A model generated the notes under the pieces. The model worked only from the letters and a program-made list of their open reading frames with translations. It was not told where the DNA came from and did not search any database. From contig CAYZFV010000166.1 of assembly GCA_964477765.1 (NCBI GenBank), positions 1 to 43,169 on the forward strand: a stretch of 43,169 bases of DNA. The letters run 5' to 3'. This stretch comes from an uncultured Candidatus Kuenenia sp. GTDB taxonomy: Bacteria > Planctomycetota > Planctomycetia > Pirellulales > UBA1268. A program made the position numbers and the translations under genes. How positions within the stretch are numbered: the first letter of the stretch is position 1; each line of letters begins with the position of its first letter. Of this stretch, positions 1-43,169 are shown piece by piece.

Positions 1-12
1 TGGGGAAACAAC

Positions 13-76
13 AAGCACCGGGCGCGAGCCCGGTGGCTGTCTCCCGCAATAAGCACCGGGCGCGAGCCCGGTGGCT
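13..76 (+). repeat. Two tandem REP-like hairpin units, family A (13-38 and 51-76, 38-bp period)
   Basis: AAGCACCGGGCGCGAGCCCGGTGGCT occurs twice. It has a perfect 8-bp stem CACCGGGC/GCCCGGTG around a GCGA loop. The same unit recurs at least 8 more times in the window. Confidence 0.85.
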
Positions 77-105
77 TCTCTGGCAGAGCATCGGGTTTCT
101 GTAGG

Positions 106-1131
106 ATGTGTGAGATGCCCTCCGCGCCTGTAAACCGTGGTGACTTTCTCCTCGTGGCCTGCCAGGGAGGTGCCGAAGCGGCGTTAGGGAGTCGGCAGGA
201 AGCGGTTCTCCCACACATCGCCAAGGCCGCCTGGCGCCGAGGTGTGGTGACGTTTCGGCTCGGTGGCTTCGACCCGACCGACGACTTCTTCCCCGACCTC
301 ATTTTCGGCCGCACCTGCCTCCGCTCGCTCGGCCAGGTGACCGGAACCAGTGATGCCGAACGGGCCGCTGCCGGAGCCACGCTCATCGGCTCGGCTCTAT
401 GGGATGGCATTCATGTCTGGAGCCGCGACCCTCGCCAAGCCGTTGACGTGAATGCGATTCGTGCCGCCCTTTCCACCGCCTGCGGCTTCGCCGCTGCCGG
501 CCCGCCGATCGCCGCGCCGGGTGACCTCGTGCTCGACTGCATCGTCGACTCCCCCGATCGCTGGTGGATCGGCTGGCATCGGGCCGCCACGCCCCCAAGC
601 TGCTGGCCCGGTGGCGTCTATCCGGTGGCTCTTCCCGAGGGCAAGGTCTCACGGGCCTGGCTCAAGCTCGACGAGGCGATCGCGACCTTCGGCATCCCGT
701 TCCAGGCGGGCCAGCGGGTAATCGAACTGGGGGCCTCACCCGGCGGCGCCTGCCAGCGGCTCCTCGAGGCGGGGCTACAGGTTGTCGGCGTCGATCCCGC
801 GGTGGTCGACGAGCGGGTGAGCGATCATCCGCAGTTTGAACAGTGGCGGATGCGGGCCCGCGACGTGCGGCTCAAGGCGTTACGGGGGGTTCATTGGTTG
901 GTGGCCGACATGAATATCGACCCGACGAGCACGATGGAGTCGCTGGAGCGGGTTGTCACGACGCCCGGCGGCCGCGTGCAGGGAATCGTGGCCACTTTGA
1001 AGCTGCCCACATGGGAGCGGGCGGCCGATCTGCCCGGGTTTCTGGAGCAGTTTACAGCCTGGGGTTTTCGGCCCAACATGCGTCAGCTCTCGACTGGCGG
1101 TCGGGAAGTGTGTGTGTGGGCGGAGCGGTGA
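106..1131 (+). CDS. rlmM: RlmM-like / FtsJ-fold SAM-dependent rRNA ribose 2'-O-methyltransferase
   Basis: 341-aa ORF with AWLKLDEA, the SAM-binding loop VIELGASPGGACQRL, VADMNIDP and ATLKLP motifs in RlmM order. The start could be 106 or M4 at 115. Confidence 0.65.
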   Translation: MCEMPSAPVNRGDFLLVACQGGAEAALGSRQEAVLPHIAKAAWRRGVVTFRLGGFDPTDDFFPDLIFGRTCLRSLGQVTGTSDAERAAAGATLIGSALWDGIHVWSRDPRQAVDVNAIRAALSTACGFAAAGPPIAAPGDLVLDCIVDSPDRWWIGWHRAATPPSCWPGGVYPVALPEGKVSRAWLKLDEAIATFGIPFQAGQRVIELGASPGGACQRLLEAGLQVVGVDPAVVDERVSDHPQFEQWRMRARDVRLKALRGVHWLVADMNIDPTSTMESLERVVTTPGGRVQGIVATLKLPTWERAADLPGFLEQFTAWGFRPNMRQLSTGGREVCVWAER

Positions 1132-1885
1132 GACTGCCCGACATGATCCACCGCCGCCCGGTCGCCGTGTCGACGATAAGGCTGCCATCCACCGCGATGC
1201 CCGCGCAGACGCCCACGATCTGCTCCGCCCCGCGATACACGGTCACCGGCTGGCCCGTGAGCCCGCATCTCACGCGGTAGCGGTCCACCAGCACCTCCGG
1301 CACCGCGTGCATCTCCCGCACGAGCGCAAGAAATCGAGGCAGAAACTCCACGAGCAGATCGGCTCGCGGCAGGCTGCGGCCCGTCAGATCGGGAAGGGTC
1401 GTGAGGCGATCGCGAAGCGTGGCCGGCGCATCGGCGATAGAGCCGGTCGTATTCACACCGATGCCGAGAATCGTCCGGCCGGCGGGGGCCGTCTCCAGGA
1501 GGATGCCGGCGATTTTCCGGCCACCCACGGTGAGATCGTTGGGCCACTTGACCCGCGGCTCGACTGTCGGCTCGAGGGTGGTGATCGCCTCGGTAAGTGC
1601 AAGGCCGCAGGCGAGCGACCAGGTCGATTGCACCGGCACGCCGACTGCCCGGTCGTCGACCACGATGCTCACCGCGAGGCTGCCTTCGGCCTGCCACCAA
1701 GCCGCTCCCTGGCGGCCGCGGCCGGCAGTCTGTCGATCGGCCATCACGACGGCGGGCAGCGCGGCGGCGGCATCTGCCGCCAGTTCCCGTGCCCGCTCCA
1801 TGGTGGAGGCGATCTGTGGGTGCACCTCCACGGTGGCGAAGCCAGCGCGGTCGCGGAGGGCGGCGGTTTCGGTGGGGTCGGGCAT
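1052..1885 (-). CDS. birA: Biotin--[acetyl-CoA-carboxylase] ligase, group I (no N-terminal HTH)
   Basis: 277-aa ORF with QTAGRGRQGAAW, WPNDL and KIAGILLE motifs. The catalytic domain starts almost at the N-terminus. The last ~25 aa are an extension read through the antisense of the rlmM 3' end (80-nt convergent overlap). Confidence 0.85.
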   Translation of the reverse strand: MPDPTETAALRDRAGFATVEVHPQIASTMERARELAADAAAALPAVVMADRQTAGRGRQGAAWWQAEGSLAVSIVVDDRAVGVPVQSTWSLACGLALTEAITTLEPTVEPRVKWPNDLTVGGRKIAGILLETAPAGRTILGIGVNTTGSIADAPATLRDRLTTLPDLTGRSLPRADLLVEFLPRFLALVREMHAVPEVLVDRYRVRCGLTGQPVTVYRGAEQIVGVCAGIAVDGSLIVDTATGRRWIMSGSLTAPPTHTLPDRQSRADACWAENPRL

Positions 1886-1888
1886 ACA

Positions 1889-1965
1889 CTTCAGCCTGTC
1901 ATCAATTTGCGACAGGCTGAAGCCTGTCCTACTTTTTGTGGCAGGCTGAAGCCTGCCCTACTTTT
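1889..1965 (+). repeat. Cluster of family-1 hairpin repeats (one half-unit plus two full units)
   Basis: CTTCAGCCTGTC (1889-1900) is the exact reverse complement of GACAGGCTGAAG (1911-1922). The units GACAGGCTGAAGCCTGTCCTACTTTTT (1911-1937) and GGCAGGCTGAAGCCTGCCCTACTTTT (1940-1965) each fold as a 7-bp stem with a TGAA loop. Confidence 0.85.
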
Positions 1966-2078
1966 CCCATTTTGCGCGGTCTGTCGCGTCGGGGGCATCC
2001 GTCTTCCCGCGACCTTGCCCCGGGATCGGCTGGCTTGGTACTTCCCACCTCTTAGATCCTTGCCGCCACGGCATTTCG

Positions 2079-3263
2079 ATGCGCCCCCTCTGCATTCTGC
2101 TCGCGACGATCCTCGCCGCGCTGGTCGCTGCCCGCGGAGCGTCTGCGCAGACAGCCGCGCTGCCGAGCCCCGCGGCGTCGCAGCTCGATCGCGTGGTGCC
2201 CGTGCAGTATGGCGCACCGATCTCACCGCCTCCGCCGGCATGGGATCCCTACGCGCCGCAGGCGGGCCAGACGTTTGCGATGCCGGCCGCCAATCCCACG
2301 CCGTCGTGGGCTCCATCGGCTGTCAGCGGCCAGCCGGGTTACCCCGGGTATTCGACCGTCCCCAACACACAGATTCCCCAGATCGCGCCCGACATGGGCA
2401 CAGCCGGCAACTCCCTCACGCAAAGCCCCAGCTTCCAGCAGACGATGCGGCTCTATCAGGGAGCTCGCGGCAGCTGGGCCTATCTCTTTGGCAACGGCAC
2501 GGGCCGCCAGCTCGGCGTCAACGAGCTCGACACCTCGGCCACGTTTGCACTGCCCTTCTTCTTCAACTCCCCTGCCAATCTCAACAAGGCGCCGCTGCTC
2601 ATCACGCCCGGCTTCGGCCTGCAGCTGTGGGACGGACCGCAGACGACTGCCGCCAACAACTTCGTCGAGCTGCCCGCCAATACGTACGACGTGTTCATCG
2701 ACACCGCCTGGAACCCGCAGTTCACGCCGCTGTTCGGTGCCGAGCTCGGTATTCGCGTCGGCATCTATACCAACTGGGACGAACTCGTCTGGCAGAGCTG
2801 GCGACTCATGGGCCGCGCGATTGGCACGCTCAATCTCACGCCCCAGTGGCAGGGGAAGGTGGGCATCGTCTATCTCGACCGCAACCAGGTGAAGCTGCTA
2901 CCGGCCGTCGGTGCCACCTGGGTGCCCAATCCGAATTCCCGCTACGACATCTTCTTCCCGGCCCCGAAGGCGGCCTGGCGGTTTACGCAGTGGCGGAATC
3001 GGTCGGTCTGGGGCTTCATCGCCGGCGAATACGGCGGCGGCGCCTGGACATTCAACCAGTCGGGCAATGCCGGTGTGACGGAGTTTGACTACAACGACGT
3101 GCGGGTGTCGCTCGGCACGGAAATGGTGCCGGTCACGGGACGGGGCTTGGCGGGCAGCTTCGAGGTGGGGTATGTGTTTGCCCGCAACGTCTATCTCGTG
3201 GACGGGGCACGAAACCTCAACCTCAACGACACGCTGATGCTGCGATTGGGTCTGGCGTACTAG
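2079..3263 (+). CDS. Secreted, probable outer-membrane beta-barrel protein (paralog 1)
   Basis: Signal peptide MRPLCILLATILAALVAARGASA, a Pro-rich linker, and a C-terminus LRLGLAY ending in an aromatic residue. It shares blocks with the next ORF (LLITPGFG/LLLTPGFG; IVYLDRNQVKLLPAVG/VIYLDRYDVNILPAGG; DIFFPAPKAAWRF/ELIFPRPRLAWRG). It may belong to the BBP7/DUF1551 family (from memory, unverified). Confidence 0.6.
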   Translation: MRPLCILLATILAALVAARGASAQTAALPSPAASQLDRVVPVQYGAPISPPPPAWDPYAPQAGQTFAMPAANPTPSWAPSAVSGQPGYPGYSTVPNTQIPQIAPDMGTAGNSLTQSPSFQQTMRLYQGARGSWAYLFGNGTGRQLGVNELDTSATFALPFFFNSPANLNKAPLLITPGFGLQLWDGPQTTAANNFVELPANTYDVFIDTAWNPQFTPLFGAELGIRVGIYTNWDELVWQSWRLMGRAIGTLNLTPQWQGKVGIVYLDRNQVKLLPAVGATWVPNPNSRYDIFFPAPKAAWRFTQWRNRSVWGFIAGEYGGGAWTFNQSGNAGVTEFDYNDVRVSLGTEMVPVTGRGLAGSFEVGYVFARNVYLVDGARNLNLNDTLMLRLGLAY

Positions 3264-3378
3264 CGTCACGTCCGCAGGGCCGTCCATGGCCCCTGCGGGC
3301 TCGCCGGCCTCCGGCCGGAAGGGGGCGTCGCATCCGGCGACGCAGTCCAAGGTTGTGGAAATCCCAAGCGAACCTTCC

Positions 3379-4407
3379 ATGCAACGGGTGCTCCTCTCGA
3401 TCATCGTGGCGGTGGGGATGACGTTCCCAGCCCGGGCCGATGACTCGCCCGTTTCCTTGCCGCCGGTCGACGCGTCGTTCTTCAGCCGCATTCGGCTGGC
3501 GGCCCTCGGTGATCCGCAGGATCTCACCGAGCCGCTCCTGCCCGACGATGTCGCCCCGCCGGGGCAGCCGCCGCAGGAATTTGAGCCACCCGCCGGTCGC
3601 AAGCTGCCGCCGGGCGCGAAGCCCGGCCCGCTCCAGCAGGCGATCTTCACCCTCACCGAACTCCCCCGGCTCGGCTCCGAGGGCCTTGGCCTGCTCGCGC
3701 TCGACACGAGCCTCACGATCGGCATGCGGGCCCCCACGGTCGATTCGCCGCTCCTCCTCACGCCCGGCTTCGGCACGACGTTTATCGATGAGGTGAGCGG
3801 CCCGATGGATCCCGGGCTGCCCTCGCAGTTCTACGAATCGTGGCTCCAGGCCCGGTGGCTTTCGAAGATCGGTGAGCGGTTCGGGGTCGATCTGGCGGTG
3901 GCCCCGGGCTGGTACAGCGACTTCGTCAATGATTCAGCCCAGGCCTTTCGCATCACCGGCCACGGCTTCGGGGCCTGGGAGGCGCGGGAGGATCTTCGCG
4001 TGGTGGCCGGCGTGATCTACCTCGATCGCTACGACGTCAACATCCTGCCGGCCGGTGGCCTGCTCTGGACGCCGGCCGACGATCGTCGATTCGAGCTGAT
4101 CTTTCCCCGGCCGCGGCTCGCCTGGCGGGGGAAGGAGACCGAGCGGGCCGCCCAGTGGCTCTATCTGGCCGGTGAGTTTGGTGGCAACCAGTGGGCGGTG
4201 CGGCGCGACAGCGGTGCCGACGACGTCGTGGTCTACCACGACTACCGGCTGCTCTTCGGCTGGGAGCGGCGACCGGCCGATCTGGGCGTCAACTGGCGGG
4301 TGGAGACAGGCTGGGTGACCGGCCGGCTCGTGGAGTACTACATCACTGATACAGCCGACTACCGCCCGAGCGACACGTTTCTCGTCCGCGGCGGCGTGTG
4401 GTATTGA
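3379..4407 (+). CDS. Secreted, probable outer-membrane beta-barrel protein (paralog 2)
   Basis: The ORF track starts at 3286. The internal ATG at 3379 gives the signal peptide MQRVLLSIIVAVGMTFPARA. The C-terminus is VRGGVWY. Paralogous blocks with 2079-3263. Confidence 0.6.
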   Translation: MQRVLLSIIVAVGMTFPARADDSPVSLPPVDASFFSRIRLAALGDPQDLTEPLLPDDVAPPGQPPQEFEPPAGRKLPPGAKPGPLQQAIFTLTELPRLGSEGLGLLALDTSLTIGMRAPTVDSPLLLTPGFGTTFIDEVSGPMDPGLPSQFYESWLQARWLSKIGERFGVDLAVAPGWYSDFVNDSAQAFRITGHGFGAWEAREDLRVVAGVIYLDRYDVNILPAGGLLWTPADDRRFELIFPRPRLAWRGKETERAAQWLYLAGEFGGNQWAVRRDSGADDVVVYHDYRLLFGWERRPADLGVNWRVETGWVTGRLVEYYITDTADYRPSDTFLVRGGVWY

Positions 4408-4420
4408 TCCCGTCCCGCCA

Positions 4421-5038
4421 CTACTCCGCCGCAAGCTCCACAAAGCCCGTCTCGGGGATCCCGGCGCCGACAGCCACGCCAAGCCTCATATCGCTGTTCG
4501 CACGCTCTGGCAGCGGCTTGCCGTCGTTGCCCGTGCCGGTGATCTCCACGCGATAGAGCCCGCAGTTCACGCCCGAATACCGTGCGTCGGGAATCGTCAT
4601 GGCCACCACGCCATCGGCATCGGTCGTGCCCTCCGCCGCCTTCACGTCGCCCCCCATGAAGGGCTCCGGCACGAGCCGCACCACCGCCCCGGCAAGCGGC
4701 CGGCCTCGGTGGGTCGCGATCACCTCCAGCGGATTGATCGCCACCCGCGAATCACGCACCGCCTCGAGCCACGTGAGGAGTTCCTCCCGGCCCACGCCCC
4801 CGTCGCCGTCGGCATCAAACCGGCTCGCGGCTGCGGCGATCGCCGGCACAGTCTGCTGCTCGGCCGCCCGCAGGATGCCGTCGCCATCGGCGTCGGCCTG
4901 GCTGAAAACCGCCTCCACGATCGCCGCCGGATTGACCCGCGGTGCGGGCACCCGGGCCGGACGGCTGCTGCAGCCGGCGAGTGAGCCGACGAGGAGGGCG
5001 AAGGCAAGGCGAGCAGGGAAGGGTGGGTGAGCGGGCAT
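4421..5038 (-). CDS. Lipoprotein with two EF-hand Ca-binding loops
   Basis: Lipobox LVGSLAG-C, followed by canonical 12-residue loops DADGDGILRAAE and DADGDGGVGREE. Confidence 0.7.
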   Translation of the reverse strand: MPAHPPFPARLAFALLVGSLAGCSSRPARVPAPRVNPAAIVEAVFSQADADGDGILRAAEQQTVPAIAAAASRFDADGDGGVGREELLTWLEAVRDSRVAINPLEVIATHRGRPLAGAVVRLVPEPFMGGDVKAAEGTTDADGVVAMTIPDARYSGVNCGLYRVEITGTGNDGKPLPERANSDMRLGVAVGAGIPETGFVELAAE

Positions 5039-5064
5039 AGGAGACCTCGTTCGTGTTTTCGAGA

Positions 5065-5090
5065 GACATGCTGAAGCCTGTCCTACTTTT
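5065..5090 (+). repeat. Family-1 hairpin repeat abutting a stop codon
   Basis: GACATGCTGAAGCCTGTCCTACTTTT matches unit 1911-1936 at 25/26 positions. The CTA at 5083-5085 is the TAG stop of the minus-strand gene 5083-7665. Confidence 0.8.
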
Positions 5091-7665
5091 CAAAAAACAA
5101 TTTGCTCCGGGCGATCTCGTGGATGAGCGACCGGATGCCGTGGCCGGTGTCGGCCGTGGCGGCCACGATGCGGTCGATCTCGGCGCGGTCGGCAAACAAC
5201 GGCTCGGCGCCCGTTGCATACATCACCATCTGGGTGACAAACGCCCGCGCGAGCCGCTCAGGCTGGCTCGCAAGGATCGCGCGAAACGCCTCAAACCCAT
5301 CAAACGACCCACCGTCGGGCATCATGCCAGAGGCGTCAACGGCCGCGGCGAGTCGAAACCGTGGCTGGCTGCCGTCGAAGAGTAACTCTGTGGCTGCCGC
5401 GCCCTGGCGGCGCGAACGATACCGCTCCCGCCAGCCGCCGATCACGTCAAACGACTCCAAGGCGTAGCCGGGAGGGTCGATGGAGCGATGGCAGGTGGCG
5501 CAGGCCGCGTCGGCCTGATGCCGCAGGAGCAGCTCACGAATGGTCGTGGCCCCGGCCGTATCGGGCTCGACCGCCGGCACCGCCGGTGGTGGCGGAGGCA
5601 CCTCCTCACCGAGAATCCGTTCGGTCACGAACACACCGCGAACCACCGGCGACGTCGTCGTGCCATTGGCGGTTACCTTGAGCACCGCCCCCTGCGTGAG
5701 CACGCCGCCGCGATGGCTCTCCGGTGGCAATGCCACCCGCCGGATCCCGCTGCCCGTCACCTTCTCGACGTTGCCGGTGAGGCCATAGTGCTGGGCCAGT
5801 CGCTCGTTGAGCATGGCAAACTCGGTCTTCACCAGGCTCGTAATCGGCTGGTTGGTGTCGACCAGCTCACGGAAAAATGCCCGGCTCTCGGCCAGCAGCG
5901 AATTTTTCAGGTAGCCCTGCTGAAACTCCGGATACAAAAATCGGTCGGGGTCGGTGTCGTTGATGTCGGCGAGCTTGAGCCACTGGTTTGTGAAGTCGGT
6001 GATGAATCGGTCCGACCGTGGGTCGGCGAGCAGGCGATCGATCTGGGCGGCCACCGCGTCGGCATCACCCAGGCCGTCGGTGGCGGCGATCGCGAGCAGG
6101 GCGTCGTCCGGCGGGCCGTTCCAGAGCCAGAGGGCCAGCCGCGTGGCGATGGCATGCGAGTCGAGTCGCCCCGGAGCTTCTTGCCGAAACAAAAACTGCG
6201 GTGCGGTGAGCACGGCCCGATAGGCCTGCCGCATCGCCTCCTCGAAGCCGTCGCCGGCAACGAGGCGATCCGAGGCGATCTTCAGGTATGGATCGATCTC
6301 CCCGGCAGTGATCGGGCGGCGAAAGGCCCGCGGCAGAAACGCCTCCAGGAGTCGCCGGGCAGCGGCCGGCGGATCGTCGCTGAAGACCGTCTCGAGCGGC
6401 CGCTTCCATTCCTCCCGGGGCAGGTCTTTCTTCTGCGGCGAGGTCCAGTTGGCCAGCCGCAGTGGCCGCCGCCGAGGCGGGCGGCTGACTGAGTCAGGAG
6501 GCAGCGGCCTGATCGGCAGGTCGCCGAACAGCCGGCGATGGCTTTCGGGAGGCCATGCGTCATGCAGCGGGCCTTCGATCTCGATCCAGTCGATCGCAAT
6601 CCCGGTGCGCTGATCACGAGGCCTGCGGGAGGTGAGCGACGCGACATCGAAGAGGGGCGGGGCGGGGCCCATCAGCCAGGCCTCGACTTCATGCACGAGC
6701 GGCTCACCCGGCGGGGCGTCGAGATATCGCGATCTGCCGTCGCCAGGATCAAGCGATGCCACCTCGGTCTTCGGTGACGGTTCGATACGGCCCTTGTTCC
6801 AGACAAAACTCCACACGGGCAACCGCACGCGATAGCGGCCAGGAAAGGGGGGCGTGAAGCTGACAAACTTTTCATGGCCACCAAAGTTGGGCGTGAAGAA
6901 GCCCACGGTCGCCCCCTCCGCCAAGGCGGCCGTCGCGAGCGCAGGGTCGAGTGGCGGATCGTCCGGATCCTTGCGGCCATCGCCATACCAGCGGGATTCC
7001 GGCTGACCGTTGCGGAGCAAGACCGCCGCCCCGCTTTGCAGGTTCTGCCGAAACTTGAGCATCGTCGCCAGATCAAACCGTTTCACCAGCACCGGCGGCG
7101 GCTCGGACCGGGTGGCGATCGCCATGTCGAGCGCCCGGTCGGCAGCGGCGAGGTATTGCCGAATCTGGATGGAGGAGAGGTCGAGGCCGTCGCCGAGCTT
7201 GTCGAAGCCGTGGCGGGCGCCGTCTTCCGGGAGAAGTGCGAGCACGTCGAGCGCCGGCACGGCGAGCACTTCCCGCAGGGCGTTTTCATACTCACTGGCG
7301 GTCAGTCGACGCAGCGGAGCCCGGCCCTCCGCTCGCACGCGGTCGCGATCCGCCGCGGTCATCCACTCTGCCAGCCCGGCGATAAACGCCTGCTGGTCTG
7401 CCACTGGCGGCCGGGGCTCTTCCTCCGGCGGCATTTCCCCTCTCGCAATCCGGTCGTGAATCCGCAGCCACCGCTCCCGGGCATCGCGATCGGAGAGATC
7501 CCGCGGCAGGGCCACGAGATCGAGCCCCCCTTCGCCACCAGGCCCGGTATGACACGCCAGACAATGCTCGTTGAGAAACAGCTCATGCACCGGTGCGGCT
7601 GCCGCATGCAAGCCGGCGGCCGTGAAGGCCCAGGCGGTGCAGCTGAAAATCAATCCTCGCTTCAT
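5083..7665 (-). CDS. Planctomycete PSD-type protein (DUF1587/1592/1595/1588/1585-like architecture) with heme-c CxxCH motif
   Basis: CLACH sits near the N-terminus and CATCHRSIDPPGYALESFD near the C-terminus. A start at 7665 gives the signal peptide MKRGLIFSCTAWAFTAAGLHAAAAP and an ATGA overlap with the upstream stop (7662-7665). Confidence 0.8.
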   Translation of the reverse strand: MKRGLIFSCTAWAFTAAGLHAAAAPVHELFLNEHCLACHTGPGGEGGLDLVALPRDLSDRDARERWLRIHDRIARGEMPPEEEPRPPVADQQAFIAGLAEWMTAADRDRVRAEGRAPLRRLTASEYENALREVLAVPALDVLALLPEDGARHGFDKLGDGLDLSSIQIRQYLAAADRALDMAIATRSEPPPVLVKRFDLATMLKFRQNLQSGAAVLLRNGQPESRWYGDGRKDPDDPPLDPALATAALAEGATVGFFTPNFGGHEKFVSFTPPFPGRYRVRLPVWSFVWNKGRIEPSPKTEVASLDPGDGRSRYLDAPPGEPLVHEVEAWLMGPAPPLFDVASLTSRRPRDQRTGIAIDWIEIEGPLHDAWPPESHRRLFGDLPIRPLPPDSVSRPPRRRPLRLANWTSPQKKDLPREEWKRPLETVFSDDPPAAARRLLEAFLPRAFRRPITAGEIDPYLKIASDRLVAGDGFEEAMRQAYRAVLTAPQFLFRQEAPGRLDSHAIATRLALWLWNGPPDDALLAIAATDGLGDADAVAAQIDRLLADPRSDRFITDFTNQWLKLADINDTDPDRFLYPEFQQGYLKNSLLAESRAFFRELVDTNQPITSLVKTEFAMLNERLAQHYGLTGNVEKVTGSGIRRVALPPESHRGGVLTQGAVLKVTANGTTTSPVVRGVFVTERILGEEVPPPPPAVPAVEPDTAGATTIRELLLRHQADAACATCHRSIDPPGYALESFDVIGGWRERYRSRRQGAAATELLFDGSQPRFRLAAAVDASGMMPDGGSFDGFEAFRAILASQPERLARAFVTQMVMYATGAEPLFADRAEIDRIVAATADTGHGIRSLIHEIARSKLFFEK

Positions 7666-8942
7666 GCGTCGAGCCCCGTGAGCGTACCGCTGCTCGATCC
7701 GAAGGCGTCGGTCTCGATTCCAAACCGCTGCAGCATCGACACAAACAGATTGCACAGCGGCGTGTTGTTGTGGCGGTCGAAGGCCAGGTGCCGGCCGTGC
7801 TTGAAGCCGCCTCCGGCCAGGAGGATCGGCAGGTTGGTGGGGTCGTGGGAGTTGGCATTGCTGAGGTTCGAGCCGAAGAGCACCGCCGTGTGATCGAGGA
7901 GGGTGCCGCCCGCCTCGGCCGTGGCGTCGAGGCCATCGAGCAGCCTCGCCAGCGACCGAAACAGGATCTGCTCGATGATCTCGAGGTCGGCGAGTTTTTC
8001 GGGGTCGCCGCCGTGGTGTGTGAGGCCGTGGGTCTCGCCGGAGACGCCGGGGATCTTGGGCACGACCCGCAGCGGGCCGAGGTAGAGGCTCACCACCCGC
8101 GTGCTGTCGGTCTCCAAGGCCAGCCGCGTGAGGTCATACATCAGATCGGTCTGGCTGCCGATCTCCGCCGGCTCGGGGAGCACCCGTGGCAGGGTGAGAT
8201 CGATCATCGGCTTGGCAGTCTGTTCCCAGGCCTGCGCGGCGACCAGCTGGCCTTCCAGTTCGCGGACGCTCGTGCAGTATTGATCGAGCCGCGCTCGATC
8301 GCTCGCCGGAAGGCCCGCGGTGAGCCGCCGGGCGTCGTCGAGCACGGTGTCGAGAATGCTCGCGCCTTTGCCGAGGTCGTCGATTCGGGCGGCCACCTCC
8401 TCGGGTGTCCCCTGCACAAACAGCCGCTTGTAGAGGGCAGCCGGATCGTCCTCGGGCGGAATCGGCACGCCATCCCGGGTCGTCGAGGGGAGGCCGACAT
8501 CGGGCTTGCCCACGAGGAGCACGAGCGACGGCTCCCGCGTCTTCGCGCCCACGTGTTCCGCGGCCAGCTGGTCGACCGAGATCCCACCCCGATAGCTCCC
8601 TCGGCCGGGATTCGGCACGGCGTTCAAGAAACTCTTCTCCGTCGCATGGGCCCCAGCGACACCCGGGTGGGAGAGGCCGCTGAAAACCGTGAACTTGTCC
8701 CGCTGCTGCTCGAGCAAGGCGAGATAGGGCGACAGCCCATAGGCACTTCCCGCGGCTTCCGGGAAGAAATTCTTCGGGATCACGCCCATGTTGGACATGA
8801 TGAAGACCATCCGCCGGGGCGGGGCGGCCGGAGAGGCGGCGGCGGTCGCGATGCGGGCCCGGGGGACAAGCGCTTCGAGAAAGGGCAGGGCGACAACCGC
8901 CCCGGAGCCGCGGAGAAAGGTGCGACGTCTCATAGTTATCAC
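7662..8942 (-). CDS. DUF1552-family protein with Tat-type signal
   Basis: MRRRTFLRGSGAVVALPFL signal, a FVFIMSNMGV-like block and SGLSHPGVAGAHATEKSFL. It is the usual partner of DUF1592 proteins. Confidence 0.75.
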   Translation of the reverse strand: MITMRRRTFLRGSGAVVALPFLEALVPRARIATAAASPAAPPRRMVFIMSNMGVIPKNFFPEAAGSAYGLSPYLALLEQQRDKFTVFSGLSHPGVAGAHATEKSFLNAVPNPGRGSYRGGISVDQLAAEHVGAKTREPSLVLLVGKPDVGLPSTTRDGVPIPPEDDPAALYKRLFVQGTPEEVAARIDDLGKGASILDTVLDDARRLTAGLPASDRARLDQYCTSVRELEGQLVAAQAWEQTAKPMIDLTLPRVLPEPAEIGSQTDLMYDLTRLALETDSTRVVSLYLGPLRVVPKIPGVSGETHGLTHHGGDPEKLADLEIIEQILFRSLARLLDGLDATAEAGGTLLDHTAVLFGSNLSNANSHDPTNLPILLAGGGFKHGRHLAFDRHNNTPLCNLFVSMLQRFGIETDAFGSSSGTLTGLDA

Positions 8943-8944
8943 GT

Positions 8945-9958
8945 TCAGAGCTGTGATCTGTCGATCACTTGGCCATCCCGGCGATTACATAGGTTGACCA
9001 GGGTTGAATCCGTTATCTCATAGCTGATGGGCCGCACGCTCCCGTCGCAAAACACAAACAGGCACACCCCCGAATGCGGGCCGCCGAAAGATTTGTTGGA
9101 GATGCCGGGTGTGTCCGGCTGCAAACCCCAATTACTCCCGACCCGCGCCGCGACAACGTCGCCACTTCCGTAGATACTGACGAAACTCTGGGAATACTGA
9201 TCTGGATTCCGGTAGCGTTCACCGAACAGCACAGTGGTCGACAGTCCATCGACGATCTTCGCTGAGGTGACTTGTGAACAGGGGAACACAATACCGTTCG
9301 CCTTACTGTTCGTATGCTCTACCAGCGTAACACCCCCCAAGGGCAGAAGGTACGTTCCGGCGTTTGAACCTCCTCCGAATGTATCGACTATTGATGCCGT
9401 GCCCGCGTTCCCCGTGTAGTCCATCACTGCCGAGACACTCGTCGCCGACTTCACAAGATTTTGATACGCAGCGATTCCCGTTCCGTCGCTCGGAAGCACC
9501 GCCGCAGCCCGGCGACTGGGACAGGAAAAGGTCGAGACCGGTGTCTCTTCCCGCTGCCTCGCGCCGGCTCGCTGTGTCGCGGCCTGGTGGGCGCCTGAAT
9601 CGGTCGGCGAGGCGCGACCGTCAGTGCCGAGGTCGAAGAGGGTCTGCAGTTCCATGAAGGGTAGGATCTGATAGTTCCAGGCACCCGGCTGCCGCGGCCC
9701 CAGCCCGCAGTCTGGGTCACCCGTCCACTGCGCCTTCCATCCACTGCTCGGAAAATGCTTCTGGGTCGACTCGTAGTTATGGGCCGCGAGGCCCATCTGT
9801 TTCAGGTTGTTGGTGCACGTCATCCGCCGAGCCGATTCGCGGGCGGCCTGCACCGCCGGGAGAAGCAGGCCGATGAGCACGCCGATGATGGCGACCACCA
9901 CTAAAAGCTCGACGAGGGTAAAGGCGGCTTTTTGTGCGCTGGGAGTGCGAGGCGACAT
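8945..9958 (-). CDS. DUF1559 / H-X9-DG protein with prepilin-type N-terminal methylation domain
   Basis: AFTLVELLVVVAIIGVLIGLLLPAVQAARE at the N-terminus. The C-terminal PHSGVCLFVFCDGSV matches H-X9-DG. Confidence 0.9.
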   Translation of the reverse strand: MSPRTPSAQKAAFTLVELLVVVAIIGVLIGLLLPAVQAARESARRMTCTNNLKQMGLAAHNYESTQKHFPSSGWKAQWTGDPDCGLGPRQPGAWNYQILPFMELQTLFDLGTDGRASPTDSGAHQAATQRAGARQREETPVSTFSCPSRRAAAVLPSDGTGIAAYQNLVKSATSVSAVMDYTGNAGTASIVDTFGGGSNAGTYLLPLGGVTLVEHTNSKANGIVFPCSQVTSAKIVDGLSTTVLFGERYRNPDQYSQSFVSIYGSGDVVAARVGSNWGLQPDTPGISNKSFGGPHSGVCLFVFCDGSVRPISYEITDSTLVNLCNRRDGQVIDRSQL

Positions 9959-10028
9959 GGCTTGGCCCCCGGGAGACTGTGGAAACCCGTTTCCTCAGGA
10001 AAATAATAGGTTTCCCTGGAGGCAAATT

Positions 10029-10051
10029 CCTGTCGGAACGGTTCCGACAGG
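10029..10051. promoter_or_regulatory. Perfect 23-nt palindrome, candidate operator for the adjacent NarL/LuxR regulator
   Basis: CCTGTCGGAAC-G-GTTCCGACAGG has 11-nt arms. It lies ~70-95 nt upstream of the DUF1559 start (9958), next to an AT-rich patch (TATTAT on the minus strand, ~10003-10010). The exact half-site recurs at 10855-10865. Confidence 0.5.
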
Positions 10052-10081
10052 GCTGGTGGGACGACGCGCAAGCCGGCACCG

Positions 10082-10112
10082 CTGCAGGCCACCAGGCTTG
10101 CGCCCGGTGCTT
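10082..10112 (-). repeat. REP-like hairpin, family A (GNRA loop on the minus strand)
   Basis: CTGCAGGCCACCAGGCTTGCGCCCGGTGCTT is the reverse complement of AAGCACCGGGCGCAAGCCTGGTGGCCTGCAG. Confidence 0.8.
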
Positions 10113-10159
10113 CCTGGAGGACCACGAGCCCGCGGGCCGTCGCACCGTCTGACACGGCC

Positions 10160-10828
10160 TTACAGCGGGCGTTGGCCGCGGGCGCGGGCCACCACTTCAT
10201 AGCGGTTGGTGCAGTGGAGCTTTTCGTAGATCCGCTTCACGTAGGTGCCCACCGTCGAAATCGAAATCCCCAGCTTCCTGGCGATCTCCTTGTAATAGCA
10301 GCCCTCGCAGAGCAGCTCGAGCACCTGCTGCTCGCGGGGGGCGAGCGACGCGTCGATCTGCAGCGGTGCTTCCGCCAGCAGGGCTGGTGGCGAGGCCGGC
10401 CGGTCGCGGAAGGCCTGGATCACCTTGCGGGCGATCGTCCGCGTCATCGGCACACCCCCCTCCCGCACCTCGCGGATCGCCTCGAGGAGCCGGTCGGGCA
10501 TCACCGGCTTCACCAGGTAACCATGCGCCCCGGCGGCCAGCGCCTGAAACGTCGTCTCCGGATCCTGGTAGACCGTCACGATCAGGATCTGCGACCGCGG
10601 CAGCTTCTCCGAGAGGGCGGCGATGTATTCCACGCCTGTCGAGTCAGGGAGATTCACATCCATGATCACCACGTCGGGCTCGAGCGGCGGGATGTCGTGG
10701 GCCGCCTCGGTGCCGGTGGCGAAGGCTCCCACGCAGGTGCAGTCGGCCGCCGAGTCGAGCACGTCGACAAACGCCCGACGGAGGCGGGGATCGTCTTCAA
10801 CGATGGCGACGCGGATGGGGGTGGGCAT
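10160..10828 (-). CDS. Response regulator, NarL/LuxR (FixJ) family
   Basis: MPTPIRVAIVEDD, the receiver Asp in VVIMDVNLPD, and a C-terminal HTH QVLELLCEGCYYKEIARKLGISISTVGTYVKRIYEKL. The track ORF starts at a GTG (10885); the ATG at 10828 is preferred. Confidence 0.9.
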   Translation of the reverse strand: MPTPIRVAIVEDDPRLRRAFVDVLDSAADCTCVGAFATGTEAAHDIPPLEPDVVIMDVNLPDSTGVEYIAALSEKLPRSQILIVTVYQDPETTFQALAAGAHGYLVKPVMPDRLLEAIREVREGGVPMTRTIARKVIQAFRDRPASPPALLAEAPLQIDASLAPREQQVLELLCEGCYYKEIARKLGISISTVGTYVKRIYEKLHCTNRYEVVARARGQRPL

Positions 10829-10854
10829 GCGGGGATTGTAGGACGGGTCTCTGA

Positions 10855-10924
10855 CCTGTCGGAACAGCTTGGAAAGCTGTCCCACAAAAGCTGTCCTCTA
10901 TGGCGAGCGGCGTCCTGTCGCAAC
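10855..10924. promoter_or_regulatory. Two direct copies of the operator half-site in the kinase-regulator intercistronic region
   Basis: CCTGTCGGAAC at 10855-10865 is exact, and CCTGTCGCAAC at 10914-10924 has one mismatch. AAAGCTGTCC occurs twice (10873-10882, 10887-10896). Confidence 0.45.
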
Positions 10925-10926
10925 GA

Positions 10927-12609
10927 TTACGACATTTCGGGCAAAGGCACGTCGACCACCACCTTCGTGCCGCCGCCGGGTCGGCTGCGGATCGTCAACT
11001 GTCCCCCCAGTTCCCCGATCCGGCGGTGGATGTTGGCAAGTCCCGAACGCTGGGCCGGGCCGGCGGTCGCCCCGACACGCTCCGCGTCGAAGCCCGTGCC
11101 ATCGTCGTCCACGGTGATGACGAGCCGGTCGCCGGTGATCCGCACCGCCAGGCCCACGACCTGCGGCGCGGCATGCTTCACCGCGTTATTCACCGCCTCC
11201 CGGATCACAAGAAACAGGCTGTGGCGGGTGGCGCCGGCCAGCGGCACGGGGGGCATGTCGTCGGGCACGTCGATCCGCGACTGCACGTCAGCCGCTTCGA
11301 GAAACTGCTCGACTGAGTGGGTGAGATAGGGCACAAACCGGTCGAGCGTGTCGTTCGCCGGATTCACGGCCCACACGATCGCATCGACACTCCGCACGAG
11401 GTCGACGGCCGACTGCCGCGCCTTTTCGACACGGTCGAGCGTGGCCACGGGGGCGGCCCCCTGCATCTCCCGATGCACCCAGAAATTCTGCATGGCGATC
11501 TCGGTGAGGCCGGCACCGATCTCGTCGTGGAGGTCGCGGGCGATGCGGGTCCGCTCCCGCTCGAGGGCGTGGGCCCGCTCCACCTCCTCGAGCCGCCGCT
11601 TCATCCGTCGCAGGGCCACCGTGCGGGCGATGCCGACAGCCGCCCCACCCCCGAGCACGATCCCTGCCAGCCACACCTCCGGCCGTTGCTGCCAGGGCAC
11701 CGGCACGTCCACCGCCAGACCGGTCTCGATGCCGGTCGGATCGCCGTTGGGTCGAAAGCTTGCCGCACGAAACCAGTAGCTGCCGGGAGAGAGGTCGCGA
11801 TAGCGAGCCACCGCCTCCCCGGCCACGCCGAGTGAATGGCTGGCGGAAAACGTCAGCGTCACGCGGTCGCCCGGAGCCACGGCGATGCCCTCGAGCATCG
11901 ACCAATTGCCAAACCGGCTGGGGCTGCTGTCGACAAGCGCGAGGATCGGGTGCGGTGCGGGATCGTTGCGCGTTCGTAGCTCGGCCATCTGGCCACGGCT
12001 GCCGCGGCGGGCCCAGCCCGTGGCGTTCGCCAGAGGGTTGAAGGGCGTGTTGGCCAGATCGACTGGATACGGAATACGCATCGGGTCGCCACCGTTGCCG
12101 GGAGCCACCGTAAACGCCACATCGTCGATACCGATCTCGCCCACCACCTCGTCGCCCCCATGCGAGAGAAACACGGCCGCCGCCCGCACGGCCAGGGGCG
12201 GGGCGACGGCGGCGAGCGAATATTCCTTCATCGGCGAGGCCTCCGGGCTGCCCGCCCAGCCAGGTGACGTGCCGTCGATCGCCATTTCAAAGCTGTCGAT
12301 CGTGAAGCCGTCTTTGCCGGTGAACTGCAGGAGCACCCGCGCCTTCGCAGGCCAGTCGCGCCACTGATCGTCAAAGCCGTCGAGCCGGTAGCGGATTCGC
12401 GCGTCGCCCCGCACATGGATATCGAGCCGACGGGCCCCAGCCGGCAGCTGCAAGGCAGGGGGATCGCCCGCGGGGAGGGCGGCATCCCGGCCGTCGATCA
12501 CAACGCGGGGGATCGTGATGTCGGCGCGGGCGGGGAGCGCGAGGAGGAGGAACAAAGACAGGCTGAAGCCTGCCCTACGTAAGCAGTTTGGTGAGTGGCT
12601 TGCCATCAT
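10927..12609 (-). CDS. Sensor histidine kinase (HisKA_3/NarX-DegS type) with large periplasmic Y_Y_Y-like sensor domain
   Basis: Signal/TM segment RRAGFSLSLFLLLALPARA, SPGSYWFRAASFRPNGDPTG, a TM helix, the H-box ERTRIARDLHDEIGAGLT, and ATPase motifs REAVNNAVKHA, DDGTGF, GLANIHRR. Confidence 0.9.
   Translation of the reverse strand: MMASHSPNCLRRAGFSLSLFLLLALPARADITIPRVVIDGRDAALPAGDPPALQLPAGARRLDIHVRGDARIRYRLDGFDDQWRDWPAKARVLLQFTGKDGFTIDSFEMAIDGTSPGWAGSPEASPMKEYSLAAVAPPLAVRAAAVFLSHGGDEVVGEIGIDDVAFTVAPGNGGDPMRIPYPVDLANTPFNPLANATGWARRGSRGQMAELRTRNDPAPHPILALVDSSPSRFGNWSMLEGIAVAPGDRVTLTFSASHSLGVAGEAVARYRDLSPGSYWFRAASFRPNGDPTGIETGLAVDVPVPWQQRPEVWLAGIVLGGGAAVGIARTVALRRMKRRLEEVERAHALERERTRIARDLHDEIGAGLTEIAMQNFWVHREMQGAAPVATLDRVEKARQSAVDLVRSVDAIVWAVNPANDTLDRFVPYLTHSVEQFLEAADVQSRIDVPDDMPPVPLAGATRHSLFLVIREAVNNAVKHAAPQVVGLAVRITGDRLVITVDDDGTGFDAERVGATAGPAQRSGLANIHRRIGELGGQLTIRSRPGGGTKVVVDVPLPEMS
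12557..12578 (+). repeat. Family-1 hairpin repeat abutting a stop codon
   Basis: GACAGGCTGAAGCCTGCCCTAC. The CTA at 12575-12577 is the TAG stop of the DUF1501 gene. The repeat lies inside the 5' end of the kinase ORF and encodes RRAGFSLS. Confidence 0.8.
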
Positions 12610-13870
12610 GAGCCACTTTAAACGGCCGGAGCGTCGGCGACATCACCACCTCATCGCGGGGCAGCCCCATGGCCTCGGCGATCGTGGCATTGAGATCAGC
12701 GGGGTCGACACCATCCTCGTCGACACCATGGCCCTCGGCGTCGCTCTTCCCATAGACCTGCCCCCCCTTGATGCCCGCACCGGCGAGCAGCGAGGAAAAC
12801 ACGGCTGGGTGATGATCGCGGCCCCCGGTGTAGTTGACCTGCGGCGACCGACCAAACTCCGTCGTCACCACCACCAGCGTCTCGTCGAGCAGGCCCCGCG
12901 CGGCGAGGTCGTCGAGCAGCGTGCCCACCGCCTGGTCGAGCAGGCCGGCGCGGGCCGGCATCGTCTTGTAGTCCCAGAGGCTGTTGTGCATGTCCCAGCC
13001 ACCGAGGGTCACGTCGACACATCGCACGTTGTTTTCGATCAGGCGACGGGCGAGCATGCAGCCCTGGCCGAAGGGATCGCGGCCGTAGCGGTCGCGATCC
13101 TCGTCTTTCTCCTGCCGCAGATCGAAGGCCTTCAACTCGTCGCTGGAAAGGAGGTGCGTGGCCTGATCGTAGAAGTCGGTGTAGCTCTGCACCGCCTTGA
13201 GCGGATACTTCCGGCGAAACTGCCGGTCGAATGTATCGATCAGCTCCATCCGCTTGGCAAACGACTGCTCGGTGAGATACGCCGGGGAGGTCGTGTTTTC
13301 GAGGCCCTTGTTGGGGTCGCCGATCGGAAGCGGGCTGAACGTCGGGTCGAGAAAGCCGGCCGAGGGATGCCGCGGCGAGGCACCGATCAGGACCGTATCG
13401 GGAAGCGTTTTGTTGAGCCGGCCGCGGAGCCGCTGGATCCAGGGGCCGAGGGAGGGATGCCGCTCGGTGGCGATCTGCTCGTAGCTTGTCCGCATCAGGT
13501 ATTCGCCCTGCTCGTGGTCGGCCGTCTGCGTGGTCATCGAGCGGACGATCGCCAGCCGGTCGATCTGCCCGGCAAGGGTCGGCAGGAATTCCCCGAGTTG
13601 GATGCCGGGCACCTTCGTCTTGACCACCCCGGTCTGCCCCTGGCTTTCGGCTCCCGGCTTGGGATCAAACGTGTCGAGGTGGCTCATGCCGCCGGCCATA
13701 TACAGATAGATGAGCCGCTTCGCCTTGCCGGTGCCTGCGGCCGGGCTCGGAGCCGCCGCCGCGAGGCTGCCCACGGTGGGCAAAAGCCCCACGCCAAGCG
13801 CCGCCCGCGCCGCCCCCACCAGCAGTTGCCGCCGGCTGACGCCGTCGATCCGAGACACAAGCTCGCGCAT
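12575..13870 (-). CDS. DUF1501-family (sulfatase-like) protein with Tat signal
   Basis: MRELVSRIDGVSRRQLLVGAA, YLYMAGGMSHLDTFDPKP and TEFGRSP...GRDHHP motifs. The track ORF starts at 13936; the ATG at 13870 is preferred. Confidence 0.85.
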   Translation of the reverse strand: MRELVSRIDGVSRRQLLVGAARAALGVGLLPTVGSLAAAAPSPAAGTGKAKRLIYLYMAGGMSHLDTFDPKPGAESQGQTGVVKTKVPGIQLGEFLPTLAGQIDRLAIVRSMTTQTADHEQGEYLMRTSYEQIATERHPSLGPWIQRLRGRLNKTLPDTVLIGASPRHPSAGFLDPTFSPLPIGDPNKGLENTTSPAYLTEQSFAKRMELIDTFDRQFRRKYPLKAVQSYTDFYDQATHLLSSDELKAFDLRQEKDEDRDRYGRDPFGQGCMLARRLIENNVRCVDVTLGGWDMHNSLWDYKTMPARAGLLDQAVGTLLDDLAARGLLDETLVVVTTEFGRSPQVNYTGGRDHHPAVFSSLLAGAGIKGGQVYGKSDAEGHGVDEDGVDPADLNATIAEAMGLPRDEVVMSPTLRPFKVAHDGKPLTKLLT

Positions 13871-13893
13871 CGCTTCCCGGCCCGCAGGCCGCC

Positions 13894-16644
13894 TCACTGG
13901 ATAAACAGGAATTCCCGCGTGTTGATCAGCGACCACACCACGTTGCCGTAGCCGGCCGGGCCATCCACCTTCACCTCTTCGATCGCCGCCGTCATCTCCT
14001 CGTCGCTCGGCTCACGGGCGAGGATCGTGAGAAACACCGCCTCCACACCGTTCTTCACCGACTTCTTCCGCACGATCGTGTTGTAGATCGTGGAATTTTT
14101 CTCGAGCAGCATGTGGGAAATCTGGCCGTTGAACATGAAGAGCACCTGCGGTACCGAGCCCCAGGTCGACGAGGCCTGGATCAGCTCGCGATCCGACTGG
14201 CCAAACATCCGCAGAAAATGATTCGGCGGCAGGGGAGAGGGCAGCTCCGATGCCCGGGCGAGGAGGTTGCCCTTGTAGGTGTAGGGCTTCTGCATGTCGC
14301 GACGCAGCCGGTCAAATTCCTGGACCCTGCGCTGGGAGTCGACGACGTCCTCGGCCGAATGCTTTTCGAGGTCCACGGCCACAGCCTCGGCATAGCGGTC
14401 GGCCGGCGGCTCGCGATACTCCATCGGAAACACAGCCAGCGTGAGGATCGAGTCCCAGGCCTGTTCGGCCGTCATCCGCCGGAGCACCGGGCCGGGAAAA
14501 TGGTAGGGCGTGCCCGGGGCCACCTCGCCCGTGAAGGCCTGCCGCTGGTAGGTCTCCGTGTTGAAGATGACCCGCAGAAACTCCTTCATGTCGAAGTCGA
14601 GGTCGCGCATCTGCCGTTCCAGAAACGCCATCAGCGCGGGATTCTCGGCGACGGTTGCATCGCTCATGTCGTCTTCGGGTTCGATCTGGCCTACGCCGAA
14701 GGCCTGTTTCCAGAGACGATTGGCGATCGTGAGGGCAAACCGCGGGTTGTCGGGGGCCGTGAGCCAGCGGGCGAATGTCTGCCGCGGCGTCTCGCCCGGC
14801 TCGGGCCGCAGCTCGGGCCCGAAGAGTGGCTTGGGGTCCACCGCCGCGCCGGGCCGGGCGTCGTCGTAGGCGTAGTTGGCCGGGAGCGTGAGTTTCTTGG
14901 CCACGTTGTCGTGCACCACCATCATGTTCACGGTCACGTGGCGATCAAAAGGATACGACCGCTGCCGCCGCTCCTCTTCTTCCTGTTCGAGCGAGGCAAA
15001 CTCGGCCTTCAATCGCTTCACGGGGTCCGCCTGAAAAAATCGTTTGTCGCCGCCGCCGACCCGCGTGCCCGTGCCAAACATGAAGGCCGCAGCCTCGTAA
15101 AACTGCCGTTGGGTCCACGAGTCGAAGGGGTGGTTGTGGCATTGGGCGCAGCCGATCCGGGTGCCGAGGAAGATCCGCACGGTGTTGTTGACCACATCGA
15201 GCGGCATCCCGGGATCCCGCTGCAGGTAGCCGGTGGCGGGATTTTCCCAAGAGAGCCCTTCGGCGGTGAGCATTTCACGGACCATGTCGTCCCAGGGCGT
15301 GTTTTCCGCGAGCGACTGCTTGATCCACTGCCGCCAGGGCTCACCGCGGACATCGCGGCCGAGCGTGTCGCGGTAGCGGAAGACATCGGCCCAGTAGTTG
15401 AAGGCGTGGAGGGCGTAGTCGTCGCTCCCGAGCAGGTCGTCGATCAACCTCGTCCGCTTGTCGGCATCCCGCGCCTGCAGAAACGCGGTCACTTCCTTGT
15501 AGGTCGGGATGCGGCCGGCGATGTCGAGGTAGATCCGCCGCACAAACTGCGGGTCGTCGACCGGCGCCATCGGCGTCACGTTGTGCTGCCGGCAGTTGGC
15601 CGCCACGAGCGCGTCGATCTGTTTCGCTGCGGCGAGCGCGGCGGCGTGCTTGGCCGGATCGACCGGCGTGGAGAGCAGTTCGAAGCGTGGCGGCAGCTCC
15701 GACTTCGTCACCGCCCGCTGCTTCGTCTTGGGATCGACCGGCTGCAGGCTCTTGACCATCTCAAGGTCGGCCTTGGCGGCCGGCATGTCGCGGAGCCGCT
15801 TGTGGGCTTCCGCGCGGCCGGCATAGGCGATGGCGAGCTTGGGCGCGAGCCCGATCGCGGTCGTGAAGTCGTCGCGGGCCGGCTCATATTTCTTGCCTGC
15901 GAGATGAAGCTGCCCGCGGGCTACGAAGAAGCTCGCATCACGCGGATCGAGCCGGATCGCCTCGTCGAGAAACGAAGCCGCCACAGCGCCGTTGCCCTGC
16001 CGCATCCAGACCACGCCACGCTCAAAGTGGCCGCGGGCCAGCCGCGGATCGGCCTTGATGGCCGCTTCGGCGTCGGTAGCGGCTCCCTTGAGATCCCCCT
16101 TCGCCGCAAGAATCAGAGCGCGGTTGCAGAGAGCCTCGGCGAGCGTGGGATCGATCGCAAGCGCCCTGTCGATATCCTGCCGCGCCTTCGCCGGGTCGCT
16201 CTTGGCGGCGCGGGCGGCGCCGCGGCGGGCATAGGCGAGGGCGAGCGTGGAGTCGAGTTCGATCGCCTTTTCCTGGTCGGCGATGCAGGCATCGAAGCGG
16301 CCGAGGGCGCCGTGGGCGAAGCCGCGGTGGCTCAGGGAGAGGGCCGACTTCGGGTCGATCTGCAGGGCCCGATCAAACGTGCGGATCGCCTTCTCGTATT
16401 CGTGGCGGGCGAGGTAGGCGAGACCGCGCTGGAAGTGGGCCGCGAAGAAATCGGGCTTTTCGAGAATCGCAAAGTAGCACTCGTCGATGGCGGGGAGGTA
16501 GTCGCCCTTGGCGAAGTGTTCCTTGGCCGCCGCGAGGTGCTCACGGGCCGCGGTGTCGTCAGCGGCGACCGCCGAAGCGGCGCCGCAAGCTGCTCCAGTT
16601 GCCACGACGAACACCAGATTGAGCCAAGCTCGCTGATATCGCAT
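13894..16644 (-). CDS. TPR-repeat + DUF1549/DUF1553 protein
   Basis: A start at 16644 gives the signal peptide MRYQRAWLNLVFVVATGAACGAASAVA. About 330 aa of TPR-like repeats follow, then CAQCHNHPFD (DUF1549 signature) and a DUF1553-like C-terminus. The track ORF extends to 17226 only by translating REP elements. Confidence 0.85.
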   Translation of the reverse strand: MRYQRAWLNLVFVVATGAACGAASAVAADDTAAREHLAAAKEHFAKGDYLPAIDECYFAILEKPDFFAAHFQRGLAYLARHEYEKAIRTFDRALQIDPKSALSLSHRGFAHGALGRFDACIADQEKAIELDSTLALAYARRGAARAAKSDPAKARQDIDRALAIDPTLAEALCNRALILAAKGDLKGAATDAEAAIKADPRLARGHFERGVVWMRQGNGAVAASFLDEAIRLDPRDASFFVARGQLHLAGKKYEPARDDFTTAIGLAPKLAIAYAGRAEAHKRLRDMPAAKADLEMVKSLQPVDPKTKQRAVTKSELPPRFELLSTPVDPAKHAAALAAAKQIDALVAANCRQHNVTPMAPVDDPQFVRRIYLDIAGRIPTYKEVTAFLQARDADKRTRLIDDLLGSDDYALHAFNYWADVFRYRDTLGRDVRGEPWRQWIKQSLAENTPWDDMVREMLTAEGLSWENPATGYLQRDPGMPLDVVNNTVRIFLGTRIGCAQCHNHPFDSWTQRQFYEAAAFMFGTGTRVGGGDKRFFQADPVKRLKAEFASLEQEEEERRQRSYPFDRHVTVNMMVVHDNVAKKLTLPANYAYDDARPGAAVDPKPLFGPELRPEPGETPRQTFARWLTAPDNPRFALTIANRLWKQAFGVGQIEPEDDMSDATVAENPALMAFLERQMRDLDFDMKEFLRVIFNTETYQRQAFTGEVAPGTPYHFPGPVLRRMTAEQAWDSILTLAVFPMEYREPPADRYAEAVAVDLEKHSAEDVVDSQRRVQEFDRLRRDMQKPYTYKGNLLARASELPSPLPPNHFLRMFGQSDRELIQASSTWGSVPQVLFMFNGQISHMLLEKNSTIYNTIVRKKSVKNGVEAVFLTILAREPSDEEMTAAIEEVKVDGPAGYGNVVWSLINTREFLFIQ

Positions 16645-16772
16645 TGAGGGACCTCCCGCCCGCGAAGATAGTCTATCGGCAGCCCAGCTGCTCCCGGGGG
16701 ATTTTAACCACGGGCGGGTCGCCGACACCATTTGGGCTCTCTCCAAAGCCACAAGGCACGGAATATTCCAAA

Positions 16773-16946
16773 AAGCCGCGAGGCGCAAGCCCGCGGGCTG
16801 TCCCCCCGAATCATCAACGCTGCAGGCCACCGGGCTCGCGCCCGGTGCTTGGTGTGGGACGCTGCAGGCCACCGGGCTCGCGCCCGGTGCTTGGTGTGGG
16901 CCGCAGACCTCCCACAGAAAGCCGCGAGGCGCAAGCCCGCGGGCTG
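16773..16946. repeat. Cluster of four REP-like hairpins (B+, A-, A-, B+)
   Basis: Family B AAGCCGCGAGGCGCAAGCCCGCGGGCTG at 16773-16800 and 16919-16946. Family A (reverse orientation) CTGCAGGCCACCGGGCTCGCGCCCGGTGCTT at 16820-16850 and 16862-16892. Confidence 0.9.
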
Positions 16947-16964
16947 TCCCACCTTTGCTTCTGA

Positions 16965-17528
16965 TCACCCGATCACTTCGAGATCGACGTCTTCGAGTTC
17001 CACCGACGCACCCTGGTTGAGAAACCGCACGGCCACCACGAGCCGCTGGGTGCCGTGCCGCCGCTCGACCGTGCCCTCGAGCCCCCGCAGGGGGCCGCTC
17101 CGCACCCGCACCAGCTGGCCGGGTTCGATCCGGGCTTCCGGGGTGAGCGGCTGGTCGGTGTCGATGAGCCGCTTGATGGCCCGCAGGTCGGCCAGCAACG
17201 CCACTTCGTCGACGATCGGCAGCCACCGGGCGATCGCGTTGGTGGCAAGGGCCGCCCGCCGCTGGTCATCATCGACCCTGGAAAACACATAGCCTGCGAA
17301 GAGCGGTACATGTGAATCCCGCACGCGGCCCCCGGCAGACTTGAGCCGCCGTCGGATCAGCGGGGCATAGAAGGCTACTTCCGCCGCCTCGAGCTTCCGC
17401 ATCAGATCCTTTTCGCGGCGAGAGAGCGTGTAGAACGCCACCCAGCGAAGTCCCTCATCTCCGGGCGGCCGGTCGGCATCGAGGAGATCGGCGGGGAAGC
17501 AATCGCGTTGCCGCGGCAGGATTGGCAT
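16965..17528 (-). CDS. Specialised NusG paralog (NGN + KOW; RfaH/UpxY/LoaP-like)
   Basis: WVAFYTLSRREKDLMRKLE...VPLFAGYVF forms the NGN domain. The KOW motif is GQLVRVRSGPLRGLEGTV. At 187 aa it is too short and divergent for housekeeping NusG. Confidence 0.7.
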   Translation of the reverse strand: MPILPRQRDCFPADLLDADRPPGDEGLRWVAFYTLSRREKDLMRKLEAAEVAFYAPLIRRRLKSAGGRVRDSHVPLFAGYVFSRVDDDQRRAALATNAIARWLPIVDEVALLADLRAIKRLIDTDQPLTPEARIEPGQLVRVRSGPLRGLEGTVERRHGTQRLVVAVRFLNQGASVELEDVDLEVIG

Positions 17529-17571
17529 GCCGCGATTCTATCCTGCCCCCGAGTGTCCTGCGGCCGGCGTC

Positions 17572-18022
17572 CTACGGCCGGCGAAAGATCGTGGAGAGCG
17601 GGAGGGAAAACCCGGGCAGCGCATTTGAGTGAAGGGTGGCATCGGCGGCAAAGGTCGCCGATCCGGCGTCCGGCCCGCTGTCTCGCTGCGGTCGGTAGAT
17701 CGTTACCATCTGTCAGGCAACGATCCATTTCGGCGAGCCGGTTCATCGCCACAAACGCCACATCAGCGGCCCGCACGGTGTCGGGGGCCCGTCGCAACAG
17801 AAAGCCGGTCTCGGCGGCTACCACCACCCCGAGTCGCCGTGGCTCGGCATGGGTCTGGATCGCAGCTGCGATTCGCTGCGCGATCAGTCCGTGTTCGAAG
17901 CCGGCCGGCGACATCATCACAAGCCGCCCCGCCACCAGCTCGCAGCGGCCAAGATCGCCCGCAGCGAGAAGCTCTTCGGCCGTGGCAATCGCAACTGGAA
18001 ATGAAGGATCGATCGTTGCCAT
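17572..18022 (-). pseudogene. Degraded Uma2 (DUF820) endonuclease gene
   Basis: The N-terminal ~105 aa look Uma2-like (ELVAGRLVMMSPAGFEHG, RAADVAFV). The track ORF then becomes junk and overlaps the NusG-like gene. A +1-shifted frame yields a typical Uma2 C-terminus, LHSNALPGFSLPLSTIFRRP, stopping at 17572. The central EVxS catalytic block appears to be missing. Confidence 0.5.
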
Positions 18023-18246
18023 GAGAGCATCTTACGGCCACCCGAGAAGGGCACAAACGCCACACCCAAAAGTGTGCGCATGTACATGCTGTTGTCAAGC
18101 GGGCAGATTGTTGGGGCCAACTGCGTCCTGCCGGCTTGATGTGGCGTAGGCTTCAGCACGCAAATTATCCCCCGGAGCAAACCGGCCCGCTGTAATCCCC
18201 TCCCGTCTCGGATTTCTGCTCCGGACTTCCACAGTGGACTTGAGGC

Positions 18247-18666
18247 ATGGTTCATCTGGCCGAGCTTCCTCTTGCCGACCTCGATCGGGCAGCGATTGCC
18301 GCTGCCGTCACGGCGATCCGTGCGGAGTGGCCGGTAGAAAGGGTCATTCTCTTCGGGTCGAAGGCCCGGGGTGACAACGAACCCGACAGTGACATTGACC
18401 TTGTTGTGATCACCGCCACCGAGCTCGATCGCCCCGCGGAAGACACGATGATGGAGGCGGCCTGGCAGGCGGGCGATCTGCATGGCCGCTGGATTCAATT
18501 GGTCGTGCGGTCGCATGAGCGATGGTATCACGGCATTGACCAGGCAACCCCGTTGCGGCTGCAGGTCAATCAAGACGGGATCGAGGTGTTTCCTGATGAC
18601 CGGGGAAGAGGCGCGGCATCGCACGGTGGCTGCCGGGGTGGCGCTTTGCAACGAGTGCCTGGCTGA
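18247..18666 (+). CDS. Minimal nucleotidyltransferase (MNT), putative antitoxin of an MNT/HEPN pair
   Basis: LFGSKARGDNEPDSDIDLVVI matches the GSxxRGx(n)DxD motif. Confidence 0.8.
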   Translation: MVHLAELPLADLDRAAIAAAVTAIRAEWPVERVILFGSKARGDNEPDSDIDLVVITATELDRPAEDTMMEAAWQAGDLHGRWIQLVVRSHERWYHGIDQATPLRLQVNQDGIEVFPDDRGRGAASHGGCRGGALQRVPG

Positions 18667-18988
18667 AGCAGCTTTTGCCTTACAGGGCGGTTTTCATCGC
18701 CTGGTGCGCTCGCGGGCATACTACGCCTGTTTTCAAGCAGCCACTGCCGTCTTCGCGGCCCGTGGCGGAACGTTCCGCCGGCATTCGGGCCTTCTGGCCG
18801 CGCTCGATCGAGACTTCATCAAAACAGACCGCGTGCCGCCAGAGTGCGGATCGTTGTTGCGGTCGCTCTTTCAATCGCGTCTTCGCTCGGATTACGGAGA
18901 CGTGTCGCCGGTCTCCGCGGCGGATGCCGAGGCGGCCCTCGCAAGCGCCCAAAAAATCGTGGCATGGCTCCTCCCGCTTGCCGAGTGA
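18596..18988 (+). CDS. HEPN-domain protein, putative toxin of the MNT/HEPN pair
   Basis: A start at the ATG at 18596 (MTGEEARHR) overlaps the MNT 3' end. The protein is helical, with SRAYYACFQAA and RLRSDYGD motifs. Confidence 0.65.
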   Translation: MTGEEARHRTVAAGVALCNECLAEAAFALQGGFHRLVRSRAYYACFQAATAVFAARGGTFRRHSGLLAALDRDFIKTDRVPPECGSLLRSLFQSRLRSDYGDVSPVSAADAEAALASAQKIVAWLLPLAE

Positions 18989-19037
18989 TACCAGCAGGTT
19001 CGCACTGACACGTGAAACACATCCGGCGCGTGAGGGG

Positions 19038-19072
19038 GCCGTGTCGTCGGTGCTGCCGTCGTTGTCGAAGAG
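19038..19072 (-). pseudogene. 35-nt remnant (D) of the GT2 gene 24588-25571
   Basis: GCCGTGTCGTCGGTGCTGCCGTCGTTGTCGAAGAG matches 25387-25421 at 32/35 positions, with the first 25 nt exact. It corresponds to the FVDDGSTDDT box. Confidence 0.7.
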
Positions 19073-19093
19073 TTCCATTGACAATCCGGTGGA

Positions 19094-19336
19094 TCATCCT
19101 GCTTCACCGAGACGATGCCGCTCACGGAACTCGCTGATGAATTCGGCTAGGCTTCGGCCTTCTTGCCGCCGGGCATCGTGCAATGAGGCGCGGATGGCCG
19201 CGGCATCATCCGCGGAAGGGTGCGACGCTCGCCATTCGTCCACCAACTCCTCGAGGCTCGTCGTGTCGCGTGAGTGGCGGAGTCTTTCTGCGGCAAAGAC
19301 CGCAAATTGGCGAATCTCTTCTTCGGTCGCAGGCAT
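19094..19336 (-). CDS. Small antitoxin-like protein with no adjacent toxin
   Basis: 80-aa helical protein MPATEEEIRQFAVFAAERL...SLEELVDEWRASHP...GRSLAEFISEFRERH. It resembles small antitoxin partners of RelE/ParE toxins; the family assignment is uncertain. Confidence 0.4.
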   Translation of the reverse strand: MPATEEEIRQFAVFAAERLRHSRDTTSLEELVDEWRASHPSADDAAAIRASLHDARRQEGRSLAEFISEFRERHRLGEAG

Positions 19337-19551
19337 TTTAAAAACTCCTCTATCCAACGCGGTCTTCGCCCAATGGGTTCGATGCTTCCAGGCCGTTTCG
19401 ATGGGGAAAATCGATTTCCTCAGAAACGATACGTGCGTTCACGTATACGGGCCCGCCGCTGCCTGTCAAGCGGGAGGAACGTCTGCTCACCAGGGGACCG
19501 ATATCGGCCGCCGGGCGGCATCGTCAAACCGGCCCGACACAATAGGGGAAC

Positions 19552-20094
19552 CCGCGAGTAGCTGCAGCGGGCCGGGGCCTCGAATTCGATCGTCGTCCGC
19601 TTGAAGCCCATCCAGTCGATCAGACCGCGGAAAAGGCGGTTCCGTTCGGTGAACTGCTTGAGGGCGTCCACCACTTTTCGGTCGAGGAGGCGGAAGTCGG
19701 TGGTGCCCGGCTCCATCTTGAATTCCGAGATCGAGTTGAGCAGAGCATAGAAGAGCCGGGAGCCGAGGCGGCGGGCGAAGGGCTGCTCGTCGATTTTCAC
19801 CCGCCGCGTCGACACCACCTCGTAGCCTTGCTGCCATTTGGCGAGAAGCTCAGGGATGTAGCGGGGCGGGTGCTGGAGGTCGGCATCCATGATGATCGCG
19901 GCGGCGCACTCGAGGGCCTGGAGGCCGGCGGTGAGGGCCATCTCCTTGCCAAAGTTGCGGGAGAGTTCGATCACGCCGATCCGCGGGTCGGCAGCGGCTG
20001 CCTGCTCGAGGAGGGCGGCCGTGTCGTCGCTGCTGCCGTCGTCGACGAAGAGAATCGTGAAGTCGTAGTCAGGGAGCCCCGCGAGCGTGGCGGA
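19552..20094 (-). pseudogene. Partial copy (C) of the GT2 gene, codons ~36-227
   Basis: Roughly 93% nucleotide identity by eye to 24899-25464. It lacks the 5' end, and an 18-bp in-frame deletion removes HAGTAR. Homology is lost left of 19552; the track ORF 19420-20112 has junk termini. Confidence 0.85.
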
Positions 20095-20208
20095 AAGGGG
20101 ATTCGTCCACATGCACCGTAGACCGTATGCTTTTGATTCGACGGCCAGTGGTAGCGAACGGCGGCGTTAGAATCCGCTCCGGTCGCCTCAGTCTTGGTTT
20201 TTCGCACC

Positions 20209-20466
20209 ATGCCCGAAGTATCTCGTTTTTTTGGGATTGTCATCGGCATTTTTCCGCGCGAGCATCCTCCGGCTCATTTTCATGCCGTCTACGGCGATTA
20301 CCAAGTCACGGTCGATATTGAGTCAGGAGAGGTTACGGGCGAATTTCCCCGACGTGCTCTGCGACTTGTGGAAGAGTGGCGATCGCTTCATCAGGCAAAA
20401 CTCCTGGAAAACTGGAATCTGTTGCAGGCTGGTCGCCCGGCTATCAAAATAGAACCGTTGGAGTGA
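20209..20466 (+). CDS. DUF4160-family protein
   Basis: MPEVSRFFGIVIGIFPREHPPAHFHAVYG is the DUF4160 signature (HxPPHFHa). The track ORF starts at a TTG at 20194. Confidence 0.8.
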   Translation: MPEVSRFFGIVIGIFPREHPPAHFHAVYGDYQVTVDIESGEVTGEFPRRALRLVEEWRSLHQAKLLENWNLLQAGRPAIKIEPLE

Positions 20467-20470
20467 TCAC

Positions 20471-20716
20471 ATGATTCCAAAAGTCGTTGCAGCCCACCAC
20501 GTTGCCGGGCACGTCATTCATCTTCGCTTCGCCGATGGCACGGAGGGCGACATTGATCTCGGCCCCGAACTCTACGGCGACCTTTTTGAGCCGCTCAGGG
20601 ACGGTGCGCTTTTCGCACAATTCGCGATTCATCCAGAGTTCCACACGCTCTGCTGGCCCAACGGCGCCGATCTAGCCCCCGAGTTTCTCTACGAGAAAAC
20701 GCGGGTAGCCGCCTGA
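20471..20716 (+). CDS. DUF2442-family protein
   Basis: HLRFADGTEGDIDL...LFEPLRD...FAQFAIHPEFHTLCWPNGADLAPEFLY is a typical DUF2442 pattern. It sits immediately downstream of the DUF4160 gene. Confidence 0.8.
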   Translation: MIPKVVAAHHVAGHVIHLRFADGTEGDIDLGPELYGDLFEPLRDGALFAQFAIHPEFHTLCWPNGADLAPEFLYEKTRVAA

Positions 20717-20741
20717 TGTGGCTTCCCGTGCCGACAGCAGG

Positions 20742-20817
20742 AAGCACCGGGCGCGAGCCTGGTGGCTGCAGCCGCGTTGGCTGGTGCCGTAGCCCGCGGG
20801 CTGGCGCCCTACGGCTT
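20742..20817. repeat. REP pair (A+ 20742-20771, B-variant in reverse 20786-20817)
   Basis: AAGCACCGGGCGCGAGCCTGGTGGCTGCAG and GCCGTAGCCCGCGGGCTGGCGCCCTACGGCTT. Both are collinear with the pair at 24496-24572. Confidence 0.85.
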
Positions 20818-20833
20818 CCTGCGGACCGCGGCC

Positions 20834-21309
20834 TTACGGCGCGCGGTCGCCCGGGCCGAGGTGCTTGCGCACCAGGTACAGCGGCCGGCCGATCACTTCT
20901 GTATGGATATGGCCGATGGAGAGGGCCACGAGCCCGATGCCGCCGAGCACGATCCCATTCATGATCACATTGCTCACGATCACAAAGGCGATCGGGGAAA
21001 ACCCGAATGCGTTGCTGCCCAGCTTGTCATACGCCATAAACGCGAACAGCCCACCAAACACCACGATCACAAAAAACCCGATGTAGCCGGCAAGCTTGAG
21101 CGGCACGAGCGAAAAGACCATGAAGCTGTTGAGGGCCAGCCGGAAGAGCCGCAAGCCAGCCCGACGGGCAAATGGCTGCTCGTCGATCTTCACCCGCCGC
21201 GTCGGCACCACCTCATAGCCTTGCTGCCACTTCGCGAGGAGCTCAGGGATATATCGGGGGGGCGCTGGAGCTCGGCATCCATGATGATGAAGGCATCGCA
21301 CTCGAGGGC
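20834..21309 (-). pseudogene. Partial copy (B) of the GT2 gene: 3' end fused to an internal segment
   Basis: It aligns to 24588-~24900 and then jumps to ~25128-25290. The 222-bp gap is bounded in the intact gene by two copies of GAAGAGCCGCGA. There is no 5' end. Confidence 0.85.
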
Positions 21310-21350
21310 ATGTCGTTGAGAAATTCTTCCATTCATGATACCATAATGGA

Positions 21351-21617
21351 ATGAAAATTACCATTGATGCAGCCGGGCGGCTCGTCGTGCCAAAGTCGCT
21401 GCGCGACCAGTTTCATCTCGCGCCGGGAAGCGAGCTTGAGATCGAACCCACGAGCGACGGCGTGATCATCCGTCCCGCCGACCGGGGGCCGTCGCTGGTC
21501 AGTCGCGAGGGCGTGCTCGTCCACCATGGGCCGCAGACCGCCGTCATCGACATTGCTGCATTCGTGCGGCAGGAGCGCGAGATGCGGGCTCAACGCGTCG
21601 GTCGGCAGCAACGATGA
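21351..21617 (+). CDS. vapB: AbrB/MazE/SpoVT-fold antitoxin
   Basis: MKITIDAAGRLVVPKSLRDQFHL motif. ATGA overlap with the downstream PIN gene. Confidence 0.85.
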   Translation: MKITIDAAGRLVVPKSLRDQFHLAPGSELEIEPTSDGVIIRPADRGPSLVSREGVLVHHGPQTAVIDIAAFVRQEREMRAQRVGRQQR

Positions 21618-22054
21618 AGGTGTTTTTTGACACTTCCGCGCTGGTGACGGCGGTCGTAGACCATTTGCCCAATCACAAGACGGCGCTCGCATGCTACATG
21701 CGTTTCGTCCAGCCGCGCCGCAGCGGGTTGAAGGCCGTCTGCTCGACCCACGCGCTCGCCGAGTGCTATGCAACGCTCACGGCGATGCCGTTGGCCCGCC
21801 GAATCCAGCCGGCCGAGGCAGCCCGGCTGATCGAGGAAAATTTTCTCGAGCACCTCGAAGTCGTGTCGCCCTCGGCCGCCGACTACAAGGCGGCCTTGGC
21901 TCGGGTGGCGACTCTTGGACTCCGGAGTGGAGCCGTCTATGACGCCTTGCATGTCCGTTGCGCCGAGCGATCTCACTGCGATCGGATTGTCACATACAAC
22001 ACGGCCGACTTCGACCGGTTAGCGCCGCCCGGCATCGAGATCGCGACCCCCTGA
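21614..22054 (+). CDS. vapC: PIN-domain ribonuclease toxin
   Basis: MKVFFDTSALV, YDALH and TYNTADF place the acidic residues in PIN order. Confidence 0.85.
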   Translation: MKVFFDTSALVTAVVDHLPNHKTALACYMRFVQPRRSGLKAVCSTHALAECYATLTAMPLARRIQPAEAARLIEENFLEHLEVVSPSAADYKAALARVATLGLRSGAVYDALHVRCAERSHCDRIVTYNTADFDRLAPPGIEIATP

Positions 22055-22081
22055 TGAATGCTCGGCGAACAGATCGTTTTC

Positions 22082-22147
22082 GCGTTGCGCCCTGCGGCTT
22101 CCTGGATCCTCCCCAAAAAGCACCGGGCGCGAACCCGGTGGCTGCAG
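22082..22147. repeat. REP half-unit (family B) plus full family-A unit (22118-22147)
   Basis: GCGTTGCGCCCTGCGGCTT is followed by AAGCACCGGGCGCGAACCCGGTGGCTGCAG. Confidence 0.8.
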
Positions 22148-22174
22148 CAGCGCTTCTGCGCAAGGCATGTCAGC

Positions 22175-22372
22175 TTGGCCGCGGCCACTGGCGCCCTCGA
22201 CGACGCCACGGAGAAGGCCCTCATGGAGACGCTGGCCGGCCTGTCCCGCGAGTTAACGATCATCCTGATCGCCCACCGGCTTTCGACCACGGCCTACGGT
22301 GATCGCACGATCACGGTGGCCGACGGGGCCTTGCGGGAGAGCCGCTCCGTCGCGACGATCGAGGCGGGGTGA
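22175..22372 (+). pseudogene. 3' remnant of an ABC-transporter ATPase gene
   Basis: ATGALDDATEKALMETLAGLSRELTIILIAHRLSTTAYGDRTITVADGAL covers the D-loop/H-loop region downstream of Walker B. Walker A, the signature motif and the TMD are all absent. The upstream part of the track ORF is translated REP. Confidence 0.75.
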
Positions 22373-22542
22373 GGAAGAGGGCGATTGCTCTCACGGAGTG
22401 CCGCGATGATTGTTCCTGCCGGGCCGTCAGAAGTACGATGGAGGCATGGCCATCGAGATCCAACTCCCGATACGCGCGAACCTGGCCCCGCTCTTCTGGG
22501 TCACCGACCCGAGTGCCCTCGACACCGAGGCACACCGCGACT

Positions 22543-22818
22543 TCATGAGGCCACGTCGGACTTGGGGGAGACCGCGGCCACCTCAACCCGGCTGGCTTTT
22601 TCGTCAACTGCGTAGAGAACCCGCAGACACCCTCGCGCCATAAACATAAAGTAGAGTCCTTCGTGCAAGGCAAAGCCCTTTTGGAGAGGCGATCGCGACA
22701 ACACTTCATCGATGGTCGATACGCATTTCGTGATCGATGAGCGGTCAGGTGAGCGAAGCCAAATGGATGACAGTTGATTGATCGCTTCTTTGGTCCACAC
22801 GACCGAACACGGCTTCAT
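22543..22818 (-). CDS. ParE/RelE-superfamily toxin
   Basis: VVWTKEAINQLSSIW...GCLRVLYAVDEKASRVEVAAV. ATGA overlap with the upstream small gene. Confidence 0.7.
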   Translation of the reverse strand: MKPCSVVWTKEAINQLSSIWLRSPDRSSITKCVSTIDEVLSRSPLQKGFALHEGLYFMFMARGCLRVLYAVDEKASRVEVAAVSPKSDVAS

Positions 22819-23033
22819 GATCGTGACAGTTTGTCGAGATGAGCGAGCAGTTCAGCCGTGGTCATTCGTTGGCTCGTGTCGGCCAGGGCGACGCTCGCCC
22901 GGCGGATATCGTCCGGCGAAAAACCGGGGACGAGCGTACCGAGCACGACACCTTGGCGGTCACGAAGTTCTACCGGTGCGGCAGCACTGACGATTTGCGA
23001 GACCTGAGAGTCGTCAAGAATAACGGTGACCAT
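22815..23033 (-). CDS. Putative antitoxin of the ParE/RelE-like toxin
   Basis: 72-aa protein from the ATG at 23033 (MVTVILDD...). It is translationally coupled to the toxin. The family was not recognised. Confidence 0.5.
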   Translation of the reverse strand: MVTVILDDSQVSQIVSAAAPVELRDRQGVVLGTLVPGFSPDDIRRASVALADTSQRMTTAELLAHLDKLSRS

Positions 23034-23201
23034 GGTGAGATCCCGACGGACGGTGAGAGACAAACACAGCCAAACGGAACCTTTATTCAGTCCATAAGGC
23101 GGCCCGGTACCGTCGAGCAGGCTGCCGCGGCCGGAGTGCCGATGATCGCCGAGAGCCCCTCAGGGAGTTGCCGGATGTGTGCCTAAAAGGCATACTCCGG
23201 T

Positions 23202-23486
23202 ATGCGGTTCGAATGGAAGCCCGAGAAAAATGCCTGGTTGCGAAAGCACCGTCGGATCTCCTTCGACAAGATCGTGGTGCATCTCGGCCGGGGCGACGTC
23301 TGGAAGACAAGTCCGCATCCGAATCGCAGGAAGTATCCGCAACAATCGATTGCCTTTGTCATCGTCGATGAATACGTTTTTCTGGTGCCGTTCGACGTTG
23401 TGGGGGACGTGATCCACCTGCGGACCATCATTCCCAGCCGCAAGGCAACGCGACAATACCTGCACGAGAATAGGAGCCGGTTATGA
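23202..23486 (+). CDS. brnT: BrnT-like (DUF497) toxin
   Basis: MRFEWKPEKNAWLRKHRRISFDKIV...IHLRTIIPSRKATRQ. Confidence 0.65.
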   Translation: MRFEWKPEKNAWLRKHRRISFDKIVVHLGRGDVWKTSPHPNRRKYPQQSIAFVIVDEYVFLVPFDVVGDVIHLRTIIPSRKATRQYLHENRSRL

Positions 23487-23773
23487 AACGAGCGACGTCT
23501 CGGCTGAATCAACACGAAAAAGAAATCGTCGCGGCATTCAACCGCGACGAGATGGTTCTTCATGACCCGACGCCGGCACTCCTGGCGCGGTTTGCTCAAG
23601 CGGCCGAAAATACCATCCGCAAGGACAGGCGGATCAACATTCGGCTGTCCGATCACGACCTCGCCGGCATCCAGCGGAAGGCGGCCGAGCAGGGCATCCC
23701 GTATCAGACCCTGATCTCGGGCTTGATTCACCAGTTTGTCGAAGGGCAGATCGCCATCCGCTCGGACGGATAG
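23483..23773 (+). CDS. brnA: BrnA-like RHH antitoxin
   Basis: RINIRLSDHDLAGIQRKAAEQGIPYQTLISGLIHQF. ATGA overlap with the brnT-like gene. Confidence 0.7.
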   Translation: MKRATSRLNQHEKEIVAAFNRDEMVLHDPTPALLARFAQAAENTIRKDRRINIRLSDHDLAGIQRKAAEQGIPYQTLISGLIHQFVEGQIAIRSDG

Positions 23774-23875
23774 CCGAGGTAGGCGGGCAGGTTGGCCGCA
23801 CACCGCTGCCGGTCAAGCGAGCGGTTCGCGCGGGCGGAGTTGGCATCGGCTTCCGTGCCGGATTTCAGCCCTGGA

Positions 23876-24127
23876 TCAGGAACCGTGCTGCCAGAGTTCG
23901 TATTCGCTAATGTCGATCCGCTCATTCCATGCGACCGCATACCCGCCCGGTTCGACGTGGACCTTTCGAAACAATCCCACATCGCAGAGTGGCTGAAAGA
24001 GAGGGATCTTCAGAAGCGGTTTCACGTCGTACTGCTTCACCGCGCCGTTGGCAAAGGAGACCTTGAGGACATGATCCGCAATCGCTTCGACCGCAACCAC
24101 TCGCGGCGGCCGTGCGATTTCGCTCAC
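23876..24127 (-). CDS. DUF2442-family protein (second copy)
   Basis: VLKVSFANGAVKQYDVKPLL...FQPLCDVGLFRKVHVEPGGYAVAWNERIDISEYELW. A GTG at 24127 gives a GTGA overlap with the DUF4160 stop. The track ORF begins at 24202. Confidence 0.75.
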   Translation of the reverse strand: MSEIARPPRVVAVEAIADHVLKVSFANGAVKQYDVKPLLKIPLFQPLCDVGLFRKVHVEPGGYAVAWNERIDISEYELWQHGS

Positions 24128-24372
24128 TCCAACGGAGGCAGTTCGACAAACTCCTGCGTGTCCCAGATCTGCAGAAGTGCTGCTTGATTCAGGTTCGCCC
24201 ATTCGTTCACCAGCCTCTCAGCCGTTTTGGGGAGACTTCCCTCGGTGACTTTCAACGACCTCATATCATACACGGCTCGATGTTCGGCATACTCCGCATG
24301 AAAATGCGGCGGCGGGTGATCACGAAAAAAGACCTTGATCACGATCCCGTAAAATCTCACGATTTCTGGCAT
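24124..24372 (-). CDS. DUF4160-family protein (second copy)
   Basis: MPEIVRFYGIVIKVFFRDHPPPHFHAEYA. Confidence 0.8.
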   Translation of the reverse strand: MPEIVRFYGIVIKVFFRDHPPPHFHAEYAEHRAVYDMRSLKVTEGSLPKTAERLVNEWANLNQAALLQIWDTQEFVELPPLE

Positions 24373-24495
24373 GTTTTCCCTCGGGCGCCATCCAGCAGGC
24401 CTCGCTTGGAGAGTTTGGTCCTGTGTGTATACGCACGTTCCTCTTATGCCCGTCGGGTTCCGGGCTCAAGCCCTGCGGCTCCCTGCTCCCCCAAA

Positions 24496-24572
24496 AAGCA
24501 CCGGGCGCGAGCCTGGTGGCTGCAGCAGCGCTGGCTGGTGCGGTATCCCGCGGGCTGGCGCCCTGCGGCTTT
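24496..24572. repeat. REP pair (A+ 24496-24525, B-variant in reverse 24541-24572)
   Basis: AAGCACCGGGCGCGAGCCTGGTGGCTGCAG and CGGTATCCCGCGGGCTGGCGCCCTGCGGCTTT lie just downstream of the intact GT2 stop. Confidence 0.85.
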
Positions 24573-24587
24573 CTGGGGTCCGCGGCT

Positions 24588-25571
24588 TTACGGATGGCGG
24601 TCGCCCGGGCCGATCTGCTTGCGCACCAGATACAGCGGCCGGCCGATCACTTCCGTGTGGATGTGGCCGATGTAGAGGGCCACGAGGCCGATGCAGCCGA
24701 GCACGATGCCGTTCATGATCACATTGCTCACGATCACAAAGGCGATCGGCGAAAACCCAAAGGTGTTGCTGGCCAGTTTGTCGTAGGTCATAAACGCGAG
24801 CAGCCCGCCAAACACCACGATCACGAAAAACCCGATGTAGCCGGCCAGCTTCAGCGGCACGAGCGAAAACGCCATGAAGCTGTTGAGGGCCAGGCGGAAG
24901 AGCCGCGAATAACTGTAGCGGGCCGTGCCGGCGTGGCGGGCCGGGGCCTCGAATTCGATCGTCGTCCGCTTGTAGCCCATCCAGTCGATCAGGCCGCGGA
25001 AAAGCCGGTTGCGTTCGGTGAATCGCTTGAGGGCCTCCACCACCTTCCGGTCGAGGAGGCGGAAGTCGGTGGTGCCCGGCTCCATCTTGAATTCGGAGAT
25101 CGAATTGAGCAGCGAGTAGAAGAGCCGCGAGCCGAGCCGTCGGGCAAAGGGCTGCTCGTCGATTTTCACCCGCCGGGTCGACACCACCTCATAGCCTTGC
25201 TGCCATTTGGCGAGCAGCTCAGGGATGTAGCGGGGCGGATGCTGGAGGTCGGCATCCATAATGATCGCGGCGTCGCACTCGAGGGCCTGGAGGCCGGCGG
25301 TGAGGGCCATCTCCTTGCCGAAGTTGCGGGAGAGTTCGATCACGCCGATCCGCGGGTCGGCAGCCGCGGCCTGCTCGAGGATGGTAGCCGTGTCGTCGGT
25401 GCTGCCGTCGTCGACAAAGAGGATCGTGAAGTCGTAGTCAGGGAGCCCCGCGAGCGTGGCGGAGAGTTCGCGCAGCAGCGGAGCGATATTGGCCGCCTCA
25501 TTAAAGGCGGGAACGAGGATGGCGATGCGGCGCTGTGGCATGAGGGTTCTCCCAGCCGTCAGTATGCTCAC
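24588..25571 (-). CDS. GT2 polyprenyl-phosphate glycosyltransferase (GtrB/ArnC/Dpm1 type), intact copy
   Basis: IAILVPAFNEAANI, FVDDGSTDDT and MDADLQHPP motifs, plus two C-terminal TM helices (LVPLKLAGYIGFFVIVVFGGLLAF; IAFVIVSNVIMNGIVLGCIGLVALYI). The start is either GTG 25571 (GTGA overlap with the flippase stop) or ATG 25541. Confidence 0.9.
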   Translation of the reverse strand: MSILTAGRTLMPQRRIAILVPAFNEAANIAPLLRELSATLAGLPDYDFTILFVDDGSTDDTATILEQAAAADPRIGVIELSRNFGKEMALTAGLQALECDAAIIMDADLQHPPRYIPELLAKWQQGYEVVSTRRVKIDEQPFARRLGSRLFYSLLNSISEFKMEPGTTDFRLLDRKVVEALKRFTERNRLFRGLIDWMGYKRTTIEFEAPARHAGTARYSYSRLFRLALNSFMAFSLVPLKLAGYIGFFVIVVFGGLLAFMTYDKLASNTFGFSPIAFVIVSNVIMNGIVLGCIGLVALYIGHIHTEVIGRPLYLVRKQIGPGDRHP

Positions 25572-26848
25572 GCCACTTCATCGGAACCAGCGGCGGATCG
25601 AAACTCGGGCACCATGAGGATTCCGCCTATGACGGCCAGCATCGTGTTGAATGTCGCGATCGTGCCGATGACGGCATGGAGCGACGGGTGCCATGCTCGC
25701 AACACCGCCAATTCCCCAGCGGCCAAGGCCGCGACCACCCAGCAGAAGAAGGTCCGGCCCTTGGCCACCAAAAACCCTTGAATCACCATCGCCAAGGCCA
25801 TGGGCACCATGGCCAGACCGTAGACAGCAAGCAGGCTGCCCGCAGCGCCATATCTTTCACCGTACAGGACACGCACGAGCCAAGGGCCGGCGACGAAGTA
25901 GACGAGTGCGGCTGCCCCGCAAAGCAGGGCAGTGGCTCCGAGCGCCTGGGCAGCGTGGCCGGTGCCGCGTTCCCGTCGGGCATGGCTGGCGGCCACGATC
26001 GGCAGGATCGCGGTCACGAGCCCGCCGGGCAGGTAGAGGACCGCTTTGCCAAGAACTGAAGCCGGAGCGTATTGGCCGGCCGTGGCCGGATCGAAGAATC
26101 GGTTGACCAGCACCAAATCCATTTGCGTCATCGTGGTCAGCCCGATGACCGATGCCATGACCGGAGCGATCAACCGGAAGGGAAAGTCCGTCGCTGCCCC
26201 AACGCCTGGAGCCACACCGGCCCATCCTCGTGAAATCGCCCCCATGCTTCCGCCGAGAACGAGCAGCGTTGATGCGAGCACCCCGCCCAGCGCGCCGTGC
26301 AGCCCCTGCCGCAGCGACGCGACAAAGAACAGGCAGATTGCGATCTTCGCCACGACCCCGCCAAAGCCGAGCCCGCCGATCCATCCAAACGCCTGCAGTC
26401 CGCGGAGCACGGCGCCCGTGAGAATCGAGAGGGTCGTGGCGAGCACGATTCCTGCGAGTAGCCAGACACTTTCGACATCGGGAGCTTGCAGCCACTGGCG
26501 TACCTGTGGCCCGGCGACCATCACCGCCACCGCGACCACTCCGCAACCGGCCCAAAGCCATGTCGTCCAAGTGCGATAGAGCCGCCGAACACTGCCGCAC
26601 CCCTCCATCGCGGCCACATTCGCCACATGCCGCGCCGCAACCGTCTCCAGCGCGGTCATGGGCGAGCAGGCCACCATGCCCATCGCGAGGATGCCGTTGA
26701 AGGCGGCGTAGTCCTCGGCGGCGAGGGTGCGGCCCATCGCAACCTGAAATACGTAGCCCGAGACACCCGTGGCCACGTTGAGCGCGGTGAGCAAAAACCC
26801 CGCCCGCAGCACCTCGCTGCTTCGCCATGCCTGAAAAACGTTAAACAT
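25568..26848 (-). CDS. MOP/Wzx-type polysaccharide (oligosaccharide) flippase
   Basis: About 12 hydrophobic segments and a typical 426-aa length from the ATG at 26848 (MFNVFQAWRSS). It sits in a polysaccharide-locus context. Confidence 0.7.
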   Translation of the reverse strand: MFNVFQAWRSSEVLRAGFLLTALNVATGVSGYVFQVAMGRTLAAEDYAAFNGILAMGMVACSPMTALETVAARHVANVAAMEGCGSVRRLYRTWTTWLWAGCGVVAVAVMVAGPQVRQWLQAPDVESVWLLAGIVLATTLSILTGAVLRGLQAFGWIGGLGFGGVVAKIAICLFFVASLRQGLHGALGGVLASTLLVLGGSMGAISRGWAGVAPGVGAATDFPFRLIAPVMASVIGLTTMTQMDLVLVNRFFDPATAGQYAPASVLGKAVLYLPGGLVTAILPIVAASHARRERGTGHAAQALGATALLCGAAALVYFVAGPWLVRVLYGERYGAAGSLLAVYGLAMVPMALAMVIQGFLVAKGRTFFCWVVAALAAGELAVLRAWHPSLHAVIGTIATFNTMLAVIGGILMVPEFRSAAGSDEVA

Positions 26849-26873
26849 GCGTGCCGGCAGCAGCCGTCTTCGG

Positions 26874-28739
26874 CTACTCCTTGTCCAGCACAAAGCAGAC
26901 GAGGTCGCCCATCGGGCTTTCGATCGGCGGTTTCGTGTAGCCAAGCTGCTTCAGGGTTTCCTCGATGCCCTTACCACCGTCGGGATACCCGTTGCGGTTC
27001 ACATAGAGCCCCGAGAAGCCAAGCTCTCGGAGTTTCTGCACGCCGGCTTCGAAGTTTCGCGGATTGAGCTGGATTCGTTGCTTTTGCTGATCCAGGGCGG
27101 CGCCCGTAAAGGCCGCCTGCTCCCAGAGCTTCTGCCAGTTTCCACCTTTTCGACCCACGTTGCCTCCCACGGAGTATCGCAGCGAGGTGCTATAAAGCGA
27201 AGGCCTGAAATGATCGGACGCCGAGACGCCGGGCACCGGTCCGGCCGTTGTGACGGGCAGCTGAAACACCATGGCGTCTTTGGGCAGCGCAGCCTCCATG
27301 TTCGCCGTAAATTCCCGGTCGGCAGCCACCTGCGCCGCGATGGTCGCTTGCTGGTCGGCCGTGGGGGCCCGCGGCACTTGATCCCAGAGGATCACGGTGC
27401 ACATTCCCAAACAGGCGGTGGCCACGAGGATCCGCGATGTCTCCGCGGGAAACCGCTCCCGCATCTTTTCTTGCCAGCCCGTCAGTCGCTCCGCCGCGTA
27501 GAGCAGCACGATCGCGAGGATCACCACGCCATAGCGACACGTTGTGCGAAACAGCGTGAATCCGGTGAACGCAGCCACAGTCGCATTCAGCCCGCCGGTC
27601 GTGGCCATGAGCACGATCCAGAGCACCTGCCAGGCCGCCATTGGAATCTGCGACTCTCGTCGCTCGGCACCTATGCGAATAGCCGCCCACACGAGCGTCA
27701 GGAGCGAAGCGATGCCAAAGAGCCCGAGATACACGCATCCTTCCTCGTCGAGCAGCACAGAGGCCTCGCGATGTTGCGAGCCGAAGCGGGCAAATTCAGA
27801 GCACCGGTGCGTGATCCACGGCACGAACATATCAACGATCTTGAAGGCGTAGATATCAAGCCATCGATAGGCGCGGTCCACAAACGGGCTCTCGGTCGGC
27901 GGGCCGTAGATCCAGCGGTAGGAAAGCGTGTCGAGGTTGCTGATGAAAAAGGCGAGCGCGACGGCGCCCACGATTGCCATGGAGGGCAGGGCCGCCGCCC
28001 ACGATCGCTTGCGAAGCGCCAGCAATCCGCCACCGAGTAGCGCGAGTTGGCAGAAAACATTGCCAAAATAAGGATTCTGCAGCCCGGTCACGAAGCCAAT
28101 CGCCATCGCCTGCCAGAAGCGTCGCGAATTGATCTCTAGCCCCGGATCTGTCGACACCCACCGCCACACGGGCAGAAACAGCGGCACATACCAGACGTAT
28201 TGGCAAGTGTTGTGGTGAGGCGATTGGGCAAACTGATACGGCGCCAAGCCGAATGCCAATGCCGTGACGAATGCCCACGCCCTCCCGCACCGATTCAGTC
28301 GAGCGACAGCATAAAAGGTAAATCCTGCAGCAATATGTCCGAAAAGAACCCCCAGATTGAAGCCCGGGAACAACCCAAAAAATCGCACCATCAGCGCAAA
28401 AAAAGCCATGATCGGCTCGTCGGCGGAAAGTGCGTCAGTCCATTGAGCTCCATATGGCGCGCCGAACTTCGCACTTGCTTTCCACATGAATGGGGGGAAA
28501 TCACCTTCGGCCACCGCGCGAACCATGGCGCTGCCGCCTAAAAAATCGCTGTAGACGGGGTCCAGATAGGTCGTCGGCAAACCCCACGCCGATGCCGTCC
28601 ACTTGCCATGCGCCGCGCACCAAGCGAGCGTAGTTGTAGCGACAAGCAAGGCGATTGGAAGCAAGGCGATCGGTGAGGCATCTCCGCGTTTCACCGAACA
28701 GGAATCTCGCCTGCCAAAAAACTTATGGAAGAGTGTCAT
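26874..28739 (-). CDS. Large polytopic membrane protein with C-terminal soluble domain; possible GT-C-type glycosyltransferase
   Basis: 621 aa with more than 10 hydrophobic helices in the first ~450 aa. The C-terminal domain ends ...GFSGLYVNRNGYPDGGKGIEETLKQLGY...MGDLVCFVLDKE. The family was not recognised. Confidence 0.45.
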   Translation of the reverse strand: MTLFHKFFGRRDSCSVKRGDASPIALLPIALLVATTTLAWCAAHGKWTASAWGLPTTYLDPVYSDFLGGSAMVRAVAEGDFPPFMWKASAKFGAPYGAQWTDALSADEPIMAFFALMVRFFGLFPGFNLGVLFGHIAAGFTFYAVARLNRCGRAWAFVTALAFGLAPYQFAQSPHHNTCQYVWYVPLFLPVWRWVSTDPGLEINSRRFWQAMAIGFVTGLQNPYFGNVFCQLALLGGGLLALRKRSWAAALPSMAIVGAVALAFFISNLDTLSYRWIYGPPTESPFVDRAYRWLDIYAFKIVDMFVPWITHRCSEFARFGSQHREASVLLDEEGCVYLGLFGIASLLTLVWAAIRIGAERRESQIPMAAWQVLWIVLMATTGGLNATVAAFTGFTLFRTTCRYGVVILAIVLLYAAERLTGWQEKMRERFPAETSRILVATACLGMCTVILWDQVPRAPTADQQATIAAQVAADREFTANMEAALPKDAMVFQLPVTTAGPVPGVSASDHFRPSLYSTSLRYSVGGNVGRKGGNWQKLWEQAAFTGAALDQQKQRIQLNPRNFEAGVQKLRELGFSGLYVNRNGYPDGGKGIEETLKQLGYTKPPIESPMGDLVCFVLDKE

Positions 28740-28868
28740 CAGACGTCGTTTGCCGGCAAGAATCGCACCAGGCCCGGAAGACGCGCTGTGTGTAAGCCGG
28801 ACTGCCTCGTCCTCCGCCTTTTCATCCAGCCCGCAAGCCTGCAGGCTTCTTGATTGTTCACAACTTCC

Positions 28869-29702
28869 TCAGCCGCTGACAGACTCTCCAAATACGATTC
28901 TGATCTCCGGCCGATCAGGATCGTTGGGCGCATCGACTGGCAACGCATACCGCATACCATCCCAGAAACGACGGTCCGGCACAAGATCACGCCGTACGAG
29001 CGTCATCTCCAAGGCCTTTGGCAAGCCCGTCGAGGTTATCGCGCTGCAATTATTTACATGCACATGGCTGACGTCGTAGTGCTGCTGCAACCCCTTCGTG
29101 AGGCTGATGAAGTCCTCGTATCGCTCATCGATATCATGAAATTCAATAATTATCCCAACAATTGCAGCAGTAAACGGCAGAAGTGCCCCTAGGATGGAAT
29201 ACTCGGCCCCTTCGACATCCATCTTCACAATCACCGGGTTACGCAGCGTCGGCATCTCCAAGACATCACGAATAGAAACCGTATTACAAGATGCTTTGAT
29301 GCCGATAAACTTTGCCTGGTGCTGTACGCGGCTGTGGCCACGGTACGCGAGATACTCCAGCGGCTTTGCCAATGCCATCATGTGCTTTCGCTTTCGAGAG
29401 ATGGGTGAGTAAAGAAAGCGCGAGACGCCCCACCACAACGCCCGTGCGAACGACGTGGAACGATCAAAGCTTCTGATTTCGATGGCTGGAAAATGCCGCG
29501 CGACGTCTTGCTCAAATCTCCAGTCGAAATCAATTCCGCAACTCACAAGCGTTTCACTCGCCTCAAAAAGGCGCCGCGGCACCACATAGCCGCCGTCATT
29601 GGGGCTGCCAAACCGTTGCTGATCCTCCAGCACCACAGGTCGAAGAGATGAGGGCAATCTTGCCGTCAACTGCTGGGGGGCGTTCTGCGACACTTCAGGC
29701 AT
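28869..29702 (-). CDS. FkbM/Methyltransf_21-like methyltransferase
   Basis: VIVKMDVEGAEYSILGAL matches the FkbM-family hallmark. A start at the ATG at 29702 (MPEVSQ) is preferred. The upstream 133 codons of the track ORF look non-coding. Confidence 0.5.
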   Translation of the reverse strand: MPEVSQNAPQQLTARLPSSLRPVVLEDQQRFGSPNDGGYVVPRRLFEASETLVSCGIDFDWRFEQDVARHFPAIEIRSFDRSTSFARALWWGVSRFLYSPISRKRKHMMALAKPLEYLAYRGHSRVQHQAKFIGIKASCNTVSIRDVLEMPTLRNPVIVKMDVEGAEYSILGALLPFTAAIVGIIIEFHDIDERYEDFISLTKGLQQHYDVSHVHVNNCSAITSTGLPKALEMTLVRRDLVPDRRFWDGMRYALPVDAPNDPDRPEIRIVFGESVSG

Positions 29703-29998
29703 CTGAACCCTCTTCGACGAACCTTTCCTCGTGTAACCAATCGACGCCACAAAACGATCCCGCCCGCTGGCCGAACCGCACGTATCTGGGTGGACAATCT
29801 GTCGCCCGAACGAAGAAACATCGCTGGCCAGGAGTTGTCGTGAACACGGAACTTCCGAGCAAAGGCGGGATGGCTCCAACGCTAGAGCGCTATCTACCTT
29901 GTGAAATATTCCCCCTCTTTCACAAATCTCCTCCGTCGATTTTACGTCGGCTGTCGTGACGCCGCAACCAGCCCGACCCTGGCAACACACCGCAGGCG

Positions 29999-30877
29999 TC
30001 ATGTGCGACGGGCCAGCCACGCCCTGACGAGCATCCAAGACAGCCAAGCATAGTACCGGAGCATGTCGTGCGGGAGTCGGCGCTTGTAGCCGGACCGCCA
30101 TTCAGACTGGTGACGGTAGTGCATCTGAACAACGCACCGCAGCTGCGAATCCGGCACCAGTGCCTTCACGCCAATGAACCGAATCACATGGTCACCCCAG
30201 CGATGCCTCCAAATTCCTCCGGCTTCGTCGATGACTCGAAAAAACCCCTGCCACGGCTCCGACTGAAACCATGCCAGATCACAAATCTCAAAATTTGTGT
30301 AGAAGGCCCCGCATGGCGTCACCTCAGAAAACGGTCGAATGGCAGACGACGACTCGGTGAAATAGGCCTCGGCACGAGCCCACAGTCCCCTGCAATACTG
30401 TGGCTTGTCTTTCACAATCACGCGATACGCGTACCGATACGCATGTGTGCTCATGACTGCAAACACATTTTCCCGAAGAGGCGAGAGGATATAGGAATCA
30501 TCGTCCATCCTCATGTAGTACCTGTATCCCTCGAGCTCGGGTCGAAGGAAAATGTCGTTGGCGAAAAAATGGCACATATGCCGGTAGCCTCTCTGCTGCT
30601 TCGACAGTCCCTTCATCGCTTCCGGCACAGCCGTAAAATCCACACACGCGAAGCGCACACCAATGCCGGACGTGCGGCCATCGAGAATTGCGGGATTCAA
30701 GTCGGCCTCATGAAACACAACCACATCGGCGGGAGACCAGGGAAGAAAGTTTTTCGCAAGGAGCGCGAGGCTTTGCTCCAATTGCCTCACGCCTTGCTCG
30801 CTGCTGCGCGTCAGGTACACGACGACGCCGTTATTAGGCCCCATTCGTCCTTTTCTTCCCTCCACCAAAAGCGGCAC
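29999..30877 (-). CDS. GT15-like (Kre2/Ktr/Mnt1-type) alpha-1,2-mannosyltransferase homolog
   Basis: Collinear matches to yeast Kre2 blocks recalled from memory. [31 protein letters not shown] aligns with [76 protein letters not shown] aligns with [45 protein letters not shown]. There is no signal peptide or TM segment. Confidence 0.7.
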   Translation of the reverse strand: [292 protein letters not shown]

Positions 30878-30902
30878 GGGCTCGGTGTGGTCCGTTAATA
30901 TC

Positions 30903-31667
30903 CTAAGGTCGTCGATGGGCCCATGGCCGTCTATTCACCGCAATGTAATTCGTCGTCGAGAAATACTCGTCCGTTTCTCTGTACTCGCGAACGCTCTCCG
31001 CCCCAAACGGAGTGATTCTCCATAAGTCGAACTGATTGTCCTTAAAGAAGTACCAGAAGTCCTGAAAATACGTCCTGGTGTCTATGTTACATCCGCCAAA
31101 CTCCCATTGCAGTACACGCACCGCATCGAGCGCATCACCGAAGCCCTTGAGCGCGCCCAATTCATTCCCTTCGATATCCAGTTTTACGATGTCACATATC
31201 CGCCCATCTAGGGCATTCCGCCAATACTCCTCAAAACGGATCGTGTTGACGGGCTCCTGCGTCACAAACCTTATGTTGCGATGATCCAGCCGTCTCTTCG
31301 TAAGGCTCGCCAAGCCCGAACCTGGCTTGTCCGAGAACAGTGAACCCGCCCCAGTTGTGTCTGAAACCGCAAGGGCGACGACCGTCGTGCCTTTGTCGCC
31401 GAGGAAGCGTCGATGAAGTTTCTCAATGTTCGTCGATGATGGCTCAAAGATATGGATTTCCACCGCGGGATAGCGGCGCCTCAGTTCCGCCGCGTAATCA
31501 CCCACGTTGCCACCAATATCAATTGCTAACTGCGCCTTGCGGCCGAGCAACTTCTGTACGAGCGCATTTTCTGGTTTGATGCTCGCAGTCCCATAACCTT
31601 TCCCTTGCACATAAGCCGCAGCTCGCTCAACGAAGTACGCCATGGAAAGAATACTGGGTACGAGCAT
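30903..31667 (-). CDS. FkbM-family methyltransferase
   Basis: AIDIGGNVGDYAAEL (SAM motif I) and IVKLDIEGNELGALKG. Confidence 0.8.
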   Translation of the reverse strand: MLVPSILSMAYFVERAAAYVQGKGYGTASIKPENALVQKLLGRKAQLAIDIGGNVGDYAAELRRRYPAVEIHIFEPSSTNIEKLHRRFLGDKGTTVVALAVSDTTGAGSLFSDKPGSGLASLTKRRLDHRNIRFVTQEPVNTIRFEEYWRNALDGRICDIVKLDIEGNELGALKGFGDALDAVRVLQWEFGGCNIDTRTYFQDFWYFFKDNQFDLWRITPFGAESVREYRETDEYFSTTNYIAVNRRPWAHRRP

Positions 31668-32024
31668 GTGTGCTTTCGCGTTAGTGCTTGCGAATTGACG
31701 GACTGCGCTGGTCGTGAGCAGTCAATACTGACTCCTCATGACAACGAAGGAAATGGGGATCGCACGGAAGGCTAACACAAAAACGGGCATACCGCCGAGT
31801 AATTGGTGTCTGGGCTCGCAACCCCCCATTCCACGCGATTCGCGGACTCTCGCGCTGTCAGGGTTTTGGCACTTTGCATTGATTCCGTCACGCGGAACAT
31901 CATACCCGAAAATTCGTTTGGTATCATATGCGATGCTGTGCTACCTGTCCAAGGTCGGCCGCCGGCGTGTGTACTGCCTCCCCTGATAGTTGCACGGCTT
32001 TGGGCGCTGTTTGACGGAGCTAAA

Positions 32025-32819
32025 ATGAGAATGAATGATGGGCCAGCAGAGTGCGCCGTGGTCGTGATGTCATCCGATCGTTACGCCGATCTCTGGCCAA
32101 CCTTCTTCGACCGGTTTCGACAGTGTTGGCCGTCATGCCCCTACCCTGTCTTTCTCGGTAGCAATACGATCCAGCACCATGGCCATGACTTCGTCACCAC
32201 TTTGCTCAGCGGACCAGATCGGGACTGGTCGTCAAGCGCCCGAAAAATCATCACACAGATTCCGCAACCCTATCTCGTGGTTCTACTGGAAGACCTTCTC
32301 ATCACCGCCGACGTCGATTCGGCGGAGGTCGTTCAGGCAATCCATTCGATGCATCGCCATGGCTCGCGCCACATCCAACTGGCGTGCCGACTGCCAGCCG
32401 ACCACATCGATGCCGAAGGCTATGGCGTGATCCACCCCGGGGCTCCCTACCGGGTGAATGTCTGCGGACTCTGGCGGAAGGACGCATTCCTCGACCTCCT
32501 CATCGATGGCGAGTCTCCCTGGAATTTCGAGATCATGGGTTCGTATCGTTCTCGCTACGTCGGTGGCTTTCTTCGTGCCCGTCGCTCACCGATCCAACTG
32601 CTGAATCTCGTTGAAAAGGGTCTTTTCTTGCCGGCAGCCGTCGCCTACTGCCGCCGCAAGGACATTGCCCTGCCGCTGGAAACCCGCGGTACGCTCGGCG
32701 TACGGCAAGGGCTCGTGAGCTGGCTGCAGCGATGCTGGTTCCACACAGTCGTTCGTGTTCCGTGGCGGCTGCGCGTTTTCATGATGAATGTGTTGCGAAA
32801 ACTGCTCGTAAGCTATTAA
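32025..32819 (+). CDS. Hypothetical protein of the glycan locus (possibly GT-A-like)
   Basis: 264 aa from the ATG at 32025. It has coding-like composition and contains LVVLLEDLLI and ESPWNFEIMGSYR blocks. The family was not recognised. Confidence 0.45.
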   Translation: MRMNDGPAECAVVVMSSDRYADLWPTFFDRFRQCWPSCPYPVFLGSNTIQHHGHDFVTTLLSGPDRDWSSSARKIITQIPQPYLVVLLEDLLITADVDSAEVVQAIHSMHRHGSRHIQLACRLPADHIDAEGYGVIHPGAPYRVNVCGLWRKDAFLDLLIDGESPWNFEIMGSYRSRYVGGFLRARRSPIQLLNLVEKGLFLPAAVAYCRRKDIALPLETRGTLGVRQGLVSWLQRCWFHTVVRVPWRLRVFMMNVLRKLLVSY

Positions 32820-32973
32820 GCAAGCAAAAAGGGCTACTGCCGCCATAAGATTTAACAAATGAATCGTGTCCGTTTTCCCCTCCACACAATAAGACAGGTC
32901 CAACCCACCGAAACATATTTTCGGCAGACGAATTACCCTTTCAAGTTTTCACTAAGACATTGGATAAGAAATC

Positions 32974-33657
32974 ATGGACGTGGCCATGCGCGGTGACGCG
33001 TTTGTAACCCATCGCTTCTTCCGACACCTGAACTCGTTTATTAAAGAAAGCGCCCGGATCTTGGACCTTGGGTCTGGCACTGCTTTTGGCTTTGAGTATT
33101 ACTGCAATTCAGTGAATCCCGCAGCAGAGTTATGGGCAGGAGATCGGCTGATTCCCAGCTACGTTCCAGATTATATAACCGCATACAGGCAGGTTGATCT
33201 TGAAACACCGATTACGATTGGCAAAGAGGAATCCTTTGATCTGGTATGCTTTTTCGAAGTCATTGAGCATCTCGACAAAACTGATGCCCTTATGAAAAAC
33301 GCGATCCGTTATTGCCGTCGTGGTGGATTCATTGCGTTTTCATTTCCAAACCTTGCTTCGCTGTTTAGCCGGATTGAGATACTCATGGGATATCAGCCAC
33401 ACATCTTGGAGGTCAGCAACGACCGCGCAAATTGTGGATCTGGTCTTTTTGGAAGGCTAAACAATCCAACTGATATACCGATTCATCATATTCGTGGCAT
33501 TACGCTTCAAGCTGGACGTGACCTTGCTAGGCATCATGGGCTGAACATACGACGAGTAATCGGAGCAAGTTCTGGCATATCTGACTACGTGTGGCGTTTT
33601 GTTCCCCATATTGCGCCAGTGGCTCTGCTTATTTGCCAAAAGCCTTTCGTTGCTTAA
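32974..33657 (+). CDS. Class I SAM-dependent methyltransferase
   Basis: ILDLGSGTAFG (motif I) and FDLVCFFEVIEHL. Confidence 0.75.
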   Translation: MDVAMRGDAFVTHRFFRHLNSFIKESARILDLGSGTAFGFEYYCNSVNPAAELWAGDRLIPSYVPDYITAYRQVDLETPITIGKEESFDLVCFFEVIEHLDKTDALMKNAIRYCRRGGFIAFSFPNLASLFSRIEILMGYQPHILEVSNDRANCGSGLFGRLNNPTDIPIHHIRGITLQAGRDLARHHGLNIRRVIGASSGISDYVWRFVPHIAPVALLICQKPFVA

Positions 33658-35221
33658 ACGTACTGTCAGTTGATTTTGCGGACGAGTCTTGATCGACGGA
33701 GACGCAGACGGGGCCAGCGGGAATACCCTCGGCCCGCGTGAGGTTGAAGATGTGGTTGCGAACCCGACGGATCGCGCGAAGGCCGTACGTGAACAGGAAC
33801 TGCCAGTCGCGCTTGCGGAATGAGAGCAGGAACCGCATCTGCCGCAGCAGAAACCGTGGGTCGAAGGCGATGCCATACATCTCGCGGACGGCCTTGTAGT
33901 AGGCATCGTGCGAGATCGGCGTCTTCACGATCAGTTTGCTCATGTCGTGGTCGTCGTAGTCGGTGGTGAGCAACACGCCCCTCGCGAGGCACTCCTCGTG
34001 GTAGGGCGTGTAATCGAGCGGCGTACAGAGCGTCACCTGCAGGGTGCGGGCCAGACCGCGAAACATCAGGCTCTTCACGTAGGCCACCGTCTGGTCGAGC
34101 TGCTCCTGCGTCTGCCAGTAGTAGCCCACCATGATCGTGAGATGCGGATGCAGGCCATATTTCGTCATCCAGCCCAGGCACCGCTCCACGTGCTGCATCT
34201 GATAACCCTTGTTGAGCCGCACAAGCGTCTCATCGTCGGCCGCCTCCAGGCCGATGAGCACGAACCGGAAGTTCGCCTCCGCCAAGAGCCTGATCGTGTC
34301 TTCGTCGAGGTACTCGAATCGGGTGTTGAACCCGAAGTAGCAGCCCTTCTTGTGGAGCCCGCGGGCGATAATGCCCCGGGCGAATTCCTGGGCTTCCTTG
34401 CCGCGGTACCACACGCCCGAATCATCAAAGATCTCGCGCACGCCGTGCTTCGTGATGAGCCGCTCGTATTCATCGAGGCTCTTTTGGACGGGCAGGACGG
34501 AGAACGTGAGGTCGGGGCCGTTGTAGCGGCAAAACGTGCACTTGCCGAACATGCAGTCGCGGATCACGCTCGTCGCATACGTGCCCGGCGTCTGGAGAAA
34601 ATTGCCGTTTTCGTAGGCGTAGTTCTTCCACTGCACGAGGTCCCGATCAACCAGCGGGGATTTTTCGAGCGGCTCCACCTGCCGGAAATTACCGGTGTCG
34701 CGATAGCTGCCATCCGGGAGCCGGATTACGAGCCCCTCGGTCTGGATCGACTGCCGCCAGTCGGGGTGCGAAGCTATGAAGGGAATGATCTTCGAGAGCA
34801 CGAAGTCGACGTGGTTGCTCCTCAGGACGATGTCGGTGGTGCTCTCGTCGAGCGTCTCGGCCGGCCGGCGCATCGAGTGGTAGCCCGTCATGATGACGAT
34901 CGTCTCGGGCAGCCGCTGCTTCAGCTCCGCGATCGTGCGCCAGTAGAACTTCATCACCGGCGTCGTCGACTCGAAGACGACAACATTGGGCTTGGCGGCA
35001 ATCAAGTCGGTCAGCCATTCGTCATATGTCTTGAGTTGGGCATTGCCGTCGTCCCAGACGACGTCATGCCCGAGGTCGCGAAGCCACGTGGCCGCCTGGG
35101 CGTGGGTGACCGGCAGAAGATACGTGGGCGACTTGAAGTATTGGACGTTGCGGTTTTGCGACACCATCGCCTTCTGGCCGTGCTTGTTGACGATCGGCGG
35201 ATAGGAGATCGCGACTTTCAC
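33629..35221 (-). CDS. B12-binding-domain radical SAM enzyme
   Basis: N-terminal Rossmann-like B12 domain (VKVAISYPP..., LRDLGHDVVWDD, VVVFESTT, IVIMTGYH). The Fe-S cluster motif is DCMFGKCTFC. A GTG start at 35221 lies 8 nt after the upstream stop. The track ORF extends to 35458. Confidence 0.8.
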   Translation of the reverse strand: MKVAISYPPIVNKHGQKAMVSQNRNVQYFKSPTYLLPVTHAQAATWLRDLGHDVVWDDGNAQLKTYDEWLTDLIAAKPNVVVFESTTPVMKFYWRTIAELKQRLPETIVIMTGYHSMRRPAETLDESTTDIVLRSNHVDFVLSKIIPFIASHPDWRQSIQTEGLVIRLPDGSYRDTGNFRQVEPLEKSPLVDRDLVQWKNYAYENGNFLQTPGTYATSVIRDCMFGKCTFCRYNGPDLTFSVLPVQKSLDEYERLITKHGVREIFDDSGVWYRGKEAQEFARGIIARGLHKKGCYFGFNTRFEYLDEDTIRLLAEANFRFVLIGLEAADDETLVRLNKGYQMQHVERCLGWMTKYGLHPHLTIMVGYYWQTQEQLDQTVAYVKSLMFRGLARTLQVTLCTPLDYTPYHEECLARGVLLTTDYDDHDMSKLIVKTPISHDAYYKAVREMYGIAFDPRFLLRQMRFLLSFRKRDWQFLFTYGLRAIRRVRNHIFNLTRAEGIPAGPVCVSVDQDSSAKSTDSTFKQRKAFGK

Positions 35222-35229
35222 GGCGGCTC

Positions 35230-35880
35230 TCAGAAAAAGACTTCCGTGCAGATGTTGGTGCCCGACACGCCCTGCTCGCGGAGGATGTCGTAGACGTCGT
35301 TGATCATGTTGCGGTTGCCACAGAGGTAGTACATGGCGGAAGGCGGCTGGGGGTGGGCCTTCAGGTAGTCGGTCACCCGCCCGCCGAAATCCCCTCCTTG
35401 CTCCCGCGACACGCAGTGCACATAGCGGCCGGCGGCGTAGTCGACCCGATTGTAGCACTCGTTGGCGAAGGACGTGCCGTGAATGATCCGATAGCGGATT
35501 TCTGGATAGGACTTCACGAAGCAGTGGAATGGGGCGATACCCGTGCCGGTGGCGACAAACACGTAGTCTTTCCCGACGTCAGCGGGATTGGGGATCGTAA
35601 AGAGCCCGTAGGCACCATCGACCTCGACGAACTCTCCCGGCTCGAGCTGCCGGAGTTTTGCCGACACCTGACCCCCTTCCACCGACCGGATGAGAAACCG
35701 CAGATCGGGATCGCTCTCGGCTGAATAGGACGAATACTCGCGGTTGACCCCGGCATTGGGCAGGCCGATGTTCACGCACTGGCCCGCCTTGAATTCAAGA
35801 CCGTTCCGCTCGATGCGGATCGAAAACGTGTGGTCCGTGAGGTGCTCGACGGCCAAGACCTTGTGCAGGCTTTTATGCAT
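35230..35880 (-). CDS. Ferredoxin-NADP reductase-like FAD/NAD(P)-binding oxidoreductase
   Basis: NREYSSYS (RxYS FAD motif), FVATGTGIAPF (NAD(P) motif) and YLCGNRNM. The start is the ATG at 35880 (MHKSLHKV). Confidence 0.8.
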   Translation of the reverse strand: MHKSLHKVLAVEHLTDHTFSIRIERNGLEFKAGQCVNIGLPNAGVNREYSSYSAESDPDLRFLIRSVEGGQVSAKLRQLEPGEFVEVDGAYGLFTIPNPADVGKDYVFVATGTGIAPFHCFVKSYPEIRYRIIHGTSFANECYNRVDYAAGRYVHCVSREQGGDFGGRVTDYLKAHPQPPSAMYYLCGNRNMINDVYDILREQGVSGTNICTEVFF

Positions 35881-35903
35881 GGCGAGGGTGACGGCCGGGC
35901 GGG

Positions 35904-36941
35904 CTATCGCAGCGTGCTGCGGAAAGCGCGACGGGTGAAAAAGCCTTTCAGAAACGTGAATCCGTAGACCAGATGCGAGCAGTAGATCGTCAGGATCGTG
36001 AGGGACCCCAGAGCCGGGTTCGCCGTCCGGCTGAACACATCGACCGTCGCTATGCCGAAGTATACCAGCATCAACATGCCGTAGATCTTCCAGAAGATGG
36101 GCCACACAAAGCCTGCGACAACGAGCGCTACCGAACCAAGGAGGAAAAGGCTCGGCACGAAATAGGCGGGCCGGGCGGACGTCTCGGGGAGGATGAGGGC
36201 GAAGTGGCCGCGGTGGCGACCGTAGTTGCCGACCTGCCGCATATGGAGCGCCAGCCGCGGCCGCCGGTGGTGAAAGACGACTACGTCCGGGCTGTACCAG
36301 ATCGTGTAGCCGGCCTTGACGAGGTCAAGGCAGAGCTTCGTGTCTTCACCGGGCCAGTAGGCGTTGTCGAAGCCGCCCACGGCCAGGAAAGCCCGCTTGG
36401 AGACCAGAAAATTCACGGTGGGATAGTCGTCGACCGGAAACGCCTTCTTCGCCGGCCGGTAGCGATATTCCATGCCACCGCCGCCAATGAGCGTCTCGAA
36501 AAAGAGGCCCGACGCCTGCTCGAAGAGCGGACTGCCGGGGGGCGTGATGCCGGGGCCGCCGATTGCTGCGGCGCCGGTGTCGCGAAAGGCCTTCTCGGCC
36601 TGACGGAGCCAATCGGCCTGCGGATAGGCATCGTCGTCGAGGAAGGCGAGGCGGTCGAACCGTGCCCGCTCAGCGCCGAGATCGCGCTTGATCGCCGGGC
36701 TCACCGGGCCGGTGGGCGCGATGGCGACCCGCGGATCCTCCGTCCATGCAGGAAGATCTCCCTGCGGCGGATCGTTTGGCAGGATGATTACCTCGAACGC
36801 GTCGTAGTCGATCGCCAAGACGATCGGGATCGCCTCCCGCAAATAGGAGTTGATCGCCTTCACCGGTATGATCACGCTGAAGCCGCGGTCCGCCGGCAGC
36901 GGCTGCGGAGGGGCACTGTCGATGCCGATCGTTTCCATCAT
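35904..36941 (-). CDS. Glycosyltransferase family 2 with C-terminal TM helices
   Basis: FSVIIPVKAINSY, LAFLDDDAYP and a C-terminal hydrophobic region. The start is ATG 36941 or 36938; the track ORF starts at TTG 36953. Confidence 0.85.
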   Translation of the reverse strand: MMETIGIDSAPPQPLPADRGFSVIIPVKAINSYLREAIPIVLAIDYDAFEVIILPNDPPQGDLPAWTEDPRVAIAPTGPVSPAIKRDLGAERARFDRLAFLDDDAYPQADWLRQAEKAFRDTGAAAIGGPGITPPGSPLFEQASGLFFETLIGGGGMEYRYRPAKKAFPVDDYPTVNFLVSKRAFLAVGGFDNAYWPGEDTKLCLDLVKAGYTIWYSPDVVVFHHRRPRLALHMRQVGNYGRHRGHFALILPETSARPAYFVPSLFLLGSVALVVAGFVWPIFWKIYGMLMLVYFGIATVDVFSRTANPALGSLTILTIYCSHLVYGFTFLKGFFTRRAFRSTLR

Positions 36942-37746
36942 CGTCACAACCAAGAACGAGAGCAGGAATATCGTCGCGTGCCTGGAGAGCGTGCGACGGC
37001 AGACATTTTCAGACTACGAGATCATCGTCGTCGACAACGCCTCCACCGACGATACCAAGGATCTCGCCAGACGCTACACGGAGAAGGTTTTTGACCTCGG
37101 CCCGGAACGGAGCGCCCAGCGAAACTTCGGGGTGTCGCGGGCCACGGGCACCTACATTCTTTATCTCGATGCCGACATGATCCTTGAGCCGGACGTGGTG
37201 GCGGAATGCGTCGATATCTGCCGGAACAACCCCCGGGTCGCCGGCATCTACATCCCGGAGCAGATCGCGGGCACGGGGTTTTGGATCAAGGTGCGGGCGT
37301 TCGAACGCGGCTTTTACAACGGGACGGTGATCGATGCGGTGCGGTTCTTGCCGAAGCGGGTATTCGACCAAGTCGGCGGGTTTGACACCAGCATGTGCGG
37401 CCCAGAAGACTGGGACTTCGACAAGAAAATCCGCATGGCGGGCGATGTCGTCGTGGCCCGGTCGAAGGTGATGCACAATGAAGGCGCGTTCAGCCTGTCA
37501 CGGTACCTCGCCAAGAAGGCCTATTACGCCGGGAGTTTTGACGCGTATGTGCGCCGCTGGGGAGCCACTGACCCAGACGTGAGGAAACAGCTGGGGCCGT
37601 TCTACCGCTATGTCGGCGTGTTCGTGGAACGGGGCAAGTTCTGGCGGCTGCTGCGGCATCCGATCCTCGCGGCCGGCATGTATTGGCTGCGGCTGATGGT
37701 GGGCCTGCGGTATCTGCGGGTGAAGATGGCAAGCCATGCTCGTTGA
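36922..37746 (+). CDS. Glycosyltransferase family 2
   Basis: MPIVSIIVTTKNESRNI, VVDNASTDDT and YLDADM. Confidence 0.85.
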   Translation: MPIVSIIVTTKNESRNIVACLESVRRQTFSDYEIIVVDNASTDDTKDLARRYTEKVFDLGPERSAQRNFGVSRATGTYILYLDADMILEPDVVAECVDICRNNPRVAGIYIPEQIAGTGFWIKVRAFERGFYNGTVIDAVRFLPKRVFDQVGGFDTSMCGPEDWDFDKKIRMAGDVVVARSKVMHNEGAFSLSRYLAKKAYYAGSFDAYVRRWGATDPDVRKQLGPFYRYVGVFVERGKFWRLLRHPILAAGMYWLRLMVGLRYLRVKMASHAR

Positions 37747-38173
37747 TGGAGCGCCGGAAGCGAAACCGCTCGATCTCAAGGGAGACGTTTTTGCCAGAGT
37801 ATGCGTGGCCCGAAAAGCGCTCCTGTCGCTGCCCTGTGTCGTCCAAAGGATGACCACGTGGCGTGCGAATCTCCACTCTTCACAAGGCGCCAGCGGCGAA
37901 GTGCTCAACTGGCAGAAGGCAGTGCAGGAACGGCTCTTTCGCGGCGCGGAAATCGATCGGCAGCGGGAGGAGATTCGGCTCTTTGAGGCCAATGCGGCAC
38001 AGGCCGTCGATGAGATGAAGGCCAAGGGCTTCGCCGCGCTGTATGTGAATCGCAACGGCTATCCCGATGGCGCGAAGGGGCTGCGCGACGCGCTCGCAAA
38101 GCTCGGCTACACCGAAGTGATCGACAGCCCCGCCGGCGACCTGATGGCCGTTGTACTGCGAAAGGGCGGCTGA
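37736..38173 (+). pseudogene. C-terminal remnant of a paralog of the 621-aa membrane protein (26874-28739)
   Basis: GFAALYVNRNGYPDGAKGLRDALAKLGY...AGDLMAVVLRKGG aligns with GFSGLYVNRNGYPDGGKGIEETLKQLGY...MGDLVCFVLDKE. The entire TM region is absent and there is no signal peptide. Confidence 0.6.
38130..38173 (+). repeat. 44-bp direct repeat, left copy (3' end of the remnant gene)
   Basis: CCGCCGGCGACCTGATGGCCGTTGTACTGCGAAAGGGCGGCTGA matches 38810-38853 at 40/44 positions. Confidence 0.9.
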
Positions 38174-38185
38174 CCGGCATGTGGT

Positions 38186-38201
38186 GCAGGCTTTAGCCTG
38201 C
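38186..38201 (+). repeat. Family-1-like hairpin
   Basis: GCAGGC-TTTA-GCCTGC lies 13 nt after the stop at 38173. Confidence 0.6.
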
Positions 38202-38298
38202 GAGTATGGCCGCCTTTCCAAGCAAAACCTTGACACCTGGGTGTTCGCCCGTATACCCTAAATGCCTGAAGGCAAATCCAACGAAATCGAGGTGAGCG

Positions 38299-38529
38299 AT
38301 GGAAATCGAAAGTTTTATTGACACCTTGAACCCCGAGGAGCAGCAGGCAGCCTTTGATCTGCTTTGGCAACGCTTGGCCGCTGATTCGCGAAAATTGGAT
38401 TCTCCCGCTTGGCACGGAGAACTGCTTGCATACCGTGCAGCGAATCCTAGTGATCAGCCCAATATGTCTGTCGCCGAGGCGCGGAACGCAGTGAGACGGA
38501 TTGTCGATGAACGTAGAAGTTCGCCATGA
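38299..38529 (+). CDS. Addiction-module antitoxin (Unstab_antitox-like)
   Basis: MEIESFIDTLNPEEQQAAFDLLWQRLAAD...SPAWHGELLAYR. Confidence 0.65.
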   Translation: MEIESFIDTLNPEEQQAAFDLLWQRLAADSRKLDSPAWHGELLAYRAANPSDQPNMSVAEARNAVRRIVDERRSSP

Positions 38530-38824
38530 GGCACATTTGGATATCGCCGAAGGCGTTGCCTTCTACGACCAGCAAGGTTTCGGCGCTGGTGACTATTTTT
38601 ACCAACGGATCTTCGAGGACATTGAATCACTGGGTGAGACGGCTGGCATTCATGAAATCTATTTTGGTTACCATCGCAAAATCGCAAGTCGCCATCCTTT
38701 TCTGATTTACTACCGTTTGGTCACAACAGGTGTCGAAGTAGTCGCTGTCCTTGATGGACGGTCGCGGCCCTCCGATATCGACGCGTTGCTCCAACGCAGG
38801 CAGCCCACTCCGCCGGCGACCTGA
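38501..38824 (+). CDS. ParE/RelE-superfamily toxin
   Basis: VRHEAHLDIAEGVAFYD...RKIASRHPFLIYYRLVTTGVEVVAVLDGRSRP. The stop codon lies inside the right 44-bp repeat. Confidence 0.7.
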   Translation: MSMNVEVRHEAHLDIAEGVAFYDQQGFGAGDYFYQRIFEDIESLGETAGIHEIYFGYHRKIASRHPFLIYYRLVTTGVEVVAVLDGRSRPSDIDALLQRRQPTPPAT

Positions 38825-38853
38825 TGGCCGTGGTGCTGCGAAAGGGCGAGTGA
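38810..38853 (+). repeat. 44-bp direct repeat, right copy
   Basis: CCGCCGGCGACCTGATGGCCGTGGTGCTGCGAAAGGGCGAGTGA still reads PAGDLMAVVLRKGE-stop in frame. Confidence 0.9.
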
Positions 38854-38860
38854 TGCCCAG

Positions 38861-39005
38861 CAAGCCGCAGGGCGCGAGCCCGCGGGCCAACGCGCCACCC
38901 GACGCCGGCGCAGTCCACCGGGCTCGCGCCTCGGTGCTTGCTGGTGGAGGGCTCGCGCCCTGCGGTTGTTGGCGGGACGAGCCACCAGGCTTGCGCCCGG
39001 TGCTT
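38861..39005. repeat. Cluster of four REP-like hairpins (B+, A-, B- partial, A-)
   Basis: The units are at 38861-38888, 38913-38939, 38947-38965 and 38980-39005. Confidence 0.85.
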
Positions 39006-39147
39006 GTTGGCGGGGCGATTCCGGGGCTTGCCCGCAACGGCACCGTGCGGATCAACCGCCCGGCAGGGTGGACGGCATTTTGCTCGGCAGAGATGACCTG
39101 AGGACGAACGGCTGACATCTTGCTGCACGCAGAATACATATATATGC

Positions 39148-39387
39148 ATGAGGACGACGATTGACATCAACGATCGCCTGCTTGCCGCTGCCCGCCGCCG
39201 CGCCACCGAAGACGGCACCACGCTCACGGCGTTTATTGAGCACGCCCTTGCCGCGTGCCTGACCCGCCACCCAGCTTCCGCCAAGCCCTGTCGACTCGCC
39301 TGGAAGACCCACCGCGGCCGGACGCTACCCGGCGTGGATGTGGCTGACCGCGACCGTCTCTTCGAGCAGATGGAAGGGCGGTCGTGA
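39148..39387 (+). CDS. vapB: VapB-type antitoxin
   Basis: MRTTIDINDRLLAAARRRATEDGTTLTAFIEHAL. GTGA overlap with the PIN gene. Confidence 0.75.
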   Translation: MRTTIDINDRLLAAARRRATEDGTTLTAFIEHALAACLTRHPASAKPCRLAWKTHRGRTLPGVDVADRDRLFEQMEGRS

Positions 39388-39827
39388 TCGCCGTCGATAC
39401 CAACATCCTCATCTACGCCAATCGTGAAGAGTCGATTTCCCATGCCGCTGCGTTGAAGGCCTTGCGGTTCTTGGCCGAGCGTGATGAGGCTTGGGCGATC
39501 CCGGTTTTCTGTATCGATGAGTTTCTCCGGGTTGTCTCGCATGATCGCCTGTTCGATCCGCCGACGCCCGTCCTGCATGCGCTGGATTCGCTCGAGTCGC
39601 TGCTTTCCAGCCCGTCAGTGCGGCTCTTGATACCAGGCGACCACTACCTGCGGCTGCTGCGGACCCTGGCTGAGGAGTCGGGCGTGCGGGGCAATCTGAT
39701 TTTCGATGCCCAGATTGCTGCGGTCTGCCTCGAGCATGGAGCGACCATGCTGCTGACAGAAGATCGAGACTTCACGAGATTCCGGAACCTGAAGCCACTG
39801 TTGCTGCAAGAGTTTCACGACCGTTGA
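39384..39827 (+). CDS. vapC: PIN-domain ribonuclease toxin
   Basis: IAVDTNILIYA, FDAQIAAVC and LLTEDRDFTRF. GTG start. Confidence 0.85.
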   Translation: MIAVDTNILIYANREESISHAAALKALRFLAERDEAWAIPVFCIDEFLRVVSHDRLFDPPTPVLHALDSLESLLSSPSVRLLIPGDHYLRLLRTLAEESGVRGNLIFDAQIAAVCLEHGATMLLTEDRDFTRFRNLKPLLLQEFHDR

Positions 39828-39852
39828 CGGACCGCCTACGGGCCCGCTTCAG

Positions 39853-39905
39853 CAAGCCGAAGGACGCGAGCCTCCCCGGCAAGCCGCAGGGCGCAAGCCC
39901 GCGGG
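39853..39905 (+). repeat. REP family B: one degenerate plus one good unit
   Basis: CAAGCCGAAGGACGCGAGCCTCCCCGG is the degenerate unit. AAGCCGCAGGGCGCAAGCCCGCGGG (39881-39905) is the good one. Confidence 0.75.
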
Positions 39906-40107
39906 ACGACCCACCAGCCGGCCATCTATGCGACGCCAGCGGCAGACTCGTGAAGGGGCAACGGATCGTGGCCGAGCCGACGGGGACGCGGGCTTGACGA
40001 GAATGGTGTTCATAAGTCCACATTTGGGGATCGTCCTGGTTGGTTTCGAGCGTGACAGAGAGGCGGCCCTGTCCTACACTCATCTCCCCACGCGAGGGGA
40101 TTTTCTG

Positions 40108-41850
40108 ATGAACAAGGAAAGGTTGCTCGAACGACTGCTCCAGGCGATCGTGCTTGTGCTCGCCGGCCTGTGGATCTACTCGCCCACCTACCATGGCAAA
40201 TGGTTGTGGGACGACGACAGCCTTGTCACCAAAAACCCCGAGGTTTTGTCGGGTTCGCTCGAAGGCCTTTTCGCGATCTGGATGAACCCATCCGGCTTCG
40301 ATTATTTCCCCCTTACGTATTCAGCCCTCTGGATGCAGGCACTATTTTTCGGCACTCAGCCCACTGGCTACCACATCGTCACAATCCTGCTCCATCTCAC
40401 CAGTGGCCTCCTGCTCTGGTGGCTCCTGGCCAGAATCAATGTCCCGGGCGCCTGGGTGGCGTCGCTGATCTTCACCATCCATCCGGTCTGCGTGGAGAGC
40501 GTCGCCTGGATTTCAGAAACCAAGAATACGCTGTCGCTCGTGTTCTTTCTGGGCTCCTGCATCTTCTGGGTGAAGCAAGACGACGAGACGCCAGGACGCC
40601 GCCGTGAACGTCTCTACCTCGCATCGCTCGTCCTGTTTCTTTTGGCGATGCTCGCCAAGACATCGGTCGTGGCCATGCCCCTGTTGACGCTCCTTTACGC
40701 CTGGTGGAAACGAAATACCGTCACCAGTCAGGACATCATCCGGGCTTCCCCCATGTTTTTGATCTCTCTCGTGCTGGGCATCATCACGATCCAATATCAA
40801 TGGGGTCGCGCCGTCGGCTCGGAAACGTTTCCCATCGGCGGCATCGGATCCCGACTCGCGATCGCTGGCATGGCAATGATGTTTTATCTGGCCACGACCA
40901 TCTGGCCGATCCGACTCCTGCCGATCTACCCACGGTGGGATGTCGATCCACCCAAGGCCTGGCAATTTTTGCCGTGGCTCCTCGTCGGTGCCGGGATTTT
41001 CTGGCTCTGGAAACATCGGGACACGACGTGGGGCCGCGCTGCGATCCTTGCCTTCGGCTTCTTTCTCCTCATGATCTCGCCGGTCCTCGGATTCGTGGAC
41101 TTTTCTTTCATGCGATTGACGTGGGTCGCCGACCACTTTCTCTACCTCCCCATGATCGGACCGATCGCGCTGCTGGTGGCCGCTGCGACGACGTGGATTG
41201 AAACACGAGACGACCAGACGCGGGCCGTGTTTACCGCGCTGGTCGCCGGCATCATGCTCTTTCTGGGTCTGAACTCGTTTTTCTATGCAAACAAGTGGAT
41301 TGATGAGGAGCACCTCTGGGAGCACACGCTCGCGATCAACCCAGACGCGTGGCAGGCCCACAGCCGGGTGGGAGTCCAAAAACTCAACCGCAATGACATC
41401 GAGGGGGCGTATTACCACTTCACCGAGGCTGCGCGGCTACGACCCGATGTGGGCGAGACCATGAACAACCTTGCTCTGATTCTGGCAAGAAAGGGCCGGC
41501 CGGATGAGGCGATCGCGGCCTATGAGCGCGCGGTGGCGATCTCCCCCGTACCCGCCATACGGGCGAATCTTGCCGATCTTTGCCTTGAACTGGGGCACTA
41601 CGCCGAGGCTCGATTCCACTATGAGGAACTCCTCAAGGCCATGCCAGACAATCCTTTCGTGCTCCATAAGCATGCCTTGGCCCTCTTCAATCTCGGGGAG
41701 AAGGACATGGCAATCCGGGAATTCCGCCGCGTGCTCGAGATCGCCCCCAGCCACAAGGAAGCAGCGGAAAGCCTGAAAGTAGCGGTTGCCAAACGGGCGG
41801 CTGAAACCGCGTCCGAGACCAAAGAAAAACCCTCCGAGGCGATTGAGTGA
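40108..41850 (+). CDS. TMTC-like GT-C glycosyltransferase with C-terminal TPR repeats (paralog 1)
   Basis: Start at MNKERLLERLLQAIVLVLAG. Acidic loop KWLWDDDSLV, a DUF1736-like IHPVCVESVAWISETKNTLS block, about 10 TM segments, then TPR repeats (AYYHFTEAARLRPD..., AIAAYERAVAISP...). Confidence 0.75.
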   Translation: MNKERLLERLLQAIVLVLAGLWIYSPTYHGKWLWDDDSLVTKNPEVLSGSLEGLFAIWMNPSGFDYFPLTYSALWMQALFFGTQPTGYHIVTILLHLTSGLLLWWLLARINVPGAWVASLIFTIHPVCVESVAWISETKNTLSLVFFLGSCIFWVKQDDETPGRRRERLYLASLVLFLLAMLAKTSVVAMPLLTLLYAWWKRNTVTSQDIIRASPMFLISLVLGIITIQYQWGRAVGSETFPIGGIGSRLAIAGMAMMFYLATTIWPIRLLPIYPRWDVDPPKAWQFLPWLLVGAGIFWLWKHRDTTWGRAAILAFGFFLLMISPVLGFVDFSFMRLTWVADHFLYLPMIGPIALLVAAATTWIETRDDQTRAVFTALVAGIMLFLGLNSFFYANKWIDEEHLWEHTLAINPDAWQAHSRVGVQKLNRNDIEGAYYHFTEAARLRPDVGETMNNLALILARKGRPDEAIAAYERAVAISPVPAIRANLADLCLELGHYAEARFHYEELLKAMPDNPFVLHKHALALFNLGEKDMAIREFRRVLEIAPSHKEAAESLKVAVAKRAAETASETKEKPSEAIE

Positions 41851-43169
41851 GCGCCGCAGCGAGTCTCTCTGGCGAGCGGTGCGTGGGCCGCACGCCGCTT
41901 ATCAAAGCAACCGTGATCGTGTTGCTCGGCTTTGCGGTCTTTACCCCCGCCATGCACGGCGCCTTGCTACACGACGATCCTGTCTTCATCAGCGGCAACG
42001 AAGCGGTTCGCACAGGCTCCTGGGGCCGGATGTTCCTGCTCTGGCTCGAGCCGACGGAAGTCGACTACTTCCCGCTCAGCTACACGGCATTTTGGGTGCT
42101 CCGTGGGTTGTTTGGCGTTGAAACCACCGGGTATCACGTCGCGACGATGCTCCTGCATGTCGCCAACGGCCTGCTGCTCTGGAACCTTTTGGCGAGACTC
42201 AAGATCCCCGGCCCATGGTTTGCAGCTCTCACCTTCACCATCCACCCGGCCTGCGTGGAAAGTGTGGCCTGGATCTCGGAGTTGAAGAACACGCTCTCGC
42301 TGCTGCCCTTCCTTGCATCCTGCATCTGCTGGGTGATGCAGGATGAAGCCACCGAGGGCTCACGGCAAAAATGGCTCTGCTTTGCGGCCTATTTTCTCTT
42401 TCTGGTGTCTATGCTCGCCAAGCCGGCGGCCGTCGCGATGCCCGTTGTCACGCTCCTCTACGCCTGGTGGAAGCGCGATCGAATCGACGGCCGCGACATC
42501 GTGCATGCCGTACCGCTCTTTCTCATCTCGATCGTGCTCGGAATCGTCGCGATTCAGTTTCAGCATGGCCGGGCCATCGGCCTGGAAAAATTGCCGCTGG
42601 GGGGAATCGATTCGCGGATCGCGCTCGCCGGCATGGCGATCCTCTTCTATCTCGCCACCATTTTCTTTCCGGTCAACCTCTTGCCGATTTACCCGGCATG
42701 GCCGATCGATCCGCCGCAGCTCTGGCAGTTTCTGCCATGGCTGATCATCGTCGGAGCGGCATGGTCGATGTGGAAAAACCGATCCACGTGGGGCCGCCAT
42801 GCCATCTTTGCCTTTGGATTCTTCCTGCTCATGATCGCGCCGGTGGTGGGATTCGTGGGCATCGCGTGGATGAGGCTCACCTGGGTGGCTGACCACTTCC
42901 TCTATATCGCGATGATCGGGCCGCTCACGCTCTTCGTGGCGGCGGCGGCTTCGTGGATCAACGAGGGCACTGCCCGGCGGCGGCTGGTCGGCTTCCTGGC
43001 CGGGGCCGCCATGACGGCGTTCCTCGCCATCAACACGTTTTCGTATGCCGGCCAGTGGGTCGACGAGGATCACCTTTGGGAATACACGGTGGCCCACAAC
43101 GACAGTGCCTGGATCGCCCATGACCGGCTCGGCGCCTTGAAACTCAAACGCGAAGACTACGATGGGGCC
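41847..43169 (+). CDS. TMTC-like GT-C glycosyltransferase, paralog 2 (partial, runs off the window; not in the ORF track)
   Basis: The frame is open for 441 codons from GTG 41847 (GTGA overlap with the upstream stop) to the window end. The hand translation is collinear with paralog 1. LLHDDPVFI aligns with LWDDDSLV, IHPACVESVAWISELKNTLS with IHPVCVESVAWISETKNTLS, LTWVADHFLYIAMIGP with LTWVADHFLYLPMIGP, and WVDEDHLWEYT with WIDEEHLWEHT. Confidence 0.8.
   Translation, partial: MSAAASLSGERCVGRTPLIKATVIVLLGFAVFTPAMHGALLHDDPVFISGNEAVRTGSWGRMFLLWLEPTEVDYFPLSYTAFWVLRGLFGVETTGYHVATMLLHVANGLLLWNLLARLKIPGPWFAALTFTIHPACVESVAWISELKNTLSLLPFLASCICWVMQDEATEGSRQKWLCFAAYFLFLVSMLAKPAAVAMPVVTLLYAWWKRDRIDGRDIVHAVPLFLISIVLGIVAIQFQHGRAIGLEKLPLGGIDSRIALAGMAILFYLATIFFPVNLLPIYPAWPIDPPQLWQFLPWLIIVGAAWSMWKNRSTWGRHAIFAFGFFLLMIAPVVGFVGIAWMRLTWVADHFLYIAMIGPLTLFVAAAASWINEGTARRRLVGFLAGAAMTAFLAINTFSYAGQWVDEDHLWEYTVAHNDSAWIAHDRLGALKLKREDYDGA

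What the first reader, a model, noticed from the sequence alone, without database searches (positions are those of the whole stretch)
19038..25571. Four same-strand copies or remnants of one GtrB/Dpm1-type GT2 gene, interleaved with toxin-antitoxin cassettes
The intact gene is 24588-25571 (minus strand). Remnant C (19552-20094) is roughly 93% identical by eye to 24899-25464 and lacks both ends. Remnant B (20834-21309) carries the gene's 3' end plus the downstream REP pair (20742-20817, collinear with 24496-24572) and an internal 222-bp deletion. Remnant D (19038-19072) matches 25387-25421 at 32/35 positions, with 25 nt exact. All four share one orientation, but they are not in the order a single split gene would give: the 3' piece B lies upstream of the middle piece C. 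The gaps hold DUF4160/DUF2442 (twice), VapBC, a ParE-like pair, BrnTA, an orphan antitoxin-like gene and an ABC-ATPase 3' remnant. No integrase or transposase is visible. This looks like a hotspot that has repeatedly captured TA cassettes while duplicating part of the flanking gene. I cannot assign a known mechanism.
Basis: partly seen in the sequence, partly recalled or inferred. Interest (0 to 1): 0.72.

Follow-up and report, generated by a model that had tools for sequence, protein, structure and literature searches.

The report
Gene relics in toxin-antitoxin hotspot
A 7-kb stretch of a planctomycete chromosome, absent or nearly so in close relatives, has filled with toxin-antitoxin modules and broken leftovers of extra copies of the neighbouring glycosyltransferase gene; this is a well-preserved example of an ordinary recombination hotspot, not a new kind of mobile element.

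Summary
The intact GtrB/ArnC-type GT2 gene (24588-25571, minus strand) has three same-strand relics. C (19549-20097) is 93.6% identical. B (20834-21312) is 86-90% identical and has a 222-nt in-frame deletion plus the downstream REP. D (19034-19072) is 39 nt. Seven toxin-antitoxin (TA) modules or relics lie between them, and the window holds no recombinase. The array is not an assembly artefact: it recurs at 99.7-99.95% identity in contigs from four metagenome samples.

Close relatives have GT2 next to NusG with nothing between them (L002, L088) or one cassette (L001, L044/L087), so this is a hotspot. The relics, however, are not by-products of each capture. C and B diverged from the intact gene under purifying selection (dN/dS 0.09 and 0.17). 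The B-type gene is intact in sister strains with the same REP-DUF4160/DUF2442 neighbour. Block C-DUFa-REP-B-VapBC sits between the promoter region and 3' end of a destroyed ABC-exporter gene.

The permuted order fits one segmental duplication, replacement-type cassette insertions and microhomology deletions. SNP clusters in conspecific contigs show continuing allelic recombination in GT2.

Verdict: a new member of a known kind, comparable to a minimal-mobile-element hotspot or a displaced-relic array. Interest is moderate.

The parts
24588..25571 (-). Intact GT2 gene, a GtrB/ArnC-type polyprenyl-phosphate glycosyltransferase. It overlaps the stop of the upstream flippase-like gene.
   Evidence: Pfam Glycos_transf_2 E = 1.5e-31. 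Full-length match to GtrB sll0501 (5EKP), E = 7e-62, and to ArnC. Its 5' part carries a 137-nt allelic recombination tract in conspecific contigs.
24470..24580 (.). REP pair (a long imperfect palindrome) just downstream of the GT2 gene. It belongs to a dispersed family with 8 clusters in the window.
   Evidence: BLASTN copies at 9-76, 10065-10124, 16768-16943, 20742-20824, 22087-22154, 38856-39016 and 39874-39922. Hairpin fold.
23876..24372 (-). DUF4160b/DUF2442b pair (dhiTA-type TA module). The same position is occupied in L044/L087 by a very divergent homologue.
   Evidence: Pfam. dS against L044 is 0.86-2.2, versus 0.34 for NusG. dhiTA is described in PMC8198452.
23202..23773 (+). BrnT-like toxin and BrnA (CopG-type) antitoxin pair.
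   Evidence: Pfam BrnT_toxin E = 0.0098 (weak) and CopG_antitoxin E = 4e-5. A homologous cassette lies next to the ParD gene in L004.
22543..23063 (-). Two-gene cassette: an antitoxin-like gene (22815-23063) and a RelE/ParE-like toxin (22543-22818).
   Evidence: The genes overlap by 4 nt. Only weak RelE hits in PDB (E = 0.015-0.03). No Pfam or NCBIfam hit.
22154..22372 (+). 3' relic (last 72 codons) of an MsbA/HlyB-type ABC exporter gene.
   Evidence: NCBIfam matches to profile positions ~500-560 of ~580. An ABC exporter gene of the same fused permease/ATPase kind, seen through its N-terminal part, lies next to NusG or GT2 in L046, L048 and L081.
22087..22154 (.). REP copy between the VapC stop and the ABC relic.
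   Evidence: 89% identical to 24470-24532.
21351..22054 (+). VapB (AbrB/MazE-type) and VapC (PIN) cassette. Together with the REP it replaces the ABC 5' part and codons 1-94 of GT2 copy B.
   Evidence: Pfam. 11 clustered SNPs in L077/L085.
20834..21312 (-). Relic B: GT2 codons ~95-151 and 226-327 plus the stop codon. It has a 222-nt in-frame deletion between GAAGAGCCGC repeats and a 1-nt indel. It is the older pseudogene.
   Evidence: B-branch changes: B-high 7 synonymous/9 non-synonymous versus 7/0 on the intact gene's branch. An intact B-type allele exists in L078/L079/L090. B' in L004/L045/L046 has the same deletion junction.
20742..20824 (.). REP copy collinear with the one downstream of the intact gene.
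   Evidence: 91.6% identical to 24496-24578. Fold z-score = -2.55.
20194..20716 (+). DUF4160a/DUF2442a pair (dhiTA-type), convergent with B. It travels together with REP and the B-type gene in other genomes.
   Evidence: Pfam. 95-100% amino-acid identity in L004, L045-47, L078-82 and L090. dS against L004/L047 is 0.21-0.27, versus 0.62-1.19 for backbone genes.
19549..20097 (-). Relic C: GT2 codons 36-224 with a 21-nt in-frame deletion. Both ends are lost. It is the closest allele to the intact gene.
   Evidence: 93.6% identical. dS 0.24, dN/dS 0.09. C-branch 13S/4N versus intact-gene branch 12S/4N. The same 5' truncation junction is present in L081/L082/L090, where the 3' part is kept.
19485..19556 (+). 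Relic of the ABC-exporter upstream (promoter) spacer, joined to the 3'-truncated end of C at a CCGCG microhomology.
   Evidence: 87.5% identical to the spacer that precedes the ABC start codon in L081/L082.
19080..19357 (-). ParD-like 'orphan' antitoxin (19094-19357) plus the first six codons (MIHRIV) of its ParE toxin.
   Evidence: 87% amino-acid identity to the gene upstream of ParE in L004/L045/L046. ParE Pfam E = 1.7e-4. The ParE 3' end precedes the intact GT2 in L079.
19034..19072 (-). Relic D: 39 nt of GT2 (codons ~50-62, DDGSTDDT motif) fused to the ParE stub.
   Evidence: 32/35 with 25 nt exact to the intact gene; 33/36 to C. Other GT2 genes of the window do not match.
18247..18988 (+). 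MNT (nucleotidyltransferase) and HEPN type II TA pair.
   Evidence: Pfam NTP_transf_2 E = 5e-11 and HEPN E = 3e-14.
17735..18022 (-). Uma2-family endonuclease 5' relic (about the first half of the domain).
   Evidence: Pfam Uma2 positions 9-81 of 172.
16965..17528 (-). NusG-like gene: the conserved flank on the far side of the hotspot.
   Evidence: Pfam NusG/KOW. 83-92% amino-acid identity in L001, L002 and L044; 92.7% nucleotide identity in L088.

Best explanation
The region is a recombinase-free variable segment, a hotspot, between two conserved genes (GT2 and a NusG paralogue/PSD1 gene) in a Pirellulales-type planctomycete. It is a layered mosaic of alternative versions of the same neighbourhood.

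Shown:
1. Relatives have an empty or one-cassette site.
2. The GT2 relics are leftovers of at least two further gene copies that evolved as working genes.
3. The B-type copy is still intact in sister strains, flanked by a TA cassette upstream (ParDE in L079, a PIN toxin in L090) and by REP-DUF4160a/DUF2442a downstream.
4. The window's block C-DUFa-REP-B-VapBC-REP lies between the upstream spacer and the 3' end of a destroyed ABC-exporter gene.
5. Internal deletions sit at 8-10-nt direct repeats.
6. Conspecific genomes differ by short, highly divergent tracts in GT2, VapBC and MNT/HEPN.

Inferred history. The ancestral order (read in the GT2 direction) was: ABC (opposite strand) | spacer | parD-parE - GT2_B - REP - DUFa (opposite strand) - GT2_C. 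A segment running from the spacer to codon 224 of GT2_C was duplicated in tandem, with its joint at a CCGCG microhomology. VapBC+REP then replaced everything from the ABC 5' part to codon 94 of GT2_B in the first unit. In the second unit, deletions and the MNT/HEPN and Uma2 segments removed everything except parD, six parE codons and the 39-nt relic D.

Inferred mechanism. The whole chunk sits beside the current functional gene (memb-flip-GT2-REP-DUFb). The different versions were brought together by RecA-type homologous recombination anchored in GT2/REP homology, with illegitimate (microhomology) second joints. Redundant GT2 copies then decayed. The TA modules persisted because losing them is harmful, so deletions could only nibble at the DNA between them.
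For: Copies and junctions.

Hotspot. Empty sites in L002, L018 and L088/L089; one cassette in L001, L044/L087 and L048. L088 joins window 24472 to 17563.

Relics were functional alleles. C vs intact: 27 of 34 differences at third codon positions, dN/dS 0.087. Polarised with 9 outgroups, the C branch has 13S/4N, like the intact branch with 12S/4N. B-low dN/dS is 0.17. The B-high branch is relaxed at 7S/9N.

B-type gene intact with the same neighbours: L078, L079 (ParE 3' end upstream) and L090 (PIN upstream, C-relic beyond DUFa).

Module mobility. DUFa dS to L004/L047 is 0.21-0.27, against GT2 0.62-0.70 and NusG 1.19. B' in L004 is closer to the window lineage (90%) than to L004's own GT2 (82%) and shares the 222-nt deletion junction, although L004-type GT2 lacks the GAAGAGCCGC repeats.

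ABC framing: the spacer at 19485-19556 is the L081/L082 ABC-upstream region; the ABC 3' relic is at 22154-22372.

Cyclic permutation relative to L004/L046/L079.

Ongoing recombination. 17 of 38 SNPs between the window and L077 fall in 25356-25492 (12% divergent, extending beyond C, and only 5 of 11 positions match C). 4 of 7 SNPs against L076 fall in 25260-25268.

No recombinase or att/attC.

Not an artefact.

G+C is lower (0.59-0.63) in the array than in the 1-17 kb flank (mostly 0.64-0.70).
Against: - The duplicated units no longer overlap anywhere in the window, so the tandem duplication is inferred only from gene order in relatives. A direct translocation of block B-DUFa-C into the ABC gene would give the same end state.
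- The key sister-strain contigs (L078-L082, L090) are only 1-2 kb long, so their wider context is unknown.
- Whether the three GT2 copies arose by import from other lineages or by old in-lineage duplication cannot be decided. Both relics are closest to the window's own gene.
- The C copy was already 5'-truncated in the common ancestor of the window, L082 and L090, so 'recent' inactivation is relative, and the S/N counts are small.
- No donor sequence for any junction is known.
- RecA dependence, transformation and TA addiction are all untested.
- dN/dS values are Nei-Gojobori estimates on 56-177 codons.
Confidence: 0.58

Rival explanations
1. Purely in-situ history. The GT2 gene and its surroundings were duplicated in tandem several times within this lineage, and the copies then decayed. 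No horizontal import of alleles or modules was involved, and TA cassettes inserted independently.
For: Both relics are more similar to the window's intact gene than to any orthologue. The B/C/parD order is a cyclic permutation, which is typical of tandem duplication followed by loss. All copies share one strand.
Against: The copies differ by dS 0.24-0.45 with dN/dS as low as between true orthologues, so they would have had to coexist as selected genes for a long time. The DUFa-REP-B module is 3-5 times less diverged from the L004 clade than backbone genes are, and it sits there in another context. The closest relatives (L088, L044/L087; NusG about 89-93% nucleotide identity, 92% amino-acid in L044) lack all of it. 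Highly divergent allelic tracts are visibly being exchanged within the species.
Confidence: 0.2
2. Sequential displacement, as in Rhs/CDI/T6SS orphan arrays. Each incoming DNA segment carried a new GT2 3' part plus a TA cassette, recombined in the conserved 5' part of the resident gene, and pushed the old 3' part downstream. The newest copy would then lie nearest the intact gene.
For: The relics are 5'-truncated, same-strand and downstream of the intact copy. B keeps the 3' end and the REP. A 5'-proximal recombination tract exists in GT2. Homology-facilitated illegitimate recombination (HFIR) is an established way to get such arrays (PMC5361080).
Against: The predicted age order fails. B, the relic nearest the intact gene, is the oldest and most decayed, while C, further away, is the youngest. 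B-REP-DUFa-C is a pre-assembled block also found elsewhere, with the C position occupied by the intact gene. The block lies within ABC gene remains rather than directly after the displaced gene. Four cassettes lie between the intact gene and B without any relic.
Confidence: 0.12
3. A site-specific system moves the cassettes: an integron-like array or CALIN, an integrase-driven island, or REP-flanked units mobilised by a RAYT transposase encoded elsewhere.
For: REP copies abut 5 of the TA-associated junctions. Some cassettes are REP-flanked on both sides: DUFa in L078, DUFb in L044/L087, and VapBC2 at 38856-39922. In L046 the inserted block is flanked by a 77-nt direct repeat that includes the NusG 3' end.
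Against: No integrase, transposase or RAYT in the window. No shared hairpin site at cassette borders other than the genome-wide REP. No Rfam hit. Cassettes lie in both orientations and carry their own promoter regions. REPs also occur between housekeeping genes. The mapped junctions are at short microhomologies inside genes, not at a common site.
Confidence: 0.06
4. The relics are functional. Either they are silent donor cassettes for gene conversion of the expressed GT2 gene, or they are truncated proteins under selection.
For: They are same-strand partial copies near an expressed gene. The C and B ORFs are open (230 and 176 codons). Relic C is annotated as a gene in public databases (P0098). 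Short conversion-like tracts occur in the intact gene.
Against: Differences between the relics and the gene are mostly synonymous, so conversion would create little protein variation. The 137-nt tract extends beyond C and matches C at only 5 of 11 sites. The 9-nt tract in L076 matches B at 3 of 4 sites (read from the alignment) but fits L044's allele at least as well. B' is frameshifted and further deleted in L004. C lacks its first 35 codons. B has lost codons 1-94, and its frame is shifted across the DXD-motif region (codons ~95-112), where the underlying sequence also carries D108E and H111R.
Confidence: 0.03

Closest known systems
Minimal mobile elements and integration hotspots between conserved flanking genes (Neisseria MMEs, PMC3787668; chromosomal HGT hotspots, PMC5635113)
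   Same: The segment is variable and bounded by conserved genes. Content differs between relatives, including empty sites. There are no mobility genes, and there are signs of homologous recombination in the flanks.
   Different: Here the variation is seen between species-level relatives and is fixed within the sampled species. The segment also keeps relics of extra copies of the flanking gene and of a neighbouring ABC gene. Natural transformation is not known for this organism.
Displaced 'orphan' arrays downstream of rhs, cdiA and T6SS effector genes (C-terminal displacement; HFIR model in PMC5361080)
   Same: There are same-strand partial copies of one gene downstream of the intact copy, interleaved with toxin/immunity-type modules. 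No integrase is involved. Homology anchor plus illegitimate joint is a plausible mechanism.
   Different: The TA modules are independent type II cassettes in both orientations, not toxin domains fused to the repeated gene. The repeated gene is a cytoplasmic-face glycosyltransferase. The age order of the relics contradicts simple sequential displacement.
Chromosomal integron cassette arrays / CALINs rich in TA cassettes
   Same: A dense array of small TA cassettes, with palindromic repeats at some borders and TA modules plausibly stabilising the array.
   Different: There is no intI and there are no attC sites. Orientations are mixed, and the palindromes are a genome-wide REP family.
dhiTA (DUF4160/DUF2442) type II TA system of Dickeya dadantii (PMC8198452)
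   Same: Two of the cassettes have exactly this domain pair in the same gene order, with short overlap or spacing.
   Different: Toxicity and neutralisation were not tested here. The sequences are distant from the Dickeya pair.

Membership tests
GtrB/ArnC-type polyprenyl-phosphate GT2 (intact gene 24588-25571) | GT-A catalytic domain of family 2, with full-length collinearity to GtrB/ArnC including the C-terminal membrane region | tested here: met
   Pfam PF00535 E = 1.5e-31. Residues 16-317 align to GtrB sll0501 (5EKP) residues 28-327, E = 7e-62; also ArnC, E = 6e-37.
GtrB/ArnC-type GT2 (relics B, C, D as members, i.e. working genes) | Complete catalytic domain and intact reading frame | tested here: not met
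   C lacks codons 1-35 and 225-327. B lacks codons 1-94 and 152-225 and has a frameshift. D is 13 codons long.
Type II toxin-antitoxin modules (VapBC, MNT/HEPN, DUF4160/DUF2442 x2) | Two small adjacent or overlapping genes with a recognised toxin domain and a partner domain | tested here: met
   Pfam PIN + MazE/AbrB, NTP_transf_2 + HEPN, and DUF4160 + DUF2442. The genes overlap or lie 4-5 nt apart.
Type II toxin-antitoxin modules (BrnTA, RelE/ParE-like pair 22543-23063, ParD orphan) | Recognised toxin domain above the family threshold | tested here: inconclusive
   BrnT E = 0.0098, below the cut-off. The RelE-like toxin has only PDB hits at E = 0.015-0.03. The ParE partner of the orphan is seen only in L046 (22.5 bits vs cut-off 23).
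Type II toxin-antitoxin modules (all) | Toxin arrests growth and the antitoxin neutralises it | not testable with these tools
   Requires expression experiments.
Integron / CALIN | attC recombination sites at cassette 3' ends, intI integrase, and uniform cassette orientation | tested here: not met
   No integrase domain in the window ORFs. No recurrent hairpin at cassette borders apart from the REP. Cassettes lie on both strands.
Integrase-borne genomic island at the 3' end of a gene | Integrase gene plus direct att repeats flanking the island | tested here: not met
   No integrase. No direct repeat flanks 17564-24471 other than GT2/REP homology. A 77-nt direct repeat flanks the block only in L046.
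Minimal mobile element / HGT hotspot | Conserved flanking genes with different gene content, including empty sites, in relatives, and no dedicated mobility genes | tested here: met
   L002, L018 and L088/L089 are empty. L001, L044/L087 and L048 hold one cassette. The window holds a 6.9-kb array.
Minimal mobile element / HGT hotspot | Exchange by homologous recombination in the flanks | tested here: inconclusive
   Clustered divergent SNP tracts lie in GT2 (17 SNPs in 137 nt) within otherwise 99.7-99.95% identical contigs. This is consistent with recombination, but no event that changes cassette content was caught.
Rhs/CDI/T6SS-type displaced orphan array | Each relic is the conserved part of the gene fused to a variable toxin end followed by its immunity gene, with the newest module proximal | tested here: not met
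   The cassettes are separate genes, partly on the other strand. Relic B (proximal) is older than C.
Silent-cassette gene-conversion system (pilE/pilS type) | Silent copies differ from the expressed gene at protein level, and conversion tracts match the silent copies | tested here: not met
   27 of 34 C differences are at third codon positions. The L077 tract matches C at 5 of 11 sites and extends past C.

The most novel reading that the evidence does not exclude
GT2 gene fragments and REP palindromes act as portable homology arms. They would let small TA cassettes, and whole blocks such as B-REP-DUFa, move between alternative versions of this locus in different Pirellulales lineages without any dedicated recombinase. 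The TA modules would in turn protect the intervening gene relics from deletion. This would be a recombinase-free cassette-exchange system analogous to Rhs/CDI orphan shuffling, but built on a housekeeping-type glycosyltransferase.
Probability: 0.2. Interest if true: 0.6.

Novelty: new member of a known kind. Interest (0 to 1): 0.36.

Why it matters
The region shows, in a poorly studied phylum, how a chromosomal hotspot without mobility genes is built. Alternative versions of a locus are stacked, a segment is duplicated, cassettes are inserted by replacement, and microhomology deletions trim the result, while TA modules outlive the genes around them. Because intermediate states survive in sister strains, the history can be partly reconstructed, which is unusual.

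There is also a practical point for annotation. Relic C is annotated in public databases as a polyisoprenyl-phosphate glycosyltransferase although it is a fragment. No new mechanism needs to be invoked.

Tried and rejected
- Simple 'newest-upstream' accretion, with each event replacing the GT2 3' end. Rejected because polarised substitutions show B (proximal) is older and more relaxed than C, and because B-REP-DUFa-GT2 is a shared pre-assembled block.
- Integron/attC idea. Inverted-repeat scan of 18900-24600 found only the REP and chance pairs. Rfam gave no match.
- Plasmid origin. A distant BLASTN of 17530-24590 against PLSDB hit only generic GT2 segments at 66-75%. Phage collections were not searched.
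- D as a fragment of another GT2 paralogue. Rejected, because the best matches are this gene and C.
- Gene conversion from relics into the intact gene. The SNP tracts do not match the relics.
- Exact-protein look-ups of the intact GT2 (327- and 317-aa versions) found nothing. The look-ups succeeded through DUF2442a, VapC and NusG instead.
- Global alignment of the C/DUF4160a junction with L046, looking for a trace of the 77-nt NusG-end repeat, was too weak to use.
- Pfam and NCBIfam gave nothing for the RelE-like pair, the ParD-like gene or the flippase-like and GT-C-like neighbours beyond weak hits.

Full report
**1. What is in the sequence.**

- C: 19567-20097 matches 24936-25466 at 93.6% over 531 ungapped bases.
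- B-low: 20742-21152 matches 24496-24906 at 90.3%. This stretch includes the REP pair.
- B-high: 21143-21312 matches 25119-25289 at 86.0%.
- D: 19038-19072 matches 25387-25421 at 32/35, with 25 nt exact (E = 5e-8).

Base-by-base comparison adds three details.
- C continues to about 19549 across a 21-nt in-frame deletion between two GCGGGCCG repeats.
- The two halves of B overlap by the 10-nt repeat GAAGAGCCGC. This repeat occurs at 24897 and 25119 in the intact gene, so B carries a 222-nt in-frame deletion (codons 152-225).
- B-high also has a 1-nt indel.

D's best matches in the window and in all fetched loci are this gene and relic C, not the two other GT2 genes at 35.9-37.7 kb.

The intact protein is a GtrB/ArnC-type polyprenyl-phosphate glycosyltransferase (Pfam). 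It aligns over its full length to GtrB 5EKP with E = 7e-62.

**2. The genes between the relics.**

Confirmed by Pfam:
- DUF4160/DUF2442, twice. This domain pair is the dhiTA toxin-antitoxin system of Dickeya (PMC8198452).
- VapB(AbrB)/VapC(PIN).
- MNT/HEPN.
- A truncated Uma2 gene.

Weaker or indirect assignments:
- BrnT is weak (E = 0.0098). BrnA matches CopG_antitoxin.
- The 'ParE-like' toxin at 22543-22818 has only weak RelE hits in PDB.
- 22154-22372 matches the last ~60 residues of MsbA/HlyB-type ABC exporters.
- The 'orphan antitoxin' at 19094-19357 is the ParD-like partner of a ParE toxin. That toxin is present in L045/L046, truncated at its 3' end and fused to relic B' (Pfam ParE_toxin 22.5 bits). 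Only its first six codons (MIHRIV, 19080-19097) remain here, directly fused to D.

None of the window ORFs that were searched has a recombinase domain. Cassette borders share no hairpin site other than the REP. Rfam gives nothing, and plasmids show only generic GT2 similarity. G+C in the array is 0.59-0.63, against mostly 0.64-0.70 in the 1-17 kb flank.

**3. Not an artefact.**

Exact-protein look-ups with DUF2442a, VapC and NusG returned contigs from four metagenome samples that carry the whole array: JGI 3300001533, 3300077097, 3300077098 and 3300077563. They are 99.7-99.95% identical to the window over up to 13.9 kb. The copies also differ from each other by 6-14%, so they cannot be a collapsed repeat.

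**4. It is a hotspot.**

Related planctomycete contigs with the same flanks show the following.
- GT2-REP-NusG with nothing in between: L002; also L088/L089, whose NusG is 92.7% identical at the nucleotide level.
- GT2 next to the PSD1 gene: L018.
- One small ORF: L048.
- One unrelated VapBC: L001.
- One DUF4160b/DUF2442b cassette flanked by REPs: L044/L087.

L088 joins window position 24472 to 17563, so the whole 6.9 kb is extra. The DUFb cassette shared with L044 is far more divergent (dS 0.86-2.2) than the backbone (NusG dS 0.34). It is therefore an old or replaced allele rather than a simple orthologue.

**5. What the relics are.**

C and the intact gene differ at 34 positions, 27 of them third codon positions (dS 0.24, dN/dS 0.087). 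Polarising with nine orthologues gives 13 synonymous/4 non-synonymous changes on C's branch and 12/4 on the intact gene's branch. C thus evolved as a working gene for most of its separate history.

B-low has dS 0.29 and dN/dS 0.17, on a long branch (16S/7N against 3S/4N). B-high has 7S/9N against 7S/0N, including changes in the DXD region. B is therefore older and partly decayed.

Both relics are closer to the window's intact gene than to any orthologue (dS to L044 is 0.41-0.54). Their divergence is nonetheless of the size seen between species.

**6. Intermediate states in other genomes.**

(a) L004, L045, L046 and L047 form a clade. Its GT2 is ~82% identical and lies in a different context, with a kinase and a sigma factor downstream. 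These loci carry ParD-ParE'::B'-REP-DUFa, followed by an intact GT2 at the position of C.
- B' has the same 222-nt deletion junction as B and is a frameshifted pseudogene.
- B' is about 90% identical to the window lineage but only 82% identical to its own neighbouring GT2.
- That neighbouring GT2 lacks the GAAGAGCCGC repeats.
- The DUFa genes differ from the window's by dS 0.21-0.27, while GT2 differs by 0.62-0.70 and NusG by 1.19.
- Together this says the B-REP-DUFa module is younger than the genomes it sits in, which points to horizontal movement.
- In L046 the inserted block is flanked by a 77-nt direct repeat (98.7% identical) that includes the last 35 nt of NusG.

(b) L078, L079 and L090 (88-93% identical) have an intact 317-codon GT2 of the B type. 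It keeps both GAAGAGCCGC repeats and is followed by REP and the convergent DUFa pair. Upstream lies the 3' end of ParE in L079 and the end of a PIN toxin in L090.

(c) L081, L082 and L090 (93-97% identical in DUFa) have a C-type relic with exactly the window's 5' truncation junction. Unlike the window, these relics keep the 3' part of the gene. In L081/L082 the DUFa pair is followed by the first 24 nt of the REP, then a spacer 87.5% identical to window 19485-19556, and then the start of an ABC exporter gene. An ABC exporter of the same kind lies next to NusG in L046 and next to GT2 in L048.

**7. Reconstruction (inferred).**

Window 19485-19556 is therefore the ABC upstream region, and 22154-22372 is the ABC 3' end. 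The block C-DUFa-REP-B-VapBC-REP (19549-22153) lies between them.

Read in the GT2 direction, the orders are:
- L079, L046 and L082 together indicate an ancestral order: ABC (opposite strand) | spacer | parD-parE-GT2_B-REP-DUFa(opposite)-GT2_C.
- The window reads: ABC'-REP-VapCB | B-REP-DUFa-C | spacer-parD-parE'-D.

The window's order is a cyclic permutation of the ancestral one. The simplest route has three steps.
1. A tandem duplication of the segment from the spacer to codon 224 of GT2_C. Its joint is at a CCGCG microhomology at 19549-19556.
2. Replacement of the stretch from the ABC 5' part to GT2_B codon 94 by VapBC+REP in the first unit.
3. In the second unit, loss of everything from parE codon 7 onwards apart from the 39-nt relic D, with the MNT/HEPN and Uma2' segments now lying where the rest of that unit would have been.

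A direct translocation of the block into ABC would give the same end state. This chunk lies between the DUFb cassette and NusG of an L044/L087-type locus, whose GT2 is the current functional gene.

**8. Mechanism.**

Shown:
- deletions at 8-10-nt direct repeats;
- joints at short microhomologies inside genes;
- no recombinase or specific site.

Within the species, SNPs are strongly clustered.
- Against L077/L085, 17 of the 37-38 SNPs lie in 25356-25492. That 137-nt tract is 12% divergent, runs past the end of C, and matches C at only 5 of 11 sites, so it came from an unsampled allele.
- A further 11 SNPs lie in VapBC and 5 in MNT/HEPN.
- Against L076, 4 of the 7 SNPs lie in 25260-25268.

This is the signature of homologous recombination with diverged alleles.

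Inferred: alternative versions of the locus were joined by homologous recombination anchored in GT2/REP, with an illegitimate second joint. This would be homology-facilitated illegitimate recombination (HFIR), as proposed for T6SS effector-immunity arrays (PMC5361080). Redundant GT2 copies then decayed. TA modules persisted because their loss is counter-selected, which would explain why relics survive only as slivers between them.

**9. Comparison with known systems.**

The site meets the definition of a minimal mobile element or HGT hotspot (PMC3787668, PMC5635113).

It resembles Rhs/CDI/T6SS orphan arrays in having same-strand relics interleaved with toxin/immunity-type genes. It fails their defining features, however: the cassettes are not fused to the repeated gene, and the proximal relic is the older one. 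It is not an integron or an integrase island.

A silent-cassette gene-conversion role is unlikely. The differences are mostly synonymous, the tracts do not match the relics, and B' decays in L004.

**10. Verdict.**

This is a new, unusually well-documented member of a known kind of genome dynamics. I rate interest at about 0.36.

Noticed in passing
window 4416-12556: An 8.1-kb segment is absent from L044/L087, L001 and L018, where 4415 and 12557 are adjacent. It holds a second PSD1-type/DUF1501 pair, a prepilin-like protein, a response regulator and a sensor-like gene. This is a second insertion or deletion polymorphism in the same contig.
   Followed up: partly
window 37907-39922: A second small TA site. 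A 3' relic of a paralogue of the membrane protein gene 26874-28739 (48% amino-acid identity to residues 534-620) lies at 37907-38164. It is followed by a ParE-like gene (38501-38824), REPs (38856-39016), a VapBC pair (39148-39827) and another REP (39874-39922). This repeats the relic-REP-TA pattern of the main finding.
   Followed up: partly
window 25572-37733 versus L087/L088: In L087/L088 the block homologous to 33738-37733 (radical SAM, FAD/NAD oxidoreductase, two GT2 genes) lies directly upstream of the GT2 gene and in the opposite relative orientation. Genes 25572-33700 (flippase-like, GT-C-like, methyltransferases, GT15; G+C 0.51-0.57 at 28-34 kb) are missing there. This implies an inversion and/or insertion upstream of the hotspot.
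   Followed up: no
window REP clusters: 9-76, 10065-10124, 16768-16943, 20742-20824, 22087-22154, 24470-24580, 38856-39016, 39874-39922: A dispersed REP family forms long imperfect palindromes. Five of the eight clusters abut TA cassettes, and some cassettes in relatives are REP-flanked on both sides (DUFa in L078, DUFb in L044/L087). It is unknown whether REPs take part in cassette movement.
   Followed up: partly
L046 1398-1474 and 3341-3417: A 77-nt direct repeat (98.7% identical), made of the last 35 nt of NusG plus 42 nt downstream, flanks the ParD-ParE'-B'-REP-DUFa block. It looks like the footprint of a duplicative insertion. L004 also has a 70%-identical relic of this repeat plus GT2 codons 1-28 at 456-631.
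   Followed up: partly
window 19420-20112 (relic C ORF) / protein P0098: The 230-codon ORF over relic C is present in public protein collections (6 contigs), named polyisoprenyl-phosphate glycosyltransferase. The longest contig carrying it is 43169 bp, so the window is a whole public contig.
   Followed up: no
L044 135-1190: The GT2 orthologue of this close relative is split into two ORFs (135-539 and 558-1190). This is either a frameshift or stop, or an assembly error. The near-identical arrangement in L087 has an intact 334-codon gene.
   Followed up: no
window 39928-43169: Two adjacent paralogous genes (55% amino-acid identity over ~436 residues) encode large membrane/TPR proteins. The second runs off the end of the window.
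   Followed up: no
L003 end / L042 start: Two contigs of one MAG overlap by 141 identical bases inside the GT2 3' end. They are one gene broken by the assembler exactly at this locus. Downstream genes there (a GT39-like membrane protein and another GT2) differ from all other relatives.
   Followed up: partly

Follow-up and report, generated by a model that had tools for sequence, protein, structure and literature searches.

A probable planctomycete envelope glycosylation region of mosaic build, with a strain-variable sugar cassette beside a conserved array of TMTC-like membrane glycosyltransferases

The stretch of uncultured Candidatus Kuenenia DNA analysed here (43,169 bp, contig CAYZFV010000166.1; referred to as the window) carries a probable planctomycete envelope glycosylation region of mosaic build. 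A strain-variable sugar-building cassette is inserted beside a conserved planctomycete array of TMTC-like membrane glycosyltransferases (Table 1). The GC content is 0.535–0.56 at 28–34 kb and 0.60–0.69 elsewhere, and in the segment at 17.5–24.5 kb at least four toxin-antitoxin (TA)-like pairs accompany two partial GT2 copies.

Table 1 Features of the glycosylation region, with positions in the window unless another contig is named.
Feature	Position	Strand	Basis
GtrB-type polyprenyl-phosphate hexose synthase (GT2, 317 aa)	24588..25541 (JGI call; ORF 24588-25571)	-	Pfam, PDB, gene call
poly426, 426-aa polytopic membrane protein; candidate lipid-linked-sugar flippase	25568..26848	-	position, hydrophobicity
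poly621, 621-aa polytopic protein; candidate user of lipid-linked sugar	26874..28739	-	family, position
FkbM-like methyltransferase, 377 aa	28869..30002	-	PF05050, 28.3 bits vs cut-off 22.7, C-terminal part only
Soluble GT15-like GT-A glycosyltransferase, 281 aa	29999..30844 (JGI call; ORF 29999-30877)	-	PF01793, PDB
FkbM-family methyltransferase, 254 aa	30903..31667	-	PF05050 E=8.8e-12; TIGR01444 E=1.7e-17
264-aa protein, no known family	32025..32819	+	travels with GT15-like genes
Class-I SAM methyltransferase, 227 aa	32974..33657	+	Methyltransf_23, 34.9 bits vs cut-off 27
B12-binding radical SAM enzyme, 530 aa	33629..35221	-	Radical_SAM E=3.6e-14; B12-binding domain
Ferredoxin-NADP-reductase-like flavoprotein, 216 aa	35230..35880	-	FAD_binding_6 and NAD_binding_1; BenC, MmoC, Fpr matches
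GT2 with C-terminal TM helices, 345 aa	35904..36941	-	Glyco_trans_2_3 E=3.4e-12; MftF, EpsD-like matches
Soluble GT2, 274 aa	36922..37746	+	PF00535 E=3.2e-26; NCBIfam EPS-type GT2 matches
145-aa remnant, C-terminal domain only of the array-preceding poly6xx gene	37736..38173	+	identity to L017/L019
VapB/VapC (PIN) toxin-antitoxin pair	39148..39827	+	Pfam matches in gene calls from identical contigs
GT-C-fold/TPR glycosyltransferase 1	40003..41850	+	AF2/Foldseek, TPR Pfam, topology
GT-C-fold/TPR glycosyltransferase 2 (571 aa in full)	41847..43169 (cut at window end)	+	55% identity to gene 1
DPMS-like GT2, 254 aa, soluble	L020:14741-15505 (~5.9 kb past the right end of the window)	convergent to array	5mlz

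The two tandem genes at the right end had been annotated initially as TMTC-like GT-C/TPR enzymes, and their mutual identity of 55%, strong TPR matches in Pfam and exclusively GT-C structural matches bear this out. The first protein is predicted to have 11 TM helices and a TPR domain in the periplasm, and its external loop 1 carries the motif WLWDDD; a K/R density of 23% in cytoplasmic loops against 6% in external loops agrees with the TPR domain lying outside. The membrane domains matched no Pfam GT-C family (PMT_2 and TMTC_DUF1736 were unmatched even at E≤10) and no PDB sequence. Structure prediction gives the membrane domain a GT-C fold: in the AF2 model of the first protein (pLDDT 88.8 over the full length, 81.3 in the TM part) this domain matched solely GT-C enzymes, namely Stt3, ArnT, Pmt4, AftD and Pmt1/2, at a Foldseek probability of 1.0 with modest E-values of ~1e-3. 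Loop-1 Asp D35, HP..E, K184 and D342..Y346 are common to the window-type proteins and the distant array paralogues; the latter retain canonical TMTC-like motifs and match TMTC_DUF1736 (E=1e-3) and Mannosyl_trans4 (E=7e-6) weakly. In the window subfamily two TMTC ligand motifs are altered, with KT in place of KE(T/Q) in loop 3 and DH..Y in place of ER..Y in loop 5. P0111, a homologue 53% identical to the first protein, is above the PMT_2 threshold.

Loci L020, L021 and L022 are 99.95% identical to the window and run past its end. They add two more paralogues, making four tandem GT-C/TPR genes in all, and then a convergent gene for a 254-aa GT2. The best solved relative of this GT2 is Dol-P-Man synthase (DPMS, 5mlz; E=1.4e-21), but it is also similar to PpgS, AglJ and hexose transferases, and mannose is therefore not fixed as its sugar. 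A gene of the poly621 family (here poly6xx), the array and the convergent ~253-aa GT2 gene follow one another in L008, L017, L018, L019 and L020, and L027 has the array with the GT2 gene. The array-plus-GT2 order was present in six of seven assessable close relatives, L026 being the one without it (L025 stops too early), while more distant relatives (30–40% identity) have arrays without a detectable adjacent DPMS-like gene. Gene order across these sequences supports a Dpm1/DPMS-like GT2 as a conserved neighbour of the GT-C/TPR enzymes, and its recurrence makes a Dpm1/TMTC-like periplasmic glycosylation core plausible. The role of Dpm1-like partner had been given to the GT2 at 24588, but the DPMS-like neighbour lies outside the window and the GT2 named belongs to an operon of its own.

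In that operon, transcribed as poly621, poly426 and GT2, the GT2 matches Glycos_transf_2 (E=1.5e-31) and has two predicted TM helices at its C-terminus. Its best solved relative is GtrB sll0501 (5ekp, 7e-62), followed by ArnC (6e-37), whereas Pyrococcus DPMS reached just 8e-15; a match to NCBIfam PgfS (1e-69) falls under the cut-off of that model. Of the GtrB/Dpm1 type first proposed, only the GtrB part is retained. Poly426 has at least nine hydrophobic segments and no match in Pfam or PDB; the MOP flippase assigned to it initially is unproven, as the sole match was sub-threshold (SpoVB/MOP, E=9e-4). Poly621 is a polytopic protein whose first external loop is long and whose C-terminal ~170 aa form a soluble domain, but its status as a GT-C enzyme is unproven, since it matched neither Pfam nor PDB and its profile is unlike that of the GT-C/TPR membrane domain. 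Its family is Planctomycetia-wide (no Pfam domain in any of at least 597 homologues), with invariant residues including D65, H176, R289, K300, D303 and H311, and members adjoin GT-C/TPR arrays in L008, L017, L018, L019 and L025. The transcription order poly6xx, ~425 aa, GtrB-type GT2 is repeated around the homologue P0238, where a 424-aa gene without Pfam match, the counterpart of poly426 by position, precedes a 317-aa GT2 gene. It is from position that poly621 and poly426 may be assigned roles in a lipid-sugar module.

The soluble Kre2/Mnt1-like GT15 was confirmed as such: it scored 88.6 bits against PF01793 (cut-off 25; E=6.5e-25), matched Ktr4 (7e-15) and Kre2/Mnt1 (3e-10) in PDB and kept the motifs GYRHMCHF, R-x-D-x-D-S, YTNFE, RWGD and HYxH in the family alignment. 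It belongs to a distinct subfamily common to PVC-group bacteria and some eukaryotes, such as the annelid Owenia, whose GT15-like protein is 29% identical across the whole domain. Neither a signal peptide nor a TM helix was predicted and the enzyme needs a nucleotide sugar, so that it would work in the cytoplasm and would not extend O-mannose on periplasmic proteins, as had been suggested. GT15 and GT-C/TPR genes occurred together in none of seven GT15 loci of named genomes and none of 80 GT-C/TPR metagenome loci, and the GT15 loci examined held no GtrB genes; the GT15-like gene and the GT-C/TPR genes do not form a conserved partnership. One homologue, P0141, lies within an ordinary GT2/GT4/epimerase polysaccharide cluster of a gut-type genome. 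The 264-aa protein had no match in Pfam or PDB, and its homologues adjoin GT15 in L004, L011 and L012.

The four methyltransferases noted at first correspond to three SAM methyltransferases, two of FkbM type and one of class I, and the B12-radical-SAM enzyme. The latter has distant matches to HpnJ, BchE and PhpK, and is possibly a C-methylase or sugar-modifying enzyme with the adjacent flavoprotein as its likely electron donor. The initial annotation had overlooked this flavin reductase, the two following GT2 genes, the VapBC pair and the remnant. No initiating phosphoglycosyltransferase, polymerase, Wzx/Wzy or ABC exporter for a cassette glycan was recognised in the window.

Compared with the C-terminal ~105 residues of the poly6xx proteins encoded at the syntenic position in L017 and L019, the remnant shows 68–70% identity; with the intact poly621 of the window it shows 48%. 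Apparently the array-adjacent poly6xx gene was lost to the lower-GC cassette, which left these 145 aa behind. VapBC separates the cassette from the array, and in L019 its site is held by HicAB. The genes upstream of poly6xx vary among genomes (GT4, GT61, FkbM, dTDP-sugar or heptose genes). In L004, a version of the module is 52–69% identical (58% for the 377-aa FkbM-like protein, encoded at the same position), whereas identity reaches 92.5% in the radical SAM gene that flanks it.

These results show the family and fold assignments, the topology, the synteny and the mosaic structure, and a reading of the region as a conserved GT-C/TPR and DPMS-like core (A) joined to a variable cassette at 24.6–37.7 kb (B), with the mechanisms proposed below, seems somewhat more probable than otherwise. 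The core starts at ~40.0 kb and has two of its four paralogous membrane glycosyltransferases within the window, each paralogue with a GT-C fold, 11 TM helices and a periplasmic TPR domain. On the cytoplasmic side of the membrane the DPMS-like enzyme would use a nucleotide sugar to charge polyprenyl phosphate with a hexose, mannose being the most likely one. The product would then be flipped across the membrane, and every GT-C/TPR paralogue would move a single sugar to a periplasmic acceptor by means of the loop-1 Asp and the loop-3 Lys. The acceptors would probably be proteins picked by the TPR domain, as for eukaryotic Dpm1 with TMTC1-4 or Pseudomonas TfpW. The cassette, strain-variable and partly of lower GC, would comprise a self-contained second lipid-sugar unit (poly621, poly426 and the GtrB-type GT2) and a set that builds and decorates a glycan in the cytoplasm: the GT15-like GT-A enzyme, two GT2s, two FkbM proteins, the class-I methyltransferase and the B12-radical-SAM enzyme with its reductase. 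The GT15-like enzyme would act on an acceptor inside the cell, lipid-linked or other, and not on O-mannosylated proteins. Cassette and core may or may not feed one glycan; their co-localisation in the window would have arisen because the cassette took the place of most of the poly6xx gene that ancestrally lay beside the array.

Eukaryotic DPM1 with TMTC1-4 (GT105; O-mannosylation of proteins in the ER) likewise combines a soluble ~250-aa DPMS-type GT2 with 11-TM GT-C enzymes, four paralogues that share with the array the DD motif of external loop 1, HP..E of loop 2, Lys of loop 3 and, at the C-terminus, a TPR domain facing away from the cytoplasm. Unlike TMTC1-4, the window proteins have no TMTC_DUF1736 match, the genes are clustered with poly6xx as an additional conserved partner, and the cadherin-type substrate is absent from bacteria. 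Full-length prokaryotic TMTC homologues are already on record (PMC7801869). TfpW of Pseudomonas aeruginosa (~600–650 aa, 11 TM helices, DDX motif, ArnT-like membrane domain, periplasmic TPR) O-glycosylates pilin from a polyprenyl-monophosphate sugar (bioRxiv 10.1101/2020.04.19.049825). The likeness is one of described architecture, and TfpW is encoded beside pilA and a D-arabinofuranose pathway, whereas the window locus has no pilin gene but a DPMS-like partner and four paralogues. A planctomycete S-layer protein carries O-linked methylated and heptose glycans made by machinery that is not known (bioRxiv 10.1101/2020.12.03.409086).

In actinobacterial Ppm1 with Pmt (GT39) or MptA/B/C, a polyprenyl-phosphate-mannose synthase also feeds several periplasmic GT-C enzymes; these have no TPR, and the PMT family signature of Pmt is unmatched by the window proteins. 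The cassette operon follows the synthase, flippase and membrane transferase logic of GtrA/GtrB/GtrV, CsbB/GtcA/YfhO, ArnC/ArnE-F/ArnT and S. mutans PgfS, with a GT2 of close GtrB/PgfS type co-transcribed with two polytopic proteins, but poly426 is no small flippase of the GtrA or EmrE type and poly621 matches none of the known GT-C families. Like fungal Kre2/Mnt1/Ktr, the GT15-like enzyme passes the Pfam threshold and aligns at the YxxMC Tyr, NFE, RWGD and the C-terminal His; unlike them it lacks a membrane anchor and stem and is hence cytoplasmic, has canonical D-x-D-S instead of E-P-D/N, and is of a type whose genes are found in bacterial polysaccharide-type clusters.

The initial annotation had tentatively combined these enzymes into one eukaryote-like protein O-mannosylation pathway, with polyprenyl-P-Man made by the GT2 at 24588, transfer by the TMTC-like enzymes, α-1,2-mannose added by GT15 and subsequent methylation. 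Most of the enzymes listed are real, every class lies within 18.6 kb and JGI labels relatives 'protein O-mannosyl-transferase' and 'alpha 1,2-mannosyltransferase'. Such a pathway is nevertheless very unlikely, given a GT15 that is not exported and needs a nucleotide sugar, which the periplasm does not hold; GT15 loci without GT-C/TPR or GtrB genes and the converse; a GtrB-type GT2 in a separate conserved operon; an array whose conserved GT2 partner is another gene outside the window; and a TA pair and gene remnant between cassette and array. What stands of the proposed toolkit is polyprenyl-phosphate-sugar chemistry together with GT-C-fold enzymes of TMTC architecture, not its GT2 as Dpm1 or its GT15 as O-Man extender. 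A less remote, though still doubtful, alternative to protein glycosylation is that the locus serves a polysaccharide or lipid glycan (LPS O-antigen/core, capsule, EPS or heptan), the GT-C/TPR enzymes and poly621 attaching side-branch sugars, donated by polyprenyl-P-sugars, to a glycan or lipid in the periplasm, with the TPR domain as a scaffold. Parallels would be the action of GtrV on O-antigen, of ArnT on lipid A and of MptA/B/C with Ppm1 on lipomannan. Polysaccharide export systems (BcsC, PgaA) also use TPR domains as scaffolds, and a protein acceptor is thus not implied by TPR. In lipomannan assembly several sequential GT-C enzymes are supplied by a single PPM synthase, a logic that serial GT-C paralogues on one such synthase would share. 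The setting of P0141, Foldseek matches that include ArnT, AftD and AftA, and related loci with GT4, dTDP-sugar and heptose-pathway genes (GmhA, HldE, GmhB-like) beside the core point the same way. Against it, the known glycan- or lipid-directed enzymes GtrV, ArnT, Mpt and Emb have no TPR and the characterised GT-C/TPR enzymes TMTC and TfpW act on proteins; the L018 core has no adjacent polysaccharide genes, and the window has no recognised polymerase, exporter or initiating transferase.

Finally, cassette and array might be independent and adjacent merely through a recombination hotspot rich in TA genes and gene fragments. This accords with the content of the 17.5–24.5 kb segment, VapBC and the truncated poly6xx at the junction, and a cassette of lower GC that differs in gene content in every related genome. 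We consider it improbable, since at least four independent genomes have variable glycan genes directly upstream of poly6xx and the array, the pattern of a locus for glycan diversity that is anchored, as O-antigen loci are, on conserved machinery, and the cassette supplies an intact poly6xx paralogue exactly at the site of the destroyed resident copy.

Gene boundaries in the region of interest were set by combining GC3, Pfam matches and JGI gene calls on window-identical contigs. No gene received an equivalog-level NCBIfam name.

Genes at the glycan cassette and at the start of the GT-C/TPR array
Feature	Position (nt)	Strand
GT2, GtrB-type	24588-25541	-
Polytopic protein, 426 aa (poly426)	25568-26848	-
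Polytopic protein, 621 aa (poly621)	26874-28739	-
FkbM-like protein	28869-30002	-
GT15-like protein, 281 aa	29999-30844	-
FkbM methyltransferase	30903-31667	-
264-aa protein without Pfam or PDB relative	32025-32819	+
Class-I methyltransferase	32974-33657	+
B12-radical-SAM enzyme	33629-35221	-
Flavin reductase, overlooked in the initial annotation	35230-35880	-
GT2	35904-36941	-
GT2	36922-37746	+
145-aa ORF	37736-38173	+
VapBC pair	39148-39827	+
TM/TPR gene 1 of tandem pair	40003-41850	+
TM/TPR gene 2 of tandem pair	41847 to window end	+

The two TM/TPR proteins at the right end of the window have strong TPR matches in Pfam. Their membrane domains matched no Pfam family at E ≤ 10, TMTC_DUF1736 included, and nothing among PDB sequences, either as a single sequence or as a profile. 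TPR families dominated the Pfam result for the full-length family alignment. The full-length model retrieved only TPR proteins in Foldseek, and the membrane domain was therefore modelled alone (AF2, pLDDT 81, pTM 0.86). Every Foldseek match of this model at probability 1.0 was a GT-C enzyme (yeast Stt3, ArnT, Pmt4, AftD and Pmt1/2), with TM-scores of up to 0.57. The helices of the AF2 model give 11 TM helices and an outside C-terminal TPR domain, the hydrophobic helix 246-265 being taken as a loop helix on the basis of the JM3-like helix described for TMTC (PMC7801869). This topology agrees with the positive-inside rule, as Lys and Arg account for 15 of 64 residues in the cytoplasmic loops versus 9 of 150 in the external ones.

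In the family alignments loop 1 carries an invariant WLWDDD, loop 2 HPxxVES, loop 3 a Lys and loop 5 ADHFxY. D35, in the first external loop, is invariant in all nine aligned paralogues, and D36 within the window-type subfamily. Of the TMTC motifs, M1 (DD) is present in the window proteins as WLWDDD; M4 (KE(T/Q)xxT) reads K184-T-S, with Lys retained and Glu lost, and M7 (ERxxY) reads D342-H343-x-x-Y346, with His in place of Arg. The canonical forms of M4 and M7 were found in the paralogues encoded at L018:8422-9996 and L008:14697-16376, on related planctomycete contigs. More distant array paralogues contain canonical TMTC-like FAVHPxxTEAV, SKExGI, LCADYG and AADRYLYLP, and these distant proteins alone gave sub-threshold matches to TMTC_DUF1736 (E=1e-3 and 0.036) and to Mannosyl_trans4. 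PMT_2 (Pfam CL0111) was matched by P0111, a 53%-identical homologue (35 bits, cut-off 26.1), but not by the window proteins themselves. Fold matches, topology, motifs and the PMT_2 match of this homologue identify the TM/TPR proteins as predicted GT-C-clan enzymes with TMTC architecture, in a divergent subfamily not recognised by the Pfam DUF1736 model. The initial annotation of TMTC-like GT-C/TPR enzymes is thus borne out in fold, in the 11 TM helices and in the outside TPR domain, but not in Pfam family membership.

The array continues beyond the window. Over 10.9-13.2 kb the window matches three JGI contigs at 99.95% identity, and one of these, L020, extends 8.7 kb past the right end of the window. 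There the array comprises four GT-C/TPR paralogues of 615, 571, 568 and 565 aa (L020:9535-15505 covers the continuation), followed by a convergent gene for a 254-aa GT2 and then by FUR, DJ-1 and ribonucleotide reductase genes. The best solved relative of this GT2 is the Dol-P-Man synthase 5mlz (E=1.4e-21, versus 3e-7 for ArnC), and GalNAc and hexose transferases are among its NCBIfam relatives. As it is closest to DPMS, the Dpm1-like enzyme that had been hypothesised does exist, but outside the window.

The order poly6xx (the family of poly621), one to four GT-C/TPR genes and a convergent GT2 of about 253 aa was found in four independent Planctomycetia contigs (L008, L017, L018 and L019). It is partial in L027 and L025 and missing in one assessable relative, L026; close-clade synteny in the metagenome scan, which gave mostly 30-40% identical relatives, rests on these last three. 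What lies upstream of poly6xx is different in every genome compared and includes GT4, GT61 and FkbM genes, genes for dTDP-sugars or those of a heptose pathway; L018 has no such glycan genes at this place. Between poly6xx and the GT-C/TPR genes of L008 (11884-14693) lie genes whose Pfam domains (HAD; SIS; PfkB and CTP_transf_like) resemble those of GmhB, GmhA and HldE, a combination that suggests a heptose-nucleotide pathway. These genes are of note because the S-layer protein of an anammox planctomycete has been reported to carry O-linked methylated and oligo-heptose glycans (bioRxiv 10.1101/2020.12.03.409086). More distant TM/TPR GT-C relatives of about 25-40% identity, from soil, peat and freshwater metagenomes (L031, L037, L047, L098 and others), often occur in tandem arrays of four to six, with no recognisable DPMS-like gene within 10 kb.

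The GT2 encoded within the window at 24588 belongs to PF00535 (E=1.5e-31). Among solved structures it matched GtrB (5ekp, E=7e-62 over residues 16-317) and ArnC (6e-37), versus only 8e-15 for the Pyrococcus Dol-P-Man synthase 5mlz. It contains two C-terminal TM helices (242-260 and 276-294) and the motifs DDGSTDD and DADLQH, and its top NCBIfam match, S. mutans PgfS, was below the cut-off. Judged by these matches, it is a predicted GtrB-type polyprenyl-phosphate glycosyltransferase, so that of its earlier description as GtrB/Dpm1 type only the first half can be kept. The adjoining poly426, with at least nine hydrophobic segments, had been proposed as a MOP flippase; it gave no Pfam match at E ≤ 10 and no PDB match, and its single match was SpoVB (TIGR02900, E=9e-4, 18 bits versus a cut-off of 372). 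No Pfam, PDB or hhalign signal was obtained for poly621, and its profile retrieved neither PDB entries nor the GT-C/TPR profile; topology, the invariant D65 in its long first loop and the gene context make it a candidate GT-C enzyme. The JGI label of phosphoglycerol transferase was rejected for poly621, which has no sulfatase/LTA-synthase domain and a soluble part of only about 170 aa. On another contig, the poly6xx homologue P0238 (599 aa) is followed by a 424-aa protein and a 317-aa GT2, in order and sizes as in the window operon.

The window has a mosaic structure, in which the variable cassette at 24.6-37.7 kb appears to be a replacement. The 145-aa ORF is 68-70% identical to the C-terminus of syntenic poly6xx proteins (L017 and L019) and only 48% identical to the intact poly621, which indicates that about 1.4 kb is gone from the 5' end of the resident poly6xx gene; the glycan cassette appears to have taken the place of this part. 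The cassette supplies an intact poly6xx paralogue of its own, poly621, which shares an operon with poly426 and the GtrB-type GT2. GC content falls to 0.535-0.56 at 28000-34000 versus 0.60-0.69 elsewhere, the dip coinciding with the module of FkbM-like, GT15-like, FkbM, 264-aa and methyltransferase genes. A copy of this module in another planctomycete contig, L004, is 52-69% identical, versus 92.5% for the neighbouring radical SAM gene (L004:97-1641), and this sharp break suggests cassette exchange. Neither a tRNA nor an Rfam element lies at the cassette borders. The protein encoded at 33629-35221, a candidate class B (B12-dependent) radical SAM methyltransferase, has both a B12-binding domain and a radical SAM core, and its nearest NCBIfam families are of mixed chemistry (HpnJ, BchE, PhpK, HpnR and AprD4); its gene is paired with that of the ferredoxin-reductase-like flavoprotein (33629-35880).

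Assignment of the 281-aa cassette protein to the GT15 (Kre2/Mnt1-like) family was confirmed by Pfam PF01793 (88.6 bits versus a cut-off of 25), the alignment covering profile positions 151-324 only. The protein aligns with Ktr4 and Kre2/Mnt1 at the conserved catalytic positions. Those aligned with Ktr4 are Y98, the Tyr of the YxxMC motif, D125/D127 of the acidic metal-binding motif (DxDS replacing EPD/N), and H256 as the C-terminal His. Unlike fungal Kre2/Mnt1, which are type-II membrane proteins that work in the lumen on O- or N-linked mannose, it has no predicted TM helix, signal sequence or hydrophobic segment. Close bacterial relatives are all 250-300 aa. A word-indexed search found only 71 clusters, all of 190-315 aa, and an exhaustive profile search disclosed a broader subfamily of 576 representatives at E ≤ 1e-30, long multi-domain proteins included. 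A protein of the annelid Owenia fusiformis is 29% identical over the whole domain and has the D-D-D-S motif in common with it. Some metagenomic proteins of 1,000-1,680 aa contain two to four GT15-like stretches each (matches P0363, P0314, P0319 and P0332, the annelid protein included).

The initial annotation implied that this enzyme could extend O-linked mannose within the GT-C/TPR system, a role that the evidence does not sustain. As a predicted cytoplasmic protein it would need a nucleotide sugar and, by compartment logic, could not act on sugars attached in the periplasm. Across 185,579 species genomes seven GT15 loci were found, in Kiritimatiellaeota, Verrucomicrobia, two uncultured bacteria (isolates UMGS1035 and RUG11810) and two distant Burkholderiales; within 10 kb of these there was no GT-C/TPR or GtrB-type gene, and none of 80 GT-C/TPR metagenome loci contained a GT15 gene. 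One homologue, P0141, lies in an ordinary GT2/GT4/epimerase cluster. The GT15 enzyme thus stands outside the GT-C/TPR system. Homologues of the 264-aa protein, which has no relative in Pfam or the PDB, are encoded within about 2-3 kb of GT15-like genes in Kiritimatiellaeota (L011:7740-8486) and isolate RUG11810 (L012:12622-13377), and beside the GT15-like gene of L004; the protein may function together with GT15.

By analogy, the most likely mode of action of the conserved core, namely the array and the convergent DPMS-like GT2, is that of Dpm1 with TMTC or that of TfpW. The soluble DPMS-type GT2 would produce polyprenyl-P-hexose, which would be flipped, and each GT-C/TPR paralogue would then pass a single sugar to periplasmic acceptors; the cassette would contribute both a second, GtrB-based lipid-sugar module and cytoplasmic glycan-building and methylating enzymes. 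TfpW provides a characterised bacterial precedent: a 646-aa protein with 11 TM helices, a DDX motif and a TPR domain in the periplasm, it O-glycosylates pilin from a polyprenyl-P-sugar (bioRxiv 10.1101/2020.04.19.049825). The main competing explanation is that the whole stretch serves a polysaccharide or LPS-type glycan. Polysaccharide genes are indeed present in related loci and ArnT/Aft-type enzymes are among the fold matches; even so, this explanation is considered rather unlikely.

A bolder version of the Dpm1-TMTC reading is that Planctomycetia possess a protein O-mannosylation system homologous, and not only analogous, to the eukaryotic one. Its members would be a DPMS-type synthase, as many as four GT-C/TPR paralogues specialised for their acceptors, and poly6xx as a novel membrane partner that is obligatory, all anchored next to a hypervariable cassette of glycan genes. 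This is a speculative proposal with a low chance of being correct; if true, it would explain the O-glycans of planctomycete surface proteins and bear on the bacterial ancestry of ER O-mannosylation. Overall, the parts first listed as one eukaryote-like O-mannosylation toolkit are largely present, but their wiring into a single pathway is not upheld.

Bacterial TMTC-like enzymes are widespread: the searches gave more than 2,665 homologues and no fewer than 599 metagenome loci, frequently organised as arrays, which reach six genes. That such bacterial proteins exist is therefore not new. The literature search found no paper linking Planctomycetes to TMTC or describing a bacterial GT15, and no description of the planctomycete gene order poly6xx, array and DPMS-like GT2, of the poly6xx family, or of a cytoplasmic GT15-like subfamily in PVC-group bacteria. 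The complex O-glycans on planctomycete surface proteins are methylated and heptose-rich, and the conserved cluster of DPMS-like synthase and TMTC-like array is a concrete candidate for their attachment that can be knocked out. Since bacterial TMTC-like enzymes other than TfpW are essentially uncharacterised, a locus that is tractable and has a defined partner for donor synthesis would give access to the family. The poly6xx family, with at least 597 members, no Pfam model and a constant position next to lipid-sugar synthases, is a candidate new class of membrane enzymes. The cytoplasmic GT15-like subfamily, common to PVC-group bacteria and some animals, shows that the GT15 family is not restricted to the Golgi.

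A planctomycete contig of high GC, the window contains planctomycete-specific families and a two-component system in its left half: a PSD/PSCyt cytochrome-like gene (5083-7755), a DUF1552 gene (7662-8942), a DUF1559 gene (8945-9958) whose product starts with an N-terminal methylation motif, a response regulator of LuxR type together with its histidine kinase (10160-12609), a DUF1501 gene (12575-13936) and a 1,110-aa ORF (13894-17226). A 187-aa NusG-like paralogue with a weak Pfam NusG match (16965-17528, minus strand) was rejected as an RfaH/UpxY-type cluster regulator; it lies downstream, not upstream, of the minus-strand glycan genes and so is probably not their antiterminator. It marks the left edge of a TA-dense island (17.5-24.5 kb) with at least four TA-like pairs, among them DUF4160/DUF2442 twice and MazE/PIN at 21351-22054, and with an NTP_transf_2 nucleotidyltransferase (18247-18666). 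Partial copies of the GtrB-type GT2 occur twice in the island: the copy at 19549-20097, which lies in a called 230-aa gene (19420-20112), shares 91.5% identity with residues 36-224, and that at 20837-21312 shares 79% with residues 95-327.

Follow-up and report, generated by a model that had tools for sequence, protein, structure and literature searches.

A ParE-type toxin-antitoxin cassette beside a duplicated gene end in a planctomycete genome, a probable scar of homology-anchored recombination at a local hotspot

Homology-facilitated illegitimate recombination (HFIR), in which one flank of an incoming fragment is anchored by homology, the other is joined at a short GC-rich microhomology, and foreign DNA without homology is trapped, has been described in Acinetobacter, Streptococcus pneumoniae, Pseudomonas stutzeri and E. 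coli conjugation (PMC5361080, PMC3240628). It is rare in the species in which it has been measured, and it has been proposed to account for the arrays of displaced modules and orphaned 3′ regions at T6SS, Rhs and CDI loci (PMC5361080). In such arrays, including the orphan immunity genes of the Vibrio cholerae T6SS and the orphan 3′ regions of Rhs/CDI loci, new modules push older ones downstream (PMC5361080). Small cargo also occupies conserved positions in the minimal mobile elements (MMEs) of Neisseria, where one pair of flanking genes holds different cargo in each strain as the result of a double homologous crossover that leaves no duplicated flank, and in sedentary chromosomal integrons, whose toxin-antitoxin (TA) cassettes are compact two-gene units carrying their own leader and attC site (PMC4889954, PMC13108822). 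Here we compare with these systems a locus in the Pirellulaceae genome of an uncultured Candidatus Kuenenia sp. at which a putative ParE-type TA pair lies between two copies of a gene end.

The window, by which we mean the whole analyzed stretch of 43,169 nucleotides, contains the following features at and around this locus, with the conserved gene next to the cassette termed gene X.

26874-28739, reverse strand: gene of a 621-aa membrane protein, a paralog of gene X
37736-38173, forward strand: remnant (pseudogene) of gene X, paralogous to the 621-aa membrane protein
38130-38173, forward strand: left repeat copy, the last 14 codons and TGA of gene X
38185-38202, forward strand: REP-type hairpin (GCAGGCT/AGCCTGC) at the left edge of the inserted DNA
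38219-38298, forward strand: cassette leader, shared with genome G048, whose 89% identical block begins at 38219
38299-38529, forward strand: putative antitoxin, 76 aa, lying upstream of the toxin gene and overlapping it at each of the 24 related loci
38507-38824, forward strand: predicted ParE-fold toxin, starting at ATG 38507 (the ORF lister had placed the start at TTG 38501)
38810-38853, forward strand: right repeat copy, probably the resident 3′ end of gene X in a displaced position, still joined to its native downstream DNA
38856-39020, no strand assigned: REP cluster of long imperfect palindromes, resident and also found at the empty site
39148-39827, forward strand: VapBC cassette, the second in the hotspot (VapB 39148-39387, VapC PIN toxin 39384-39827)
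39848-39920: another REP, 3′ of VapBC
40108-41850, forward strand: TPR-repeat membrane protein gene (Pfam TPR matches), the conserved right flank of the hotspot

The two repeat copies are spaced 680 bp apart and agree at 40 of 44 positions, the value given in the first-pass annotation, whereas the best direct 44-mer match within 2 kb reached only 28-30/44 in 10 first-order Markov randomisations of the window. They represent the last 14 codons and stop of gene X. Both copies do read in frame to the stop, as had been claimed: the left one, terminating ORF 37736-38173, as PAGDLMAVVLRKGG-stop and the right one, which opens with the codon TCC, not CCC, as SAGDLMAVVLRKGE-stop. Their first 22 nt are identical, and the mismatches at repeat positions 23, 26, 40 and 41 comprise two synonymous third-position changes and two changes in the last codon. 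Because the region 37701-38990/39200, both copies included, is 100% identical in six independently assembled contigs (from four JGI metagenomes, 3300077186, 3300001533, 3300077098 and 3300077563, and two Logan runs, SRR1179191 and SRR2989655), the repeat structure is not an assembly artefact. A search of the genome itself gave no further copies of the 44-mer or of the cassette, with only the REP part being multi-copy.

The ORF that ends in the left repeat is, as had been proposed, a remnant of a paralog of the 621-aa protein, its last 87 aa being 48% identical to residues 534-620 (BLASTP). Gene X belongs to no family in NCBIfam or Pfam. A near full-length ortholog (73% aa identity) lies on contig C126 of genome G005, and an intact one is present in L096 (metagenome contig Ga0136656_1056499, 91% nt identity). 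Relative to L096, the remnant keeps only 37819-37862 (77% nt identity to L096 101-144) and 37871-38173 (90.8% to L096 450-753), having lost its whole 5′ part and ∼300 bp between the retained segments. L096 also presents the empty site, in which the stop codon of gene X is followed directly by the REP cluster; this is the uninterrupted form for which a search of relatives had been suggested. Positions 38810-38955 are collinear with L096 709-881, across the stop codon and into the REP cluster. From this empty site it follows that the insert measures 680 bp, made up of the REP hairpin, the TA pair and one gene-end copy. Homology-anchored integration would be expected to leave just such an empty site in a relative, where the right copy still has its native surroundings. 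The empty site came solely from the metagenome scan, and a DNA search of 40 relatives returned neither the cassette nor, apart from the GT2 gene, any close synteny.

Direct repeats immediately flanking a discrete insert would also be produced by transposition with a 44-bp target-site duplication, which we regard as extremely improbable. The insert contains TA ORFs only, with neither a transposase gene nor terminal inverted repeats, and 44 bp is far longer than known target-site duplications. Moreover, the copies differ at four sites even though the six population samples show no variation from the window (100% identity), and the repeat boundary coincides with a stop codon.

The inserted genes resemble ParDE type II systems (5czf, 3kxe, 6xrw) in combining a small toxin with a small, overlapping antitoxin gene upstream and in the predicted toxin fold. 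In sequence searches the toxin matched Pfam ParE_toxin (PF05016) with E = 0.0043 and 18.0 bits, under the curated cut-off of 23, and ParE2 in a PDB profile search with E = 0.006; it had no match in NCBIfam. An AF2 model (pLDDT 87.7, pTM 0.81) predicts a ParE fold (β-α-α-β3-4): the top Foldseek matches were ParE2/ParE with TM 0.75-0.81, and the first 17 PDB matches were ParE-type toxin chains (TM 0.60-0.81, probability 1.00). Unlike ParDE, the putative toxin falls under the Pfam threshold and carries a 7-aa stop-loss tail, and the antitoxin weakly resembles PF09720, not ParD (a sub-threshold match with E = 0.015 and 15.7 bits against a cut-off of 23.3). The tail is explained by the ancestral stop at 38801-38803, which is TAG in G048 and TAA in most other homologs but has become CAG in the window, extending the toxin by seven C-terminal codons. 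The first-pass annotation correctly placed the toxin stop (TGA 38822-38824) within the right repeat, where it falls only because of this change. An exact-protein look-up of the 107-aa toxin found no match, probably because gene callers use other starts; the antitoxin look-up did match. The leader holds a TTGACA (38230-38235) and a TATACC (38252-38257) separated by a 16-nt spacer, a pair spotted by eye that may constitute a candidate promoter, and a consensus promoter/terminator scan of 38050-39200 called nothing. We presume that the cassette works as a standard type II module for addiction or defence.

A copy of 38219-38814 with 88.9% nt identity resides in G048, a genome of another genus (g3), and it too occupies the junction of gene X and the TPR gene. 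Since the cassette is 89% identical between the two genomes and the flanks only about 68% (67-70% nt for the TPR genes, with ∼54% aa identity at the gene X end), the cassette is judged to be imported and foreign to this genome. The block shared with G048 ends 6-11 nt past the ancestral toxin stop and overlaps the repeat start by CGCC/CCGCC (38810-38814). A foreign insert (89% versus 67-70%) with a joint at such a short microhomology (CGCC/CCGCC) is consistent with homology-anchored integration.

These comparisons also bear on a purely local history, in which the right copy would be all that survives of a second gene X, either a tandem paralog or an in-situ duplicate, after a deletion that reached as far as the end of the TA cassette. 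Gene X does have paralogs, large deletions have removed the 5′ part and ∼300 bp of the remnant, and a right boundary at the stop codon would be predicted here as well. We nonetheless judge a local origin unlikely, given that L096, G005 and G011 each have a single gene X, with the REP cluster or the TPR gene coming next and no second copy. It would further require a deletion ending 6 nt after the ancestral toxin stop, exactly where the G048 cassette homology ends, and would leave aside that the cassette is clearly imported (89% nt identity versus ∼68% for the flanks). The counter-case named in the first-pass annotation, that a larger degraded paralog ends in the right copy, is opposed both by the G048 cassette homology, which reaches 38809-38814, and by the 20 intact toxin homologs, all of which end in RR followed by the stop.

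More distant Pirellulaceae copies of the cassette lie in same-orientation arrays between attC-like imperfect palindromes, seven of them within 8.3 kb in L057 and four in L063, and an ACGAAC...GTT palindrome follows the toxin stop in L051, L053, L056-L058 and L063. These sites were called with a paired-motif scan, a looser motif scan giving noise in a GC-rich genome. The same paired-motif scan gave no attC-like site near the locus in either the window or the G048 contig; scattered single matches in the genome, including two elsewhere in the window, were regarded as chance. A GTTCG in the window leader (38242-38246) aligns with the 3′ core of the attC-like site upstream of the cassette in other genomes. 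The cassette family thus shares with integron TA cassettes its position between attC-like palindromes in other Pirellulaceae and its compact two-gene form with a leader, whereas the window copy lacks both an attC and a nearby integrase and has gene-end duplicates on its flanks instead; it is probably an integron-type cassette stripped of attC. Transfer of the cassette by an IntI-type recombinase, from an array to a secondary site in the end of gene X, would fit with the attC-flanked copies in several other Pirellulaceae loci and with the integron integrases known in Planctomycetes (PMC2426708). We consider it very unlikely, however, as no attC-like site directly follows the toxin coding region in the window, where the gene X repeat begins 6 nt after the ancestral stop, and as ∼25 nt preceding the GTTCG core are retained in the window copy, a stretch unexpected in an excised cassette if this tentative alignment holds. 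In addition, IntI recombination makes no 44-bp duplication.

Two kinds of REP element border the TA genes. The hairpin at 38185-38202, whose presence between the repeats had been remarked on, has a 7-bp stem (38185-38191/38196-38202) with a fold of −9.7 kcal/mol (z = −2.25) and belongs to a second REP family of the genus, with related copies in G010 and upstream of the G048 cassette. The cluster at 38856-39020 folds with −35.7 kcal/mol (z = −3.15), and its type-1 REP unit has 35 matches in this genome and many in congeners. Both are multi-copy intergenic imperfect palindromes of the REP or REPIN-like kind.

Gene-3′-end duplicates surround inserted genes at at least three other loci in the genome, in agreement with the suggestion that further inserts bounded by duplicated gene termini might be found. 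At the GT2 island an insert is bounded by a duplicated gene terminus, on contig C170 a sigma-factor gene end is duplicated around an XRE/BrnT-like pair, and on contig C201 a chemoreceptor-like gene end is duplicated, the duplicated pieces varying in length from 35 to 531 bp. Repeat pairs on C138 (a repeat within one gene), C324, C28 and C77 (contig edge) were judged unrelated. The first-pass annotation had seen a signature of gene-end duplication, TA cassette and REP cluster; the duplication recurs at these loci, but the REP cluster was already present at the empty site and is therefore no part of the insertion signature. Likewise, its proposal of a common process that targets gene ends holds insofar as the pattern recurs, with the apparent targeting better read as a by-product. 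We found no enzyme that recognises gene ends. A conserved gene end may simply be the last stretch of homology between donor and recipient, and only joints that keep a complete gene copy would survive.

Site-specific integration offers a different account of the gene-end boundary, in which a small integrative element would insert specifically at the 3′ end of gene X and bring along a substitute for that end, the 44-bp copies corresponding to attL and attR. The integrase gene of the element would since have been lost, or would act in trans, as for a cis-mobilisable element. Although the identical first 22 nt of the repeat and the adjacency of the cassette to gene X in two genera could be taken in its favor, we find it improbable. 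There is no tyrosine recombinase gene on the 43-kb contig: PF00589 matched three integrases in this 56%-complete genome, on contigs C284, C280 and C75, and none on the window contig, C166. The 680-bp insert holds the TA pair only, and the 44-bp sequence is absent from all 24 related cassette loci; where these have flanking repeats, the repeats are attC-like, except in G048, whose repeats correspond to its own gene X end. Furthermore, the duplicated pieces in G048, at the GT2 island, on C170 and on C201 differ in length and end points (35-531 bp), and the repeat ends exactly at the stop codon, as allelic homology predicts.

With moderate confidence, we interpret the structure as the trace left in a local hotspot by a recombination event anchored by gene-end homology, with its second joint formed illegitimately at the CGCC microhomology; this is the most likely reading, a new kind of mobile element being the less likely one. 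The incoming fragment would have come from a related strain and would have consisted of the 3′ part of gene X, the REP hairpin and the ParE-type TA cassette. Its left side would have undergone homologous recombination within gene X, and its right end, just past the toxin stop, would have been joined illegitimately at CGCC, at a point 44 bp before the stop codon of the resident gene X. An identical product would result if the fragment were circularised and then integrated by a single crossover, and the one-ended illegitimate and the circular single-crossover routes cannot be told apart. In either case, the product would be gene X with the incoming 3′ end, followed by the cassette, the displaced last 44 bp of the resident gene and the native REP cluster. 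Donor-recipient homology would run out at the stop codon, which would account for the exact right boundary of the repeat, and the illegitimate joint would account for its start at 38810. The four mismatches would reflect allelic differences between donor and recipient. The left copy has three private differences (positions 23, 26 and 41) relative to the right copy and L096, and the right copy has one private difference and shares GTG GTG with L096, suggesting that the left copy is probably the one that arrived with the cassette. The polarity calls at these four sites are weak because L096 is 91% identical and not a direct ancestor, and its own final 26 nt are unusually diverged (7/26). The copies diverge from each other at 4/44 positions; in the neighbouring gene body the window differs from L096 at 6/216 (Fisher p = 0.07, a comparison of few differences and low power). 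No donor genome joining the cassette to a gene X allele identical to the left copy was found, and natural transformation is, to our knowledge, not established for Pirellulaceae. The proposed recombination resembles HFIR in that one flank is anchored by homology, here in the 3′ part of gene X, the other joint lies at a short GC-rich microhomology, and foreign DNA without homology is trapped. It differs from HFIR in that it is known here from a presumed product and not from an observed process, and in that the illegitimate joint would lie upstream of the end of the anchor, with 44 bp duplicated and no resident DNA deleted.

The gene X 3′ end of G048 itself is present at its locus in three copies (146-328 bp), among which the cassette lies, in an array of three gene X ends and at least four cassettes. 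As in the displaced-module arrays at T6SS, Rhs and CDI loci, new modules would push older ones downstream, and leftover 3′ ends of the anchor gene would mark earlier events; here, however, the host is a planctomycete, type II TA pairs take the place of effector-immunity pairs as cargo, and the cargo has no relation to the anchor gene. Fragments B and C of G048 have the same left end, which is easier to reconcile with propagation by plain homologous recombination from one existing copy to another than with separate illegitimate joints. Duplicated anchor-gene fragments might even act as portable homology, with host RecA looping out circles of a gene end plus a cassette that re-insert at the anchor gene. 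We consider this rather doubtful, but it would explain the common left end of B and C, the three to four relics of one gene that alternate with TA pairs at two loci, and the occurrence of one cassette at the same locus in two genera, and it would amount to an integrase-free, integron-like cassette array.

The interval between gene X and the TPR gene is, on these comparisons, best described as a recombination hotspot that collects TA cassettes. The TPR gene lies 3′ of gene X in G005 and G011 and downstream of the cassette array in G048. Only 53 nt separate the two genes in G005, which has no cargo there, and L096 carries a PF09720/ParE module, the window ParE and VapBC, and G048 several cassettes plus an IS66. 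The VapBC assignment in the window rests on matches to PF09957 (E = 2.9e-6), PF01850 (E = 1.7e-15) and TIGR00028 (96.5 bits). One conserved flank pair with different cargo in each strain recalls the Neisseria MMEs, although partial flank duplicates remain here that a classic MME would not leave. The locus illustrates well a hotspot of a known kind and reveals no new enzyme or element class; what makes it a clean natural example is that the empty and the filled site, the foreign cassette and a joint that can still be recognised are preserved together. It suggests that small TA modules that have lost their mobility functions can still cross genera by means of only host recombination and a conserved neighbour gene. 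For the annotation of Planctomycetes, short orphan gene ends beside TA pairs may be read as successive hotspot insertions, the newest being the copy closest to the intact gene. The TPR gene also follows the GT2 gene in G007 and on contig C188 of G005, and it is preceded by a conserved leader of approximately 45 nt.

The first-pass annotation read 38130-38853 as a ParE-like toxin-antitoxin (TA) cassette inserted together with a duplicated gene end, and our analysis supports this reading with two corrections, which concern the REP cluster and the idea that gene ends are targeted. The two direct repeats (left copy, 38130-38173; right copy, 38810-38853) are spaced 680 bp apart and agree at 40 of 44 positions, as annotated, differing at repeat positions 23, 26, 40 and 41; the best pair of 44-mers up to 2 kb apart in 10 first-order Markov randomizations of the window matched at 30 of 44. 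Both copies run in frame to a stop and end exactly at its TGA codon, again as described, the left as the end of an ORF at 37736-38173 (..SPAGDLMAVVLRKGG-stop) and the right as SAGDLMAVVLRKGE-stop, and the sequences leftward of the two copies are unrelated to each other. Searching for exact matches to the antitoxin protein gave 12 contigs. Six were fetched (four from JGI metagenomes and two from Logan runs), and each matches the window at 100% identity from 37701 to at least 38990, both copies included, which rules out a MAG assembly artifact as the origin of the repeat structure.

The uninterrupted form, in which the gene 3′ end is followed by the REP cluster, is present in one near relative, the only one in which the empty site was seen. 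This 1407-bp metagenome contig (L096, Ga0136656_1056499) carries an open frame of 249 codons belonging to gene X, the family of the 621-aa membrane protein, and after the gene X stop comes the REP cluster directly. Window 37871-38174 is collinear with L096 450-753 and window 38810-38955, the right copy plus REP cluster, with L096 709-881. Relative to L096, the gain in the window amounts to exactly 680 bp: the REP-type hairpin at 38185-38202, then the TA cassette, plus a second copy of the terminal 44 bp. The REP cluster, which had been counted as part of the insertion signature, is thus resident DNA already found at the empty site. With L096 as outgroup, three of the four differences between the copies are private to the left and one to the right; two are synonymous and two fall in the last codon.

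The left copy had been assigned to the remnant of a paralog of the 621-aa protein, and this is borne out: over its final 87 residues, ORF 37736-38173 shares 48% identity with that protein (residues 534-620), whose family has no match in Pfam or NCBIfam and whose gene lies elsewhere in the window:

26874-28739, minus strand, 621-aa membrane protein, gene X family member

The congener G005 carries a near full-length gene X ortholog (contig C126; 73% amino acid identity over the query). Compared with the L096 ortholog (90.8% nucleotide identity), the window retains only 37819-37862 and 37871-38173; having lost the intervening stretch of roughly 300 bp and the entire 5′ part of the gene, the ORF is a true gene X remnant, fused to the GT2 gene end. 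In the interval 37725-37870, the remnant begins before the GT2 gene has reached its stop (37744-37746). In the relative G007 and on G005 contig C188, TPR genes come immediately after this GT2 gene, and gene X lies upstream of a second TPR cluster on G005 contig C126, an arrangement suggesting that a deletion or rearrangement merged two clusters in the window's lineage. Window and L096 gene X differ at 6 of 216 positions in 37933-38148 and at 7 of 26 in the last 26 nt (38149-38174 versus L096 728-753), four of the seven being common to both window copies; in L096, too, the extreme 3′ end of gene X seems to have had a separate recombination history.

The junction between gene X and the TPR gene has received further insertions. 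The gene X stop of G005 lies just 53 nt ahead of the TPR-membrane-protein gene, and a stretch of about 45 nt from this leader can still be recognized upstream of the window TPR gene at 40108. The window's VapBC genes (39148-39827) and the REPs around them have therefore been inserted here as well. L096 shows yet another module at this position, with a PF09720 antitoxin (E = 8e-14) and a ParE-like start.

The toxin scores 18 bits against Pfam ParE, below the threshold of 23 bits; a profile of 21 toxin sequences matches Mycobacterium tuberculosis ParE2 in the PDB (E = 0.006), and an AlphaFold model (pLDDT 87.7) has TM scores of 0.75 to 0.81 to ParE2/ParE structures. Its 76-aa upstream partner resembles PF09720 only weakly and accompanies the toxin at every related locus. 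Scanning one genome per species yielded 24 further cassette copies (toxin identity 73-92%), nearly all in MAGs of Pirellulaceae and other Planctomycetota. Cassettes at 86% amino acid identity also occur on short contigs in bins of Hyphomonas sp. (L058, 2.2 kb) and Candidatus Paceibacterota (L059, 6.2 kb), for which mis-binning seems more likely than cross-phylum transfer. The toxin stop does lie inside the right repeat, as annotated. The 20 intact homologs all terminate with ..RR-stop, and because the window has CAG at 38801-38803 where the genome G048 has TAG, its toxin gains seven codons, up to the TGA in the repeat; with the original stop lost, this position is an accident and no design feature. 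Two other toxin genes are broken, by an in-frame stop in L063 (4001-4300) and by a frameshift in L070 (4001-4296); together with the stop loss they show decay of the cassette in some hosts.

In all but one of the 24 copies, nucleotide homology to the window is confined to the coding part (about 38285-38796). An imperfect palindrome, ACGAAC...GTT, follows the toxin stop in several other genomes (L051, L053, L056-L058 and L063), and similar palindromes in the same orientation (ACGAAC...CACCCNAGTNGCCG...CGGCNACNGGGTGAT...GTTCG) separate neighboring small gene pairs, seven of them within 8.3 kb in L057 and four in L063.

Palindrome arrays with the ParE-type cassette in other Pirellulaceae MAGs
L057, 1311-7644
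L063, 1025-5943
L051, 3636-4395
L052, 3522-4497

The palindromes resemble attC sites, and the arrays look like a chromosomal integron or CALIN rich in TA cassettes. Planctomycetes are known to have integron integrases (PMC2426708). On its upstream side, the window copy keeps a GTTCG that aligns tentatively with the 3′ core of the palindrome found before the cassette in other genomes, together with the approximately 25 nt ahead of this GTTCG; no attC-like palindrome lies downstream of the toxin, and the contig has no integrase gene. Insertion here by an integron integrase is very unlikely.

The exceptional copy, which also shares the leader, belongs to G048, a genome of another genus (g3) in the same family, and is 88.9% identical over window 38219-38814. 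On an 8319-bp contig (C132), it sits downstream of the gene X homolog that G048 itself carries:

G048 contig C132, coordinates with gene X on the plus strand
1-234, plus strand, gene X end A, followed by a REP hairpin
376-971, ParE cassette, followed by a DUF4926 gene, IS66 and a VapBC-like pair
5025-5301, plus strand, gene X end B, followed by a HicB-type module
6003-6330, plus strand, gene X end C, followed by two small genes and the TPR-membrane-protein gene

Pairwise identity among the three ends is 93-94%, and the left end point of B coincides with that of C. Since the flanking TPR genes of window and G048 are only 67-70% identical in nucleotides, and the gene X ends about 54% in amino acids, the cassette exchange is far younger than the divergence of the hosts, and the cassette arrived at the homologous place.

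The first-pass annotation had likened the locus to the GT2 island and proposed a common process targeting gene ends. When the 2.8-Mb assembly (56% complete) was compared with itself for low-copy direct repeats spaced 250-4000 bp, other TA modules bounded by duplicated gene termini did emerge. The GT2 island has partial copies of 531, 411 and 171 nt interleaved with five TA-like pairs, a repeat map in keeping with an ordinary recombination hotspot; at C170:3047-4500, a decayed copy of a sigma-70 region-4 gene 3′ end lies beyond an inverted XRE/BrnT-like pair; and at C201:999-2321, 35 bp from the end of a chemoreceptor-like gene occur on both sides of a DUF4143 gene adjoining a MazEF-like pair (identified by eye). 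Candidates are C204:29168-31555, where a truncated duplicate of a Fic-like gene flanks a Uma2-type-nuclease-like gene (both named by eye), and C269:8740-10098, where a 78-nt repeat stands on both sides of three TA-like modules. Within the C170 orphan copy there is a deletion, along with short tandem expansions, (GATCCTGC)x4 and (GGGCCTGC)x3. Recurrence and insertion are therefore supported; "targeting" is most simply a by-product of where homology ends and of the survival of products that keep a complete gene.

We consider homology-anchored integration the probable origin of the insert. A fragment comprising the gene X 3′ part, hairpin and cassette would have come from a related strain (we found no such donor) and integrated by a homology anchor, the second joint being illegitimate; beyond the stop codon donor and recipient would no longer match, the former continuing into the cassette and the latter into the REP cluster. 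Single-crossover integration of a circular gene end plus cassette would give the same product, and circles formed between gene ends already duplicated would fit the common end point of G048 B and C. Either route would account for the resident gene X end, shifted downstream and still attached to its native flank; for the edge at the stop codon; for the repeat's left edge, which falls 6 nt past the cassette's original stop and overlaps the end of the G048-shared block by CGCC/CCGCC; for the four differences; and for duplicates elsewhere that vary in length and end points, along with a window contig free of integrase genes and an insert lacking a transposase and terminal inverted repeats. Site-specific integration, or alternatively deletion of a tandem paralog or duplication in situ, is in each case unlikely. 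Transposition is scarcely credible for an insert with neither a transposase nor terminal inverted repeats. That duplicated ends make cassettes mobile through host recombination alone is a minority possibility.

Homology-facilitated illegitimate recombination is among the nearest described processes and has been proposed for T6SS, Rhs and CDI loci, with their arrays of displaced modules and orphaned 3′ regions (PMC5361080). Those arrays, and minimal mobile elements with strain-variable cargo between conserved flanks, are near parallels, and the gene X/TPR locus is a well-documented case of an already known kind of hotspot. Unlike the described parallels, it carries type II TA cassettes that apparently come from integrons, lies in another host phylum and regularly retains the duplicated ends of its anchor gene.
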